Shown piece after piece: positions 1 to 64,000 of a DNA stretch of 64,000 nt. The DNA is taken from positions 143,098,001-143,162,000 of the forward strand of contig CM059431.1 of NCBI GenBank assembly GCA_030390025.1, given 5' to 3'. Position 1 is the first letter of the stretch; every line of letters starts with the position of its first letter. The notes beneath the pieces are model-generated. The model was not told the origin of the DNA. It was given only the letters and a program-made list of their open reading frames with translations, and made no database searches. The stretch comes from Squalus acanthias. Taxonomy: Eukaryota. The translations under genes and the position numbers were made by a program.

Positions 1-700
1 TAGTAAATATTGGTATTTCGAAGGATTTGGGTGTCCTTGTACATTAAACACAGCAATTTAACATGCATATACAGCACACAATTAGGAAGGCAAATTATAT
101 GTTGGCCTTTATTGCTAGGGGGTTGCAGTACAAGAGCAAGATGGTCTTGCTACAATTGTACAAGCTGTTGTTGAGACCACACCTGGAGTACTGTGTACAG
201 TTGGGTATCCACACTTCAGGAAGGATATGCTTGCCATAGATGTGGTGCAACAAAGGTGCAGTAGATTGATTCCTGGGTTGAGAGCGTTGTCCTATGAGGA
301 GAGATTGAGTAGAATGGATATTTACACTGAGTTTAGAAGAATGAGATGTGCTTTAATTGAAACATGTAACATTCTGAGAGGGCTTGAAAGGGCAAATGCG
401 GAGAGGCTGTTTCCCCTGGCTGGGGAGTCTAGAAACTAGAGGACATAGTCTCAGGAGAAGGGGTCGGTTATTTCGGATTGACATGAGGGGAAATTTCTTC
501 ACTCAAAGTGTTGTCAATATTTAAGGCAGTGTATGTTGAGTGGTCGCCTACATTCAAGGCTCAGATCGATACATTTTGGACTCTAAGGGAATTATGGAAT
601 ATGGGGACTGGGTGGGAAATTGGAGTTCAGGTCGAAGATCAACCATAATTGTGTGGAACGGTGTATGGTCTATTCCTGCTCCTATTTCTTATGTTCTTAT
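1..700 (+). mobile_element. CR1 LINE 3' fragment (end of ORF2 and 3' UTR)
   Basis: Degenerate CR1 C-terminal motifs (LVRPHLEYCVQ, LSYEERL, EFRRMR..LIET); ends in the typical ...CCTATTTCTTATGTTCTTATG tail. Confidence 0.85.
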
Positions 701-1375
701 GACAGGTATTAAAAATATTCAAAAAGTACAATGGAATGCTTGCCGTTCTATCCAGAGGAATAGATTACAAGGGGTTAGAAGTCATTTTGCAGCCATACAA
801 AGTTCTGGTTAGTCCACTCTTTGAGTACTTTTCTCAGTTCTGGGCACCAACTCTTAGGAAGAACCCATTGGCCTTGGATGGAGTGCAGCGTACAATTACT
901 AGATTGATACCTGGAAACCAAGGGTTAAATTACGGGATGAGATTGCACAACCTAGGATTGTATTCCCTAGAATTCATAAGATTAAGGGGTGATTTGATCG
1001 AAATTTACAAGATATGAAGAGGAACTGATAGAGTACAGAGAGAAACTATTTGAGCTGGTTGGTTTATCTTGGACATGGGGACGTGGCATAAAAGAAAGGG
1101 ACAGGCCTTTCAGGACGGAAGTTAGGAAACAGTTCTACACACCACGTGTGGTATAAGTTTGGAGCACTCTTTGCAAACGGTAGTTGTTGCTGAGTCAATT
1201 GTTAATTTTAAATCTGAGATTAATAGATTTCTGTTAACCAAAGGTATTAACTGATACGGAGCAAAGGCGGGTATGTGGAGTTAGGTCACAAATCAGCCAT
1301 GATCTAATTGAATAGAGGAACTGTCTCGAGCGGCGAAATGGCCTACTCCTGTTCCTAATTTCGTATGTTCATATG
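701..1375 (+). mobile_element. CR1 LINE 3' fragment
   Basis: ORF 736-1017: YKVLVSPLFEYFSQFWAP...LGLYSLEFIRLRGDLIEIYKI; CR1-type 3' tail. Confidence 0.85.
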
Positions 1376-3879
1376 TAACTGTTTATACGCCGCAGAATGT
1401 GCACACACTTCGGTCACATTGATAAATTAAGTCTTTATGCTGTCATACAACTGAGCTGGCAGTTTTATAACATATTGTCGATGCGCCATTTAGTTAAGGA
1501 GTGGAGATTGTAGCAGGTTCCCCATGTGCTGGTTCCTCTTGGAAGAGCTTGTGCTCAGGTGGGAATGGAGTCGATTGTGGCATTATTAGACTCAGTAACT
1601 CACCCTCAGGGATCATGTATGATCATTAAGCACTGGGTAGTGGACCAGAGCGTTGCAGGGACTTACCCTGAGGGTCTTTTTGGTCTGCGCTTCCTCGAAG
1701 GACATTGAGCGAGCATCAGTTACAGTTCTGACACCAGGCGAGTTTTCCGGAATTCTAATTGCATCTAACGCCCTAAAGGACGATTACGTTCTGTGAGAGA
1801 ATTTGCGTTCTGCTTTTGTTGTGAACATTATGCCGCTTCTAGTCTGTGTATTGTTACGTTAACCCTTGAGGAGAATATTGTAATGTAGACCGTCTATGCC
1901 TGGCTCACGATGCCCTCTGTGCACGAGCACGGAGGAGGTTTTCTGAAGCAGTGAGTGCACCTGTACATGTGCGCGCGCAGAACGACTCTCAGTGCTGTCT
2001 GTGCAAGACACTGTGCAGTAAGGGTGTCTTTCCAGTGCAGACTCACATTCGCGTAGAGTCACTTCCGAATATAGGTAGACTAATAACCACAAAGTAAGTG
2101 GCTAACACAGGGTGACTGTGAAGTTCACAGTGACCTCGTAGTAAAAGGAAATGCTATAATTGAGATTGATTTCCTCGTACAAGGCGACTTTCTCTCATGA
2201 CTGTGATCTCTGTCAGCTCCCATTAGAATTATTGTACTCGCTATTAACAGGTTAAGCGATTGACCCGCAAGATATGAACCTTTCTTTAATGCAGAGAAAA
2301 TCGTCAATAATTTTTATACTCAGTTCCTTTTCTGTAAACAGGCACAGTGACAGGAGCTGAAGTAATCACAGTTTGGGGAATTAACATGCTGGTTACCACG
2401 CGCCCTGTGTATGACCACTTTCCAATGAGTTACCATAGAGACGGACCACCTTTGTACAGACCTGTACTGTCACCAATGAAATATGTGGTCGCTGCCTCGC
2501 TTGCTGTTTTTCTTTGCATCCACATCGTTCTTGTAATTTATTGTTTTTATTTTATTTTAAGCAGTATTGATCAAATGACTTGTTCCAGTGGAGTCCTCTT
2601 TATTTGGAGTTATAACGTTTAATAATATCCAAAATCCGGCTCCAGTTCCGTGAGAAAATGTAGTTTCTGTTTATTTGTTGGTTAAACAACTCTTGTGGTA
2701 CAGTTGTTGGAAGAAGCAGTTTATTTCTGGCTCACCGCCAGCGGCAGGTACTTCTCAATGCAATGTGTCTGCGCGTGCGCACTTCATGCAGAAAATAACA
2801 AGATGGAGCAACAGAAATAAGTAAGTAAAACACCCAGTCATATCACGAATTTGTCTCTGATAGTTGCTCGGTTTACAGCGAGACAGAAACAATCTCCTTA
2901 TTAGCATATTTTTTTAAAGTGACGACTAGCTGAGGGTAACTTTATCTTTGAAGGATAGAGTAAATTAGTTATATCGAGTTGGCCGCATATTTAAAATACA
3001 ATTCATTATAACAATGGTTAACTCAAATTATGACTGACTGAAACTTCTGACATTTCCTCCCCCTCCACAGTTCCAGTTAACCTCTCACTTTTCGCTCTAT
3101 TAGTGTCGCTTTTTGATATGAAGTTTGACATTTTGGAAATATTAGACCAATCCCTACTGGTGCATATTAAACCTAATATGTTACATTATCTACAACTACA
3201 GTGTCGTTTCTCGCCATCTAGCATTCTTTCAATCCGTTCATTGTTCTACTCTTTCTGAATCAAAAGGGCTGAACCACAACTTCTTTATAATATCTCACAT
3301 TCTGCTCTCTTTCCACGTCAGTGCACCCTGTCGCACTCTCCATGTTTAAGCTTAGAGCTTCGAGAGTCAGGCGCCCAGATTGAAGACAGCTGCTGCTGAT
3401 TTTATACTGATTGTGTTGCATCACTTCATCTTGATCTTTGTTTGTGCAATTTAAATGTTGTTTATTTAATTCGTTCAAATTGATCCATAGATCGCTGTGT
3501 CCTTCATGTACTGTCTGTTCCCATCGCTGGGCCCACCAATCGTCATTCCTTGTCAGTACTGGCTGTACCAGCCCCCTTTTCAGCTCAAATGGAGCGTCCA
3601 AAATATGTCCAGTGCTGAAACTGCACTAAATCCTCTGATTTTCTCGTCTGTGCCAAGTTCCTATCTTCCTAACAGTTCTTCTGTCCCCTATAATGCCCAA
3701 ATAAGTTCTGTCGATGCCTCTCGCTGTTACTTAGCATCTTCCTGGAAATCTCCGTTGCTTCCCTCTAGTTTACCAATACTACTGATAACTGAAGTTCCCT
3801 CCACTGTTTTCCCTCCAAACACATCTGCACGCTTTATTATATGATGTTTGTCATTCTCCATCCTACCTATGTTAGTATA

Positions 3880-4760
3880 GGAACTTAGGAACAGAGTACC
3901 AAGAGTAGGCCATTTAGCCCCTCCAGCCTGTTCTACCATTCAATGAGATCCTGGCTGCTCTGTGACCTAAATCCATATACCCACCTTTGGCCCATGCCCA
4001 TTAATAACATAGGTTAACAGAAACCAATCAATCTTATAGTTAAAATTAATAATTGACCCATTGCCATTTGCGGAAGAGAATTCCAAACTTCTAACGACCT
4101 TTCCGTGGAGGGTTTTTTCTAACTTTGCTCCTGAAAGGCATGGCTCTAATTTTTAGACTATGCCCCCAAGTATTAGACTCCCCATCCAGCGGAAATCGTG
4201 TCTCTATCTATCCCTTCAGTTCCTCTGAAAATTTTTAAAACATCAATCAAATCACCCCTTAGTCTTCTAAATAACTGAGACTACATCCATAGTCTGTGTA
4301 ACCTCTCCTCTTAATGTAACCCTTGGAGTCCAGGTATGATTTCGGTAAATCTAGGCTGCACTCCCTCCAAGGCCAATATATCCTTCCTAGGTGTGGTGCC
4401 CAGAACTGCTCACAGTACTCCAGGTGTGGTCTAACCAGGGCTTTGTATACCTGTAGCATAACTTCTACCTCCTTGTACTCTACTCTCTGGATATAAAGGT
4501 CAGCATTCAATTAGACTTTTTGATTATTTGTTGTTACTATCCATGTCATGTTAATGATCTTTGTACATGGACCACCAAGTGTCTTTGGACCTCCACTGTT
4601 TTTAGATTTTAAATTTTGAGAATTTATTCTGTTCTATTCATTTTAGGTTCAAAGATGATGACCCCATATTTGCCTACATTGAATGCCATTTGCCACCGTT
4701 TACCCATTCCCTTAATCTATTAATATCTCTTTGTAACTTTATGCTTCCATCTACACTGCT
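3880..4760 (-). mobile_element. CR1 LINE 3' fragment
   Basis: ORF 4259-4510: LQVYKALVRPHLEYCEQFWAPHL. Confidence 0.85.
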
Positions 4761-4779
4761 GACAATGATGCGCTGAGAA

Positions 4780-5010
4780 TGGTGGATGGAACAGTGTAGA
4801 GAGAGCTTTACTCTGTATCTACCCCTGCTGGACCTGACGTGGGAGTGTTTGATGGGCAGTTTAAGTATGCTTTATACTGTATGTAACCCATGCTGCACCT
4901 GACCTGGGAGTGTTTGATGGGACGGTGTGGAGGTAGATTTACTCTGCATCTATCTCGTGCCGTAACTTAACTGCGAGTGTTTGATGGGACAGTTTAGACG
5001 GAGCTTTATC
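4780..5010. repeat. Degenerate ~66-bp satellite (GAGCTTTACTCTGTATCTAACCCGTGCTGTACCTGCCCTGGGAGTGTTTGATGGGACAGTGTAGA-like)
   Basis: 3-4 tandem imperfect copies. Confidence 0.8.
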
Positions 5011-5029
5011 TATTATTGCCCATGATTTC

Positions 5030-7345
5030 ACCACTATTATAGCTCCAATGGACCAACCCATTTCGAGCCCTGATGACCCCTCCACATTGCCTCTGACGCC
5101 CCTCCTGATACAGGGAATAGACTGGTTTTAGAACGCAGAGCAGCTTGTTATATCTTCATCCAAGCACCATTACCTCAAACTGCCTCTCACTTCCGAGGCA
5201 AGAGCGAGACACACTGCCTGATATTATGCGAGGGAGCATTTGGGGTGTATAACTCAAAACGTGAACATTGAATAGTGGGTCTTCATATTTGGAGGATGGG
5301 AGGGAAATGCTTAAGGGGAAATTTTGCGAAGCTGTGCTCCTTGGGAACGGAGTCGGAGTACTTTGGAATAGGGTCGGAGACAGGTCTGAATGTACAACTT
5401 GAGTTTATTCTCAGTGAGACTGCACATCAGGAGAAGAGTATTGTCATGTGACCCTGTGACACCTCGACTGGACGCAGCTCCGGCTGCTTTGTGACATTGT
5501 TCATGGCTGCTGTATGATTGGCTCTTGGCTCCATTCTGACGTCACCTGGAGACAGGTTTCCGCCCCTGGTTACGCACCATCAGTGGTGAGTTACTCTGGG
5601 CGGAGCTGGAGTTCACAGCGGATATTGTGAGTGAGTATAGCCTCATAAATAGGGACAAGGAAAGACAAGAACAATTTAATATTAAATGAATAATTCAACC
5701 AAATGTCATTAATTGTAAATATATTCAAATTAAATATATTCATAGTTGGAAAATTACTCACATTGTATTCCGATCACAGTTTATGGAATTAATATTAATC
5801 ATATTTATATTGTTAGTTTCTTGGAGTCAGCAGAATCTCAGGAAGGTGGAGAAAGAGAGAAGTCGAATCATCACAACATTACCTGGGACCGGACAAACGT
5901 CATTGGGTTCACAGAACATAACTGGAGATATCATGACGCCCAGCTTCAAACACCGGATAATACAGATAACTTCAGCAATGATTGGAAGGGTGGGGAACTT
6001 AACTGAGAATCCAATCAGTCCAGGATTTTGCCGAGATGAGAGTCGAACCCGGTATCGGCAGCTATTCAACATTTGCCACAAGGCTTGGCCTTTGATGCAG
6101 CAAATTTGACTGGGGATTCACTCGTGTGTGAAACGTGTCCACATCTCACCTGGGAGCGCTTAAGAATTACATGAACACTGAATTCTATCCTGTAACCGTA
6201 CCGTGCTGTGCCTGAGTTGGTTTGCTTCATTGGATAGTGTCAGAGGAGGTTACGCTGTATTGAGCAGATGCTGTATCTGAGTTGACTGTGCCTGATGAAC
6301 CAAAATACAGCGAAATTTACACTGTATTTAACCCCTACAGTACCTGCCCTGGGAATATTAGATGGTACAGTAGAAAGGAAGCTATACTCTGTATTTAACC
6401 CGTGCTGTACCTACCCTGGGAGTGTTTGATTGGACATTGTAGCGGGAGCTTTACAGTATATATAACCCGTGCTGTACCTGCTCTGGGAGTGTTTGATGGA
6501 ACAGTGTAAAGGGAGTTTTACTCTGTATCTCACCCATGCCATACCACAGTGTTGAGAGAACATTGCCCTATCTCTTACCCGTGCTGTTCCTATCCCGACG
6601 ATTCAACCGCTTGATACCACTGATGATCCCTCCAATTATTGTCTCTGTTGCTCCTTCTTGTTAAAACGAAATTCACACTAGGAGCAGAGCCTGGTCATGT
6701 GATCCTGGATCATATCGAATGGGAGGGGCTCCGGCTGCTTTGTGACATTATTCCTGGACGCAGTGTGATAGGCTACTGTGTCCTTTGTGATGTCACCTAG
6801 AGACAGGTTCCTGCCCCTAGTTGCACACCATCAGTGGGATGTCACTGTGGACGGAGCTGGATTTGGCAGCAGATATTGTGTGATTGTATTGCCTAGAAAT
6901 AGGGGAAAACAAAAGTACGATTTAACATTAAATAAGTAATTCAAACACGTTGTAATATTTACAAATTAAATATATTAATAATCACAAACACAGTCCCATT
7001 GTTTTTCTTTGACAGATTCTATAATCAAGATGAATCATATTTATGTTAAAAGTTTCTTTGATTGATCAGTAACCTAGGAAGGTGGAGTGAGAGAATTCGA
7101 ATTATCACTACATTAACTGGGACTGGAGAAAGGTCGTTAGGTTGGGTTCAAGACCCCCAGTGTCGAAGACCAGAAACGGGAAGCTTCAACAATTATTTGA
7201 AATGTCAGGATGTTTACTGAGAATCTCTTCAGTCGAGGATTTTGCTGAGGTGAGAGTCTAACAAGCTATTGGGAGAAGTTTAGCATCTGGCATCAAACCT
7301 GGCCTTTGATGCGTAAATTTGACTGGGAATTCACTGGTATATAAA
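5030..7345. repeat. Diverged tandem segmental duplication (copy 1 ~5030-6175, copy 2 ~6590-7345)
   Basis: Colinear shared blocks, e.g. GCTCCGGCTGCTTTGTGACATT at ~5478 and ~6728; TGGCCTTTGATGC..AAATTTGACTGGG at ~6086 and ~7300. Confidence 0.8.
6180..6600. repeat. Second array of the same ~66-bp satellite
   Basis: About 6 imperfect copies of the same unit. Confidence 0.8.
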
Positions 7346-7349
7346 ACTA

Positions 7350-7825
7350 GCCAATATCTCTAGTTATTGACCCACTCGCCAGAGGGAATAGTATTTCTGT
7401 ATCAACTCTATCAAACCTCACATTATCTTGAAAACCTCTATTAGGTCACCTCTTAACTTCCCTGTTCCAAGGAGAACTGTCCTGACTTTACCAACTTCTC
7501 ATCATAACTGAAGTCCCTCATCCCTGTTAACATCGTGTTAAAACTCCTCTGTTCCCTTTTCAAGACCTTTACATCATTCCTGAAGTGTGGTGTTGGAATT
7601 GTCAACAATGCTCCAGCTGATGCTTTACCAGATTTTTATAAATTTCTAGCATTATCACTTTGTTGTTTTATTCTATCCCTCTATTTATAAACACAAATAA
7701 ATCATTTGATTTTTAACAAACTTGTCAAATTATCCTGCCACATTGAAGGATTTGTGTATATGGACATCAAGGTTTCTCTGATCATTTACAATTTTCAAAA
7801 TTGTGCCATGTGTAGTATACTGTCT
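7350..7825 (-). mobile_element. Degenerate CR1 fragment
   Basis: Reverse strand resembles the CR1 ORF2 3' part (GACTTCAGTTATG...TTGGAACAG). Confidence 0.65.
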
Positions 7826-7827
7826 TT

Positions 7828-10800
7828 CATAGAAGCATAGAAGATAGGAGCAGGAGTAGGCCATTCGGCCCCTCAAGCCTGCTCCGCCATTTAATGAGAT
7901 CATGGCTGATCATCCAAATTCAGTACCCTGTCCCTGCTTTCTCCCCAGATCCCTTGATCCCTTTAGCCTTAAGAAATATATCTAATTCCTTCTTGAATAT
8001 ATTTAATGAAATGGTCTGAACTGCCTTCTGTGTTAGAGAATTCCACAGGTTCACCACTCTCTGGGTGAAGAAATTCCTCCTGATCTCAGTCCTAAATGGC
8101 TTACCCCTTATCCTTAGACTGTGACCCCTGGTTCTGGACACCCCCGCCACAGGGAACATCCTTCCTGCATCTAGTCTGTCTAGTCCTGTTCTAATTTTAT
8201 AAGTTTCAATGAGATCCCCTCTCATTCTTCGAAACTCTATCAAATATAAGCCTAATCGACCCAATCTCTTCATACGTCATTCCTGCCATCCCAGGTATCA
8301 GTCTGGTAAATCTTCGCTGCTCTCCCTCCATGGCGAGAACATCGTTCCTTAGATAAGGCGACTAAAACTGCACACAATACTCAAGGTGTGGTCTCACCAA
8401 GGCCTTGTACAACTGCAGCAAGACATCCTTGCTCCTGTACTCGAATCCTCTCGCTATGCAGGCCAACATACCATTTGCCTTCTTAACCGCCTGCTGCAGC
8501 TGCATGCTTACCTTCAGCGACTGGTGCACAAGGACTCCCAGATCTCGTTGCACTTCCCCTTTTTCCAATCTATTGCCGTTCAGATAATAATCTGCCTTCC
8601 TGTTTTTGCCACCAAAGTGGATAACCTCGCATTTATCCACATTATACTGCATCTGCCATGCATCTGCCCAATCACCCAACCTGTCCAAATCATACTGGAG
8701 TTTCTCTGCATCCTCCTCACAGCACACACGCCCAGCCATCTTTGTGTCGTCTGCAAACTTAGAGATATTACATCTAGTTCCCTCGTCTAGATCATTAATA
8801 TATATTGTGAATAGCTGGGGTCCTAGCACCGATCCCTGTGGTACCCCACTAGTCGCTGAATGCCACTCGGAAAAACACCCGTTTATTCCAACTCTTTGCT
8901 TCCTGTCAGCCAACCAGTTCTCTATCCAAATCAGTACCTCACCCCCAATCCCATGTGATTTAACTTTGCACGCTAATCTCTAATGCGGGACCTTATCGAA
9001 AGCCTTCTGAAAGTCCAAATACACCACATCCACTGTTTCTCCCTTATCTATTCTACCAGTTACAACCTCAAAAAATTCCAGTAGATTATTCAGGCATGAT
9101 TTCACTTTTGTAATTCCATGTTGACTTTGTCCGATCCTGTCACTGTTTTCCATGTGCTCTGCTATTACATCTTTTATAATGGACTCTAGCATTTTGCCCA
9201 CTACCGATGTCAGAGAAACCGGTCTATAGTTCCCCGTTTTTTCTCGACCACCTTTTTTAAATAGTGGGGTTGCATTAGCTACCCTCCAATCCACGGGAAC
9301 TGTTCCTGAATTTATAGAATTTTGAAAGAATACCAGCAATGCATCTACTATTTCTAGGGCCACTTCCTTAAGTACCCTAGGATGTAGATTATCAGGCCCT
9401 GGGGATTTATAGGCCTTCAAACCCGTCAATTTCCCTAACACCATTTCCCTACAAATAGTGATTTCATTCAATTCCTCCCTCTCATGAGACCCTATGTTCC
9501 CCGACATCTCTGGGAGTTTATTTGTGTCCTTCTTTGAGAAGACAGAACCAAAGTATGTGTTTAATTCGTCAGCCATTTCTTTGTTCCCCATTATAAATTC
9601 CACTGATTCTGACTCCAAGGGACCTACGCTTGACTTCACCAATCGTTTTCTCTTCACATATCTATAGAAGCTTTTACAGTCAGTTTTTATGTTCCCTGAA
9701 AGCTTACTCTCATATTCTATTTTCCCCCTCTTAATTAATCCCTTTGTCCTCCTTTGCTGATTTCTAAACTGCTCCCAATCCTCAGGTTTGCTGCTTTTTC
9801 TGGCCAATTTATATGTCCTCTCCTTGGATCTTATGCTATCCCTAATTTCCCTTGTTACCCACGGTTGAGTCACCTTTTTTGTTTTATTTTTATGTCAAAC
9901 ATGGAAGACCAAATTCTGTAGTTCATCCATGCGATTTTAAATGTTTGCCATTGCCTATCCACCGGAAACCCTTTAAGTAACGCTCCCCAATCCACCCTAG
10001 CCAACTCGCGCGTCATACCATCATAGTTCCCTTTATTTCAATTCAGGACCCTAGTCTCTGAGTCAACTACTTTACTCTCCATCTTAATGAAGAATTCTAT
10101 CATATTATGATCGCTCCTCCGGAAGGGGCCTCGCACAACAAGATTGCTAATTAATCCTTTCTCATTATATAATACCCAGTCTAAGATGGCCTGATCTCCA
10201 GTTGGTTCCTCAACATATTGGACCAGGAAACCATCCCGTATACACTCTAGGAATTCCTCCTCCACAGTATTGTTACTAATTTGGTTATCCCAATCTATAT
10301 GTAAATTAAATGCACCCTTGATAACTGCTGTGTCCTTATTGCACGCGTCTCTAATTTCCCGTTTAATGCCATCCCCAACCTCAGCATTACTGTTTTGGGG
10401 GTCTGTATACAACTCCCACTAACATTTTCTGCCCCTTGGTATTTCTCAGCTCTACCCATACAGATTCCACATCATCAGATCTAATATCCTTCCTTACTAT
10501 TGTGTTAATCTCCCCTTTAACCAGCAATGCTACCCCACCTCCTTTTCCTTTTTTTCTGTCCTTCCTGAATATTGAATATTGGATGTTGAATTCCCAGCCT
10601 TGGTCACCCTGGAACCATATCTCCATAATCCCAATTATATCATATCCGTTTAAATCTATTTGCGCAGCTATTTCATCCACCTTATTACGAATGCTCCTCG
10701 CATTAAGACACAAAGGGCTAAAAATTCAGTATTGCCCCATTTGGGGTGCTAACCTCGCCGGGGCGCTAAGTTTAGCGCCCCAAAAAAATTAGTGCCCCCG

Positions 10801-12460
10801 CGCCGGAACTTCAGTGGTTGCGCCCCAAGAGGGAAGCGGGGCGCTACTGGAAGGACCCCGCATCCCTCTTGGGGCGCTGCGAGGGAATATGCTGGCGCTG
10901 CGGCACGTCGCGCCGCGGTATTGCAGGCCTTCCTCCCCTTCTTAAAGGGGAGGGGCCCTGCGCAGCATGAACCGGGGCCCAGCTGGGCCCCCAGGGATCG
11001 GGAGTGCCGGCAAAAGAGCCCGGCACTCAAGAGAAGTGCCGGGCTCTTGGAGCGCAGCCGGCACTTCACGGTGGGGGGGGCTTCACGGGGGCCGGGGACA
11101 GCAACGGGGGCAGGTGCTGGCAGGCGGCCAGCAACAAAAATGGCCGCCTGCTACCTCCCCTTTAAATATCGCCGCCCCGGCCGCACATACGCCCCCCTTA
11201 ACCCGTCGCACATAGCGTCTGGCGGTAAATCAGGGGGCGCGACTAAAGATCGCGGCTGGAGCGCGAGCGGGCTGCTGGGCACGGCGATGACGTCATCGCC
11301 GGCGGCGCAGCACCACAGGGCGCTACCGGCTGGCGCCGCCGCTAACCTCCCGCTGAATTTTGCGGGAGGCGTGGGCGGCGCTGCGCCCGGGCGTTAGCTG
11401 CTTTGCGCCCCATTAGCGCCCTCTTAAGGCGCTAACGGGAGGCGCAAGCAGCCGAATTTTTAGCCCAAAGCCTTCAGGCTTGTTTTTCTTACACTCTTAG
11501 TCCTTTTAGAATTATTATCTACTGTAGCACTGTTTGATTTACACCCTTGATTTCTCTGCTTTCCATTTTATGCTTTTCTCCTTCCTGTCTTTTGCTTATA
11601 TTCATGCTTCCCTTTCCGCTGTTTCCGTGCAAAGGTTCCTAACCCCCTGCCATTTAAGTTTAAACACTTCCCAACAGCACTAGCAAACACTCCCCCTAGG
11701 ACATCAGTCCCAGTCCTGCCCAGGTGCAAACCGTTCAGTTTGTACTGGTCCCGCCTCCCCCAGAACCGGTTCCAATATCCCAGAAATATGAATCCCTCTC
11801 CCTTGCACCATTCCTCTTGCCACGTATTCATCTGAAATTTCCTTCTATTTCAACTCTGACTAGTACTACCTTTGAGGTCATATTTTTTAATTTACCTCTA
11901 AGTCCCTATATTCAGCTTTTAGAACCTCATCCCGTTTTTTACCTATATCGTTGGTACCTGTATGCACCACGACAACTGGCTGTTCACACTCCCCCTCCAA
12001 AATGCCCTGCAGCCGCGCCGAAACATCCTGGACCCTTGCACCAGGGAGGCAACATACCATCCTGGAGTCTCGTTTGCGGCCGCAGAAACGCCTATCTATT
12101 ACCCTTACAATAGAATCCCCTATCACTATAGCTCTCCCGCGTACTACTCTGCCTGGAGGTCACCCATTCCCTTCCTGCCTGTGCAGCCTTTATCTGCGGT
12201 GTGACCAACTCCCTAAACGTGCTATCCACGATGTCCTCAGCATCGCGAATGCTCCAGTATGCATCCATTCGCAGCTCCAGCGCCGCAATGCGGTCTGCCA
12301 GCAGCTGCAGCTGGATACACTTCCCGCACACCTGGTCAACAGGGACACAGGAAGTGTCCCTGATTTCCCACATAGTGCAGGAGGACAATGCCACGGGGCT
12401 GAGCGGGGCTGCCATGACTTATCCTTTAATTAATTTAAATTAACTCAAATCAATACCACA
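7828..12460 (-). mobile_element. Near full-length CR1 LINE (ORF1 zinc finger + SGNH esterase; ORF2 AP endonuclease + RT), frameshifted and interrupted by a TIR element
   Basis: ORF1 fragments CTMWE..CGKC (12092-12415) and IGDSIVR..VVHTGTNDIG (11887-12126). Endonuclease motifs LNARSIRNK, GGGVALLV, VYRPP, SDHNMIEF. RT motifs KSPGPD, GNYRPVSLTS, YLDFQKAFDKVPH, GVPQGSVLGP, KFADDTK. Confidence 0.95.
10715..11466. mobile_element. GC-rich non-autonomous DNA transposon (PIF/Harbinger-like) inserted in CR1 ORF2
   Basis: Perfect 13-bp TIRs GGGCTAAAAATTC (10715-10727) / GAATTTTTAGCCC (11454-11466); flanked by AAA on both sides; CR1 sequence resumes on both flanks. Confidence 0.85.
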
Positions 12461-12514
12461 AATTACAATTAAATTATATGTTTTACTGAAGGGCCGTTGT
12501 ATACTTGCAATCCC

Positions 12515-13490
12515 TGAGACAGAGGACAGTGTAATTTAGGGGAACACAGTAACTGTGTAATTAGAGATAGAGGACAGGGTGATTTAGAAGAACACAGTAA
12601 CTGTTTAATTAAAGATAGAGGACTGTGTAATTTAGGGGAACACAGTAACTGTGTAATTAGAGATAGAGGACAGGGTAATTTAGGGGAACACAGTAACTGT
12701 GTAATTAGAAATAGAAGACTAATGGTAATTTAGGGGAACACAGTAACTGTGTAATTAGTGATAGAGGACACTGTAATTTAGGGGAACACAGTAATTGTGT
12801 AATTAGAGAGAGAGGACAGCGTAATTTAGAGGAACACAGTAACTGTGTAATTAGAGATAGAGGACAGGGTAATTTAGGGAAACACAGTAACTGTGTAATT
12901 CGAGAGAGAGGACAGGGTAATTTAGGGGAACACAGTAACTGTGTAATTAGAGATAGAGGACAGGGTAATTTAGGGGACACATTAACTGCGTAATTAGTGA
13001 TAGAGGACAGGGTAATTTCGGGGAACACATTAACTGTGTAATTAGAGATAGAGGACAGGGTAATTTAGGGGAACACAGTAATTGTGTAATTAGAGAGGGA
13101 GGACAGGGTAATTTAGGGGAACACAGTAACTGTGTAATTAGAGATAGAGGACAGGGTAATTTAGGGGACACATTAACTGCGTAATTAGTGTTAGAGGACA
13201 GGGTAATTTAGGGGAACACAGTAACCGTGTAATTAGAGATAGAGGGCAGGGTAATTTAGGGGAACCCAGTAATTGTGTAATTAGAGAGAGAGGCAGGGTA
13301 ATTTAGAGGAACACAGTAACTGTGTAATTAGAGAGGGAGGACAGGGTAATTTAGAGGAACACAGTAACTGTGTAATTAGAGAGAGAGAACAGGGTAATTT
13401 AGAGGAACACAGTAACTGTGTAATTAGAGGTAGAGGACAGGGTAATTTAGGGGAACACAGTAACTGTGTAATTAGAGAGAGAGGACTAAT
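12515..13490. repeat. 48-bp minisatellite (AGAGGACAGGGTAATTTAGGGGAACACAGTAACTGTGTAATTAGAGAT)
   Basis: About 20 tandem copies. Confidence 0.95.
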
Positions 13491-13494
13491 GGTA

Positions 13495-16400
13495 ATGACC
13501 CAACTCTAACATTATTCGTGGAGCTACTAATATAACTTTACTGGTGTTGACTCTACACTAACAGTACTGGTGTTTAATCTACTCTAACATTACTGCTGGT
13601 GTCTAAAATTACTGGTGGCATGCCTGCCCTGACATTACTGCTGGTGACGCTACTCTAACATTACTGCTGAGGATCCTACTCTAACATTACTGTTGGGGAC
13701 GCTAATCTAACATTATTGGTGATGAATCAACTGTAACGTTACTGGTTGTGAATATGCACTATCATTACTCATTGTGACCCTATTCTAACATTACTGGTGC
13801 TGATTCTACTCTAACATTACTGGTGGTGACCCTACTGCAACATTACTGGAGGCAAACCTAATCTAACCTTACTGATGGTGAACCTATTCTAACATTATTG
13901 GTGGTGACTCTACTCTAACATAACTGGTGGTGATTGTATTCTAACATTACTGATGGTGACCCTATTCTAACATTACTGGTGATGACCCTAATCTAACATT
14001 ACTGATGTAGACACTATGCTAAACGTAATGGTGGCGACTACACACTAACATTATTTTTGATGAGCCTACTCTAAAATTGCTTAAGGTGACACTATTCTAT
14101 CATTACTGGTCGTGATCCTACTCGGACATTACTGGGGATGACCCTACTCTAACATTATTCGTGGTGTACCAAATATAACATTACAGCTAATGACTCTACT
14201 CTAACATTACTGCTAGTGACTCAACTCTAACATTTCTGGTGTTGTCGCTTCTCTAATTATACCGGTGGTGATCCTGCTCTGACATTACTGCTGGTGACAC
14301 TATTCTAACATTACTGCTGGTGATCCTACTCTAACATTGCTAGTGGTGATCCTACTCTAACATAACTGGTGGTCACTCTACTCTAACATTACTGGTGGTG
14401 ACCATATCATCACTGGTGGTGACCCTACTCGAACACTACTGGTGATGACCCTACCCTAATATTATTAGTGATGCACCTAATATAAAATTACTGGTGACCA
14501 CACTACTACAACATCACTGGTGGTGACTCCACTCTAACATCACTGATGGTGACTCTACACTAACGTTACTGGTAGTCGACCTACACTACCATTATTGGTG
14601 ATGACACTACTCTAACATTACTGATGGTGAACCTACTCTAACATTACTGGTGGTGACTCTGGTCTAACATTACTGGTGCTGAACCTACTCTCACATTACT
14701 GGTGGTGATTCTACTCTAACATTACTGGTGATGACCCTAATCTAACATTACGGGTGGTAACCTTACTCTACCATTACTGGTTGCGAACGTAATCTAACCT
14801 TACTGGTGGTGACTCTACTGTAACATACCTGGTGGTTGCGCTTCTCTAACATTACTGGTGGTGACTCTACTCTATGGTGATGACACCACTCTAACATGAA
14901 TAAATAGGTGACTGTACACTAACATTACTGGTGTTGATCCTATTCTGAAATTACTAGTGGCGACTCCAGTCCAACATTACTGTTGATGAAACTACACTAA
15001 AATTGATGGTGGTGACTCTACTATAACATTACTAGTTTTGTCGTTCTCTAATATTACTGGTGGCGATCCTGCTCTGACATTACTGCTCAGAACACTATTC
15101 TAACACTGCTACTGGTGATCCTACTCTAACACTGCTGGTGGGGACGCTACTCTAACGTTACTGCTGGTGACTCTACTCTGACATGACTGACTGTAGTCCT
15201 ACTCTAACATTATGGTGGTCACCCTACTCTAACATTAACAATGGTGACCCAACTCTAACATTACTGGTGGTGACTCTACCCTCTCATTATTGGTGGTGAC
15301 TCTCCTCTAACATAACTTGTGGTGACTCTACTCTAACATTACTGGTGGTGACTCGACTCTAACATTGCTGCTTTTGGCTCTTCTCTAACATTACTGGTGG
15401 TGACCCTACTCTAACATTACTGGTGGTGATCCTACTCTAACATTACTGGTGGTGATCCTACTCTAACATTACTGGTGGTGATCCTACTCTCACATTACTG
15501 GTGGCGACTCTACTCTAACATTGCTGTTGGTGATCCAACTCTAACATTACTGGTGGTGATCCTACTGTAACATTACTGGTGGTGATTCTACTCTAATATT
15601 AATGATGGCGATCCTACTCGAGCATTACAGTTGGTGGTGACTCTAATCTAACATTACTGGTGTTGTCTCTGTACTAACAGTTATGGTGGTGACTCTATTG
15701 TAACATTACTGGTGGTGACCCCGCTCTTACATTAGTGGTGGTGAATCTACTGTAATTTTACTGATATTGACCCTACTGAATCATTAATTGTACCTGTGCT
15801 ACTGTAATTTTATTCTTGATGATGCTACACTAAATTACTGGTGTTGACCCATCTCCAACGTTACTCGTGGTGACTCTACACTAACATTACATGTTGTTGA
15901 CCTTACTCTATCATTACTGGTGGTGACTCTACTCTAACATAACTGATGTTGACCCTACTCTAACATTAATAAAGTTGTGACTGTACAATAACATTAAAGG
16001 TTTTGAATCTATTCTAACATTATTGGTGGTGACACTACTCTAACATTAGTGGTGGTGACCCGACTCTAACGTTAGTGGTGTTGCCTCTATTCTAACGTTA
16101 CTATTGGCGACTCTACTCTAACATTACTGCTGATGACCCGACAGTAAAATTGCTGATGTTGACCCAACATTACTGGTGGTGATCCTACTCTGACATTACT
16201 GGTGGTGATCCTACTCTGACATTACTGGTGGTGATCCTACTCTAACATTACTGGTGGTGAATTTACTCTAACATTACTGGTGGTGATCCTACTCTAACAT
16301 TACTGGTGGTGATCCTACTCTGACATTACTGGTGGTGAATTTACTCTAACATTACTTTTGGTGATCCTACTCTAACATTACTGGTGGTGACCCCGCTCTT

Positions 16401-16690
16401 ACATTAGTGATGATGAATCTACTCTAATTTTGCTGCTATTGACCCGACTGAAGCGCTAATGGTACCAGCGCTACATTAACGTTACTCTTGATGATTCTAC
16501 TCTAACATTACTGGTGCTGACCCTTCGCTAACATTACTGGTGGTGAACATACTATAATATTACTCTTGGTGAGCCTACTCTAACATTATTGGTGCTGCAC
16601 CTTATCTAATATACTTGTGTCAACCCTAATTTAGCATTACTGGTGACGCTCCTCTCTAGCATTAATGGTGATGTCCATACACTAAAATTC
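13495..16690. repeat. 26-bp minisatellite (ACTCTAACATTACTGGTGGTGACCCT)
   Basis: Over 100 variably degenerate tandem copies. Confidence 0.95.
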
Positions 16691-16719
16691 TGGTATCGAT
16701 CCGATTCCAACATTCCTTT

Positions 16720-17060
16720 GTGAAAAGTGCTGACTCCCAGGTTTCTGTACTGGGGCCTGACATTTTCACCATATTTATTAATGACTTCAATGAAAGAATA
16801 GACCGCCATGTATCCAAGTTTGAAAATGACACTAAGTTAGGTTGAAGCGTAAGTAGTGCCACTAAGATCGAGAAATTACAAAGAGACATAGAAAGATTAA
16901 ATGAGTTAGCAAAACTATATCAAATGGTGTTAAATGTCGGCAAGTGCGAATCATCCACAATAAACCAAGAAAGATAACTCGGAGTATATTCTAAAGGCTA
17001 TTAAGCTAGAAACTGTAGTGGAGCATGGGATTCAGAATTTCAAGTTCTTAAATCATTGAA
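16720..17060 (+). mobile_element. Degenerate CR1 RT fragment; probably continues at 18486-19000 after a nested insertion
   Basis: CCCCAGGTTTCTGTACTGGGGCC..TTTTCACCATATTTATTAATGAC corresponds to PQGSVLGP.LFTIFIND; CCAAGTTTGAAAATGACACTAAG to SKFADDTK. Confidence 0.7.
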
Positions 17061-17064
17061 AACA

Positions 17065-18485
17065 AGTACATCAGATCAAAAGAAATAGGAGCAGGAGTAG
17101 GCCATTTGGCCCTTCAAGCATGCTCCGCCATTCAATAAGATCATGGCTGATTTTGTATCTCATCTCCACTTACATGTACTATCCCTATATCCCTTGATTC
17201 CCTTAATATTCAAAAATCTATCGATCACTGTCTTGAATATGCTCAACGACTGAGCCTCCACAGCCCTCTTGGGTAGAGAATTCCAGAGATTCATATCCTC
17301 TGAGTGAAGAAATTTCTCCTCATCTCAGTCCTAAATGGCCGATCCCTTATTCTGAGACGGTGACCCATGGTTCTAGACTCCCCAGCCAGGGGAAACATCC
17401 TCCCTGCATCTACACTGTCAAGTCCTGTAAGAATGTTGTTTATTTCAATGAGCTCACCCTTCATTCTTCTAAACTCTAGAAAATATAGGTCTAGTGTATT
17501 CAATCTGTCCTCATAGGACAATCCCCTCAATCCAGGAACCAGTCTGGTGAACCTTCCTTGCACTCCCTCTATGGCAAATATATCCTTCCTCAGGTAAGGA
17601 GGCCAAAACTGTACACAATACTCCAGGTGTGGTCTCACCAGGGCCCAATATATTTGTAGTAAGACGTCTTTATTCTTATACTCAAATACTGTTTTAATAC
17701 CATTTACTTTCCTAATTGCTTGCTGAACCTGCATGTTAACTTTAAGTGATGCGTCTACAAGGACACCCAGCTCCCTCTGAACACCAACATTTCCCAATCT
17801 CTCACCATTTTAAAAATACTCTTCTTTTCTATTTTGCCTACCAAAGTGGATAACATCACATTTTTCCACATTTTATTCGATTTGCCATGATCTTGCTCAT
17901 TCACATACACTGTCTATATCCCCTTGAAGCCTCCTTGCATCCTCCTCACAACTTACATTCCCACCCAACTTTGTATCATCAGCAAACTTGGATATGTTAC
18001 ATTTGGTCCTCTCATCCACATCATTGAAGTAGATTGTGAATAGCTGAGGCCCAAGCATTGATGCTTGCGGTACCCCACTAGTTACAGCCCGCCAACACGA
18101 AAATGACCCGTTTATTCTTACTCTCTGTTTTCTGTCCGTTAACCAATCCTCAATCCATGCTAGTATATACCCCCAGTCCCAAGAGCCCTAATTTTGTTGA
18201 ATAACCTCTTGTGTGGCACGTTATCGAATGCCTTCTGAAAATTCACATAAACCACATCCACTGTTTCCACATATCTATTCTGTTAGTTATAAACTCAAAA
18301 AATTCTAACAGGTTTGTCAAACACGATTTCCCTTTCAAAAATCCGTGTTGACTCTGCCCAATCCTATTGTTATTTTCTAAGTGCCCTGTTACCACGCCCT
18401 TAATAGTAGATTCTAGCATTTTCCCTACTACTGATGTCAGGCTAACTGCTCTGTAGTTCCCCGTTTTCTCTCTCCCTCCTTACTA
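17065..18485 (-). mobile_element. CR1 LINE 3' fragment (RT domain to tail)
   Basis: ORF 17291-17797: LVRPHLEYCVQFWPPYLRKD..FRTEMRRNFFTQR. Confidence 0.9.
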
Positions 18486-19123
18486 GGCATAAACAAAAGA
18501 CAATGGAAAAAGCAAATTTAGTATTGGCCTATTTCTTCAGGGTGTTGGAATGCGACGGAGGTGATGCTTCAGTTGTTCGGAGCCTCGATCATTCCCAGTA
18601 CTTCATTCAAATTTGGGCAGCTTTCCACAGGAAGGTATACTGGCGTTGCAGAGGGTCCCGCAGAGGGTCCCGCACAGATTCAACGGAGCTTGGCGGGTTA
18701 CATTATGAGGACACCTCGCGGATACCAGGTTCTCATTCCATTGAGTATAGAAGATTGATTGGTAATCTGATCACGGTGTTCAAATCTAAAAGTGATTTGA
18801 TACGGCAGATGTCCGGAGAAACTATTTGCTCTGGTTGCCGAATCAAAAGCAGTGGGAAATAATTTTAAAATGAGATCTAGGCCATTCTGTAGCGATGTGG
18901 TGCAGCACTTTTTCACACAAAGGGTGGCTAGGAATCTGGAACTCAGTCCTCTAAAAGACCGTGGAAGCTGGGACACTTGGAGCTTTCAAGACTGAGAAAG
19001 AACTAGGTTGCCTTGCAAAGTTTGGAAATATATTAATCTGTTTTGTTGATACGGCAGGAAATATCATCGTGAATTGCTCGTGCATTGTGCGGCTGCATGA
19101 AAATGGGATTTGAGAAAAAGCAT

Positions 19124-19194
19124 TGCCGGGACAGGGATTTGGAACCTAGACATCTGACTAAAAGTCTAATGCTCTGCCGACTGAGCTGCAGAGG
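19124..19194 (-). pseudogene. Degenerate tRNA-Lys(UUU) relic
   Basis: Reverse strand GCAGCTCAGTCGGCAGAGCATTAGACTTTTAGTCAGATGTCTAGGTTCCAAATCCCTGTCCCGGC resembles vertebrate tRNA-Lys(UUU) with damaged acceptor and T arms. Confidence 0.7.
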
Positions 19195-19379
19195 ATTTGC
19201 TTTGCTGGGTTATCACAGCGAACTTCCCTGGCTGATATTGATGATACACCCTGCACATTTTGCAATTCCTCCTGTCGTAACGCCGCCTATCCGCAGCATT
19301 TCACTCACACACTGCCTCCCACAGTATTAGCTTCACAAACACTCTCCCTCCCTCCTCCCACACTCTCATTAACAGCCGC

Positions 19380-20360
19380 GTCTGATCTGACAAGTGCTGT
19401 TTCCCAGAGATCTGTAGTGGAGCCTCAAATTCATTTTATTAATGACTTGGATGAAGCAATACTAAGCTGCCTAATTAAGTTTGAAGATGATACTCAGTTC
19501 GGAAGGAGGGTAATTCTTTGTAAAGAGAGCGGGAAGTTTCTGAGGGACTGAGACAGATTAAGTTAGTTGGGAAAACTATATTAACAGGAGCTTGGCTTCG
19601 GAAAATGTGAAGACCCCCACTTTGGAACCAAGAATTATAAATCGGAGAATTTTCTAAAAGGTGCAAAGCCAGCAAAGGGAAGCAGAGTTTGGAAGTCTGA
19701 GTTCTTAATCTTTTAAAGCTAATGGACATAAAGAGGAAACAATGAAAACAGCTAATGGAATGTCTTACTTTTTCTCAAGTGTGCTGGAATACAATGATTG
19801 TTATTTTTCAGTTGAATAGAAGCTTGCAAAGTCCCATCGGGAGTACTGCATTCACTTTCAAGCACCACATCTCATGAAGGATATATTGGCTTTGGAGGGG
19901 TTGCAGCACAGATTCACCAGAATGATACCGAAATCAAAAAGAGGTGAAATAATCTTAAAATTTGATCGAGGCCATTATGGAGCGAATTCATGAAGCACAT
20001 CTTCACACAAAGGGTTGTTGGAAATCTGGATCTCAGTCCTCAAGAAGACTGTGGAAGCTTGGGACACTTGGAGCTTTCAAGACTGAGAAGGATCAGGCTT
20101 TCCTGCAAAATTTCGAAAACAGTTTTTTTGAGACAGCATGAAATATCATCGTGAATTGCTCGTGTTTCATGTGTCTAATTTCACTTTTCTCAAGAGCGCT
20201 CGGGTCCAATGGGGAGGAAGTTATGCTTCCGATGTATAGAACATTGAATAGTCCCACCGGGAGTGCTGCGTTCAGTTTTGGCCATCGGAATAAGTGACTG
20301 GGGAAAACTAGGTCAATTGGAGTTCAATGTGAGCTAGTGTGAAGTCATCCACTTTAGAAT
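19380..20360 (+). mobile_element. Degenerate CR1 fragments, including a partial duplicate of 18860-19085 at ~19950-20165
   Basis: Shared TTCACACAAAGGGT..GGACACTTGGAGCTTTCAAGACTGAGAA..GAAATATCATCGTGAATTGCTCGTG. Confidence 0.65.
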
Positions 20361-20724
20361 CAAGAAAGCTCTGCCGTCAGAAGCTCTGTCATGGAACAAG
20401 TCTCAAAGGGGTGACCTCAGGCACATAAGAGGTCGAATATCTGCGAGGCTCACTCGACCGTCCGCGATAGCTTTGACGGATGGCCCACAGAAATCTTGGG
20501 TGTAAATGCCTTGAACATATACGACGGACGACCAGGAAAACCTCCTGAAAATTCACCCCGAAGTGTTCGTATTATGATCTGAGCGCAGGGCAGTGGCAAA
20601 ACTTCACACAAGTCAGTACAACATTGTGGCGATGCGAGTGGATTAGTGCCTAACTTACACGCCTTCCCCTTCCTTTTAAATATCGATGCCATCCTATTTA
20701 ATATCGCCAATATTAATTGTTAAT

Positions 20725-20950
20725 GGAACGAAAGATTTGCATTTATATAGCGCCTGTTACGAGCACCGGACGAACCAAAGCACTTTACAGCCAATTAAGT
20801 ACTTTTTGAAGTGTAGTCACTGTTGTAATGTAGGGAATGCGGGAGCCAATTTGCGCCCAACAAGCTCCCACAAAGAGCAATGTGATAATGACCAGATAAT
20901 CTGTTTTTAGTGATTCTGACTGAGTGATAAATATTGGCCATGAGACAATA
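20725..20950 (-). mobile_element. Deu-domain/SacSINE1-like SINE fragment
   Basis: TTGCATTTATATAGCGCC..CAAAGCACTTTACAGCCAAT..GAAGTGTAGTCACTGTTGTAATG..GCCAATTTGCGC..CAAGCTCCCACAAA recognised as a shark SINE 3' part. Confidence 0.65.
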
Positions 20951-21057
20951 TTGATTGTTCGTCATGTAAATCGGAGATCTCATTCTGTGAAGGTGATCAG
21001 GGTGGGTATTGTGTCACTGGAAAAGAGAAGATTGAGAGGAGATATGAATCCTGCTTT

Positions 21058-22225
21058 TGTAAGGGGTATCTTAAGTGAGCGGTTCGAATCGCTCCAACAC
21101 CCCTCCGGTTCCTATACTTTGGGCTTATTTAGGGGTTGTGAACAAAATTGCAGTAAACAGGTTCTGATGCAAGAATTTTACTTTATTAAAAGAAAAAGGT
21201 AACAAACTTGAAACACACTTATTACTTAAACACAGATTCGGGGAACACACGGTACAAGCGAGGGAAATTACAATATATCAAACAAAACCTTATCTCTCCC
21301 AAAGATCCCACTATCTGGCTAGGTTTTTGGTTTCAGGAGATCAGGGATAATGCTCACCAACGAATCCTTGACAGGATATTAGTGTCTTTTATTTAAAAGG
21401 ACTCCGTAAGGCCCTTGTTGCTGCGAGGTGTCTGATGGCCACTGAGGCAGTCGCTCTGATTTCTTCTTGCGTGCTGGTCTTCTGGCCTTCTTCCTCGTGG
21501 CCTGTGGTAAGTTTTGCTGGAGCAGGGAGAGAGCTGTGTCCGCGTCGTCAGTCAGTCCGAAAGAGAGAGAAATTATGGCACAGGCTCTCAAATTATACTG
21601 TTTCTTTTTCACGCCCAAGAACCCCTAACTAAAACGAATTCCTTTTTGATTGTAAATGACCCTTGCTGCGTCCAATTTTCTAGTTTTTGGCGGGCTTGCC
21701 AGTTCGGATGGTTTTTGCTTACTGTTAATCGTTTTCCGATTTAAAACACTGCCTTATCTACGCGCCAAATCTCCACCCTATTGTCCTTCTGTTGGCGGGC
21801 TTTTAAATCTGTTCTCTGGATACCTGGTTGATTGTTTTTTTTGATGGGATAATGGCTATGAAACTGTGTGATCGAAGTTATATTGTCATTGAATCGTTTT
21901 TAGATTTCCAGCATCTTGTTTGCCCCTGGGGATCCATATTTGAATGTGTTTGTGAGTTTTGCTTTGTCTCAAACAATTCCCAGACAGCTTGATCTGTTCA
22001 CTGACCGGCCACGCCCCTCGCAGCTGGTGTCTGTGAAAAAATGTCTCTCCCAACAATGAGATTCAAAAAAAATCAGTTTCCTCAGGTTTTTCTTCCCTGA
22101 TCTTTAGATTTTTACATCAAATCACTTCACTTAGGCCCCATCATCCCAAGTTTGTATGAAAAGTCCAAAAAATCACTCCCTTTAGGGCTCTGTTCGAGTT
22201 TCTGGGGGATTTTGCGAAGCCTACA
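21058..22225 (-). mobile_element. Solo LTR (1168 bp) inserted in a CR1 fragment
   Basis: Termini TGTA...TACA; 4-bp TSD CTTT (21054-21057 / 22226-22229); AATAAA on the minus strand near 21182; CR1 reading (RRLRGDM..) resumes after it. Confidence 0.75.
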
Positions 22226-23729
22226 CTTTTAGGGTCCTAATGGGACTAGATAAATTTGACCATGAAAAACCAGTTCACCTTGTGCAAGGCAGTAGAGCCA
22301 AAGGATATGACTTGCACTTGAAGGGGTTAAATTCAAAACTAATCTGCCTAATCAACATTTCAGTGAGCGAGTGGTTAATCTATTCAACAGGCTCCCGAGG
22401 GAGACGGAGGGAGTAATTCGTATTGATATATTGAATAAAATTAGATAGATTTCTTTCATAATATCAAACTTTCGGATAGAGTATATGGGTAATTTTAGAC
22501 ATGATATGTGGTAGGTGTAGCATGCTTGGGAGAAACAGATAATATTTTGAAACTATGATACCCAAAGCTCTCTGCCACTGAGCGTTTTCCTCACCTCATG
22601 TCTGGGTCTGTTGTAGACTAATTAATAAAGATCGATTGCAATTACCAGTCAACAACTCCATTATCGCGGTATCGAGTGAATCCCAGGATGGTAGAAGGCG
22701 AACTCGATGGCCCTAAATATTTACTCGGCTAATAATTCCTTCGTAAAGTAGCCACCTTGATCACCTTCACTGCAACCGGGATACTAACATGATGTTGAGG
22801 TATTGTATGTAAAGTTCAGGCAGAGTAGGGACATTTTTACCTTCTCTCTGATGCATGTGCTCCTTGACTAGTCATCCATGATTACTGGCGATGACTCAGA
22901 AAGAATCAAATTCATGAGCTCACAATTCAAATGCTTCATATTTTTCACTTTTAAGTCGACGTTTGAAAAATTTAGGGATCCTATTCAACGCTAACCTCCC
23001 GAGTACTTCCTTGAAATCGATATATAATTATTATCAGAAAAGTGTAAGCGGTCTTGATTAGATTCACACCCTTCTGCGTTTGAACAATGGTGGGTGGGAA
23101 CATCTCTCTGCCTTGTCCCATTCAGCAGTGAAATATTAATGAATCAACACCCTCGCCAGCTAACTTGACCTTGCTAACAAGTCCAAACTGTCATGTTAAG
23201 AACAATTGGAGAATAATTACTCAATGGAAACAATCCATCAATCGACAGAAATGGGCTTTATTTTTCCGCATTACTTTTTTAAAGCATGTGGACAGAATAA
23301 ATAACTGAGATAAAAATTTATGAAATTATCTTTCCTTTATCTTACATGTTAGCATCATCGTGCACGTGGTAGGATAGTTTCCTCTGATTGCTATTACTAA
23401 TAAAATCATGAAAGCCTGCTTTCAAAACGTTTTTATACGTATTGCTTGAATCAGGGAATTTAGAAATTCCTCCTTCCGTGTTTATAATGTCAGTAACGAC
23501 CAGCAGACATCCATATACTGCATTATATTCTAAAGCATTAATGTGACTTGAGAATAGTTGTAATGTATATCTAACAATTTTTAAATTGCTCTTGATGCAG
23601 CGTTACTACAATTACAGAATCGCATTCAACTAGAATGGCAAGTTATAGCAGTGTGGAGCGCAGCACCATCAGGAGAGGACAGTTCACTACTTTCCGGATC
23701 TTCACAGAGTTTGATGTCTGTACTCGCCC

Positions 23730-24145
23730 AAGGCTTTCTCCAGAATAGAGAAGGCCGAGGCGTGACCTGATAAGAGTCTTTAAGATTGTGAAAGGTTCGA
23801 TAGAGTAGATGGAGAGAAAATGTTTTCACTTATCGGATAGTCCATAACTAGGAGCCATCAATATAAGATAGTCACAAATAAATCCAATAGGGAATTCAGG
23901 AGCAACTTATTTACCCAGAGTTTGGTTAGAATGTGGAACTTGCTACAACATGGTGTATTTGAGGCAATTAGTATGCATGCATTTTAGGGGAAGCTGTATA
24001 AGCACAAGAGACAGAAAGAATAAAAGGATATGCAGGTAGTCTTAAATGAAGAGGGGTTGGAAGAGGCTCGTCTGGAGCATAAATGCCGACACCGGCCAGT
24101 TAGGCCGAGTGGGTTCTTTCTGTGCTATAAACTCTATATAACTCC
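23730..24145 (+). mobile_element. CR1 3' fragment
   Basis: AGAATAGAGAAGGCCGAGGCGTGACCTGATA..TTTACCCAGAG..AGAATGTGGAAC. Confidence 0.7.
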
Positions 24146-24289
24146 ATGCCACGAAACCAGATGGACAGCGAACTGTTGAATGAACACAGTCCGCTGCTCA
24201 GTCTCTCGGACTCCCATTTGCTGCTCAGCTTCAAATTCTCCCTGGAAGCAAATTGAAATGTTGTCTGAGGCTCAGCATTGAAATATTAA

Positions 24290-24855
24290 CGTGCCTTTTC
24301 AATGCTCTCCTGGCCAATATCCCATCTTGCAATCTCCGTAAAATTGCTTTCATCCAAAACTCTTTTATCCGTATCATAACGCGCACGAAGTCCCGTTCGC
24401 TCATCACCCCTGTGCTCGCTCACCTATATTGGCTCCCGGTCAGGCAACACATCGATTTTTAAATTCTCAACAATTTTTTTCAAATGCCTCCATGGCCCTA
24501 TCTCAGTTACCTCCTCTAGTCCTGCAACTCTCCGAGACCTCTACACTCGACCAATTCCGGCCTCTTGCGCATCCCTGATTCCAATCGCTCCACCATTGGC
24601 ATTCGTGCCTTCAGCTGCCGAGGTCCTCAGCTCTCGAATTCCCTCCCTAAACCTCTCCGCTCTCTAATTCTCTGTTTCCGTCTTTAAAACACTCCTTAAA
24701 ACCTACCTATTTTACCAAGCTTTTGATCATCTGTCCTCTTATCTCATTATGTGTCTTGGTGTTAAATTCTGATCTGATGACGATCCTGTGGATTCCTTGG
24801 ACGTTTCATTACATTAAAGTCGCTGCTTAAATTCCTATTTGTTATTGTTGTTGTG
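24290..24855 (+). mobile_element. L2-type LINE 3' fragment
   Basis: IQNSFIRIITRTKSRSLITPVLAHLYWLPVRQHIDF matches the L2 ORF2 C-terminal pattern. Confidence 0.75.
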
Positions 24856-25059
24856 TCTGTGTATCCACAGATGCTGAATGTTTGTAGCAATTCTGGTTTA
24901 ACTTCACAATTATAGCAATAGATTTTTTTTTCTTTTTTGTCTTCCTATTGCAACATTAATTATTTAGAAACCCATTCTAAAAAAATGGCAAATAATCTAC
25001 TGAATGACATTTCTTTTACTGCCAAGAAGACAATGCACGCCATCGTTAAACGGTGATAT

Positions 25060-25136
25060 TTTATTGTAATATAGTTTATCAAGTTGTATTTCAAAACTGA
25101 AACTTTGGTTATATAAGGAGAAACTAATAGTTTATT
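25060..25136 (-). terminator. Two AATAAA polyadenylation signals downstream of the mucin exon
   Basis: TTTATT on the plus strand at 25060-25065 and 25131-25136. Confidence 0.45.
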
Positions 25137-25329
25137 TCAAATACCTATCGACCTATAAATCAGACTCTGAAAATCCGAAAACGCCCAATCCATTCAGGGT
25201 ATTGTGTCAATTTGGTAGCAATGATGCACTTGTTAAATGTGTAAAAGGTAATGGCATATTAAATCTAAATACTTGGGGAATTGATTCTTCTGTAACAGTT
25301 ATTGTTATCACTAATGACGCTACACAGGT

Positions 25330-26000
25330 TGATATGACCAGAGATGATGTATCTGATTTAGTAGATGGTGAGATTGTTATTGTACTGACCAGAGAAGATG
25401 GTGAAACTGCTTTTGTACCGACCAGAGAAGATGTATCTGATTTAGTAGATAGTGAGGGTGTCATTGTACTGACCAGAGAAGATGTATCTGATTTAGTAGA
25501 TGGTGAAGGTGCTATTGTACTGACCAGAGAAGATGTATCTGATTTAGTAGATGGTGAGGGTGTTATTGTACTGACCAGAGAAGATGTATCTGATTTAGTA
25601 GATGGTGAGGGTGTTATTGTACTAACCAGAGAAGCTGTATCTGATTTAATAGATGGTGAGGGTGTTATTGTACTGACCAGAGAAGATGTATCTGATTTAG
25701 TAGATGGTGAAGGTGCTAGTGTACTGACCAGAGTAGGTGTATCTGATTTAGTAGATGGTGAGGGTGTTATTGTACTGAACAGAGAAGATGTATCTCATGT
25801 AGTAGATGGTGAAGGTGCTACTGTACGGACCAGAGAAGATGTATCTGATTTAGTAGATGGTGAGGGTGGCATTGTACTGACCAGAGAAGATGTATCTGAT
25901 TTAGTAGATAGTGAAGGTGTTATTGTACTGACCAGATGAGGTGTATCTTATTTAGTAGATGTTAAAGGTGTTATTGAACTGACCAGAGAAGATGTATCTG
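25330..26000 (-). repeat. 51-bp (17-codon, SSLVSTITPSPSTKSDT) tandem repeat downstream of the stop codon; probable 3' UTR or formerly coding tail
   Basis: About 13 copies; Ser/Thr-rich on the minus strand but with an internal TGA near 25796. Confidence 0.8.
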
Positions 26001-26248
26001 ATTTAGAAAATGGTGAAGGTGCTATTCATCTCATCAGGGAAGAAGAATCTATGCTGAAATATAGTGAGGTGCTATTGAAATTGAGAGATGATGTATCCGA
26101 ATCAATAGATGATGAAGCTGCTTCTCTACTCGCCTGTGAATGATGTAGCCTGACTTAGAGATGATGAACGTGCTGTAATACTGATCTGGAGTGTTGTAGC
26201 CTGATTAGTGGATGAGAGTGGTACTATTCTGAACTGGGATGGTGTAGC

Positions 26249-29200
26249 CTAATTAATAGATGATGATGGTGCTGTACTGACCTGGGATGGTGTAGTCTGA
26301 TTAATAGATGATGATGGTGCTGTACTGACCTGGGATGGTGTAGTCTGATTAACAGATGATGATGGTGCTGTATTGACCTGGGATGGTGTTGTCTGATTTA
26401 TAGATGATGATGATGATGCTGTATTGACCTGGGATGGTGTAGTCTGATTTATAGATGATGATGGTGCTGTATTGACCTGGGATGGTGTAGTCTGCTTTAT
26501 AGACGATGATGGTGCTGTATTGACCTCGGATGTTGTAGTCTGATTTATAGATGATGATGATGCTGTATTGACCTGGGATGGTGTAGTCTGATTTATAGAT
26601 GATGATGGTGCTGTATTGACCTGGGATGGTGTAGTCTGCTTTATAGACGATGATGGTGATGTATTGACCTGGGATGGTGTAGTCTGATTTATAGAGGTCG
26701 ATGGTGCTGTATTCACCTGGGATGGAGTAGTCTGCTTTATAGATGATGATAGTGCTGTATTGACCTGGGATGGTGGAGTCTCATTTATAGATGATGATGG
26801 TGTTGTATTGACCTGGGATGGTGGAGTCTGATTTATAGATGATGATGGCGCTGTATTGACCTGGGATGGTGTAGTCTGTTTTATAGACGATGATGGTGAT
26901 GTATTGATCTGGGATGGTGTAGTCTGATTTATAGAGGTCGATGGTGCTGTATTCACCTGGGATGGAGTAGTCTGCTTTATAGATGATGAACGGATTCTAG
27001 CACTGACCTGGGATTTTTTAGACACCGCAAAAGTTAATGTCAATGCTGAATGTAAAGCCGGAAGCAGCATTGGTCTCATAGTGACAGCTGATGACTGTTG
27101 CATGGTTCTACCTGTCAGGGAGGGTGGAAACACATTGTTGTTTTCGGTCGATGATGGTGCCTTTACCTTGTTGGAAGACGGAGGCACATTCGCACTGGAC
27201 AAGCTGGGCACACTCGCACTGCTCACGATAGGTACAGTCTCACTGGTCAGTCTGGGCACACTCGCACTGCTCACGATGGGCACAGTCTCAGTGGTCACGA
27301 TGGGCACATTCTCACTGGTCATGATGGGCAGAGTCTCACTGGTCACGATGGGCACAGTCTCACCGGTCACGATGGGCACCGTCTCACTGTTCACGATGGG
27401 CAAAGTCTCACTGGTCACGATGGGCAGATTCTCATTGGTCACGATGGGCACAGTCTCACCGGTCACGATGGGCACCTTCTCATTGGTCACGATGGGCAGA
27501 GTCTCAACAGTCACGATGGGCACCGTCTCATTGGTCACGATGGGCACCGTCGCATTGGTCACGATGGGCAGAGTCTCACCGGTCACGATGGGCACAGAGT
27601 CACTGGTCACGATGGGCAGATTCTCATTGGTCACGATGGGCACAGTCTCACTGGTCACGATGGGCACAGTCTCACTGGTCACGATGGGCACAGTCTCACT
27701 GGTCACGATGGGCACAGTCTCACTGGTCACGATGGGCACAGTGTCACTGGTCACGATGGGCACAGTCTCACTGGTCACGATGGGCACAGTCTCACTGGTC
27801 ACGATGGGCACAGTCTCAGTGGTCACGATGGGCAGATTCTCATTGGTCACGATGGGCACATTCTCATTGGTCACGATGGGCAGATTCTCACTGATCACGA
27901 TGGGCAGAGTCTCACTGGTCACGATGGGCACAGTCTCACTGGTCACGATGGGCACAGTCTCACTGGTCACGATGGGCACTGTCTCACTGGTCACGATGGG
28001 CAGATTCTCATTGGTCACGATGGGCAGATTCTCATTGGTCACGATGGGCACAGTCTCACTGGTCACGATGGGCACAGTCTCACTGGTCACGATAGGCACT
28101 GTCTCACTGGTCACGATGGGCAGATTCTCATTGGTCACGATGGGCAGATTCTCATTGGTCACGATGGGCACAGTCTCACTGGTCACGATGGGCACAGTCT
28201 CACTGGTCACGATGGGCACAGTCTCACTGTTCACGATGGGCAGATTCTCAGTGGTCACGATGGGCACCGTCTCACTGGTCACGATGGGTACGGTCTCAGT
28301 GGTCACGATGGGCAGATTCTCATTGGTCACGATGGGCACAGTCTCATTGGTCACGATGTGCAGATTCTCACTGATCACGATGGGCACAGTCTCAGTGGTC
28401 AAGATGGGCACAGTCTCAGTGGTCACGATGGGCACAGTCTCAGTGGTCACGATGGGCACAGTCTCAGTGGTCACGATGGGCACAGTCTCACTGTTCACGA
28501 TGGGCAGATTCTCAGTGGTCACGATGGGCACAGTCTCACTGGTCACGATGGGCAGATTCTCATTGGTCACGATGGGCACAGTCTCACTGGTCACGATGGG
28601 CACAGTCTCACTGGTCACGATGGGCACAGTCTCACTGGTCACGATGGGCACAGTCTCACTGGTCACGATGGGCACAGTGTCACTGGTCACGATGGGCACA
28701 GTCTCACTGGTCACGATGGGCACAGTCTCACTGATCACGATGGGCACAGTCTCAGTGGTCACGATGGGCAGATTCTCATTGGTCACGATGGGCACATTCT
28801 CATTGGTCACGATGGGCAGATTCTCACTGATCACGATGGGCAGAGTCTCACTGGTCACGATGGGCACAGTCTCACTGGTCACGATGGGCACAGTCTCACT
28901 GGTCACGATGGGCACAGTCTCAGTGGTCACGATGGGCAGATTCTCATTGGTCACGATGGGCACAGTCTCATTGGTCACGATGTGCAGATTCTCACTGATC
29001 ACGATGGGCACAGTCTCAGTGGTCAAGATGGGCACAGTCTCAGTGGTCACGATGGGCACAGTCTCAGTGGTCACGATGGGCACAGTCTCAGTGTTCACGA
29101 TGGGCACAGTCTCACTGTTCACGATGGGCAGATTCTCAGTGGTCACGATGGGCACAGTCTCACTGGTCACGATGGGCAGATTCTCATTGGTCACGATGGG

Positions 29201-32200
29201 CAGATTCTCATTGGTCACGATGGGCACAGTCTCACTGGTCACGATGGGCACAGTCTCACTGGTCACGATGGGCACAGTCTCACTGGTCACGATGGGCAGA
29301 TTCTCAGTGGTCACGATGGGCACAGTCTCACTGGTCACGATGGGCACAGTCTCACTGGTCACGATGGGCACAGTCTCACTGGTCACGATGGGCAGATTCT
29401 CAGTGGTCACGATGGGCACAGTCTCACTGGTCACGATGGGCACAGTCTCAGTGGTCACGATGGGCAGATTCTCATTGGTCACGATGGGCACAGTCTCATT
29501 GGTCACGATGTGCAGATTCTCACTGATCACGATGGGCACAGTCTCAGTGGTCAAGATGGGCACAGTCTCAGTGGTCACGATGGGCACAGTCTCAGTGGTC
29601 ACGATGGGCACAGTCTCAGTGTTCACGATGGGCACAGTCTTACTGTTCACGATGGGCAGATTCTCAGTGGTCACGATGGGCACAGTCTCACTGGTCAAGA
29701 TGGGCAGATTCTCATTGGTCACGATGGGCACAGTCTCACTGGTCACGATGGGCACAGTCTCACTGGTCACGATGGGCACAGTCTCACTGGTCACGATGGG
29801 CACAGTGTCACTGGTCACGATGGGCACAGTCTCACTGTCACGATGGGCACAGTCTCACTGGTCACGATGGGCACAGTCTCAGTGGTCACGATGGGCAGAT
29901 TCTCATTGGTCACGATGGGCACAGTCTCATTTGTCACGATGGGCACAGTCTCACTGGTCACGATGGGCACAGTCTCAGTGGTCACGATGGGCAGATTCTT
30001 ATTGGTCACGATGGGCACATTCTCATTGGTCACGATGTGCAGATTCTCACTGATCACGATGGGCACAGTCTCAGTGGTCAAGATGGGCACAGTCTCAGTG
30101 GTCACGATGGGCACAGTCTCAGTGGTCACGATGGGGACAGTCTCACTGGTCACGATGGGCACAGTCTCAGTGGTCACGATGGGCACAGTCTCTGTGGTCA
30201 CGATGGGCACAGTCTCATTGTTCACGATGGGCAGATTCTCACTGGTCACGATGGGCACAGTCTCACTGGTCACGATGGGCACAGTCTCAGTGGTCACGAT
30301 GGGCACAGTCTCACTGGTCACGATGGGCACATTCTCACTGGTGACGATGGGCACAGTCTCACTGTTCACGATGGGCAGAGTCTCACTGATGACGATGGGC
30401 ACAGTCTCACTGTTCACGATGGGTACATTCTCATTGGTCACGATGGGCACAGTCTCATTGGTCACGATCGGTGCAGTCTCACTGGTCACGATGGGCACAG
30501 TCTCACTGGTCACGGTGGGCACAGTCTCATTGGTCACGATGGGTAGAGTCTCACTGGTCACGATGGGCACAGTCTCACTGGTCACGATGGGTACAGTCTC
30601 ATTGGTCACGATGGGCAGAGTCTCACTGGTCACGATGGGCACAGTCTCACTGATCACGATGGGCACAGTCTCGCTGGCCACGGTGGGCACAGTCTCATTG
30701 GTCACGATGGGCACAGTCTCACTGGTCACGATGGGTACAGTCTCATTGGTCACGATCGGTGCAGTCTCACTGGTCACGATGGGCAGAGTCTCACTGGTCA
30801 CGATGGGTACAGTCTCATTGGTCACGATGGGCACAGTCTCACTGATCACGATGGGTACAGTCTCACTGGTCACGATGGGTACAGTCACACTGGTCACGCT
30901 GGGTACAGTCTCACTGATCACGATGGGCACAGTCTCACTGGTCACGATGGGTACAGTCTTACTGGTCACGGCGGGCACAGTCTCACTGGTCACGATGGGC
31001 ACAGTCTTACTGATCACGATGGGCACAGTGTCACTGGTCACGATGGGTACAGTCTTACTGGTCACGGCGGGCGCAGTCTCACTGGTCACAATGGGTACAG
31101 TCATACTGGTCACGTTGGGTACAGTCTTACTGGTCACGGCGGGCACAGTCTCACTGGTCACGATGGGTACAGTCTTACTGGTCACGGCGGGCACATTCTC
31201 ACTGGTCACGATGGGTACAGTCACAAAGGTCACGATGGGCACAGTCTTACTGGTCACGACGGGCACAGACTCACTGGTCACAATGGGTACAGTCACACTG
31301 GTCACGATGGGCAGATTCTCACTGGTCACGACGGGCACAGTCTCACTGGTCACGATGGGCAGAAACTCACTGGTCACGATGGGCACAGTCTCACTGGTCA
31401 CGACGGGCACAGACTCACTGGTCACGATGGGTACAGTCACACTGGTCACGATGGGCACAGTCTCACTGGTCAAGATGGGCAGATTCTCATTGGTCACGAT
31501 GGGCACAGTCTCACTGGTCACGATGGGCACAGTCTCACTGGTCACGATGGGCACAGTCTCACTGGTCACGATGGGCAATGTCTCACTGGTCACGATGGGC
31601 ACAGTCTCACTGGTCACGATGGGCACAGTGTCACTGGTCACGATGGGCACAGGCTCACTGGTCACGATGGGCACAGTCTCAGTGGTCACGATGGGCAGAT
31701 TCTCATTGGTCACGATGGGCACAGTCTCACTGGTCACGATGGGCACAGTCTCACTGGTCACGATGGGCACAGTCTCAGTGGTCACGATGGGCAGATTCTC
31801 ATTGGTCACGATGGGCACATTCTCATTGGTCACGATGTGCAGATTCTCACTGATCACGTAGGGCACAGTCTCAGTTGTCAAGATGGGCACAGTCTCAGTG
31901 GTCACGATGGGCACAGTCTCAGTGGTCACGATGGGGACAGTCTCACTGGTCACGATGGGCACAGTCTCAGTGGTCACGATGGGCACAGTCTCTGTGGTCA
32001 CGATGGGCACAGTCTCACTGGTCACGATGGGCAGATTATCATTGGTCACGATGGGCACAGTCTCAGTGGTCACGATGGGCACAGTCTCACTTGTCACGAT
32101 GGGCAGATTCTCACTGGTCACGATGGGCACAGTCTCAGTGGTCACGATGGGCACAGTCTCAGTGGTCACGATGGGCACAGTCTCACTGGTCACGATGGGC

Positions 32201-33914
32201 ACATTCTCACTGGTGACTATGGGCACAGTCTCACTGTTCACGATGGGCAGAGTCTCACTGATGACGATGGGCACAGTCTCACTGTTCACGATGGGTACAG
32301 TCTCATTGGTCACGATGGGCACAGTCTCATTGGTCACGATCGGTGCAGTCTCACTGGTCACGATGGGCACAGTCTCACTGGTCACGGTGGGCACAGTCTC
32401 ATTGGTCACGATGGGTAGAGTCTCACTGGTCACGATGGGCACAGTCTCACTGGTCACGATGGGTACAGTCTCATTGGTCACGATGGGCAGAGTCTCACTG
32501 GTCACGATGGGCACAGTCTCACTGATCACGACGGGCACAGTCTCGCTGGCCACGGTGGGCACAGTCTCATTGGTCACGATGGGCACAGTCTCACTGGTCA
32601 CGATGGGTACAGTCTCATTGGTCACGATCGGTGCAGTCTCACTGGTCACGATGGGCAGAGTCTCACTGGTCACGATGGGTACAGTCTCATTGGTCACGAT
32701 GGGCACAGTCTCACTGATCACGATGGGTACAGTCTCACTGGTCACGATGGGTACAGTCACACTGGTCACGCTGGGTACAGTCTCACTGATCACGATGGGC
32801 ACAGTCTCACTGGTCACGATGGGTACAGTCTTACTGGTCACGGCGGGCACAGTCTCACTGGTCACGATGGGCACAGTCTCACTGATCACGATGGGCACAG
32901 TCTCACTGGTCACGATGGGTACAGTCTTACTGGTCACGGCGGGCGCAGTCTCACTGGTCACGATGGGTACAGTCTTACTGGTCACGTTGGGTACAGTCTT
33001 ACTGGTCACGGCGGGCACAGTCTCACTGGTCACGATGGGTACAGTCTTACTGGTCACGGCGGGCACATTCTCACTGGTCACGATGGGTACAGTCACAAAG
33101 GTCACGATGGGCACAGTCTTACTGGTCACGACGGGTACAGACTCACTGGTCACGATGGGTACAGTCACACTGGTCACGATGGGCAGATTCTCACTGGTCA
33201 CGACGGGCACAGTCTCACTGGTCACGATGGGCAGAAACTCACTGGTCACGATGGGCACAGTCTCACTGGTCACGACGGGCACAGACTCACTGGTCACGAT
33301 GGGTACAGTCACACTGGTCACGATGGGCAGATTCTCACTGGTCACGACGGGCACAGACTCACTGGTCACGATGGGCACAGTCTCACTTGTCACGATGGGC
33401 AGAATCTCACTGGTCACGATGGGCACAGTCTCACTGGTCACGATGGGTACAGTCTCACTGGTCACGATGGGCACAATCTCACTGGTCACGATGGGTACAG
33501 TCTCACTAGTCACGATGGGCACAGTCTCAGTGGTCACGATGGGCACAGTCGCACTGTTCATGACGGGTGCCATCGTACTGGTCACGATAGGAATGGTCAC
33601 ACTAGTCATGAAGGGCACAATCGCACTGATCCAATAATCCATAATTGTGGATAAACTGAAAGCCCGTAAGGATGCTGTAGAAGTTGGAGGCTGTGCTGTT
33701 GAACTGGGGTGTGGACCTACTCTACCAAGTGAAGAGGAGGTTTCCATTGATGCAGGGTGAATGGGCGATCGAGGCGCAGTTGAACTTCTCATGGACGTGG
33801 TTGTACTTTTGATGCGGTGGTTCACAATCCTGGAGTTGAGAGAAAGTGGATTCTGGGATTCGGTGAGCGTCGGCAGCCCATTGGTCGGGGAATGCGCTCT
33901 GGTCATAGTTGTCA
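26249..33914 (-). CDS. Exon 7 (terminal) of transcobalamin-alpha/mucin gene: giant PTS mucin domain; 1-bp frameshift at ~29837
   Basis: Acceptor TTTCTCCTACTTCGCACAG| at 33915-33916, phase 1, in frame with ORF 29815-33942. About 265 x 24-nt VTSETVPI units, then about 16 x 48-nt SQVNTAPSSSINQTTP units; TAG at 26249-26251. Confidence 0.8.
27190..33620 (-). repeat. 24-bp coding tandem repeat (plus-strand unit GGTCACGATGGGCACAGTCTCACT) with higher-order duplications
   Basis: Directly visible; rare variants recur at an offset of 1872 bp. Confidence 0.97.
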
Positions 33915-33960
33915 CTGTGCGAAGTAGGAGAAACAATGTCAAAAGATCATGGGAGGCAAC

Positions 33961-34149
33961 GGGCAGTAAAGTTGGACTTGGGCAAAGATGGAAAACAGGG
34001 AGAATCGCATTTGCCAGCCGTTTTGCAACACGCCTGATATCCGGTTCTGTTGGAAATAGTGGAATGAATATCGGGGTTTATAAAGAAAGAAACGGGAGAC
34101 CGATGACATAACGCCTGTTTTGCGCCTTTGCACTTGTCCAATTTCACCC
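33961..34149. mobile_element. Palindromic MITE-like element
   Basis: Imperfect inverted ends (..AAAGTTGGAC / GTCCAATTTCACCC). Confidence 0.45.
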
Positions 34150-34927
34150 ACAACTTCTAGAGACACGCTCAAAATCAGCGCCTGTGAAAAGTGGAGCTCA
34201 GGCACAAACCAGCTCTGCATTCCAGTTAATGTGACCATTGTCATATGTGAAGATCCCTGAGGATATCTACATTGGTGAACCTCCCGCTGGGAGTGAGGCC
34301 AAGCAGATGGCTCAGGGCTTCCAATTTATTCGCTTAGAAAACTGAGCAAACATAAAGGATTCAGGAAGGTCAAGGGTTGAATGGGTAAAATCCCCGCTTC
34401 AGTGCTCCTGGCAAATACCCAGGAGAAAATATCATGAAACTGGACAGTGATTTAAAACTAACAACGACGAATTGTTAGGATCTGGAATGCACTGACTGAA
34501 AGTGGGGTGGAAGCAGATTCAATAGTAACTTTCAAAGGGGATTCGGATAAATATTTCTAGAGGAAAACTGCAGGGCTATGGGGAGAGGGCAGGGCACTGG
34601 AACTAATTGGATTGCTCTTTCGAAGCGCCGACACAGGCACTATGGGTCGAATGGCCTCATTCTACACTCTATCCTTCCAGGATTCATTTCCATTTGCTAT
34701 TTCTTCTTCATTTTGATTCCTAACCCAATGTGAGTAGCTTCCCATCTGTACAGCCTGGGAGCAGCGCATCCAGGAAATTCTGGAGCTGAGCTTTGCATTC
34801 TGGGAACGAAACCTGCCCGATTTTCCTTCCGTTATTTTCGTTGCAGTTTTTGTTCGGGCCGTGTAATCTTCGCGCCACATTCTCCCTTATTAACCCCTCC
34901 TAGGGAGTTCTTAAAGCTGAGAGGCGT

Positions 34928-35106
34928 GGTGAAATTCGATAAGGATGGGGACGCAAGACAGGAGAAATCGCTCTCACCAACCATTATGGACACGCCCGAT
35001 ATCCAGTTCTTTTGAAGTCAATGGGACCGAATATGGGGCGGAGCGGATATCGGACACCTGATGCAACACCGTACGTTTTGCGAACTCGCCAATGTCGAAT
35101 TTCACC
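34928..35106. mobile_element. MITE with 12-bp TIRs
   Basis: GGTGAAATTCGA (34928-34939) / TCGAATTTCACC (35095-35106). Confidence 0.65.
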
Positions 35107-35145
35107 GTCCCCCATACTTAGTCCGGTATGTTGCTGTACCCTTAC

Positions 35146-35332
35146 CTTTATATACAGGACAGGTTATCTTGTTCACGTCCAGGTAACTTTTTCCTCCCAG
35201 GGCTATCGCCACCTGTGACATTGTTGTAAGTTTTTCCCAGTTTCCCCGAGAAATTTCATGCACCATTTTCTGCACAGATTTGGTGCAATTATAGACACGT
35301 GAGGTGAACACGTTTATGTTTTCGTCCAGGGC
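35146..35332 (-). CDS. Exon 6, transcobalamin/intrinsic factor-like alpha domain
   Basis: AG|GCC...AAAG|GTAAGG, 187 nt, phase 0->1. ALDENINVFTSRVYNCTKSVQKMVHEISRGNWEKLTTMSQVAIALGGKSYLDVNKITCPVYK matches the family WNC....I.QG.F.NP....Q.LP.L.GKTYLDV...C. Confidence 0.9.
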
Positions 35333-35489
35333 CTGGAGTGTAAAGAAGGTAAAACTAATTTTAATATTTAATTTTAATGATCCGGAGATCATTTAGTCTG
35401 AGCACATATGAACTCTGTTTCAAAGCACTGTAATATAAAGTGGGAGTGAATGGAAATAAAAATCGGGAGAGATCGGGCTGCAGATTCGC

Positions 35490-36590
35490 CATCACCTGTT
35501 TTACACCTTAAAGAGTGTGCAGTGACCCAGGGACGTGGGAGTTAATGTCATAGTTCCCTGAAGGTGGCAGGACATATTGAGAGAATGGTTAGCAATGCCA
35601 ATGTCATAAATAAAGGTATTGAGTACAAAAGTAGAAAAGTTATGCTCAGCCTCTTTGAAGCTCTGGTTAGACCACAACTGGCGTGTTGCATCCAGTTGTG
35701 GTCACCACAGTTTAGGAAGGATATGAAGGACCTTGAGAGAATGCAGAGGAGATTTACCATAATGGTTCCGGGGATGGGGTATCTTAGCTACAAGGACAGT
35801 TTGGAGAAGTTGGATTTGTTTTCATTAGAGCAAAGGAGGTTGAGGGATGATTTGATGGAGATTTACAAGATTATGACGGGTTTGGATAGGCTAGACGGGG
35901 ACAGGCTTATCCCACTAGTTGATGGTACAAGGACTAGGGGACAAAGATTTAAGGTTTTGTGCAAGAGGTACAATGGGGGATGTGAGGAAAAAAAAATTTT
36001 ATGCAGCGAGTGGCGAAGACCTGGAATTCGCTGCCGACGAAAGTTGTGGAAGCGGAGACACTCAATGCTTTCACGGGGAGACTGGGTAGGCACTTGATGG
36101 AATAAACTTGCAGGGCTACGGGGATGGAGCGGGGGAATGGGACTGACTGGATGTTCTACAGAGAGCCGGATTGGACTCGATGGGCCGAATGGCCTCGTTC
36201 TGTGCCGTTATGAATCTATTACTCTATGATTCTATTACTGAAAGGTGAACTAAAAGAGCTCTTCAAAATTATGAATGGATTTCATAAGGTAAACGTAGAG
36301 AAGACGTCTCCACTTGCAGGGTGAGTCCAAAACTAGGGTCCATACATATAAGATAGCCACTCATAAACCCAACAAGGAATTTAGGAGAAACTTCTTCACT
36401 AGAGAGTGGATAGAAGTTGTAACTCGCTATCACAAGGAGTAGCATAGGAAGCGAATAACAAAGATTGATTTAAGGGAAATATATATGAAGGAGAAAGGAA
36501 TAGAAGGATATGGTGATAGGGTTAGTAGGGCGGGAGGAGCCTCGTGTGGCCCACAAACACACGAATGACCTGTTTCTGTACTGAACATTC
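35490..36590 (+). mobile_element. Two adjacent CR1 3' fragments
   Basis: ORF 35564-36097: LVRPQLACCIQLWSPQFRKD..LFSLEQRRLRDDL. Confidence 0.85.
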
Positions 36591-37181
36591 CATTTAAAGA
36601 TTGTCCTCTTGGAATTTGAAGTCAACCAGTTTCTCAATATAACTCAACATCCTGTTTACATTGTTTATCGCCACTTCAGTGTATTGATTTGATGAACATT
36701 GAATCATTCGCATTCTGTTGTGATTACTTTAACTGTGAGCGATGATGTACAATGGCCAATTTTGAATTAACCGGCCATTGTATACCATGCCCGATTTTCC
36801 TTTGCATTGAATCCATGGAAGGTAAAATCTGGTGCCTGTAAATTGAAGAGCAATTGGATATTACCCATTTTACACCTTCACCAAAAGTTAAAATCACCCC
36901 TTAAATCTATTTCAACCAATGCCCTCCGCTCCTGGCGAGTTCTATCCCATGAAAGATATCGAGGTGTCTCAGAATCTTCCACTAGGATGTATTTTGCAAT
37001 ACTTCACACTGAACGTCATCTGAACAAATTGAACACCGATACACCAATACTGCAAAATCGTGTCTATGCTCTAATTGTTTAAGGTCTATCGCTTAATATG
37101 TTGTGAAGAAGCTGTTAATTACTAACTGCCCTTAGCTCTAATTAAATCAGAATCCTATTTTCTAATTTCACATCACAATAC

Positions 37182-37357
37182 CTGCATGGCCAGCCCTGTA
37201 CTGCTCAAGCTCCCAATGGTCCCGTCCTCTCTCACTTCACTTAGAATCCGCCTCATTATCCACATTAACGACTTTGCGATGTCAAGCCGAGATCTGCCTC
37301 TTGGTTGTTGCGAGTGTATCCAACACCTCAGACTAAGTGCCGCGGTGGCCATTGTAA
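37182..37357 (-). CDS. Exon 5, transcobalamin-like alpha domain
   Basis: TGTTGTAG|TT..ATGCAG|GTATTG, 176 nt, phase 1->0. VTMATAALSLRCW...EDGTIGSLSSTGLAMQ matches the family DT.AMA.LA..C and G..GN.YSTGLAMQ. Confidence 0.92.
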
Positions 37358-37839
37358 CTACAACACAGGAAACAATTACCATCGGTTCATGGAGTAAATT
37401 TGACAGGAGGGTCGGTAAATGGAGGACACAGATGTACGATATTGGCAAATGAATCTGAGGGGAGATGGGGAGTCATTTTTGCTTTTTTACACAGCGAGTT
37501 GTTATAATCTGGAATGCACTGCCTGAACGGGTGATGGAAGCAGATTCAATGGTGACTTTGAAAAGGGAATTTGATATATACTTGATAAGGATACAAATAC
37601 AGGGTTATGTCCTATGGGGAAAGAGAAGGGAGAGTGGGATTAATTGGGGAGCTATTTCAAAGAGCCACCACAGGTACGATGGGCCAACAGGCCTCCTTCT
37701 ATAAGTTTAGATGATTCTATGATGTCCGAAGCCTCCCATGCACAAGCGATCCGATCACCCATGGATGAAGAGACGCTTCCCAAATTTCCCATCATTTTCC
37801 TCACAACTGGTGTCCAATGGACTCCCTCCCAGCACTCTT

Positions 37840-38995
37840 CATCAATCGTAACCGGTGAATGCAAATAACCTCTTTCCGAACTCCATCAAATGGATATCTT
37901 CACCAATCGTAACCGGTGAACCCAGTAACCTCTTTCAAAACTCCATCAAATGGATATCTTCACCGACCGTAACCGGTGAACCCAGTAACCTCTTTCAAAA
38001 CTGCATCAAATTGATATCTTCACCGACCGTAACCTGTGAACACAGGTAACCTCTTTCAAAACTGCATCAAATGGATATCTTCACTGACCGTAACCTGTGA
38101 ACCCCGGTAACCTCTTTCAGAACTCCATCAAATGGATATCTTCACCAATCGTAACTGGTGAACGCAGGTAACCTCATTCAAAACTCCATCAAATGGATAT
38201 CTTCACCAAGCATAACCTGTGAACCCAGATAACCTCATTGAAAACTCCATCAAATGGATATCTTCACCAATCGTAACCCGTGAACCCAGGTAACCTCATT
38301 CAAAACTCCACCAAATGGATATCTTCACCGACCGTAACCTGTTAACCCAGGTAACCTCTTTCAAAACTGCATCAAATGGATATCTTCACTGACCGTAATC
38401 TGTGAACCCCGGTAACCTCTTTCTATAACTCCATCAAATGGATATCTTCACTAACCGTAACCTGTGAACCCCGGTTAATTCATTCAAAACTCCATCAAAT
38501 GGATATCTTCACCAACCGTAACCTGTGAACCCAGGTAACCTCATTCAAAACTCCATCAAATGGATATCTTCATCGACCGTAACCTGTGAACACAGGTAAC
38601 CTCTTTCAAAACTGCATCAAATGGATATCTTCACCGACCGTAACCTGTGAACCCGGCTAACCTCTTTCCAAACTCCATCAAATGGATATCTTCACTGACC
38701 ATCACCTGTGAACCCAGATAACCTCTTTCTATAACTCCATCAAACATATACCTTAACCGACCGTAACCTGTGAACACCGGAAACCTCTTTCTAAAACTCC
38801 ATCAAATGGATATCTTCACCGACCGTAACCTGTGAACTCTGGTAACCTCTTTCAAAACTACATCAAATGGATATCTTCACTAACCGTAACCTCTGAACCC
38901 CCCGGGTAACCGCTTTCAAAACTCCATCAAATGGATATCTTCACCGACCGTAACCTGTGAACCCAGATAACCACTTTAAAAACTCCATCAAATGG
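37840..38995. repeat. 60-61-bp intronic minisatellite (ACCGTAACCTGTGAACCCAGGTAACCTCTTTCAAAACTCCATCAAATGGATATCTTCACCG)
   Basis: About 19 tandem copies. Confidence 0.95.
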
Positions 38996-39042
38996 GTATT
39001 TTTGAAACTATAAAATGAAACATCTTGTCTGCTCAGACATAC

Positions 39043-39198
39043 CTACTGTTAATTCTTTCCCGTGATGAGCGATCTTCCTGAGATGAGCCCGGATGAAATT
39101 ATGAATGAGAAAGCCCGGGACAGGTTCCTCCTCCTGACACAGCGCCAGGATCGCCAGGCTGGCTTCAGTAAAGGCCTTTAGAGAATATCCAGCGTTTT
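39043..39198 (-). CDS. Exon 4, transcobalamin-like alpha domain
   Basis: TATTTACAG|AA..GTAG|GTATGT, 156 nt, phase 1->1. ENAGYSLKAFTEASLAILALCQEEE..KELTV matches the family P.TNYYQ.SL..LALC ... SV(D). Confidence 0.88.
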
Positions 39199-39689
39199 CT
39201 GTAAATACAGTGACAGACTCCAATGTTGGTGATATGCTCCACATCTGACAAACGGGAGACACAGATATGAGAATTCCTCACTAGTTCGTCCCCGATCCTC
39301 TCTGTGTGCCAGAAATCAGGCCAAGGATTTAAATGAATAAATTGAATTGGTGTAGAATTTACAGCACAGAAGGAGGCTATTCGGCCCATCAGGTCTAATT
39401 ATGCTCCACATGAGCCTCCTCCTACCTTACTTCATCTCAGTCGAGCAGCTTATCCGAGGGAGCTTATTCATTTCTCCCTCATGAACTTGTCTAACTTCGC
39501 CTTAAATACATCTATACAATTCGCCTCAACTTCTCCTGTGTTAGCAAATTCCACATTCTCGCCACTCTTCGGGAAAATAAGTTTCTCCTGAATCCCCCAT
39601 TGTTTTTTAGTAGTGACTCTACAGCGGAGTAATGCTCTCCGGCATGGCTATCAAGTACACATGACAAATCCGATGATGTCCAGCTGAAT

Positions 39690-40190
39690 TCTACTAGAAG
39701 AATTATCACCAGTACGCTTTTATCGACACCAACACCTTGGCTGCCCGTGCTTGCAAACATCACACCACCACACCTAAGCCGCGAATATGCAGTGTCCATA
39801 GAATACAACCGCTACACCAGCAAAGACATGCCAATCCAGGCCGACTTGAACAATCTAGCACCAAACCGTCTCTAATCTAGAAGGCTATATTGGACCGTGG
39901 CCAAAGCCCTTCAGCGATCTCCCCTCAGCCTTGATGACTGATGGCGAAATGCTTGGAAGCATTGTGACGTACGGAATGGATTGCTTATAGAGGATCCCAA
40001 AGTACAAACTGAAGGATCAAACCTTCCTCGCAAACAGTGGACAACCATCAACCGCCTCAGAACCGGTCGCCACCTTCTAATTAGAAGGAAGATTAAAACA
40101 TCCCCATCATGAGACAGACTGTGAAGCTCCTAATCAGACCCTGGAGAACAGCATTGAGCACTGCCCTCAGAGGAAATTCGTAGGCAGCAT
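39690..40190 (+). mobile_element. RTE-like LINE 3' fragment
   Basis: Encodes STPTPWLPVLANITPPHLSR and QWTTINRLRTG-like motifs. Confidence 0.55.
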
Positions 40191-40194
40191 AAAT

Positions 40195-40665
40195 AAGAAT
40201 ATAAGAAATAGGAGCAGGATTAGGCCATTTGGCCCTTCGAGCCTGCTCAACAATTCAATAAGATTTATGTTATACTTCTACCTCATCTCAACTTTCCTGC
40301 ATTATCCCCATATCTCTTGATTCCCTTAATATTCAAAAATCTATCGATCTCTGTCTTGAATGTACTCAACGACTCAGCCAATTCCAAAGATTCGCCACCC
40401 TCTGAGTGAAGACATTTATTCTCATTTCAGTCCTAAATGGCAGACCCCTTATTTTGAGACTGTGACCCCTGGTTCTGGACTCCCCAGCCAGGGAAAACAT
40501 CCTCCCTACATTTACCCAGTCAAGCCCTGTAAGAATTGTGCATGTTTCAATTAGATCATCTCTCATTCTTCTAAACTCTAGAGAATATTGGCCTAGTCTA
40601 GTCAATCAGACCTCATAGGACAATCTCCCCATCCCAGGAACCAGTCTGGTGAACCTTCGTTGTAA
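40195..40665 (-). mobile_element. CR1 3' fragment
   Basis: ORF 40366-40605: LGQYSLEFRRMRDDLIET..FTQRVANLWN. Confidence 0.85.
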
Positions 40666-41109
40666 GAAATCCATGCTGTTACACTGGAATTTTTGGCATT
40701 GATATCTGATTTAGATATTGACATTGGATTTGCTTTGCTACTACCATACGAAAGAAGAAGTATCGACTACCTTATATTTATGGTCCCTAATTATAATCTC
40801 CTCTACAAGTGGAAACATCTGCTCTACTTCTACCCTGTAGAACCACTTCATCATTTTAAAGAGCTCTGTTAGCTCACTTTTCAATCATCTCTTTTCCAGA
40901 TGAAAGAGCCCCAGCGACTCCAGCCTTTCTTGATAAATAACATAGATAATAATAGATGAATAAATACATGCTACAAGGGTTTTATTTCACGGATATAATC
41001 ATAAACCATTGCCTTTATAAACCAGGAGTCAGCATTCCAATTCCCTTTAGGCCTGGAGTCAATTGGTTCTTTTAAAAAGTGCTGGATAAATGTTTGCACT
41101 TTAATGTGT

Positions 41110-43135
41110 TTGGAGGTTATGGGGAGAGATACAAACTGTGCGAGTAATTCTATTGGTGTTTACAGGGACATGTATGGACTGAGAAGGCAGTGGGATTGGA
41201 GGTTATGGGGAGAGATACAAACTGTGAAAGTAATTCTGTTGGTGTTTACAGGGACAGTTATGAACTGAGAAGGCAGTGGGATTGGAGGTTATGCGGAGCC
41301 GCCGACTGTTATGGGAATAGAACCGGAAATTGTTGCGATTAAAGCAGAATGAGGTGAGAATGAGGCTGGAGGTTATGCCGGGAGATACAGATTGGGTGTG
41401 ATTGCAGGTTATAGGGACAGGTACAGACTGAGATGTGAGTGTGATTGGAGGTTATAGGGACAGGAACAGATTGAGATGTGAGTGTGATTGGAGGTTATAG
41501 GGACAGGTACAGAATGAGATGTGAGTGTGATTGGAAGTTATAGGGACAGGTACAGAATGAGATGTGAGTGTGATTGGATGGTAAAGCGACAGGTACAGAC
41601 TGAGAGGTGAGTGTGATTTGATGTTAAAGCGACAGTTACAGACTGAGATGTGAGTGTGATTGGAGGTTATCGGGACAGGTACAGACTGAGATGGGAGTGT
41701 GATTGGAGGTTATAGGGAGAGGTACAGTCTGAGATGTGAATGTGATTGGAGGTTATGGGGACAGGTACAGACTGAGATGTGAGTGTGATTGGATGTTAAA
41801 CCGACAGGTACAGACTGAGATGTGAGTGTGATTGGATGTTATAGCGAAAGTTACAGACTGAGATATGAGTGTGATTGGATGTTATAGCGACAGTTATAAA
41901 CTGAGATGTGAGAGTGATTGCAGGTTATAGGGACTGGTACAGGCTGAAATGTTAGTGTGATTGGAGGTTATAGGGTCAGGTACAGACTGAGGTGGGAGTG
42001 TGATTCCTGGTTATGGAGAGAGGTACAGACTGAGATGTGAGTGTGATTGGAGGTTATATAGAGAGGTATAGACTGAGAAGTGAGTGTAATTGGAGGTTAT
42101 GGGGACAGGTACAGACTGAGATGTGAATGTGATTGGAGGTTATGGGGACAGGTACAGACTGAGATGTGTGTGTGATTGGAGGTTATGGGGACAGGTACAG
42201 ACTGAGATGGGAGTGTGATTGGAGGTTATAGGGACAGGTACAGACTGAGATGGGAGTGTGATTGGAGGTTATGAAGAGAGGTACAGACTGAGCTGTAAGT
42301 GTGATTGGAGGTTATAGTGTCAGGTACAGACTGAGATGTGAGTGTGATTCCTGGTTATGGAGAGAGGTACAGACTGAGATGTGAGTGTGATTGGAGGTTA
42401 TAGCGACAGGTACAGTCTGCGATGTGACTGTGATTGGAGGTTATGGGGACAGGTACAGGCTGAGATGTGAGAGTGATTGGAGGTTATGGGGACAGGTACA
42501 CAATGAGATGTGAGTGTGATTCCTGGTTATGCGGACAGGTACAGACTGAGGTGTGAGTGTGATTCCTGGTTATGGAGACAGGTACAGACTGAGATTTGAG
42601 TGTGATTGGAGGTTATGGAGAGAGTTACAAACTGAGATGGGAGTGTGATTGGAGGTTATGGAGAGAGGTACACACTGAGATGTGAGTGTGATTCCTGGTT
42701 ATGGGGACAGGTACAGACTGAGATGTGAGTTTGATTGAAGGTTATGGAGAGAGTTACAGACTGAGATGGGAGTGTGATTGGAGGTTATGGAGAGAGGTAC
42801 AGATTGAGATGTGAGTGTGATTCCTGGTTATGGGGAGAGGTACAGATTGAGATGTGATTGTGATTCCTGGTTATGGAGACAGGTACAGACTGAGCTGTGA
42901 GTGTGATTGGAGGTTATGGAGAGAGTTACAGACTGAGATGGGAGTGTGATTGGAGGTTATGGAGAGAGGTACAGACTGAGATGTGAGTGTGATTCCTGGT
43001 TATGGGGAGAGGTACAGATTGAGATGTGAGTGTGATTCCTGGTTATGGAGATAGGTACAGACTGAGATGTGAGTGTGATTGGAGGTTATGGAGAGAGGTA
43101 CAGGCTGAGATTTGAGTGTGATTGGTGGTTTTCAG
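41110..43135. repeat. 43-bp intronic minisatellite (GGAGGTTATGGGGACAGGTACAGACTGAGATGTGAGTGTGATT)
   Basis: About 40 tandem copies plus degenerate leading units. Confidence 0.95.
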
Positions 43136-43206
43136 CTTGTGTTTGCTGAAAGATGCATCTCAATCTCTGTGCAAATAACATGCCTAAAGCATGAGTCGAA
43201 ACTTAC

Positions 43207-43377
43207 CTTTAGAAGTTGTTATCCTAGGTATTTGATGCAGTTCACTGTAGAGCCTCTCACGTAGCACCTCCACCAAATTCACCTCCTTGTTCTCTGCTGA
43301 TATCTTGGCTGAGTTCCGACAAGAGGATCTGAAGGCTAAGATGTAGAAAACCAACTTGTCTATGGGAAAGTCTTCAC
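43207..43377 (-). CDS. Exon 3, transcobalamin-like alpha domain
   Basis: CCGCCAG|GT..AAAG|GTAAGT, 171 nt, phase 1->1. GEDFPIDKLVFYILAFRSSCRNSAKISAENKEVNLVEVLRERLYSELHQIPRITTSK matches the family GQLALY.LAL.SSC.DP....V.L...L; not in the ORF track. Confidence 0.9.
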
Positions 43378-44329
43378 CTGGCGGCAGAGGAACAAACGAG
43401 ATTCAGTTTGTTCTGACTGGGTCCATCAATACCTAACTGGTTAGTGATTATAAATCCCTCCTCTACACTCTGAAGACTTGTATTAATATTCCACCTCATT
43501 TTAACTCTCAAAAACAACTCAAAGTGCTTCACGTGTAATACATTATTTGAAGTGCAGACACCCTTGTTATATCGACCAATTCTGGAGCCATTTTGTGGAC
43601 AGCAATATCCCACAAACAGCAAAGAAGTGAATAGCCAGGTAACCTGTTCTAAATTCTTCACCAGCGACACGGTAAATGGATTAACTGGTAATGTATTTCA
43701 TTGGTACTTGTGGCATCTTGTGTCCAATTGTTTGTCGAGGTTGTCTATGAAAGATAAATGGCTGCATTTCATTGGCTGTGAAACAACTGCACAAGAGAAA
43801 TGTAAGTTTCTCCCCCTTCACTCTCCTTCTCTCTTTAAATTACTTTGGGTGTTAGCTGGGGAATAAATGTTGGTCAAGACCCCGGCAGCACTCTCCCTTC
43901 TTGTTCCAATAAAGCCGTTTCATCTTCAAATTCCACAAGAAAAGATTCAGGGGATAATTTTAGATTTAGACGATGTTGTAAAATAGGCGACTCCGATTAG
44001 GCCGCCGATTAAAGATCCCGCCCGATTTTCACCTCCATTGGAAAGAAAAATCAAGCATGGTGTAAAAGGGCAGCTAATGCAATTTCGAGCAGGGGACAGT
44101 GTAATGATTTCTGATTTCAAAACAACGAGAGAGCAAGAAGCAGAACCACCGTGCAGGATGGGGGATATAGGGTTCAGGTGGAAGAACAAGGGAATGTTTA
44201 GAGCTGCTAAAATTCCCATCATAGTATCAGGAACAAAGGTGGTGCAAGAAATGTCAGCTCGGCCCATTCACCTGAGGGCAGAATTCCAGCGAGAAGTCTC
44301 CCTCCCTCCCTCTCTTCATCTTCCTCTGT

Positions 44330-44376
44330 ATGTGTCTGTTTCCCTCTTTCTCCATCTCACTCTTTCTCTTTCTCAA

Positions 44377-44409
<33 letters not shown>

Positions 44410-44625
44410 GACTCGGATATATATGCACACACATACACATATAAACACAAACAGACACGTATACACTCACAGAAACACATATACATACAGAAGCACAGAC
44501 ACAGAAACGCATAGACATACACACACACAATTGCAAAGAAACCCACGGAACGATATACACAAAGAAACATGGAAACACACACACACATAAACATATACAC
44601 ACAAACACACGCAAACATATACAGA
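44330..44625. repeat. (CT)/(CA)-rich microsatellite
   Basis: Degenerate dinucleotide runs. Confidence 0.85.
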
Positions 44626-45306
44626 AACTTCAATGGCACATTGCTGCAAGTTAATCCGTGGGATCTTGATTCAAATGGTTGTGAAATTGTAGACTGTAAT
44701 AAAGTGAACTGCACTGTGGAAAAGATGTAGAATTGCATGAGGTGTGTCAACTTTCAACATTGGCTCTCATAAAATGGGCGCCATCGACAGTCATATAAGC
44801 TGCTATTTTTAAATTACCCTGTTTATTTTAAATGGACGAAATCCTCTATTCGGAACATTGGAATTTCTGGGGAGACTAAAGACCAAGGTGCATCTAATTC
44901 TGCTTCTACTATCCTTGTAGTCGCATGACAATGGGGTTGTTGTATAATAATAGTAATCAGTCTCTATAAATTAGTTTTCAACAGACACAGACACGAGGCG
45001 AGGAATACCCAGTGCTGGTGAGCTTTGTGAACCATAGGTCCAAAATCACCGGTTCCTCCCAAGCACGCTACACTGACCATGTGTAAAGTCTCAAATTACA
45101 CTTATACTCTATCTCAAATGTTACGTTTTGATGTCAAACAGAGTAATACGACATGAACGGGCTAGAAGTTGGGTCACTATTATCATGGGGCCATTCTTAG
45201 GTTCAAATTTCCTTCATTAACAATAGTTTGCCAGCCACTCATCCTGTCAACAGTAATAAAGATTTAATCCAGATACATCCACATTACCTAATAGTTGACT
45301 CCTTAC

Positions 45307-45489
45307 CTGATCCAACATTTCTAACAGCCGCCTCAGTCAGCCTTCGGAGAATGTCTTGTTCACTCTGCAGATCATTCTCACTCCCCAGGCGCAGGACAAT
45401 GAAAGCCCCGGGGTCTGGCTCCACGGACAGATCACTCAGTTTCCTCTCTATACTCCGAAGAAGTGATTTCTGCTGATTATCTGGAGCCG
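45307..45489 (-). CDS. Exon 2, transcobalamin-like alpha domain
   Basis: GATTCCAG|CG..TCAG|GTAAGG, 183 nt, phase 1->1. TAPDNQQKSLLRSIERKLSDLSVEPDPGAFIVLRLGSENDLQSEQDILRRLTEAAVRNVGS matches the family PNPS..I.LRL...HNL..E. Confidence 0.85.
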
Positions 45490-45559
45490 CTGGAATCCAC
45501 AACCCAATTATTAATCCACTCGCGTGTAATGGACATTAAGATAGCAGTAACACTTAAAG

Positions 45560-46520
45560 AGCTTGAGGATAATCAGAAGGCGCATGTGGTCGGTGAACAC
45601 AACATATGAACTTACAGTAAGAACATGCATTGTGGTAAACAGTGAAGAGGATAGTAGCAGACTTCAGGAGGACACAGACAGACTGGTGCAATGGGCAGTC
45701 ACATTGTAGATGACATTCAATGCAGAGAAACCTGAAATGGTGCATTTTGAAAGAAGAATGAGGAGAGGTAATATAAACTAAATAGTACAATTGTATTCGG
45801 GGCGCAGGAAGAGAGAGACCTCGGGTTCACGTACACAAATCTTTGAAGGTGGAAGGACATATTGACAAATCTTTTTAAAAAAATGACGGGATCCTTGGCT
45901 TTCCAAATAGAGGCACAGAGTAGAAAAGCAATGAATTTGTGGCAAACATTTATAAATCATTAGTTATGCCTCAGTTAGTGCATTGTGTCCAATTCTGGGC
46001 AACAAACTTTAGTCAAGGCCTTGGAGAGGGTGCAGAGGAGATTTACCAGAATGGTAGCAGCGATGAGGGACTTCAGTTATGTGGAGAGACTAGACAAGCT
46101 GGGGTTGTTCTCCTTAGAGCAGAGAGTATTAAAGGGCGATTTAATAGAGGTGATCAATATTATGGAGGTGTTTGATAGAGTAAATAAGAAGAAATTTCTT
46201 CCACTTGCAGGAGCTTGTCGATCACACAGATTTAAGGTAATTGGCAAAAGAACCAGAGGGTAAATTAGGAGATTTTTTGAATGCAGCGATGTTGTTGCGG
46301 TCTGGAATGCAGTCCCTGAAACGGTGCTGGAAGCATCTTCCATAGTAACTGTCAAAAGGGGTTTGGAATGTGTTCTTGAGGGGAGAAAAATGCAGGGCCT
46401 GGGGAAAGAGCAGGGTGGGTGGGACTGATTACACTTTCAAAGAGCAGGCAGAGGTACGATGGGCCGAATGGGCTCCTTCTGTACGATAAGATTCTAAGTT
46501 TCTATAATTCTATGATTCTA
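45560..46520 (+). mobile_element. CR1 3' fragment
   Basis: IYKSLVMPQLVHCVQFW / ALERVQRRFTRMV..LGLFSLEQR; TCTATGATTC-type tail. Confidence 0.85.
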
Positions 46521-46600
46521 AATTATGATAAAAACTCAGCTTAACGATAAACATCAGGTTTAGATTAAACATTGGGCACTAAACAACAAATCGCACTTAC

Positions 46601-46670
46601 TGCATTGCTGGGATGTTGCCGGGTACGAGGCACTGAAGAGCAGGAGTGTGAGGGTCATCACCGGGGGCAT
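46601..46670 (-). CDS. Exon 1 (signal peptide) of transcobalamin-alpha/mucin gene
   Basis: ACAATGC start; MPPVMTLTLLLFSASYPATSQQC then |GTAAGT, 70 nt, phase 1; hydrophobic core plus the first conserved Cys. Confidence 0.75.
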
Positions 46671-46759
46671 TGTTGACCGTGAGCTGCGGGCCCTGTGTTA
46701 GACCCTCCTGAGTGCAGTAGGGAGGTAGACTGGGCAGCGTGACTTGGACTGTAACCGGG

Positions 46760-46830
46760 AAACTGGACGGTTTGGCTCAGTGGGCTGGTTCACCTTTTAA
46801 CGCGGCGGTCGGAGGCGGGCTTTAAGTGTT
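46760..46830 (-). promoter_or_regulatory. Putative core promoter
   Basis: TATA-like TTAAAA (46795-46800, minus strand) and GC-box-like CCCGCCTCC about 130 bp upstream of the ATG. Confidence 0.3.
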
Positions 46831-47059
46831 ATGGAGTGAAGCAGTCTGTGGTGATATCAGAAATCGGGTCATTTCGGAAGTGCTCCGTCATTGGAATGCA
46901 ATTTATTTCATCTAAACAGCAGGTTACACCCACTCCGCGCTCACTGCCAGGCACAAGAAACAATCCCTGTAAACTGAGGCAGCCTCACGTTTTCTCACTC
47001 AATGCCACCGAGTGTTTAACTTGCTTTGTTTTGCGCAGTCTTTCAGGAACAGCAGTGTA

Positions 47060-47520
47060 GGAAATGTGTTTCGGAACATTAAAAACCGGAGCAGGTTATT
47101 CAGCTCCTTGAACCTGATCCGCTCTTCAGTCAGATCATGGCTGATCTGCACCTCAACTCCATTCACCCGCCTTTGCTCCATATCCGGCGGTGCCCCGACC
47201 TAGAGAAACATGTTGGTCTCAGTCCTGAAATCTACAATTGACCCCCAGCATCCACAGCCTTTTGCGGGAGCGAGTTACAGATTTCCACTACCCAGTCTGT
47301 GAAAAAACACTTCCGGATTTCACTCCTCAACAGCCTGGCTCCAATTTTAAGTTTGTGTTCCCTTATTCGAGATCCCCCCACCAAAGGAACTTGTTTCTCC
47401 CTATCTGCCCCATCGGAACATTTTATAATTTCAAACATCTCGATGAGATCACCCTCAATCTTCTAAATACAAGGGAATTGAAGGCAAGTTTAAGCGAACT
47501 GTCCAATGAATTTAACCCGT
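47060..47520 (-). mobile_element. CR1 3' fragment
   Basis: ORF 47232-47438: SRIREHKLKI..RKCFFTDWVVEICNSLPQKAV. Confidence 0.75.
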
Positions 47521-47624
47521 TGTAGTTCTGAGTTAAAACAAAACTGCAGCAAATATCAGGGTGAATTGTTCTGTTTCTTGGGGCTGCAAGAAAGTGGGGA
47601 TTCAGAATCTTAATTTAAACGCAG

Positions 47625-47672
47625 CGCCTGAACAGGGACTTGAACCCTGACCCTCAGATTAAAAGTCAGATG
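47625..47672 (-). pseudogene. tRNA-Lys(UUU) 3' two-thirds fragment abutting a Deu-SINE fragment (47671-47750)
   Basis: Reverse strand CATCTGACTTTTAATCTGAGGGTCAGGGTTCAAGTCCCTGTTCAGGCG. Confidence 0.75.
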
Positions 47673-47984
47673 AGATGTTAAACCATTGCCTCGCCTGCCC
47701 TTCCCGGTGGACACTGAAGATCCCTCCGCAATATTGGAAGAGGATCAGGGGCTCAATCGAAACAGCCGCCTGTTAAAGTCTGCACCCGATTTTCCATCCC
47801 ATTCCATTCAATTTTAAGGAAAATCAGGCAGCTAATTCGACATCGGTCGTTTAGAACATCTCCCGAAATTCAAATTCATGTGTACAAATTCCTCTTAGAG
47901 GTCAGCTCTACAGGGTCACTATCGCATCGGCTGCCTGTTCTACCCGCCGCTTCATATTCAATTCTCGTGAAGACAATGGAGCTC

Positions 47985-48510
47985 AATATCAGGTGGGGAG
48001 TGTAGGGCCGATAATGGGACTGAATATCAGGCAGGGAGTGTTGGGGTGATAATGGGACTGAATATCAGGTGGGGAGTGTAGGGGCCGATAATGGGACTCA
48101 ATATCAGGCGGGGAGTGTAGGGGCCGATAATGCGACTGAATATCAGGCGGGGAGTGTAAGGGCCGATAATGGGACTGAATATCAGGTGGGGAGTGTAGGG
48201 GCCGATAATGGGACTGAATATCAGGTGGGGAGTGTAGGGGGCTGATATTGGGACTGAATAACAGGCAGGGAGTGTAGGGGCCGATAATGGGACTGAATAT
48301 CAGCCGGAGAGTGTAGGGCGGCTGATAATGGGACTGAATATCAGGCGGAGAGTGTAGGGCGGCTGATAATGGCGCTGAATATCAGGCGGGGAGTGTAGGG
48401 CGGCTGATAATGGGACTGAACATCAGGCGGTGAGTGTAGGGCGGCCGATACCGGGACTGAATATCAGGCGGGGAGTGTAGGGCGGCCGATAATGGCGCTG
48501 AACATGAGGC
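47985..48510. repeat. 39-41-bp minisatellite (GAATATCAGGCGGGGAGTGTAGGGGCCGATAATGGGACT)
   Basis: About 13 tandem copies. Confidence 0.95.
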
Positions 48511-48514
48511 AGTC

Positions 48515-51500
48515 CTGCCCAATCAGTACATTGTGAGCCTGTCCCTCTCTCGTTGCTCCCCAATCAGTACATTGTGAGCCTGTCCCTCTCTCAGTGCTGG
48601 TCAATCAGCACATTGTGAGCTTTTCCCTCTCTCAGCGCTGCCCAATCAGTACATTGTGAGTCTGTCCCTCTCTCAGTGCTGCACAATCAGTACAGTGTGA
48701 GCCTGTCCCTCTCAGTGCTGCCCTATCAGTACATTGTGATCTTGTCCCTCTCTCAGTGCTGCCCAATCAGTACATTGTGAGACTGTGCCTCTCAGTGCTG
48801 CCCAATCAGAACATTGTGTGCCTGTCCCTGTCTCAGTGCTGTCCAATCAGTATATTGTGAGCCTTTCCCTCTCTCAGTGCTGCACAATCAGTACATTGTG
48901 AGTCTGTCCCTCTCTCAGTGCTGCCCAATAAGTACATTGTGAGCCTGTCCCTCTCCCAGTGCTGCCCAATCAGTACATTGTGAGTCTCTCCCTCGCTCAG
49001 TGCTGCCCAATAAGTACATTGTGAGCCTGTCCCTCTCTCAGTGCTGCCCAATCAGTACATTGTGAGGCTGTCCCTCTCTCAGTGCTGCCCTATCAGTACA
49101 TTTTGAGCCTGTCCCCCTCTCAGTGCTGCCCAATCAGTACATTGTGACCCTGTGCCTCTCTCAATGCTGCCCAATCAGTACATTGTGAGTCTGTCCCTCT
49201 CAGAGTGCTGCCCATTCAGTACATTGTCAGCCTGTCCCTCTATCAGTGATGCCCAATCAGTACATTGTGAGTCTGTCCCTCTCTCAGTGCTGCCCAATCA
49301 GTACATTGTGAGCCTGTCCCTCTCTCAGTGACGCCCAATCAGTAAATTGTGAGTCTGTCCCTCACTCAGTGCTGCCCCATCAGTACATTGTGAGTCTGTC
49401 CCTCTCTTATTGCTGCCCAATTAGTACATTGTGAGCCTGTCCCCCTCTCAGTGCTGCCCAATCAGTACATTGTGAGCCTGTCCCCCTCTCACTGCTGCCC
49501 AATCAGTACATTGTGAGCCTGTCCCTCTCTCAGTGCTGGTCAATCAGCACATTGTGAGCTTTTCCCTCTCTCAGCGCTGCCCAATCATACATTGTGAGTC
49601 TGTCCCTCTCTCACTGCTGCACAATCAGTACATTGTGAGCCTGTCCCTCTCAGTGCTGCCCAATCAGTACATTGTGATCTTGTCCCTCTCTCAGTGCTGC
49701 CCAATCAGTACATTGTGAGCCTGTGCCTCTCAGTGCTGCCCAATCAGTACATTGTGTGCCTGTCCTTCTCTCCGTTCTGCCAAATCAGTACATTGTGAGA
49801 CTGTCCCCCTCTCAGTGCTGCACAATCAGTACACTGTGAGTCTTTCCCCCTCTCAGTGCTGGTCAATCAGCACATTGTGAGCTTTTCCCTCTCTCAGTGC
49901 TGCCCAATCAATACATTGTGAGCCTGTCCCTCTCTCAGTGCTTCCCAATCAGCACATTGTGAGCTTGTCCCTCTCTCAGTGCTGCCCAATCAGTACATTG
50001 TGAGCCTGTCCATCTCAGTGCTGCCCAATCAGTACATTGCGTGCCTGTCCATCTCTCCGTGTGCCCAATCAGTACATTGTGAGCCTGTCCCTTTCTCCGT
50101 GCTGGTCAATCAGTCCATTGTGAGCCTGTCCCCCTCTCTCAGTGCTGCCCAATCAGTACATTGTGAGCCTGTCCCTCTCAGTGCTGCCCAATCATTACAT
50201 TGTGAGGCTGTCCCTCTCTCAGCGCTGCCCAATCAGTACATTGTGAGCCTGTCCCTCTCTCAATGCTGCCCAATAAGTACATTGTGAGCCTGTCCCTCTC
50301 AGTGCTGCCCAATCAGTACATTGTGAGGCTGTCCCGCTCTCACTGCTGCCTATCAGTACATTTTGAGCCTGTCCCCCTCTCAGTGCTGCCCAATCAGTAC
50401 ATTTTGAGCCTGTCCCCATCTCAGTGCTGCCCTCTCAGTACATTTTGAGCCTGTCCCCCTCTCAGTGCTGCCCAATCAGTACATTGTGACCCTGTGCCTC
50501 TCTCAATGCTGCCCAATCAGTACATTGTGAGTCTGTCCCTCTCAGAGTGCTGCCCATTCAGTACATTGTGAGCCTGTCCCTCTATCAGTGATGCCCAATC
50601 AGTACATTGTGAGTCTGTCCCTCTCAGTGCTGCCCAATCAGTACATTGTGAGCCTGTCCCTCTCTCAGTGACGCCCAATCAGTACATTGTGAGTCTGTCC
50701 CTCACTCAGTGCTGCCCAATCAGTGCATTGTGAACCTGTCCCTCTCTCAGTGCTGCCCAATCAGTACATTGTGAGTCTGTTCCCCTCTCAGTGCTGCCCA
50801 ATCAGTACATTGTGAGACTGTCCCCCTCTTTCAGTGCTGCCCAATCAGTACATTGTGAGCCTGTCCCTCTCTCAGTGCTGCTCAATCAGTACATTGTGAG
50901 CCAGTCTCTCTCTCAGTGCTGGTCAATCAGTACATTGTGAGCCTGTCCCTGTCTCAGTGCTGCCAATCAGTACATTGTGAGCCTCTTCCTCTCTCAGTGC
51001 TCCCCAATCAGTACATTGTGAGCCTGTCCCTCTCTCAGTGCTGGTCAATCAGCACATTGTGAACTTTTCCCTCTCTCAGCGCTGCCCAATCAGTACATTG
51101 TGAGTCTGTCCCTCTCAGTGCTGCCCAATCAGTACATTGTGATCTTGTTCCTCTCTCAGTGCTGCCCAATCAGTACATTGTGAGCCTGTGCCTCTCAGTG
51201 CTGCCCAATCAGAACATTGTGTGCCTGTCCTTCTCTCCTGCTGCCAAATCAGTACATTGTGAGCATGTCCCTCTCCAGTGCTGTCCAATCAGTATATTGT
51301 GAGCCTTTCCCTCTCTCAGTGCTGCACAATCAGTACATTGTGAGTCTGTCCCTCTCTCAGTGCTGCCCAATAAGTACATTGTGAGCCTGTCCCTCTCCCA
51401 GTGCTTCCCAATCATTACATTGTGAGTCTGTCCCTCTATCAGTGCTGCCCAATCAGTACAATGTGAGCCTGTCCCTCTCTCAGTGACGCCCAATCAGTAC

Positions 51501-52320
51501 ATTGTGAGTCTGTCCCTCTCTCAGTGCTGCCCAATCAGTACATTGTGAGTCTGTCCCTCTCTCAGTGCTGTTCAATCAGTACATTGTGAGCCTGTCCCTC
51601 TCTCAGTGCTGCACAATCAGTACTTTGTGAGCCTGTGCCTCTCTCAGTGCTGCCCAATCAATACATTGTGACCCTGTCCCTCTCTCAGTGCTGCCCAATC
51701 AGTACATTGTGAGCCTGACCCCCTCTCAGTGCTGCCCAATCAGTACATTGTGATCCTGTCCCCCTCTCCGTTCTGCCCAATCAGTACATTGTGAGCCTGT
51801 CCCTCTCTCAGTGATGGTCAAATAGTAAATTGTGAGCCTGTTCCCCTCTCAGTGCTGACCAATCAGTACATTGTGAGCCTGTCCCTTTCAGTGCTGCCCA
51901 ATCAGTACATTGTGAGCCTGGCCTTCTCTCAGTGCTGCCCAATCAGTACATTTTGAGCCTGTCCCTCTCTCTCAGTGCTGCCCAATCAGTACATTGTGAG
52001 CCTGTCCCTCTCTCAGTGCTGCCCAATCAGTACATTTTGAGCCTATCCCCCACTCTCAGTGCTGCCCAATCAGAACATTGTGAGCCTGTCCCTCTCTCAG
52101 TGCTGCCCAATCAGTACATTTTGAGCCTGTCCCCCTCTCTCAGTGCTGCCCAATCAGTACATTGTGAGCCTGCCCCTCTCTCAGTGCTGCCCAATCAGTA
52201 CATTGTGAGCCTGTCCCCCTCTCTCAGTGCTGCCCAATCAGTACATTGTGAGCCTGTCCCTCTCTCAGTGCTGCCCAATCAGTACATTGTGAGCCTGTCC
52301 CTCTCTCAGTGCTGCCCAAT
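48515..52320. repeat. ~41-bp minisatellite (CAGTGCTGCCCAATCAGTACATTGTGAGCCTGTCCCTCTCT)
   Basis: About 90 tandem copies. Confidence 0.97.
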
Positions 52321-52726
52321 TTCCGATTTGCTATTTGTACAAAAGCTCAGCTCTGCTGGGTGAGGGGTTCAATAATTTATCCATTATAACCACTACAGCC
52401 ATATACCCAGAATCACCTGAGGATTTGTAATCAGATGTCTGCAGTACAATGTGCGTGAGATAGTATTCACCAACAGAGGGAACATTTCACCTTCACCCAG
52501 CTCGCCATGTTAATTAACTATTAGTGTCCCATGTAGATTTGCAAGATCACTCAGAAATTTCCTGTCAACCAAGATTCACATGAACTGTTTTAGTTTTCTA
52601 AATGTTTACGATTAAAATTTCGAAATAGTTCGTGTGACATTTTACTGAAAAACAGAGCAGTGTATCGGATCTTTCTTCAACAATATAACTAACATTGAAA
52701 CCACTTTCTGTCTGTTCTAATTGAAG

Positions 52727-54462
52727 ATGTTCAACAGAAACACAAGGAAACACTCCGGGTACAAACTGAAACACTGAGAGTGAACACTATCCTAATAAAG
52801 GAGAAGGTTAAGATTTTTCAGCTGTTTGATCGATACGCTGAGCTAACGCTCATTTCTACTGTTCGAGATCGGACACTTGTAGAATATGAACTGCTGGCAA
52901 GAGGCCGAGACCATGAAGAGTGGAGAGAGGAACATCTCCGGAGAGAGCTGGAAAAAATCCGACCTGATCAATTCTTCCAGAGCAGTTTTTCCCAGTGAAA
53001 ATTCAAATCTGGGAGTTCAGGAGTAGTGAGCGGCGTCCCGGGGATTAGAAAAACAACAATGGTACAAAAGATTGTTCATGACTGGGCCACTGGGAAAATA
53101 TTCCCACACTTTCAATTTGTTTTCAGCTTTAAATGCCGGGATTTGAAAGACGTTGACTGTGGAATAAACCTGAGGAATCTGATACTCTTTTTCTATCCTT
53201 ACTTTGGGAATATTCTGAGAGAGATCTGGACGAACCCAGAGGGATTGCTGTTTATATTCGATGGCTTGGATGAATTCAAGGACGGGATCGACTTTGCTGA
53301 CAATCTGAGAAATACAGAACCTCAGCACATATGCACAGATCCCGAAGCCTGGTGTGAAGAGTCTGACATTGTGTACAGTTTGATACAGCACAAGCTGCTC
53401 CCAGGATGTTCAGTGCTAGTGACCAGCCGCCCCACTGCATTACATTTATTGAAAAAGGCTGAGATCAGTGATGGTCTGAAATCCTGGGATTTGTTGGTGA
53501 AGAACGGAAGGCATATTTCAACAAATTTTTTGAAGATCAGACAGTGGCAGCAGCTGTTTTCAAACACGTGGAGGAGAACGACATCCTGTACACCTTATGC
53601 TACAATCCTTCCTGCTGCAGTATCCTCGGTCTGTCACTGGGCCCCTTCTTTACACAATGAGACAGGAAACAGCATCGAGTTCCCAAGACCAACACCCAAC
53701 TATATTCCTACTATATCTACAACATTCTGAAAAACCATGGCTGAGAGATTGAAAGCCCTCGTGATGTGTTACTGAAGCTTGGTGAGATGGCCTTCACAGG
53801 AGTCTCCGAGAAGAAGATTGTGTTTAGAAATGGAGATTTGATCAAGTACAATCTGCAGCCTTCCCAGTTCCTGTCTGGGTTCATGATGGAACTTTTGGAG
53901 AGAGATAATTCTGCCCAGAGCGTAGTGTACACATTCCCGCACCTCACCATCCAAGAGTTTGTAGCCGCACTCGCACAATTCCTGACTCCAGATCCCGGGG
54001 ACATCCTGAAACTCCTCAGAGAAGCCCACAGCAAGGAAGATGGCCGATTTGAGATATTTCTCCGTTTTGTTGCTGGTCTCTCCTCCCCACAGTCAGCTCG
54101 GCCCCTGGAGGAGTTTCTGGGTCAATTTCTTCATCAAACCACCTGCCGAGTGATTGACTGGGTGAAGGAGAAGGTTGAAGGACAGATTGGGAACATGTGG
54201 AGTGAAACTGGTAAAAGGAACCTCCTGAACACATTCCACTACCTGTTTGAGTCTCAGAATAAAGCACTGGCTCGGAAAACAGTGGTATCTGTGGAATCAC
54301 TTACATTTAGTGGATTGACATTGACCCCGATTGACTGTGCGGTCCTGTCTCATGTTATTGGAAGCTGTGATATAATAAAACACCTCGTTCTTCAGAGCTG
54401 CTACATTTCGTGTGAAGGACTCCAGCGGCTGGGATCGTACTGCACAAATGCTGGGTGTTGAG
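52727..54462 (+). pseudogene. NLR (NACHT-LRR, fish/shark-expanded type) NACHT exon, disabled
   Basis: AG|ATGTT acceptor and GAG|GTAACT donor. Walker A GVPGIRKT (normally G.PGIGKT), Walker B LLFIFDGLDEF, VLVTSRP, YTFPHLTIQEFVAAL, FLRFVAGL, HYLFESQN. Stops at 52996-52998 and ~53742; frameshifts at ~53470 and ~54435. Confidence 0.92.
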
Positions 54463-55511
54463 GTAACTGTTTATTTGTCTCTAACTGTTTGGCGAATTGT
54501 AGAGCAGTCACGGATTGTGTTGTTGCTCCGTCATGAAGGGAAACAAACAGTTCAGTTAAACCAGAGAGACAGATTCAACACAAATATGACAACTATAAGA
54601 GGATCAGTGATTAAATCCCTGAGGACTGGAGAATCTAAAATGGATCCTTGTGAACAAGTAGGGATTTTACAGTCTTTATCGGATCAGCAAATACAGGTCA
54701 CTGAGAGTCTGATAATTGCATTACAATAAAACATATTTAATAAAGCTGGATAGTGGAATGTAAACATAAAATATAATCCGGCAGTAAAGTTAACATTAAT
54801 TTAAAATGTTTTCCAAATCTACCATTTCAACTGTAAAAAGGACAGAAACCCGACTTCAAATCACTAACAGTTTGATATTTACCATAACACTGTGTGTCTT
54901 GTCTCCGGGAAAGTTTCCTGAATTGGGAGGATTGGGGAATCGGGAATTCTTCCAGCTGTGAATGTTTACCATTCTTCACAGTCCTGAACATTGAGTAAAG
55001 AATGATATTAAGCATCTTAAATCTGCCAGTAAAAAGGTTCCAATATAACGGGTTGTGGGGTATTAGCCCCGGAGTAGAGACTCGCACACAGCGGGCGGCT
55101 CCTGGTAAACCGGGAGCAGTGAATCCGAGAATTCCCCATAATCCGCTCCCTGTGTGTGAGGCCCCGCTCGGGGAGGGACCTTCAGAAAATTCCCCAAAAC
55201 TGTCAGGCCGTTAACACCTGAAATAAATGTAAACCCAGTGTAATTGGGAATAAAGTGAGAGACTCCCCTCCCTTATAAACTAAGAGCACAGGGACATTTA
55301 AAACTTGTAACGGGACAGAATAAACTCTTTTGCTGCTATTGACAAACATTCAGTATACGCCCTCTGACTCCCACAGCTACCTGGAATAAACTTCCTCCCT
55401 CCTCGCTTCCTTTAAGGTCTCTAGTCCATTCTCCCAGTTTCTCCGTCTCTGCCGCATCTGCGCTGACAATGCCACGTTCCATCCTAGTGCTTCCGACATG
55501 TCTTCCTTTTT

Positions 55512-56154
55512 AACACAGAAAACGCTGGAAAAACTCAGCAGGCCAGGCAGCATCTGTGGAGAGATAAACCGAGTTAACGTTTCAGGTCGAAGACCCTTCG
55601 TCAGAACTGGAAAAAAGCAGGAAATGAAATAGATTTAAAGCAAGTATAAAGCTGGGAAAAGGGGGAAGGGATGAAAGAGCAAATGGGAAGGTCAGTGGTA
55701 GTAAAGAAGGCAGGAGAGAATAAGAGACATTGAGAGACATTAAGAGATATTCAAGACAAGAGGAGGTGGTAATGTGATAGGTTGAGGCTAAATGAAGTGT
55801 GAAATGCGCTGGTGAAATGAAGGACAGCTGCCAGCTTCAGGGAGGGAAGAAAAAAAGGGGCCAAACAAAAGGGTGGATGAAAATATAAAATATATTTATA
55901 AATGTGATAGGGGCCGTGGTTATGATCTGAAATTGTTGAACTCGATGTTGAGTCCAGAGGGCTGAAGCGTGCCTAAACGAAAGATGAGGTGCTGTTCCTC
56001 GAATTTTTTTTTAAGCATCTTAAATCTGCCATTAAAAAGGTTCCAATATAACGTGTTGTGGGGTATGAGCCCCGGAGTACAGACACACACCGGCCAGCGG
56101 TGGTGCGTCGCACACGGCGGGTGGCTCCTGGGTAAACCGGAGCTGTTCCTCGAG
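55512..56154 (-). mobile_element. 5'-truncated antisense Penelope copy nested in the previous element
   Basis: Minus strand EEQHLIFRLGTLQPSGLNIEFNNFRS plus 3' UTR; flanked by TGTCTTC(C/T)TTTT direct repeats at ~55499 and ~56155. Confidence 0.75.
55572..55608 (-). ncRNA. Minimal type I hammerhead ribozyme motif
   Basis: Minus strand AGTT CTGACGA A GGGTC TTC GACCT GAA ACGT T AACT: CUGAnGA and GAAA core, stem I AGTT/AACT, stem II, palindromic AACGTT stem III. Confidence 0.7.
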
Positions 56155-57188
56155 CTGTCTTCTTTTTTCCTCAACCGAGGATTTCCCTCTACCGTGGTTG
56201 ACACGGCTCTTGACCGTGTCCATTCTATTGTCTGCACTTCTGCTCTCACCCCTTCCCCTACCTCCCGGAACCACGATAGGGTTCCCCTTTTCCTCACCTT
56301 TCAGCCAACCAGCCTCAGTATTTAACGGATCATCATCCGCCTTTGCCGCCACATCAAGCATGATCCCACCACCAAACAATCTTCCCTTCACCTCCCCTTT
56401 CAGCATTCTGAAGCTCCCTCCACGAAACCATTGTCCACTCCTCAATCACCCACAACACCCCTTCTCCGTCCCACAGCACCTTCCCATGCAAGTGCAGGAG
56501 ATGCAACACCTGACCTTTTACCTCTTCCCTTCCCACTGTCCAGGGCCCCAAACACTCCTTCCAGGTGAAACAGCGATTTCCCTATACTTCTTGCAATTTA
56601 GTATACTGTATTCACTGCTCACGATGCGGTCTTCCCTAAGTTGCGGAGACCTAACGCAGATTGAGTGACTGCTTTGCGGAATACCTCCACTCAGTCTGCA
56701 AGTGTGACACGAGCTTCTGGTCGTCTATCACTTTAATTCTCTGCTCCACTCCCAATGTGATCTCTCTGTTCTCGGTCTCTTACGCTCTTCCAACAAAGTA
56801 CAACAACAGATCGAGGAACAGCACTTCATCTTTCAATTAGGCACTTTACAGCCTTCTGGACTCAACATCGAGTTCAACAATTTCAGGCTATAAACTCGAT
56901 CCCTATTTTATTTTTTTCATCACTGTTTTTCCTTTTCCCTTTTTTTTCCTCTCGCATGACAGCTGTTAATGATTCTGCCATTGCTATTCAGACGTCATCT
57001 AGATTCATCTTTTGTTTCTTAACTTGTCCCATTGCCATCTCCTTTTGCTTGCACTATCATCCCTTTTGTCTTTTAATCTCTCCTGTCTTCCACCCTATCA
57101 CAGACCTTCCCTTTTGTTCTTTCTTCCCCCCTCCACCTTTTCCGGCCCCTACACTTGCTTAAAAACATGTTACTACTGTTACTTTTTC

Positions 57189-57226
57189 AGGTTCTGACGA
57201 AGGGTCCTCGACCTGAAACATTAACT
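57189..57226 (+). ncRNA. Minimal hammerhead ribozyme motif (stem III variant)
   Basis: GGTT CTGACGA A GGGTC CTC GACCT GAAACATT AACT. Confidence 0.6.
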
Positions 57227-58004
57227 CTGTTTCTCTCTCTGTAAAGGCTGCCTGACCTGCTGGGTATTTCCAGCATTTTCTGTTTTTATTTCAGTATAAA
57301 TTCTCCTTGTTATATAAAATCCTGGGGGACGGATTTTTCAGCAGCAGTTAGCGTTTTACAATATAACTCACCCCGAGATATTATACAGATTAATATGATG
57401 CACAGAGTATAAAGTACAGCAAATCACCGCTTTATCATTTAATTCTGGAACAATCGCTCCATTCCCATAAAATCCGGGATTCAAGGAGCAACATAATTGA
57501 GACAAGTTTCCCCAAACATGACAGAGCCGGTCACTGAGCTCCAAGAGGGTCATTCTGATCATCAGGGAATGAGACCGAACTGAGGGACATTTCAAGGCTT
57601 CACACAGATAGCACTTTATTTAATAAATAAAGTTCAGCGGGCGCGATCGGTGGCGGGTCGGTTGGGAAACTGGATATTTCCCAAGCGTGTCGGGACCCCG
57701 CTGTCAACCCGCTGCCACACGCCTTTCCCAAATGTCGGGTCTCTCAGTGCTGAGCAGACTCGACATGCAGCGGCGGTGGAGGCAGTTCAGGTTATTATGA
57801 CTTTGTTGACAAAGGATTACAACTATTGTAGCTCACCTTCAGAGTTTACCAGGTCGCCTACGTGGTCCACGCTGCTCGGGGAGCACGTCAGGTAAGCAGC
57901 GCGGGAGTTATATGGCCATGGGATCATCTCATTACTTGATAGCTGGAAATGTGCTATAAAAGCTCCCATCTCGGGAGCTGGTCACTTTCCAAGTTCAGAA
58001 GCTG

Positions 58005-60452
58005 TTGCTTACTGCATTTGGAAGACAGATTGAGCTTTATGCAGGTTGCAAGTGTTTGGAGCAAACTCTCTATCCATTGTCCCCCTCAATGGAACAACCT
58101 CTCTCACCATTGACAGATCGTTTCTGTCATCTCAAGTTCACCTGCCAGCTTGAGAAACTCGGCATCACCACCAGCAGCAACCAAGCCTCCCCCGGTACCA
58201 CGGCTGCAACCACAGGGAAGTCCATCGTCAACTTGTCCGACCATACCCTTCAACCAGACGAAATCGAAGTTCTCGCCCTAGGGCTCAAGTTCTGCCCAAT
58301 CACCAAAATGGACCCCATCGGTCTCGCGGCAGACACGGAGGAATTCATCAGGAGAATGAGGCTCCGGGAATACTTCCACAAATCCCAAGATGTCAGCAAC
58401 AAACCCAATGAGACAATCAATGATCCAGAACAGCAGACAGAGGGACTCGCAGTGCAGCAACCGAAGAAAAAAGAGTCAAACTGGACCCCTCCGGAGGGTC
58501 GCTGCCCCAAGCTTGACATGTATGCTCAAGCTGTCAGGAGATGCATCAACGCCAGATTCATCAGCCGCACTCACAAGACAGTCCAGAATGTCACCCGAGC
58601 ACAACGCAACGCCATCCACGCTCTCAAGACCAACCGCAACATTGTCATCAAACCAGTGGACAAAGGAGGAGCCATCGTCATACAGAACAGAACGGACTAT
58701 TGTAAAGAAGCATACCGACAACTGGACAACCAGGAACACTACAGACAGCTACCCGCAGATCCGACCAAAGAACACACCCGCCAACTCAATAGACTGATCA
58801 AGACCTTCGATCCAGACCTTCAAAACATCCTACGCGCTCTCATCCCACGTACTCCCCGCGTGGGAGACTTCTACTGCCTCCCAAAGATACACAAAGCCAA
58901 CACACCCGGACGTCCTATCGTATCAGGCAATGGAACCCTGTGTGAGAACCTCTCTGGATACGTCGAGGGCATTCTGAAACCCATCGTACAGGGAACCCCC
59001 AGCTTCTGTCGCGACACTACAGACTTCTTACCGAAACTCAGCACCCACGGACCAGTTGAACCAGGAACACTCCTTGCCACGATGGACGTATCGGCACTCT
59101 ACACCAGTATCCCCCACGATGACGGCATCGCTGCAACAGCCTCAGTACTCAACATCAACAACAGCCAATCTCCAGACGCCATCCTACAACTCATCCGCTT
59201 CAGCCTTGACCACAATGTCTTCACCTTCGACAACCATTTTTTTACCCAAACACACGGAACAGCCATGGGGACCAAATTCGCACCCCAATACGCCAACATC
59301 TTCATGCACAAGTTCGAGCAAGACTTCTTCGCTGCACAGGACCTCCAGCCAACGCTGTACACCAGATACATCGACGACATTTTCTTCCTTTGGACCCATG
59401 GCGAAGGATCACTGAAAAGACTACACAATAACATAAACAAGTTCCATCCCACCATCAAACTCACCATGGACTACTCCTCAGAATCGGTCTCATTCCTGGA
59501 CACACGAATCTCCATCAAAGACGGACACCTCAGCACTTCACTCTACCGCAAGCCCACGGACAACCTCACGATGCTCCACTTCTCCAGCTTCCACCCTAAC
59601 CATGTTAAAGAAGCCATCCCCTATGGACAAGCCCTGCGAATACACAGGATCTGCTCAGACGAGGAGGAACGCGATGGACACCTACGGACGCTGAAAAACG
59701 CCCTCGTAAGAACGGGATATGACGCTCGACTCATCGATCGACAGTTCCGACGGGCCACAGCGAAAAATCGCATAGACCTCCTCAGAAGGCAAACACAGGA
59801 CACAACCAACAGGGTACCATACGTCGTCCAGTACTTCCCCGGAGCGGAGAAACTACGCCATGTTCTTCGCAGCCTTCAACATGTCATCGATGACGACAAA
59901 CACCTCGCTAAGGCCATCCCCACGCCTCCACTACTTGCCTTCAAACAGCCGCCTAACCTCAGAAGTACCATCGTTCGCAGCAAATTACCCAGCTTTCAGG
60001 ATAACAGCGACCACGACACCACACAACCCTGCCATGGCAAACTCTGCAAGACATGCCAGATCATCAACACAGATACCACCATCACACGTGAGGACACTAC
60101 CCACCAGGTACATGGTACATACTCATGTGACTCGGCCAACGTTGTCTACCTCATACGTTGCAGGAAAGAATGCACCGCGGCATGGTACATCGGCGAGACC
60201 ATGCAGACACTGAGACAACGTATGAACGAGCACTGCGCAACAATCGCCAGGCAGGATTGTTGCCTCCCAGTCGGGGAACACTTCAGCAGTCAAGGACATT
60301 CAGCCTCGGATCTGCGGGTAAGCGTTCTCCAAGGCAACCTTAGAAACACACGACAACGCAAAATCATCGAGCAGAAACTGATAGCCAAGTTCCGCACTCA
60401 TGAAGACGGTCTCAATCGGGATCTTGGGTTTATGTCACGATACATGACGTGA
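58005..60452 (+). CDS. Penelope-like retroelement RT + GIY-YIG endonuclease ORF (uninterrupted; 5'-truncated, homology starts ~58145)
   Basis: IKPVDKGGAIV, FYCLPKIHK..PGRPIVS, TMDVSALYTSIPH, GTAMGTKFAPQYANIFM, RYIDDIF, FLD, YRKPT; C-terminal CHGKLCKTC and VVYLIRC..WYIGET..RMNEH..EQKLI..GLN. Confidence 0.95.
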   Translation: MLTAFGRQIELYAGCKCLEQTLYPLSPSMEQPLSPLTDRFCHLKFTCQLEKLGITTSSNQASPGTTAATTGKSIVNLSDHTLQPDEIEVLALGLKFCPITKMDPIGLAADTEEFIRRMRLREYFHKSQDVSNKPNETINDPEQQTEGLAVQQPKKKESNWTPPEGRCPKLDMYAQAVRRCINARFISRTHKTVQNVTRAQRNAIHALKTNRNIVIKPVDKGGAIVIQNRTDYCKEAYRQLDNQEHYRQLPADPTKEHTRQLNRLIKTFDPDLQNILRALIPRTPRVGDFYCLPKIHKANTPGRPIVSGNGTLCENLSGYVEGILKPIVQGTPSFCRDTTDFLPKLSTHGPVEPGTLLATMDVSALYTSIPHDDGIAATASVLNINNSQSPDAILQLIRFSLDHNVFTFDNHFFTQTHGTAMGTKFAPQYANIFMHKFEQDFFAAQDLQPTLYTRYIDDIFFLWTHGEGSLKRLHNNINKFHPTIKLTMDYSSESVSFLDTRISIKDGHLSTSLYRKPTDNLTMLHFSSFHPNHVKEAIPYGQALRIHRICSDEEERDGHLRTLKNALVRTGYDARLIDRQFRRATAKNRIDLLRRQTQDTTNRVPYVVQYFPGAEKLRHVLRSLQHVIDDDKHLAKAIPTPPLLAFKQPPNLRSTIVRSKLPSFQDNSDHDTTQPCHGKLCKTCQIINTDTTITREDTTHQVHGTYSCDSANVVYLIRCRKECTAAWYIGETMQTLRQRMNEHCATIARQDCCLPVGEHFSSQGHSASDLRVSVLQGNLRNTRQRKIIEQKLIAKFRTHEDGLNRDLGFMSRYMT

Positions 60453-60782
60453 TCCGGACTCGAGTCGTCGTTAGCTTGTTCACAGATGTGATTCCCAGTA
60501 AAAAAGTAAAAATTTTCCCAATAAAAAAGTAAAAATTTTAAAGCTTTTCGTTTTACATACAGACGGCAGCTTTTGACATGTTAGAACCCCTGCGACTACA
60601 CCTCATTGTCTCAGTTGTATCTTGCTATGTCTTTGATGTGGTACCTTCCTGGCTGACTTAATTAACTTTATCACACCTCGGCAGATAGTCAGGATGATTT
60701 AATTTATTGGTCTGCAATTGTAAAGTACACATGCTTTGTTTTCTATCTATATATGCTTTGGCGATTCTGTATCTAATTTACT

Positions 60783-60824
60783 TCACCTGAGGAAGGAGCA
60801 ATCGATAGCTCCGAAAGCTTGTGA
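60783..60824 (+). ncRNA. Minimal type I hammerhead ribozyme motif at the Penelope 3' end
   Basis: TCAC CTGAGGA A GGAGC AATCGATA GCTCC GAA AGCT T GTGA: core, 5-bp stem II, palindromic AAGCTT stem III, stem I TCAC/GTGA; followed by AATAAA. Confidence 0.7.
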
Positions 60825-61939
60825 TTTCAAATAAAACTGTTGGACTATAACCTGGTGTTGTGCGACCTCTCAATCTATTACATCAGCATGGGTATGGTTT
60901 ATACTGTCTCACATTGGGCCTCAGAGTCCAACCACGATCAGCCCCAACACCTGCAGCACCAAGCACTCTAGCAGCACCAACAACAACACCAACCTGCTCC
61001 GCATCTCCTGATGCTGCACAGCACAGAGGGGATCAACACCCGACCTCATTGCTGACCGGGACGCCAGAGATGGCCTCACCATGGCCAGATTTACTTCACT
61101 TGATGCTGCACACCCTGGATGCCACATTATGCGCCAGGTTGGCACCACCCCACACTAACAACATAAAGTATCCCTGCAATGCCCAAACCAGTCCTGTTAC
61201 ACTAACCAGCATTGCGGGGGGTGTCGTTTTGTCTCACCAATCACTGCAACTCATTCAGCCACATCCAAAGGTGCATAGAAATCTGTTGAAGAACGGAAAG
61301 TGTTGAAAATAAAGATTCCAATGTTTGAAATGACATATACAGAAACTTCACATCAACATTGGCTAAAACACACAATTGCCTACCCTTGTGTGTTGTTAGT
61401 TGTTATGATTGGACTAGGATGATGGTGAGTGTGAGGGGTGGCTAGTGAAATTGGGATGTGATAATATAGATAGAGAGGGATGGGTGGAAGGTAAGTTGGT
61501 GTGAGTAAGAATGTGCAGGAGTAGGGTAGGGAAGGCAGAGTGATGGGGATGTGATGAGTGGCACAGCAGGATGAGGTTGAGGGTGGCTTTGCAGTAACGT
61601 TTCGTGATCTACTGAGATCATTGAAAGGTTTGCGCCACTGCAGCCTGGTCCTCCTGACGACATTCCTGCTTGAGCCCCATTGTGCAATGTGCAACCGGCT
61701 GTGTTGGTCTCTTCCGCCCATTGGAAGTGAAGAGAACCTCCCTGCGTGTTGTGGCTCCCACCATAAGCATATGGAGGGAGATATGGGAGAGCCTGGGTGC
61801 AGCCTTGCTCCTCTGTGCAGAGGTTGTCAGTGTTTGCAGCACCTCAATACTGTAGAACACTGACATCACAATGGACAAACTCAATGTGCGCATCATCAAA
61901 TTACATCATCAAACCCGCTTCCTTCAATTCTCCAGAGCG

Positions 61940-62855
61940 AGGCCGCGACCCGCCTCCGACCCCGGCCTCACTCGACCCGCACCCCACCCACCACCGACCC
62001 CGACCTCACTCGCACCCGCCCCCGGCCGCACCCGACCCGACCCCGACCTCACTTGACCCGCCCCCGACACCGGCCGCACCCGACCCGAACCCGGCCGCAC
62101 TCGACCTGCCACATACCCCGGCCGCACCCGACCCGACCCCGACCTCACTTGACCCGCCCCCGACACCGGCCGCACCCGACCCGAACCCGGCCGCACCCGA
62201 CCTGCCACCGAACCCGGCCGCACCCGACCCGACCCCGGCCGCACTCGACCCGCCACCGACCCCGACCTCACTCGACCCGCCACCGATACCGGCCGCTCCC
62301 GACCCGCCACTGATCCCGGCCTCACCCGACCCGCCACCGGCCTCACTCAACCCGCCCCCGGCCTCACCCGTCCCGACCCCAACACCGGCCGCACCCGCCC
62401 CCGACCCGGCCGCACCCGACCCGGCCCCGGCCGCACTCGACTCGCCACCGACCCCGGCCGCACCCGACCCCGGCCCTGCCCCGACCCCGGCCGCACCCGA
62501 CCCGACGCCGGCCGCACTCGACCCGCCACCGACCCCAGCCTGTCCCGACCCGGCCGCACCCGACTCGACCCCGGCCGCACCCGACCCGCCACCTATTCCG
62601 GCCGCACCCGACCCGACCCCGGCCGCACTCGACCGGCCACCGCCCCGGCCGCACTCGACCCGCCACCGACCCCGGCCGCACCCGACCCGACCCCGGCCCG
62701 TCCCCGACCCCGGCCGCATCCGACACGACCCCAGCCGCACTCGACCCGCCACCGACCCCGGCCGCACCCGACCCGATCCCGGCCGGTCCCCGACCCCGGA
62801 CGCACCCGACCCTACCCCGGCCGCACCCGGGCCGACACCGACCCCGGCCACACCC
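61940..62855. repeat. Extremely C-rich/CpG-rich short-unit tandem repeat (CCGGCCGCACCCGACCCGACC-like)
   Basis: Directly visible. Confidence 0.9.
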
Positions 62856-62997
62856 GAATCGTCCAGTTGGGAAATCGCGGGGGGAAACGGGTTAGTAATG
62901 TCCTGAAGTACTTTCAGTGATTGCTGTAATATCCGAGAGTGAAAAATATATCAGATCCAGTGTTTGATTCCATTTGTTTCTCTCTGTTTGTCTTTAG

Positions 62998-63084
62998 AAT
63001 GGAGAACTATAAACTGGGAGATTCAGGAGTGAAACTATTGTCTGCGGCTCTCAGGAACCCGGACTGTAAAATACACGAACTGTG
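62998..63084 (+). pseudogene. NLR LRR exon (87 nt)
   Basis: TCTTTAG|A..TGTG|GTAAGT; MENYKLGDSGVKLLSAALRNPDCKIHELW. Confidence 0.9.
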
Positions 63085-63224
63085 GTAAGTACCAGACTGT
63101 ATGAGATTGTGTTTATAATAACTGGATGTCTGACACTGCACATTAGTATTAATATCAGTAATAGTGTTATTAATGAACACTGGGAGTTACTCTGATTCCT
63201 GTTATTTCTCTCTCTGATCCCCAG

Positions 63225-63392
63225 GCTATGGTCTGTCGGACTCACAGATTCTTGTGCCGAGGATCTCGCCTCCGCTCTCAGTACAAACCTGTCACTGAAG
63301 GTTCTGGACCTGGGATCAAACTCCTTCACAGACCGATCTGTCCCCGCTCTCGGCCGCCTCATACTGAACTGCAGGAGTCTGGAGCGGATCTG
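63225..63392 (+). pseudogene. NLR LRR exon (168 nt)
   Basis: CCCCAG|G..TCTG|GTGAGT; LWSVGLTDSCAEDLASALSTNLSLKVLDLGSNSFTDRSVPALGRLILNCRSLERI. Confidence 0.9.
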
Positions 63393-63561
63393 GTGAGTGT
63401 TTGTGTTAATGTTTAATGTAATAAATAACATATAAATTGGATTCAGTCAAATTTATGGGTAATATTTGTCTGTAATTATTCTTGAAATATTAACCCCAGT
63501 CTCCCTTTTATTTACTTTTTTCAATCTGTTTATTTCCTGTTTCTCCTTTAATCTGTTTCAG

Positions 63562-63817
63562 GCTGTGGGAGAATCGTTTCAGTTCAACCGGAGAGAACCT
63601 GCTGGAGTTACTGCAGGAAACAAGACCCGGACTGAGTGTGAACTTTTCAAGCGTTGACAATCGCTGCTCTCAGTATCATAATCTGAAAATGTTGCGGTTT
63701 CCAGCTCGAGCTGAGCGAGCGTCATCTCCCATTGTGAGGTCAGAGTCCCAGACACAGGGTCATGAGACTCAGCCGCCCGGCCCCAGAGCGCTGCTTCTGC
63801 AGGATATCCGGGGCTGA
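63562..63817 (+). pseudogene. NLR terminal exon
   Basis: TGTTTCAG|G; LWENRFSSTGENLLELLQETRPGLSV...; first in-frame TGA at 63815-63817. Confidence 0.75.
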
Positions 63818-64000
63818 ATGTTCCCCACTGGGGCACTGGGGAAATGCACAGACAGGAAAGGCCCAGGGCAGGGCTCAGTCTGGGCTGCAGTGGGAAACTG
63901 ACAATTGCACTCAGTATTCCTGCGTGTCTCTCCCAGTGAGGAGTCAGACTCTGTAAACAGTGTCCCTGTGTACAGTGTGTGTCGCTCCCAGTGAGGAGTA

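Follow-up and report, generated by a model that had tools for sequence, protein, structure and literature searches.

A shark-and-ray gene family joining a cobalamin-binder alpha domain to a giant Thr/Ser/Pro/Val-rich repeat exon

On the minus strand of the window (the whole 64-kb stretch of Squalus DNA analysed here), six GT-AG exons between 46670 and 35146 splice in frame into a 314-aa peptide comprising a signal peptide and a cobalamin-binder alpha domain. We confirmed that these exons are joined to a giant 7.7-kb exon made of 24-bp (x269) and 48-bp repeats. The evidence supports placing the window gene in a family with an alpha domain only and no beta domain; at least 13 paralogs in the Squalus genome have this layout, and 13 copies of exon 6 were found. 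We consider it likely that these genes form a "mucinized" family of secreted glycoproteins in sharks and rays, arisen from a TCN1/GIF-type gene and probably no longer clamping B12. Under this explanation, a TCN1/GIF-type cobalamin-binder gene would have kept exons 1–6, with the signal peptide and the complete alpha domain, and lost its beta-domain exons. Exon 6 would be spliced to a single giant exon whose 24 and 48 bp repeats encode a Thr/Ser/Pro/Val-rich, acidic PTS region almost without cysteine. The product would be secreted and heavily O-glycosylated, would not form gels and would carry the folded alpha domain as its head. This architecture has already been annotated automatically in RefSeq, yet we found no description of it in the literature.

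Gene structure, alpha domain and relatives

Exons 1–6 total 943 nt, are free of stops and each carry the expected AG acceptor and GT donor (Table 1), in agreement with an earlier sequence-only reading of this DNA, which had also proposed correctly that the acceptor at 33914 opens in phase into the stop-free frame of the repeat exon. Their borders are those of two Mustelus asterias CBLIF-like models, XP_078087636.1 (P0001) and XP_078087635.1 (P0002). Exon 1 was matched by tblastn with residues 3–20 of P0002, its N-terminus can be aligned with the signal peptides of relatives, and one contig (X2 record 14) terminates exactly at the exon 3 donor end, 43207. The two protein lengths proposed earlier were reproduced: 2869 codon positions over the joined 8609 nt, and 1680 aa as assembled.

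Table 1. Features of the window gene and its 3' flank (positions counted from the first letter of the window)
Feature	Position	Strand	Description
Exon 1	46601..46670	-	ATG, GT donor; hydrophobic, signal-peptide-like N-terminus; first conserved Cys
Exon 2, alpha domain	45307..45489	-	AG/GT; PF01122 profile 29-79; splice sites intact in 5/5 copies
Exon 3, alpha domain	43207..43377	-	AG/GT; PF01122 profile 90-128
Exon 4, alpha domain	39043..39198	-	AG/GT; PF01122 profile 136-178; KAFTE in place of canonical TNYYQ
Exon 5, alpha domain	37182..37357	-	PF01122 34 bits, profile 183-240; STGLAMQ retained
Exon 6, alpha-domain end (..YLDVNKITCPVYK)	35146..35332	-	PF01122 38 bits, profile 253-297
Exon 7 start	33629..33914	-	Acceptor CACAG|TG, then ~95 non-repeat Ser/Thr/Pro-rich codons
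24-bp tandem array	27183..33628	-	Tandem Repeats Finder, 268.6 copies; encodes (I-V-T-S-E-T-V-P)n
Frameshifted repeat unit	29833..29856	-	One C missing, GTGACCAGT -> GTGACAGT
48-bp array	26140..26989	-	Tandem Repeats Finder, 17.6 copies; (N-Q-T-T-P-S-Q-V-N-T-A-P-S-S-S-I)n; frame shared with the 24-bp array
TAG stop	26249..26251	-	CAG-to-TAG change inside a 48-bp unit
Older family stop (..G-E/Q-stop)	26126..26128	-	41 codons past the TAG; in 10/11 copies
51-bp array	25396..26026	-	Other frame, 3 stops in the window; between the TAG and the AATAAA signals
Two AATAAA signals	25131-25136, 25060-25065	-	First on the minus strand past the arrays

The Pfam comparison suggested by the sequence-only reading placed five of the six exons collinearly along the 317-position PF01122 profile, with best exon E-values of 1e-9 and 2e-8; exons 5 and 6 each clear the 25-bit cut-off alone. 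The spliced peptide is 67% identical to P0001 (E 2.8e-151). Identity falls to 57% with a Narcine protein described below and to 35% with a shark CBLIF-like protein of the canonical two-domain type (E 5e-60); little-skate TCN1 is matched with E 9e-44. Judged by sequence comparison, the exon matches and the Mustelus identity lie far above chance expectation and bear out the proposed signal peptide and cobalamin-binder alpha domain. Exon 6 taken singly shares 76% identity with P0001, and exon 5 weakly matches the intrinsic factor structures 2pmv/3kq4. Six conserved cysteines form three disulfides in the alpha domain of cobalamin binders, and the six cysteines of the spliced peptide (23, 104, 162, 205, 268 and 310) fall in the alignment columns that hold cysteine in canonical members. 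We evaluated the fold on P0001, the closest relative, standing in for the window peptide. Its AF2 model (pLDDT 85.3) is predicted to form the alpha6/alpha6 helical barrel: the top 14 PDB matches listed were all IF, TC or HC (E 6e-11 to 3e-8), among them 2pmv_A (E 6e-11), and the alpha-only chain 2pmv_B gave a target TM-score of 0.81.

In all 12 paralog loci the same exon 7 lies ~1.07 kb beyond exon 6. Its arrays hold 335 to 1937 open codons, vary greatly in length among copies and have broken frames in many of them. A search of other chondrichthyans, also suggested earlier, recovered the architecture in the electric ray: RefSeq "mucin-2-like [Narcine bancroftii]" (P0003, 993 aa) carries PF01122 at 72–374 and then a degenerate T/S/P/V-repeat tail of ~620 aa; a Pfam search of the protein returned no other family. 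Its repeat region is 30% identical to the window array (E 8e-12). A T/S/P/V tail is likewise seen in a Chiloscyllium model. The similarity of the window tail to those of Narcine or Chiloscyllium is low-complexity or marginal. In the tree, the window gene, Mustelus and Narcine form a clade (SH-aLRT 100) nested in the TCN1/GIF group, with a long stem branch of 1.0 changes per site; its sister clade (P0007, P0008) consists of stingray and sawshark models. The earlier view of the gene as a secreted transcobalamin-mucin chimera is supported in its alpha-mucin core but not as a one-off, given at least 13 copies; the product is presumably secreted. Its further remark, that no described protein is known to have this architecture, agrees with our literature searches, which found no account of an alpha-domain/mucin family; the architecture is nonetheless annotated in RefSeq.

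The repeat exon and the state of the window copy

The repeat tail is composed of 22% T, 10% S, 12% P and 22% V, with 0.1% Cys. As in mucins, a long Pro/Thr/Ser-rich tandem-repeat region lies within one exon; S+T make up 37.5% of the 8-residue unit, somewhat below classical mucins by the usual criteria. Pfam searches returned no family for either window repeat ORF, and no VWD/C8/TIL or C-terminal cystine knot in these or in other window ORFs of at least 110 aa. With PF01122 the only Pfam family in the Narcine protein, neither it nor the window product shows the domain make-up of a gel-forming mucin of the MUC2 type.

The reading frame ends, as earlier proposed, at the TAG of the 48-bp array, which is common to six of the 11 copies with a locatable junction. 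The two AATAAA signals said to follow it are both present, but ~1.1 kb beyond, with the 51-bp array intervening. Paralogs have long open S/T-rich frames at the counterpart of this array, and in the window the array probably represents 3'UTR or sequence that once was coding.

Several features give the window copy a degraded look, namely its 1-bp deletion, its private changes and a stop that five other copies share, and it may be a decaying member. It is quite possible, if short of an even prospect, that the family is real and this copy is a pseudogene or decaying gene without a useful product. The C lost at 29856–29833 brings a stop five codons on, and the stops in the 51-bp array interrupt a stretch that some other copies keep open. 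Compared with its closest paralog, the window copy has 10 nonsynonymous and three synonymous changes (a ratio of about 1, against 0.37 family-wide), and ~9 residue changes are private to it, among them that of the conserved VDT of exon 5 to VVT. However, it retains the six alpha exons intact, with their splice sites and the acceptor of exon 7, and even as assembled it encodes the alpha head and 1366 repeat residues. The deletion could be an assembly error, and the TAG is also carried by a copy (L017) whose frame is otherwise open throughout for 1937 codons. Across exons 2–6 in five copies, 50 of 50 splice dinucleotides are kept, there are no stops and pN/pS is 0.37; by this measure, the alpha exons of the paralogs are under purifying selection.

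The exon 6/exon 7 junction

The earlier reading called for transcripts across 35146/33914. A 193-nt contig (X2 record 9) of a public run that is probably RNA covers 33816–33914 and 35146–35239, bridging the junction exactly. Its depth is 2.6; five of its 193 letters differ from the window, and it may come from a paralog. That the public runs are RNA is our guess. Since each of the 63 genomic protein matches is confined to a single exon, we see no retrocopy behind the contig. Two further contigs read through from exon to intron (X1 record 1, 33901–34053; X2 record 15, 45318–45565). The acceptor AG of exon 7 is present in 11 of 13 copies and lost in two.

We think it unlikely that the gene really makes a short protein of the alpha domain alone and that the arrays are 3'UTR or a non-coding minisatellite open by chance. 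Such a product would resemble NCBI's two Mustelus models, which terminate just after exon 6 outside any mucin frame: P0001 ends in ..YKVQ-stop, and P0002 continues into exon 7 in the +1 frame (DNYDYS..). It would likewise resemble the stingray and sawshark models of the sister clade, which end directly past the alpha domain. Moreover, the non-repeat start of exon 7 has a pN/pS of 1.02 among paralogs and a divergence of 4.4% vs 5.0% in the intron, and to judge from these values it is evolving neutrally. Tandem repeats also remain open easily, as in all three plus-strand frames of the array. On the minus strand, however, the 24-bp unit has one open frame out of three, and the observed junction sets exon 6 in phase with it. 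In the non-repeat start, this predicted frame contains two stops over 13 copies, the other frames 16 and 66. The frame then crosses two non-repeat stretches and two different arrays before reaching the stop kept in 10 of 11 copies. In addition, the Narcine tail of imperfect-repeat codons would not remain open by chance, and a tail of this kind recurs in Chiloscyllium.

The missing beta domain and comparison with known systems

The C-terminal beta domain (DUF4430, PF14478) of cobalamin binders closes over the ligand. Consistent with the earlier claim that it is missing here, a beta HMM gave best E-values of only 19–48 in the window and the 12 mucin-type loci; the same search matched beta exons at the canonical-type loci L025, L027, L028 and L029 (E 2e-14 to 1e-3). 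Pfam's own PF14478 model was uninformative, as it missed the canonical loci too. A genome-wide search with a shark beta-domain query returned five matches, all on C1824 and C474 and none on C7, the window's chromosome. Beta exons were thus not found in the 26 kb downstream of the gene, elsewhere in the 64-kb window, within 10 kb downstream of the 12 paralogs or on C7.

It seems very unlikely to us that a beta domain still takes part, through alternative splicing to exons outside the window or in trans, so that B12 is bound. Precedents can be named: a review (PMC6257451) describes cleaved intrinsic-factor fragments, IF30 and IF20, that together still bind cyanocobalamin, PMC4350170 describes stand-alone DUF4430 proteins in teleosts, and the Squalus genome has canonical two-domain paralogs. 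Besides the failed searches for beta exons, what speaks against it is that the ORF closes at a conserved stop with poly(A) signals beyond it, and that the alpha domain itself has changed. TNYYQ, described in PMC4350170 as the corrin-contact motif of the alpha domain, reads TNYYQ, SNYYQ or TDYYQ in canonical sharks and is replaced by KAFTE in the window, KTFNE in Mustelus and KVLTE in Narcine. Because the beta domain is missing and this motif is replaced in all three species, the alpha head has probably lost the clamping of cobalamin that is typical of transcobalamin, intrinsic factor and haptocorrin. Because it still appears to be under purifying selection, the head most likely has another job, for example binding some other ligand or a partner on a mucosal surface or within a secretion.

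That a cobalamin-binder gene was misjoined to an unrelated minisatellite during assembly is hardly credible: long arrays do assemble poorly and several copies sit on small unplaced contigs, but the layout is repeated in all 12 loci, seven of them on one 160-Mb contig, the junction is present in an independent run and the architecture recurs in Narcine.

We compared the mucinized family that we favour with known systems. With TCN1 and CBLIF (the PF01122 + PF14478 family) it shares a signal peptide, an alpha6/alpha6-barrel alpha domain on six exons, six cysteines, the STGLAMQAL motif and its place in the TCN1/GIF branch; it differs in lacking the beta domain, in the replaced TNYYQ and in a repeat region of >1,300 residues after the alpha domain. 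The Mustelus models are the closest relatives found, differing in where they stop or in the frame in which they read the exon 7 start. The Narcine protein resembles the window product in its PF01122 domain, T/S/P/V-rich tail and lack of a beta domain, but its degenerate tail contrasts with the window's hundreds of near-perfect 8-residue units, and its name implies MUC2, with which it has no Pfam-detectable domain in common.

Lineage-specific mucins have been described as arising when secreted non-mucin proteins acquire exonic PTS repeats (Pajic et al. 2022, PMC9417175). The shark family fits this mucinization in having a secreted non-mucin precursor and a copy-number-variable PTS repeat in one exon. 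The cases presented there are mammalian, mostly with proline-rich precursors of the SCPP locus, whereas the shark family keeps a folded ligand-binding domain and loses its partner domain; the main text of that paper makes no mention of transcobalamin, TCN1, haptocorrin or cobalamin. Little-skate Tcn3, described as an elasmobranch-specific, divergent two-domain (alpha + beta) binder with high stomach expression (Lopes-Marques et al. 2015, PMC4350170), is likewise an extra fast-evolving cobalamin-binder lineage restricted to elasmobranchs. Unlike the window family it is described with a beta domain, and its description mentions no repeat tail. Finally, a Heterodontus francisci CBLIF-like protein (P0012, 450 aa) belongs to a different clade and keeps its beta domain, but has a short P/T/S/L-rich repeat (tens of residues) in the linker past the alpha domain, which shows the linker exon to be prone to such expansion.

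Alpha-domain exons and their splice into the repeat exon

We reproduced the six minus-strand GT–AG exons proposed in the sequence-only reading, including their coordinates, splice sites, combined length of 943 nt and stop-free joined frame. When the exons were translated singly and compared with the Pfam Cobalamin_bind family (PF01122), five of the six matched, in strictly collinear order (profile positions 29–79, 90–128, 136–178, 183–240 and 253–297 of 317). The 314-aa spliced peptide showed 67% identity (E 2.8e-151) to P0001, a Mustelus asterias protein annotated as cobalamin binding intrinsic factor-like (XP_078087636.1), 57% to P0003 from Narcine bancroftii, 35% (E 5e-60) to the canonical two-domain shark protein P0006, and 25–30% to little-skate TCN1, cat CBLIF, beaver TCN1 and bat TCN2. 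The exon borders were those recovered by tblastn with the Mustelus proteins. For P0001, AF2 modeling from the sequence alone performed poorly (pLDDT 43); we used instead an AlphaFold model built on a 54-sequence alignment (pLDDT 85.3), for which the best 14 PDB matches listed were all intrinsic factor, transcobalamin or haptocorrin. Together, the Pfam matches, the identity to relatives, the tblastn borders and the modeled fold show that the alpha domain is genuine and complete. All six conserved cysteines of the domain were kept.

The same reading had called for RNA reads across the junction of exon 6 with exon 7, the giant repeat exon. No run was on record as RNA; five small runs were guessed to be RNA, and four of them were mapped onto 33600–46700. 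One assembled contig of run X2 (record 9, 193 nt, depth 2.6) lay on 33816–33914 and 35146–35239, bridging donor and acceptor exactly with five differing letters; it possibly derives from a paralog. The end of another X2 contig (record 14) coincided with the donor of exon 3 (43207), 64 of its letters mapping elsewhere. Two contigs ran from exon into intron (X1 record 1, 33901–34053; X2 record 15, 45318–45565), and the mapped runs left exon 4 and several intron bins uncovered, to which we attach no weight. If a run were DNA, a contig that looks spliced could stem from a processed retrocopy, but none of the 63 genomic matches to P0001 spanned more than one exon, and we took the junction 35146/33914 as observed, though at low depth.

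As claimed from the sequence, the exon 7 acceptor at 33914 (CACAG/TG) joins exon 6 in phase to a long open reading frame through a Thr/Ser/Pro/Val repeat exon. This exon opens with about 95 non-repeat Ser/Thr/Pro-rich codons, followed by a 24-bp and a 48-bp array with a non-repeat spacer between them. Of the three minus-strand frames of the 24-bp unit, only the one that continues exon 6 in phase is stop-free; all three plus-strand frames of the array are open too, so ORF length by itself proves nothing. The frame is broken once, by the single C lost in unit 29856–29833, which gives the 1680-aa product as assembled that had been predicted from a 1-bp deletion. The tail comprises 22% Thr, 10% Ser, 12% Pro, 22% Val, 10% Glu and about 0.1% Cys, and a Pfam search of it found no family.

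The TAG at 26249 arises from a CAG-to-TAG change inside a 48-bp unit and is common to six of the 11 copies with a locatable junction. A second stop at 26126–26128, 41 codons past the TAG, was seen in ten of the 11 and is, from the sequence, probably the older ORF end. For these comparisons a unique anchor served to locate where in paralogs the 48-bp array gives way to the 51-bp array, plain BLASTN having aligned to repeats. The two AATAAA signals of the sequence-only reading are present, but they come only after a further, 51-bp array. This array has a single open minus-strand frame, which is Ser/Thr/Pro-rich (S-T-K-S-D-T-S-S-L-V-S-T-I-T-P-S-P). In several paralogs among loci L013–L023 it is open for 200–400 codons, always off the frame of the main ORF. 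It could be former coding sequence, 3′UTR, or sequence reached via an undetected splice or frameshift; no GT donor for an intron linking the mucin frame to its open frame was seen by eye.

Features of the window, with strand and remarks
Feature	Position	Strand	Remarks
Exon 1	46670-46601	-	starts at ATG; GT donor
Exon 2	45489-45307	-	AG acceptor, GT donor
Exon 3	43377-43207	-	AG acceptor, GT donor
Exon 4	39198-39043	-	AG acceptor, GT donor
Exon 5	37357-37182	-	AG acceptor, GT donor; alone above PF01122 25-bit cut-off
Exon 6	35332-35146	-	AG acceptor, GT donor; alone above PF01122 25-bit cut-off
24-bp array	27183-33628	-	268.6 copies; encodes I-V-T-S-E-T-V-P
48-bp array	26140-26989	-	17.6 copies
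51-bp array	25396-26026	-	other frame than main ORF; 3 stops in window copy
AATAAA signals	25131 and 25060	-	3′ of 51-bp array
NLR-type gene part	52999-54458	+	two adjacent ORFs: NACHT, NOD2 winged-helix, NLRC4 HD2 (E 9e-27, 2e-14, 4e-18)
830-aa open frame	57960-60449	+	reverse transcriptase (E 1e-8), weak GIY-YIG match (E 5e-4)
LINE fragment	8365-10725	-	reverse transcriptase over two ORFs plus endonuclease pieces

Absence of the beta domain and of the corrin motif

A beta-domain HMM trained on the C-terminal 112 residues of 34 canonical proteins was run on six-frame ORFs of the window and 32 loci. It detected the domain in loci of canonical type, matching three exons each in L025 (contig C1824) and L029 (C13) and one or two exons in L027 and L028 (C474), all with E between 2e-14 and 1e-3, while it returned nothing in the 64-kb window and 12 mucin-type loci (best E 19–48). 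A shark beta-domain query of the whole assembly, which extends the search around the gene that had been proposed, gave five matches, all on C1824 and C474 and none on C7, the window's own contig. Both searches bear out the claim that the gene has no beta domain. The Pfam model PF14478 (DUF4430) gave no match in the whole genome and was set aside as too weak, since it missed the canonical loci as well. The unplaced contigs C1824 and C474 carry canonical two-domain CBLIF-like genes in multiple copies, with alpha and beta exons at two or more places each.

To our knowledge, described cobalamin carriers all hold B12 between an alpha and a beta domain. By its alpha domain the window's protein belongs with the cobalamin binders; taken whole, it lacks two features that define them, the beta domain and the corrin motif. 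This motif, TNYYQ, is the alpha-domain signature that hydrogen-bonds the corrin ring (Lopes-Marques et al., PMC4350170). Canonical sharks keep TNYYQ or a near variant; at its position the window has KAFTE, Mustelus KTFNE and Narcine KVLTE, and the three share a 7-residue insertion just before it. The absence of the beta domain together with the replacement of TNYYQ argues that the classical clamp on cobalamin would have been lost. Alpha fragments of intrinsic factor (IF), when isolated, reportedly have a far weaker affinity for cobalamin than its beta fragments. According to PMC6257451, binding is still seen with the two IF fragments together. It is conceivable, though we think it improbable, that the head is a corrinoid-handling module on a mucin stalk, binding cobalamin or its analogues weakly on its own or with a separate beta-domain protein. 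If so, corrinoids would be concentrated or withheld in the mucus layer, a mucosal "nutritional immunity" or uptake device without counterpart in other vertebrates.

A multi-copy family, its relatives and its origin

Scanning the 3.7-Gb assembly gave 46 exon matches with PF01122 and 63 with P0001, including 13 copies of the window-type exon 6. Eight of these lie on C7 at 137.85–143.73 Mb, in both orientations, and five on small contigs; a fourteenth locus (C3762) showed partial matches to exons 2–4. At 20 loci, 12 window-type and eight divergent, we examined the 10 kb that follow exon 6. In all 12 window-type loci exon 6 is separated by about 1.07 kb from the same exon 7, which is followed by the same three kinds of array; array lengths differ widely, with open stretches of 335 to 1937 codons. 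The eight divergent loci (on C1824, C474, C13, C12, C3652 and C2752) had nothing similar within the 10 kb. The exon 7 acceptor was kept in 11 of 13 copies, and the frame was stop-free from acceptor into array in the window and 10 of 12 paralogs. At L021 (C3500) and L023 (C1065) the acceptor reads CAATG in place of CACAG, losing the AG, and a single stop interrupts the non-repeat start of exon 7 in L021 and likewise in L024; such copies are likely dead. The proposal of a secreted alpha-only transcobalamin–mucin chimera was essentially right, but the gene does not stand alone. It belongs to a conserved elasmobranch family of at least 13 copies, of which the one in the window is possibly damaged.

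Among proteins of 579–2000 aa, a range that leaves annotated forms above 2000 aa outside, the only longer relative with a window-type head was P0003, a 993-aa RefSeq entry named "mucin-2-like [Narcine bancroftii]". PF01122, at 72–374, is its only Pfam family, and imperfect T/S/P/V repeats make up the roughly 620 aa that follow. Its tail aligned ungapped with the window array at 30% identity (E 8e-12), a weak match in low-complexity sequence. A Chiloscyllium hypothetical protein (P0051) combined a partial head with a T/S/P/V-rich tail. A search for near homologues with P0001 as query returned P0001 alone. The two Mustelus models end just past exon 6, and one reads the exon 7 start in the +1 frame; from the proteins compared, rather than from Mustelus DNA, we read these ends as gene-model-building choices. 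The non-repeat start of exon 7 gave nothing significant against Narcine, and against P0051 it matched only in overlapping, non-collinear pieces (E 0.008 and 0.014); neither comparison is counted as evidence here.

In a 40-row tree, the window, Mustelus and Narcine sequences grouped in a clade with SH-aLRT 100 and a long stem branch of 1.0 changes per site. Its sister (support 95) was a pair from stingray and sawshark, in which the models stop after the alpha domain, and both fell within the TCN1/GIF group, apart from the TCN2 group (group names checked on ten rows). Since one clade holds shark and ray members, the lineage is older than the shark–ray split. The stingray (P0008, P0094, P0096) and sawshark (P0007) models end a few residues after ..D-N-L, lack a repeat tail and carry a TDFYQ/TDYDQ motif. 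This sister clade is either a second alpha-only lineage or a set of truncated gene models, and it might be the "Tcn3" named in PMC4350170.

A canonical alpha-plus-beta binder of Heterodontus francisci (P0012) differs in bearing a ~60-residue P/T/S/L-rich repeat (L-T-L-P-S-P-N units) in its inter-domain linker, which shows that the linker exon is prone to such expansion. Read in the +1 frame, exon 7 begins D-N-Y-D (33900–33914, minus strand); the canonical exon 7 begins D-N-L-T on similar DNA (L025, ~2750–2800), a very short match. The repeat domain may be the ancestral linker exon read in a shifted frame.

Constraint, state of the window copy and known systems

Selection was measured on exons 2–6 (exon 1 left out) of the window copy and four of at least 12 paralogs, picked across subgroups. 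All 50 splice dinucleotides were kept in the five copies, with no stops or indels, and pN/pS was 0.37 (pN 0.023, pS 0.062). The head is thus under constraint despite the missing beta domain and motif. The non-repeat start of exon 7 is unconstrained, with a pN/pS of 1.02 and a divergence of 4.4% versus 5.0% in intron 6; such neutrality fits a disordered glycosylated linker and non-coding sequence equally. Translation of the repeat is argued from the phase, from a frame that is kept across non-repeat stretches, from a conserved stop, and from the Narcine tail, whose repeats are imperfect yet open.

The window copy itself may be a decaying member of the family. Besides its 1-bp deletion, it has about nine private residue changes, one of which turns the nearly invariant Asp of VDT into Val (VVT), and it differs from its nearest paralog (C7:140.63 Mb, exon 7 frame open for 1937 codons) by ten nonsynonymous and three synonymous changes. 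Alternatively, the deletion in the array may be an assembly error.

Mucinization, in which lineage-specific mucins are born as secreted proteins gain exonic PTS repeats, has been described in mammals (Pajic et al. 2022, PMC9417175). The window family matches it as a process, and the main text of PMC9417175 does not mention cobalamin binders. In full-text searches of the openly accessible literature, no account of a mucin-like repeat joined to the head of a cobalamin binder turned up, and a term search of the main text of a shark skin mucus proteomics study (PMC10707392) found no cobalamin, transcobalamin or intrinsic factor. As in the sequence-only reading, we know of no description of such an architecture, but the family is already auto-annotated under misleading names. 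Pipelines label such genes "CBLIF-like", "transcobalamin-2-like" or "mucin-2-like" and truncate them, so B12-binder gene counts in cartilaginous fish would be misled. The family is a clear non-mammalian example of a folded ligand-binding protein made into a mucin. In a lineage dating at least to the shark–ray split, the alpha domain alone has been kept under selection while the known corrin motif was lost, a giant repeat exon of variable length was gained and at least 13 copies were reached in one genome, a natural experiment on the capabilities of a lone alpha barrel.

Within the window, the 26 kb downstream of the gene contain the LINE fragment and no recognisable gene. Upstream, the two adjacent ORFs are part of an NLR-type innate-immunity gene. 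The 830-aa open frame resembles a Penelope-like retroelement, possibly a young one.

Follow-up and report, generated by a model that had tools for sequence, protein, structure and literature searches.

In a 64-kb window (64,000 nucleotides) of the Squalus acanthias genome, the minus strand carries six exons for the alpha barrel of a transcobalamin (TC)/intrinsic factor (IF)-type protein, followed by a 7.7-kb predicted Thr/Ser/Pro repeat exon in place of beta-domain exons. In the reading we favour, whose odds we judge somewhat better than even, this is one copy, among 13 of recent origin, of a shark/ray gene joining an IF/haptocorrin-like alpha barrel to a predicted Thr/Ser/Pro tail, and this copy is a duplicate under relaxed selection. 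From its sequence, the protein is likely secreted and mucin-like, and likely has a non-cobalamin role and no longer carries B12.

Head exons and fold

All six head exons lie on the minus strand, are bounded by GT donor and AG acceptor sites (phases 1, 1, 1, 1, 0 and 1) and splice into an open frame of 314 codons. Exon 1 (46601..46670) holds the ATG, a predicted signal peptide (judged by eye) and Cys23; exon 2 (45307..45489) begins the alpha-domain matches (PF01122 29-79, E 0.056); exon 3 (43207..43377, E 3.5e-4) carries an IDKLVFY motif and Cys104; exon 4 (39043..39198) carries KAFTE, Cys162 and a basic HNFIRAHLRK helix, with codon 194 starting on its last base; exon 5 (37182..37357, E 2e-8) carries Cys205 and GSLSST (37214-37197); and exon 6 (35146..35332, E 1e-9) carries Cys268, Cys310 and a retained SQ. 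Each of exons 2-6 matches PF01122, in profile order, with E values of 0.056 to 1e-9, two of them above the cut-off. A preliminary description of this DNA had reported the six cysteines and the open frame, and both stand; the cysteine columns align with those of the family and presumably pair as three disulfides.

The window head is 66% identical to its Mustelus orthologue and 54% to that of a ray, and in each of the two the frame is open and all six cysteines are present. Modelling and superposition, proposed earlier as a check, bear out the fold: for the Mustelus orthologue AlphaFold gives an alpha6/alpha6 barrel (pLDDT 84.7), with Z 31 to TC and IF by structure comparison (VIA). Head orthologues score 129-169 bits against PF01122. 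The six exons are real and encode a TC/IF alpha barrel, and the head descends from the eukaryotic cobalamin-binding protein family (PF01122). An ESM Atlas search returned only bacterial prenyltransferase/cyclase barrels, under 0.9, and a word-index protein search (query P0001) gave nothing beyond the self-match.

Repeat exon and missing beta domain

Exon 6 is predicted to be spliced to a Thr/Ser/Pro repeat exon, exon 7 (26249..33914, minus strand; acceptor at 33914, in-frame alternative at 34046), which would encode a mucin-like tail and ends in a TAG stop (26251-26249). A repeat exon lies downstream of exon 6 in all 13 copies. On the same strand of the window, repeat analysis found a 24-bp array of 268.6 copies (27183..33628; ETVPIVTS-type unit; S+T 32%, P 12%) and a 48-bp array of 17.6 copies (26140..26989; QTTPSQVNTAPSSSIN-type unit; S+T 46%, P 12%). 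A PTS domain usually has 40% or more S+T together with a P content above 5% (PMC4948705); the tail as a whole misses this threshold with S+T of 32%, and those of Narcine and Chiloscyllium have 26% and 25%. Val and Ile make up 33% of the window tail, and its charge is -113. A 1-base deletion near 29836, in the 24-bp array, brings the first frame to a close at about 29817, by which point it has encoded 1366 tail residues. The region beyond the stop (25065..26026, minus strand), with AATAAA at 25136 and 25065, is likely 3' untranslated; its 51-bp array (25396-26026) is not in frame, and sister copies often have it disrupted. The frame at 25210-25794 was considered as a candidate beta or SEA domain and rejected for want of Pfam support.

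None of the three tails has a transmembrane-grade stretch (best 19-residue hydropathy 1.57 in the window tail), and the Narcine and Chiloscyllium proteins match PF01122 only, with no VWD/cysteine-knot or SEA domains; the window gene has the hallmarks of neither gel-forming (VWD/cysteine-knot) nor membrane (SEA/transmembrane) mucins. Tail similarity across species is weak (E 0.003-0.016, pairwise BLAST). Four RNA contig sets leave exon 6 uncovered, contain no exon joints and are uninformative on expression; one unspliced 153-base contig lies at 33901-34053 (run X1).

The C-terminal beta domain (DUF4430) of functional B12 carriers is absent from the window gene. A beta-domain HMM built from 40 proteins recovered all three beta exons in both positive controls (the C1824-A and C13 genes), and found no beta exon in the 64-kb window, in the 20 kb past its start or in twelve 30-kb paralogue stretches. 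A genome search with one beta exon (5 candidates scored, low sensitivity) gave four matches, none on C7. Each of the four follows an alpha exon 6 of like orientation at a distance of a few to 12 kb, so the search turned up no beta-only gene. The earlier suggestion of pairing in trans with a free beta-domain protein gained no support. A Pfam DUF4430 genome search missed even the canonical genes and was excluded from the evidence. Our main ground for doubting B12 carriage is that no beta-domain exons follow the head and a repeat exon does; the primary site is reported to be C-terminal (PMC3331988). The missing domain and the tail lie outside the stretch covered by the preliminary description, and make a stronger argument than the motifs.

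Relatives

Narcine XP_069792302.1 (993 aa, 'mucin-2-like') and Chiloscyllium GCC19399.1 share this head, which in both runs on into a PTS-rich tail without any beta match; two Mustelus gene models are without a PTS-rich tail. The window head, three paralogues, Mustelus and Narcine form a 100/100 clade on a long stem (0.85) outside the TCN2 clade, and by this placement the window gene is not a TCN2 orthologue. At 44 columns, two paralogues, Mustelus and Narcine all carry one residue that is rare (10% or less) among the 41 two-domain binders; these columns include K149, E153, H174, R178, H180, R182, K183, Q211, R213 and R264. Head net charge is +13/+14 in Mustelus and Narcine and +3/+4 in Squalus copies, the latter inside the range of ordinary two-domain binders (-19 to +10, median -3). 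Database names for the subfamily are split and misleading ('cobalamin binding intrinsic factor-like', 'mucin-2-like'), and we found no description of it in the literature searched outside subscription journals.

Motifs and pocket positions

The motif strings of the preliminary description (DKLVFY, KAFTE, TVVT, GSLSST and SQ) are all found in the window copy. That only the Ser of ST and the Gln of SQ remain was an overstatement, as T195, G242, S246, T247, S291 and Q292 are each the commonest residue in two-domain binders (n=41). The Gln of GQLALY is not a family invariant: the position is Q in just 10 of these 41 alpha+beta proteins, L in 13 and K in 4.

Some replacements are old. TNYYQ, described as a pocket motif of B12 carriers (PMC4350170), is KAFTE (39178-39164 in the window, minus strand) in 13/13 copies, and both this change and that of GNxYST to GSLSST have counterparts in Mustelus and in the ray Narcine; on these sequences, the two motifs were replaced before the shark/ray split. 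Q153>E, loss of Y152 and G91>D are common to the whole subfamily. A motif change is by itself no proof of lost binding, because human IF has SAFYGP, no TNYYQ, and Asp for the Asn of GNxYST. Polar conserved columns were not clearly lost faster (10/16 polar and 31/42 non-polar kept), and no selective loss of them was seen.

Three other replacements are private to the window copy. Asp194 became Val by a single A>T at 37357, the first base of exon 5; Asp is present in all 12 other copies and in Mustelus, and Narcine has Glu. Codon 92 (43355..43357, minus strand, exon 3) is AAG (Lys) where the 10 other copies with exon 3 have CAG (Gln), and codon 286 (35233-35231, minus strand, exon 6), missed by the preliminary description, is Lys where all 12 others have Asn. 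The reported loss of an invariant Asp holds for this copy but not for its sisters, and reading it as selection against B12 binding fails because the change is private to one duplicate.

At the pocket positions, the window copy has changed at Y152, Q153, D194, N243, Y245 and N286 and retains S246, T247 and Q292. Sister copies retain D194, S246, T247, N286 and Q292 (except C7_139.8, with Cys at 246); Mustelus retains the same with T for S246, and Narcine is also without D, N and Q. We take the D, N, S and Q positions of the alpha domain to be cobalamin contacts. The residues kept in sister copies and Mustelus (D194, S/T246, T247, N286 and Q292) would also fit a kept ligand pocket.

Copies and selection

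Exon 5 occurs in 13 copies in the genome (91-100% identity), eight on C7 and five on unplaced contigs; exon 1 was found in 11 of them, within stretches taken around each copy. Exons 1-6 are damaged in 7/13 copies, by a shifted frame, by splice sites that are dead, by exons lost or cut short, or by Cys23>Tyr. The window copy has all six cysteines and all splice sites intact. Selection was measured from private and shared variant counts in 9 of the 13 copies. Variants shared between copies are under purifying selection (omega 0.21, p 1e-5 against neutral). The window copy's 11 private coding changes, a small count, comprise 8 replacement and 3 silent (omega 0.85), with replacements at 0.92 of the intron rate; the copy is likely a redundant duplicate under relaxed selection. 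The earlier claim that selection kept the barrel and not B12 binding suits the subfamily (fold kept, purifying selection on shared variants, two old motif changes) but not the window copy, whose Asp and Gln changes are private and whose dN/dS on private changes is near 1, the outcome that the preliminary description had named as refuting its claim. Co-duplication with the neighbouring NLR gene is not supported: of 359 candidates, the top 40 include no gene adjoining a sister copy.

Two alternatives bear on these counts. Positive selection might be retuning the window copy, its private changes stripping the last pocket residues for a new ligand. Three of its 8 private replacements fall on 3 of the 9 motif positions still TC-type in sisters (hypergeometric p 0.001), and two of four presumed contact sites have changed (p 0.004; 0.015 over 9 copies), although these site sets were picked with the data already in view and depend on presumed contacts. 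The intact cysteines and splice sites also fit, but private replacements accrue at the intron rate, the tail has a frameshift and the private changes may be sequence error, and we consider retuning improbable. We give slightly less credence still to the whole cluster being dying duplicates of a broken B12-carrier gene with a functionless head. The damaged copies, the missing RNA joins and an omega of 1.15 against silent sites for private variants over 9 copies would suit such decay; the low omega on shared variants, private replacements at 0.59 of the intron rate over the same copies (p 0.002) and the open, six-cysteine heads of Mustelus and the ray argue against it.

Function of the head

In the reading we favour, the alpha barrel would be spliced to a long Thr/Ser/Pro repeat tail in place of a beta domain. 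The barrel was probably retained by selection, gaining subfamily-specific conserved residues, many of them basic. Most likely, we predict, it serves as an anchoring head for an O-glycosylated, acidic bottle-brush tail, which it would hold on an anionic surface (microbes, or the glycans of epithelia or mucus). The changes at Asp194, Gln92 and Asn286 are confined to the window copy. The purified complex of TC-alpha with CD320 is reported to have contained no cobalamin (PMC5599065).

A head that still captured B12 or another corrinoid, weakly or in trans with a beta domain, as a mucus-tethered scavenger, seems unlikely to us. TC's separate alpha and beta domains (PMC5599065), and those of IF (PMC6257451), are described as assembling on cobalamin, and zebrafish is likewise described as having beta-only binders (PMC10778862). 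IF binds B12 without TNYYQ, and sister copies and Mustelus keep most pocket residues; yet all beta-exon matches are tied to an alpha exon 6, Narcine and the window copy have lost pocket residues, the Asp among them, and the Q153>E, Y152 and G91>D changes run throughout the subfamily. Binding of the head to a receptor for B12 uptake (CD320-like or cubilin), as proposed earlier, or a main role in oligomerising the mucin, we hold to be as improbable as retuning. CD320 is described as binding the TC alpha domain alone (PMC4947154), and the head has a Lys aligned to TC Lys105; but the residue aligned to TC Lys114 varies among the copies (Arg, His or Cys) and is His in Narcine, the subfamily falls outside the TCN2 clade, and cubilin is reported to require both domains of holo-IF. 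The receptor proposal found no support here.

Extending the favoured reading, we suggest tentatively, with less than even confidence, that in sharks and rays half a B12 carrier may have become the head of secreted mucins of a new class, binding a new, non-cobalamin ligand through a remodelled pocket and a conserved basic face, in a gene that would still be expanding and in which single copies would be retuning the pocket. If true, this would be a natural beta-less counterpart to the alpha-less zebrafish binders, a transcobalamin alpha barrel at work in something other than B12 transport, and a case of a folded carrier domain turned mucin head through exonic-repeat gain; it would also let the action of the alpha domain by itself be tested directly.

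Comparison with known systems

Among solved structures, CBLIF (PDB 2PMV, 3KQ4) and TCN1 (4KKI) are the best sequence matches of the Mustelus orthologue (E 1e-21 and 3e-17), and its model shares their alpha6/alpha6 barrel (Z 30-31, rmsd 2.1-3.0 A); the six cysteine columns are also in common with the head. Unlike them, the Squalus gene has a repeat tail and no beta domain, has TNYYQ and GNxYST replaced, shows about 25% identity and exists in many recent copies. TCN2 (2BB5, 4ZRP) has the same fold (Z 30-31) but forms a separate clade (support 100/98), and a two-domain gene whose best matches include TCN2-clade proteins is retained on C13. Tcn3 of the little skate (PMC4350170) is likewise a divergent, elasmobranch-only family member and is expressed in the stomach, but is described as two-domain; it may still be the same as the present subfamily. 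Alpha-only stub genes (Hypanus XP_059841370.1, Hemitrygon, Pristiophorus and a C12 gene in Squalus) also have no beta domain, but end a few residues into exon 7 and retain more of the motifs; as sister of the subfamily they had a support of 91 in a quick tree, unsupported in a careful one. Lineage-specific secreted mucins that arose by exonic-repeat gain (PMC9417175) resemble the Squalus gene in having a secreted precursor, a repeat exon, variable copy number and no transmembrane segment. Their precursor is a proline-rich protein, whereas that of Squalus is a folded nutrient-carrier domain, with tail S+T under the usual threshold.

Exon structure and placement of the head

The window (C7:143098001-143162000 of a 3.7-Gb genome) has its closest protein relatives in sharks. 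Six minus-strand exons (46670 to 35146), all with canonical splice sites, give a 314-codon open frame encoding six cysteines, and each of exons 2-6 matches PF01122, in profile order. This bears out the open frame and six cysteines of the preliminary description, and the motif strings it cited are present in this frame. Its claim that the fold is kept agrees with the AlphaFold model of the Mustelus orthologue (pLDDT 84.7, for the orthologue rather than the window protein); using Foldseek and VIA, the best matches are intrinsic factor (IF), haptocorrin (HC) and transcobalamin (TC), on which the model superimposes at Z 30-31, with the next fold at Z 20. In this model, the residues equivalent to 150, 243 and 286 directly precede helix starts, and some of them may serve to cap helices.

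In a tree of 60 rows (which omits five copies from this genome and seven proteins that were redundant or partial), the shark copies and their Mustelus and Narcine orthologues form a clade with support of 100/100. Its stem is long and it falls outside the TCN2 clade; the tree supports no closer placement. By sequence, this subfamily is nearer IF and HC than TC. It has 44 fixed columns that are rare elsewhere, many of them basic, a pattern that would fit a new function kept by selection. We found no published description of the subfamily in the literature searched. The gene is a new form within the known PF01122 family; skate Tcn3, described as a two-domain protein, may yet belong to the same subfamily.

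A predicted repeat tail in place of the beta domain

Exon 6 ends in phase 1, and the next in-frame acceptor lies at 33914, with an alternative at 34046. Beyond 33914 come a 24-bp array (268.6 copies), then a 48-bp array and, at 26251, a TAG; the join between exon 6 and this repeat exon is predicted from the sequence. Alternative splicing at the two acceptors is possible. The 44 codons between them (33915-34046, minus strand) form an open frame in 12 of the 13 copies; one of these 12 lacks the upstream AG. A 1-base deletion near 29836, which may be genuine or an assembly error, closes the window's tail frame after 1366 tail residues, while the tail of C7_140.6, a copy on the same contig, is open for 1883 residues up to the equivalent TAG. 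Across the nine copies in which exons 1-6 are complete and keep their frame, the tail's first open stretch runs from 281 to 1883 residues.

Serine and threonine make up 32% of the window tail, which appears mucin-like rather than a textbook Pro/Thr/Ser-rich (PTS) domain as outlined in PMC4948705. Gain of repeats is described as a route to new mucins (PMC9417175). The same layout of head and tail occurs in Narcine bancroftii XP_069792302.1 and, with a partial head, in Chiloscyllium punctatum GCC19399.1; the ends of both Mustelus gene models have no PTS-rich tail. A beta-domain HMM, built on 40 of 44 candidate proteins, picked up the full set of three beta exons in each of two other genes of the genome, and found none in the window, in the 20 kb past the window start or in twelve paralogue stretches. 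Searching the whole genome with a single beta exon yielded four matches, all downstream of an alpha exon, on contigs C1824, C13 or C474.

Old and private changes in the cobalamin pocket

We compared the pocket with 41 alpha+beta proteins (two-domain binders; two isoforms and one fragment removed), separating old, subfamily-wide changes from private ones and adding selection counts. We take the TC cobalamin contacts to be Q86, T134, Q138, D176, N224, S227 and Q273. Common to the shark copies, Mustelus and Narcine are G91>D (G in 39/41 binders), K at position 149, loss of the aromatic at 152 (present in 41/41), Q153>E (Q in 34/41, with E outside the five commonest residues), N243>S/T (N in 35, D in 5) and Y245>S/K. 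Private to the window copy are Q92K, D194V and N286K; D occupies position 194 in 40/41 binders, and position 92 varies among real binders (Q in 10/41). The motif replacement proposed earlier is subfamily-wide at positions 91, 149, 152, 153, 243 and 245, but loss of the Asp is private to this copy. TNYYQ is absent from human IF itself, and is described as highly plastic (PMC4350170).

High-affinity B12 binding has probably been lost. In the published accounts, TC-alpha came without cobalamin on purification and cobalamin is required for the TC domains to assemble (PMC5599065), the primary cobalamin site is C-terminal (PMC3331988), cleaved IF fragments come back together (PMC6257451), and beta-only binders are present in zebrafish (PMC10778862). 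CD320 engages only the alpha domain; cubilin engages both (PMC4947154). The head-plus-tail protein would be secreted, with an O-glycosylated tail; an anchoring role for the head is conceivable, at somewhat under even odds.

Copies and selection

Exon 5 occurs 13 times in the genome (91-100% identity), and haplotype duplication may account for some of the unplaced copies. Six copies (the window, C7_142.2, C7_140.6, C7_143.7, C7_137.8 and C3521) have exons 1-6 intact with all cysteines and splice sites, and seven are damaged. Cys23>Tyr is found in both C7_140.1 and C7_139.8 and would deprive Cys268 of its partner; in C7_139.8, the GSLSST motif has also gained two cysteines.

Selection was counted in nine of the 13 copies, omitting four broken ones. 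Variants shared between copies comprise 14 replacement vs 21 silent (omega 0.21, p 1e-5), whereas private variants comprise 40 vs 11, with omega 1.15 and replacements at 0.59 of the intron rate (private vs shared, Fisher p 0.0005). The window copy has 8 private replacement vs 3 silent variants, and a pairwise omega of 0.95-1.19 against its three nearest copies and 0.32-0.56 against the others. Together, these counts indicate that the head was formerly constrained, and that the window copy now looks free of constraint. The selection on the barrel suggested previously is therefore seen in the shared variants, but not in the window copy, whose replacement/intron ratio is 0.92. This ratio also speaks against directed change of the pocket in this copy, a possible alternative to relaxed constraint; its few changes do cluster on pocket positions (p 0.001-0.015), although these site sets were picked post hoc.

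Other family genes and elements

At least seven more genes or gene fragments of the family are present in the genome (contigs C1824, C474, C13, C2752 and C3652), with beta exons in C13, C1824-A and both C474 copies. C1824-B is similar to Heterodontus XP_067874885.1, and no beta exon turned up within 19 kb of it. A second beta-less gene (C12:103838500-103850000) has alpha exons and then what is probably exon 7, which reaches a stop nine residues in, resembling ray proteins XP_059841370.1 and XP_072907805.1; it retains more pocket residues than the window gene. Outside cartilaginous fishes, lungfish XP_043939940.1 is a highly divergent alpha-only model of 323 residues.

Elsewhere in the window, domain matches (NACHT, NOD2_WH, NLRC4_HD2) mark an NLR-type gene at 52699-54458 (plus strand), likely a pseudogene. 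A TGA interrupts its frame at about 52996, and the frame shifts near 53727. It belongs to a large family at 92-93% identity among the matches listed, many on C29. An 830-residue open frame at 57960-60449 (plus strand), with reverse transcriptase and weak GIY-YIG matches, is presumably a Penelope-like retroelement. A fragmented LINE with pieces of endonuclease and reverse transcriptase lies at 7900-10730 (minus strand), and the gene's introns hold more LINE fragments. Long minisatellites occur at 13496-16694 (26 bp), 37836-38999 (61 bp, intron 4), 41389-43130 (43 bp, intron 3) and 48510-52320 (41 bp).
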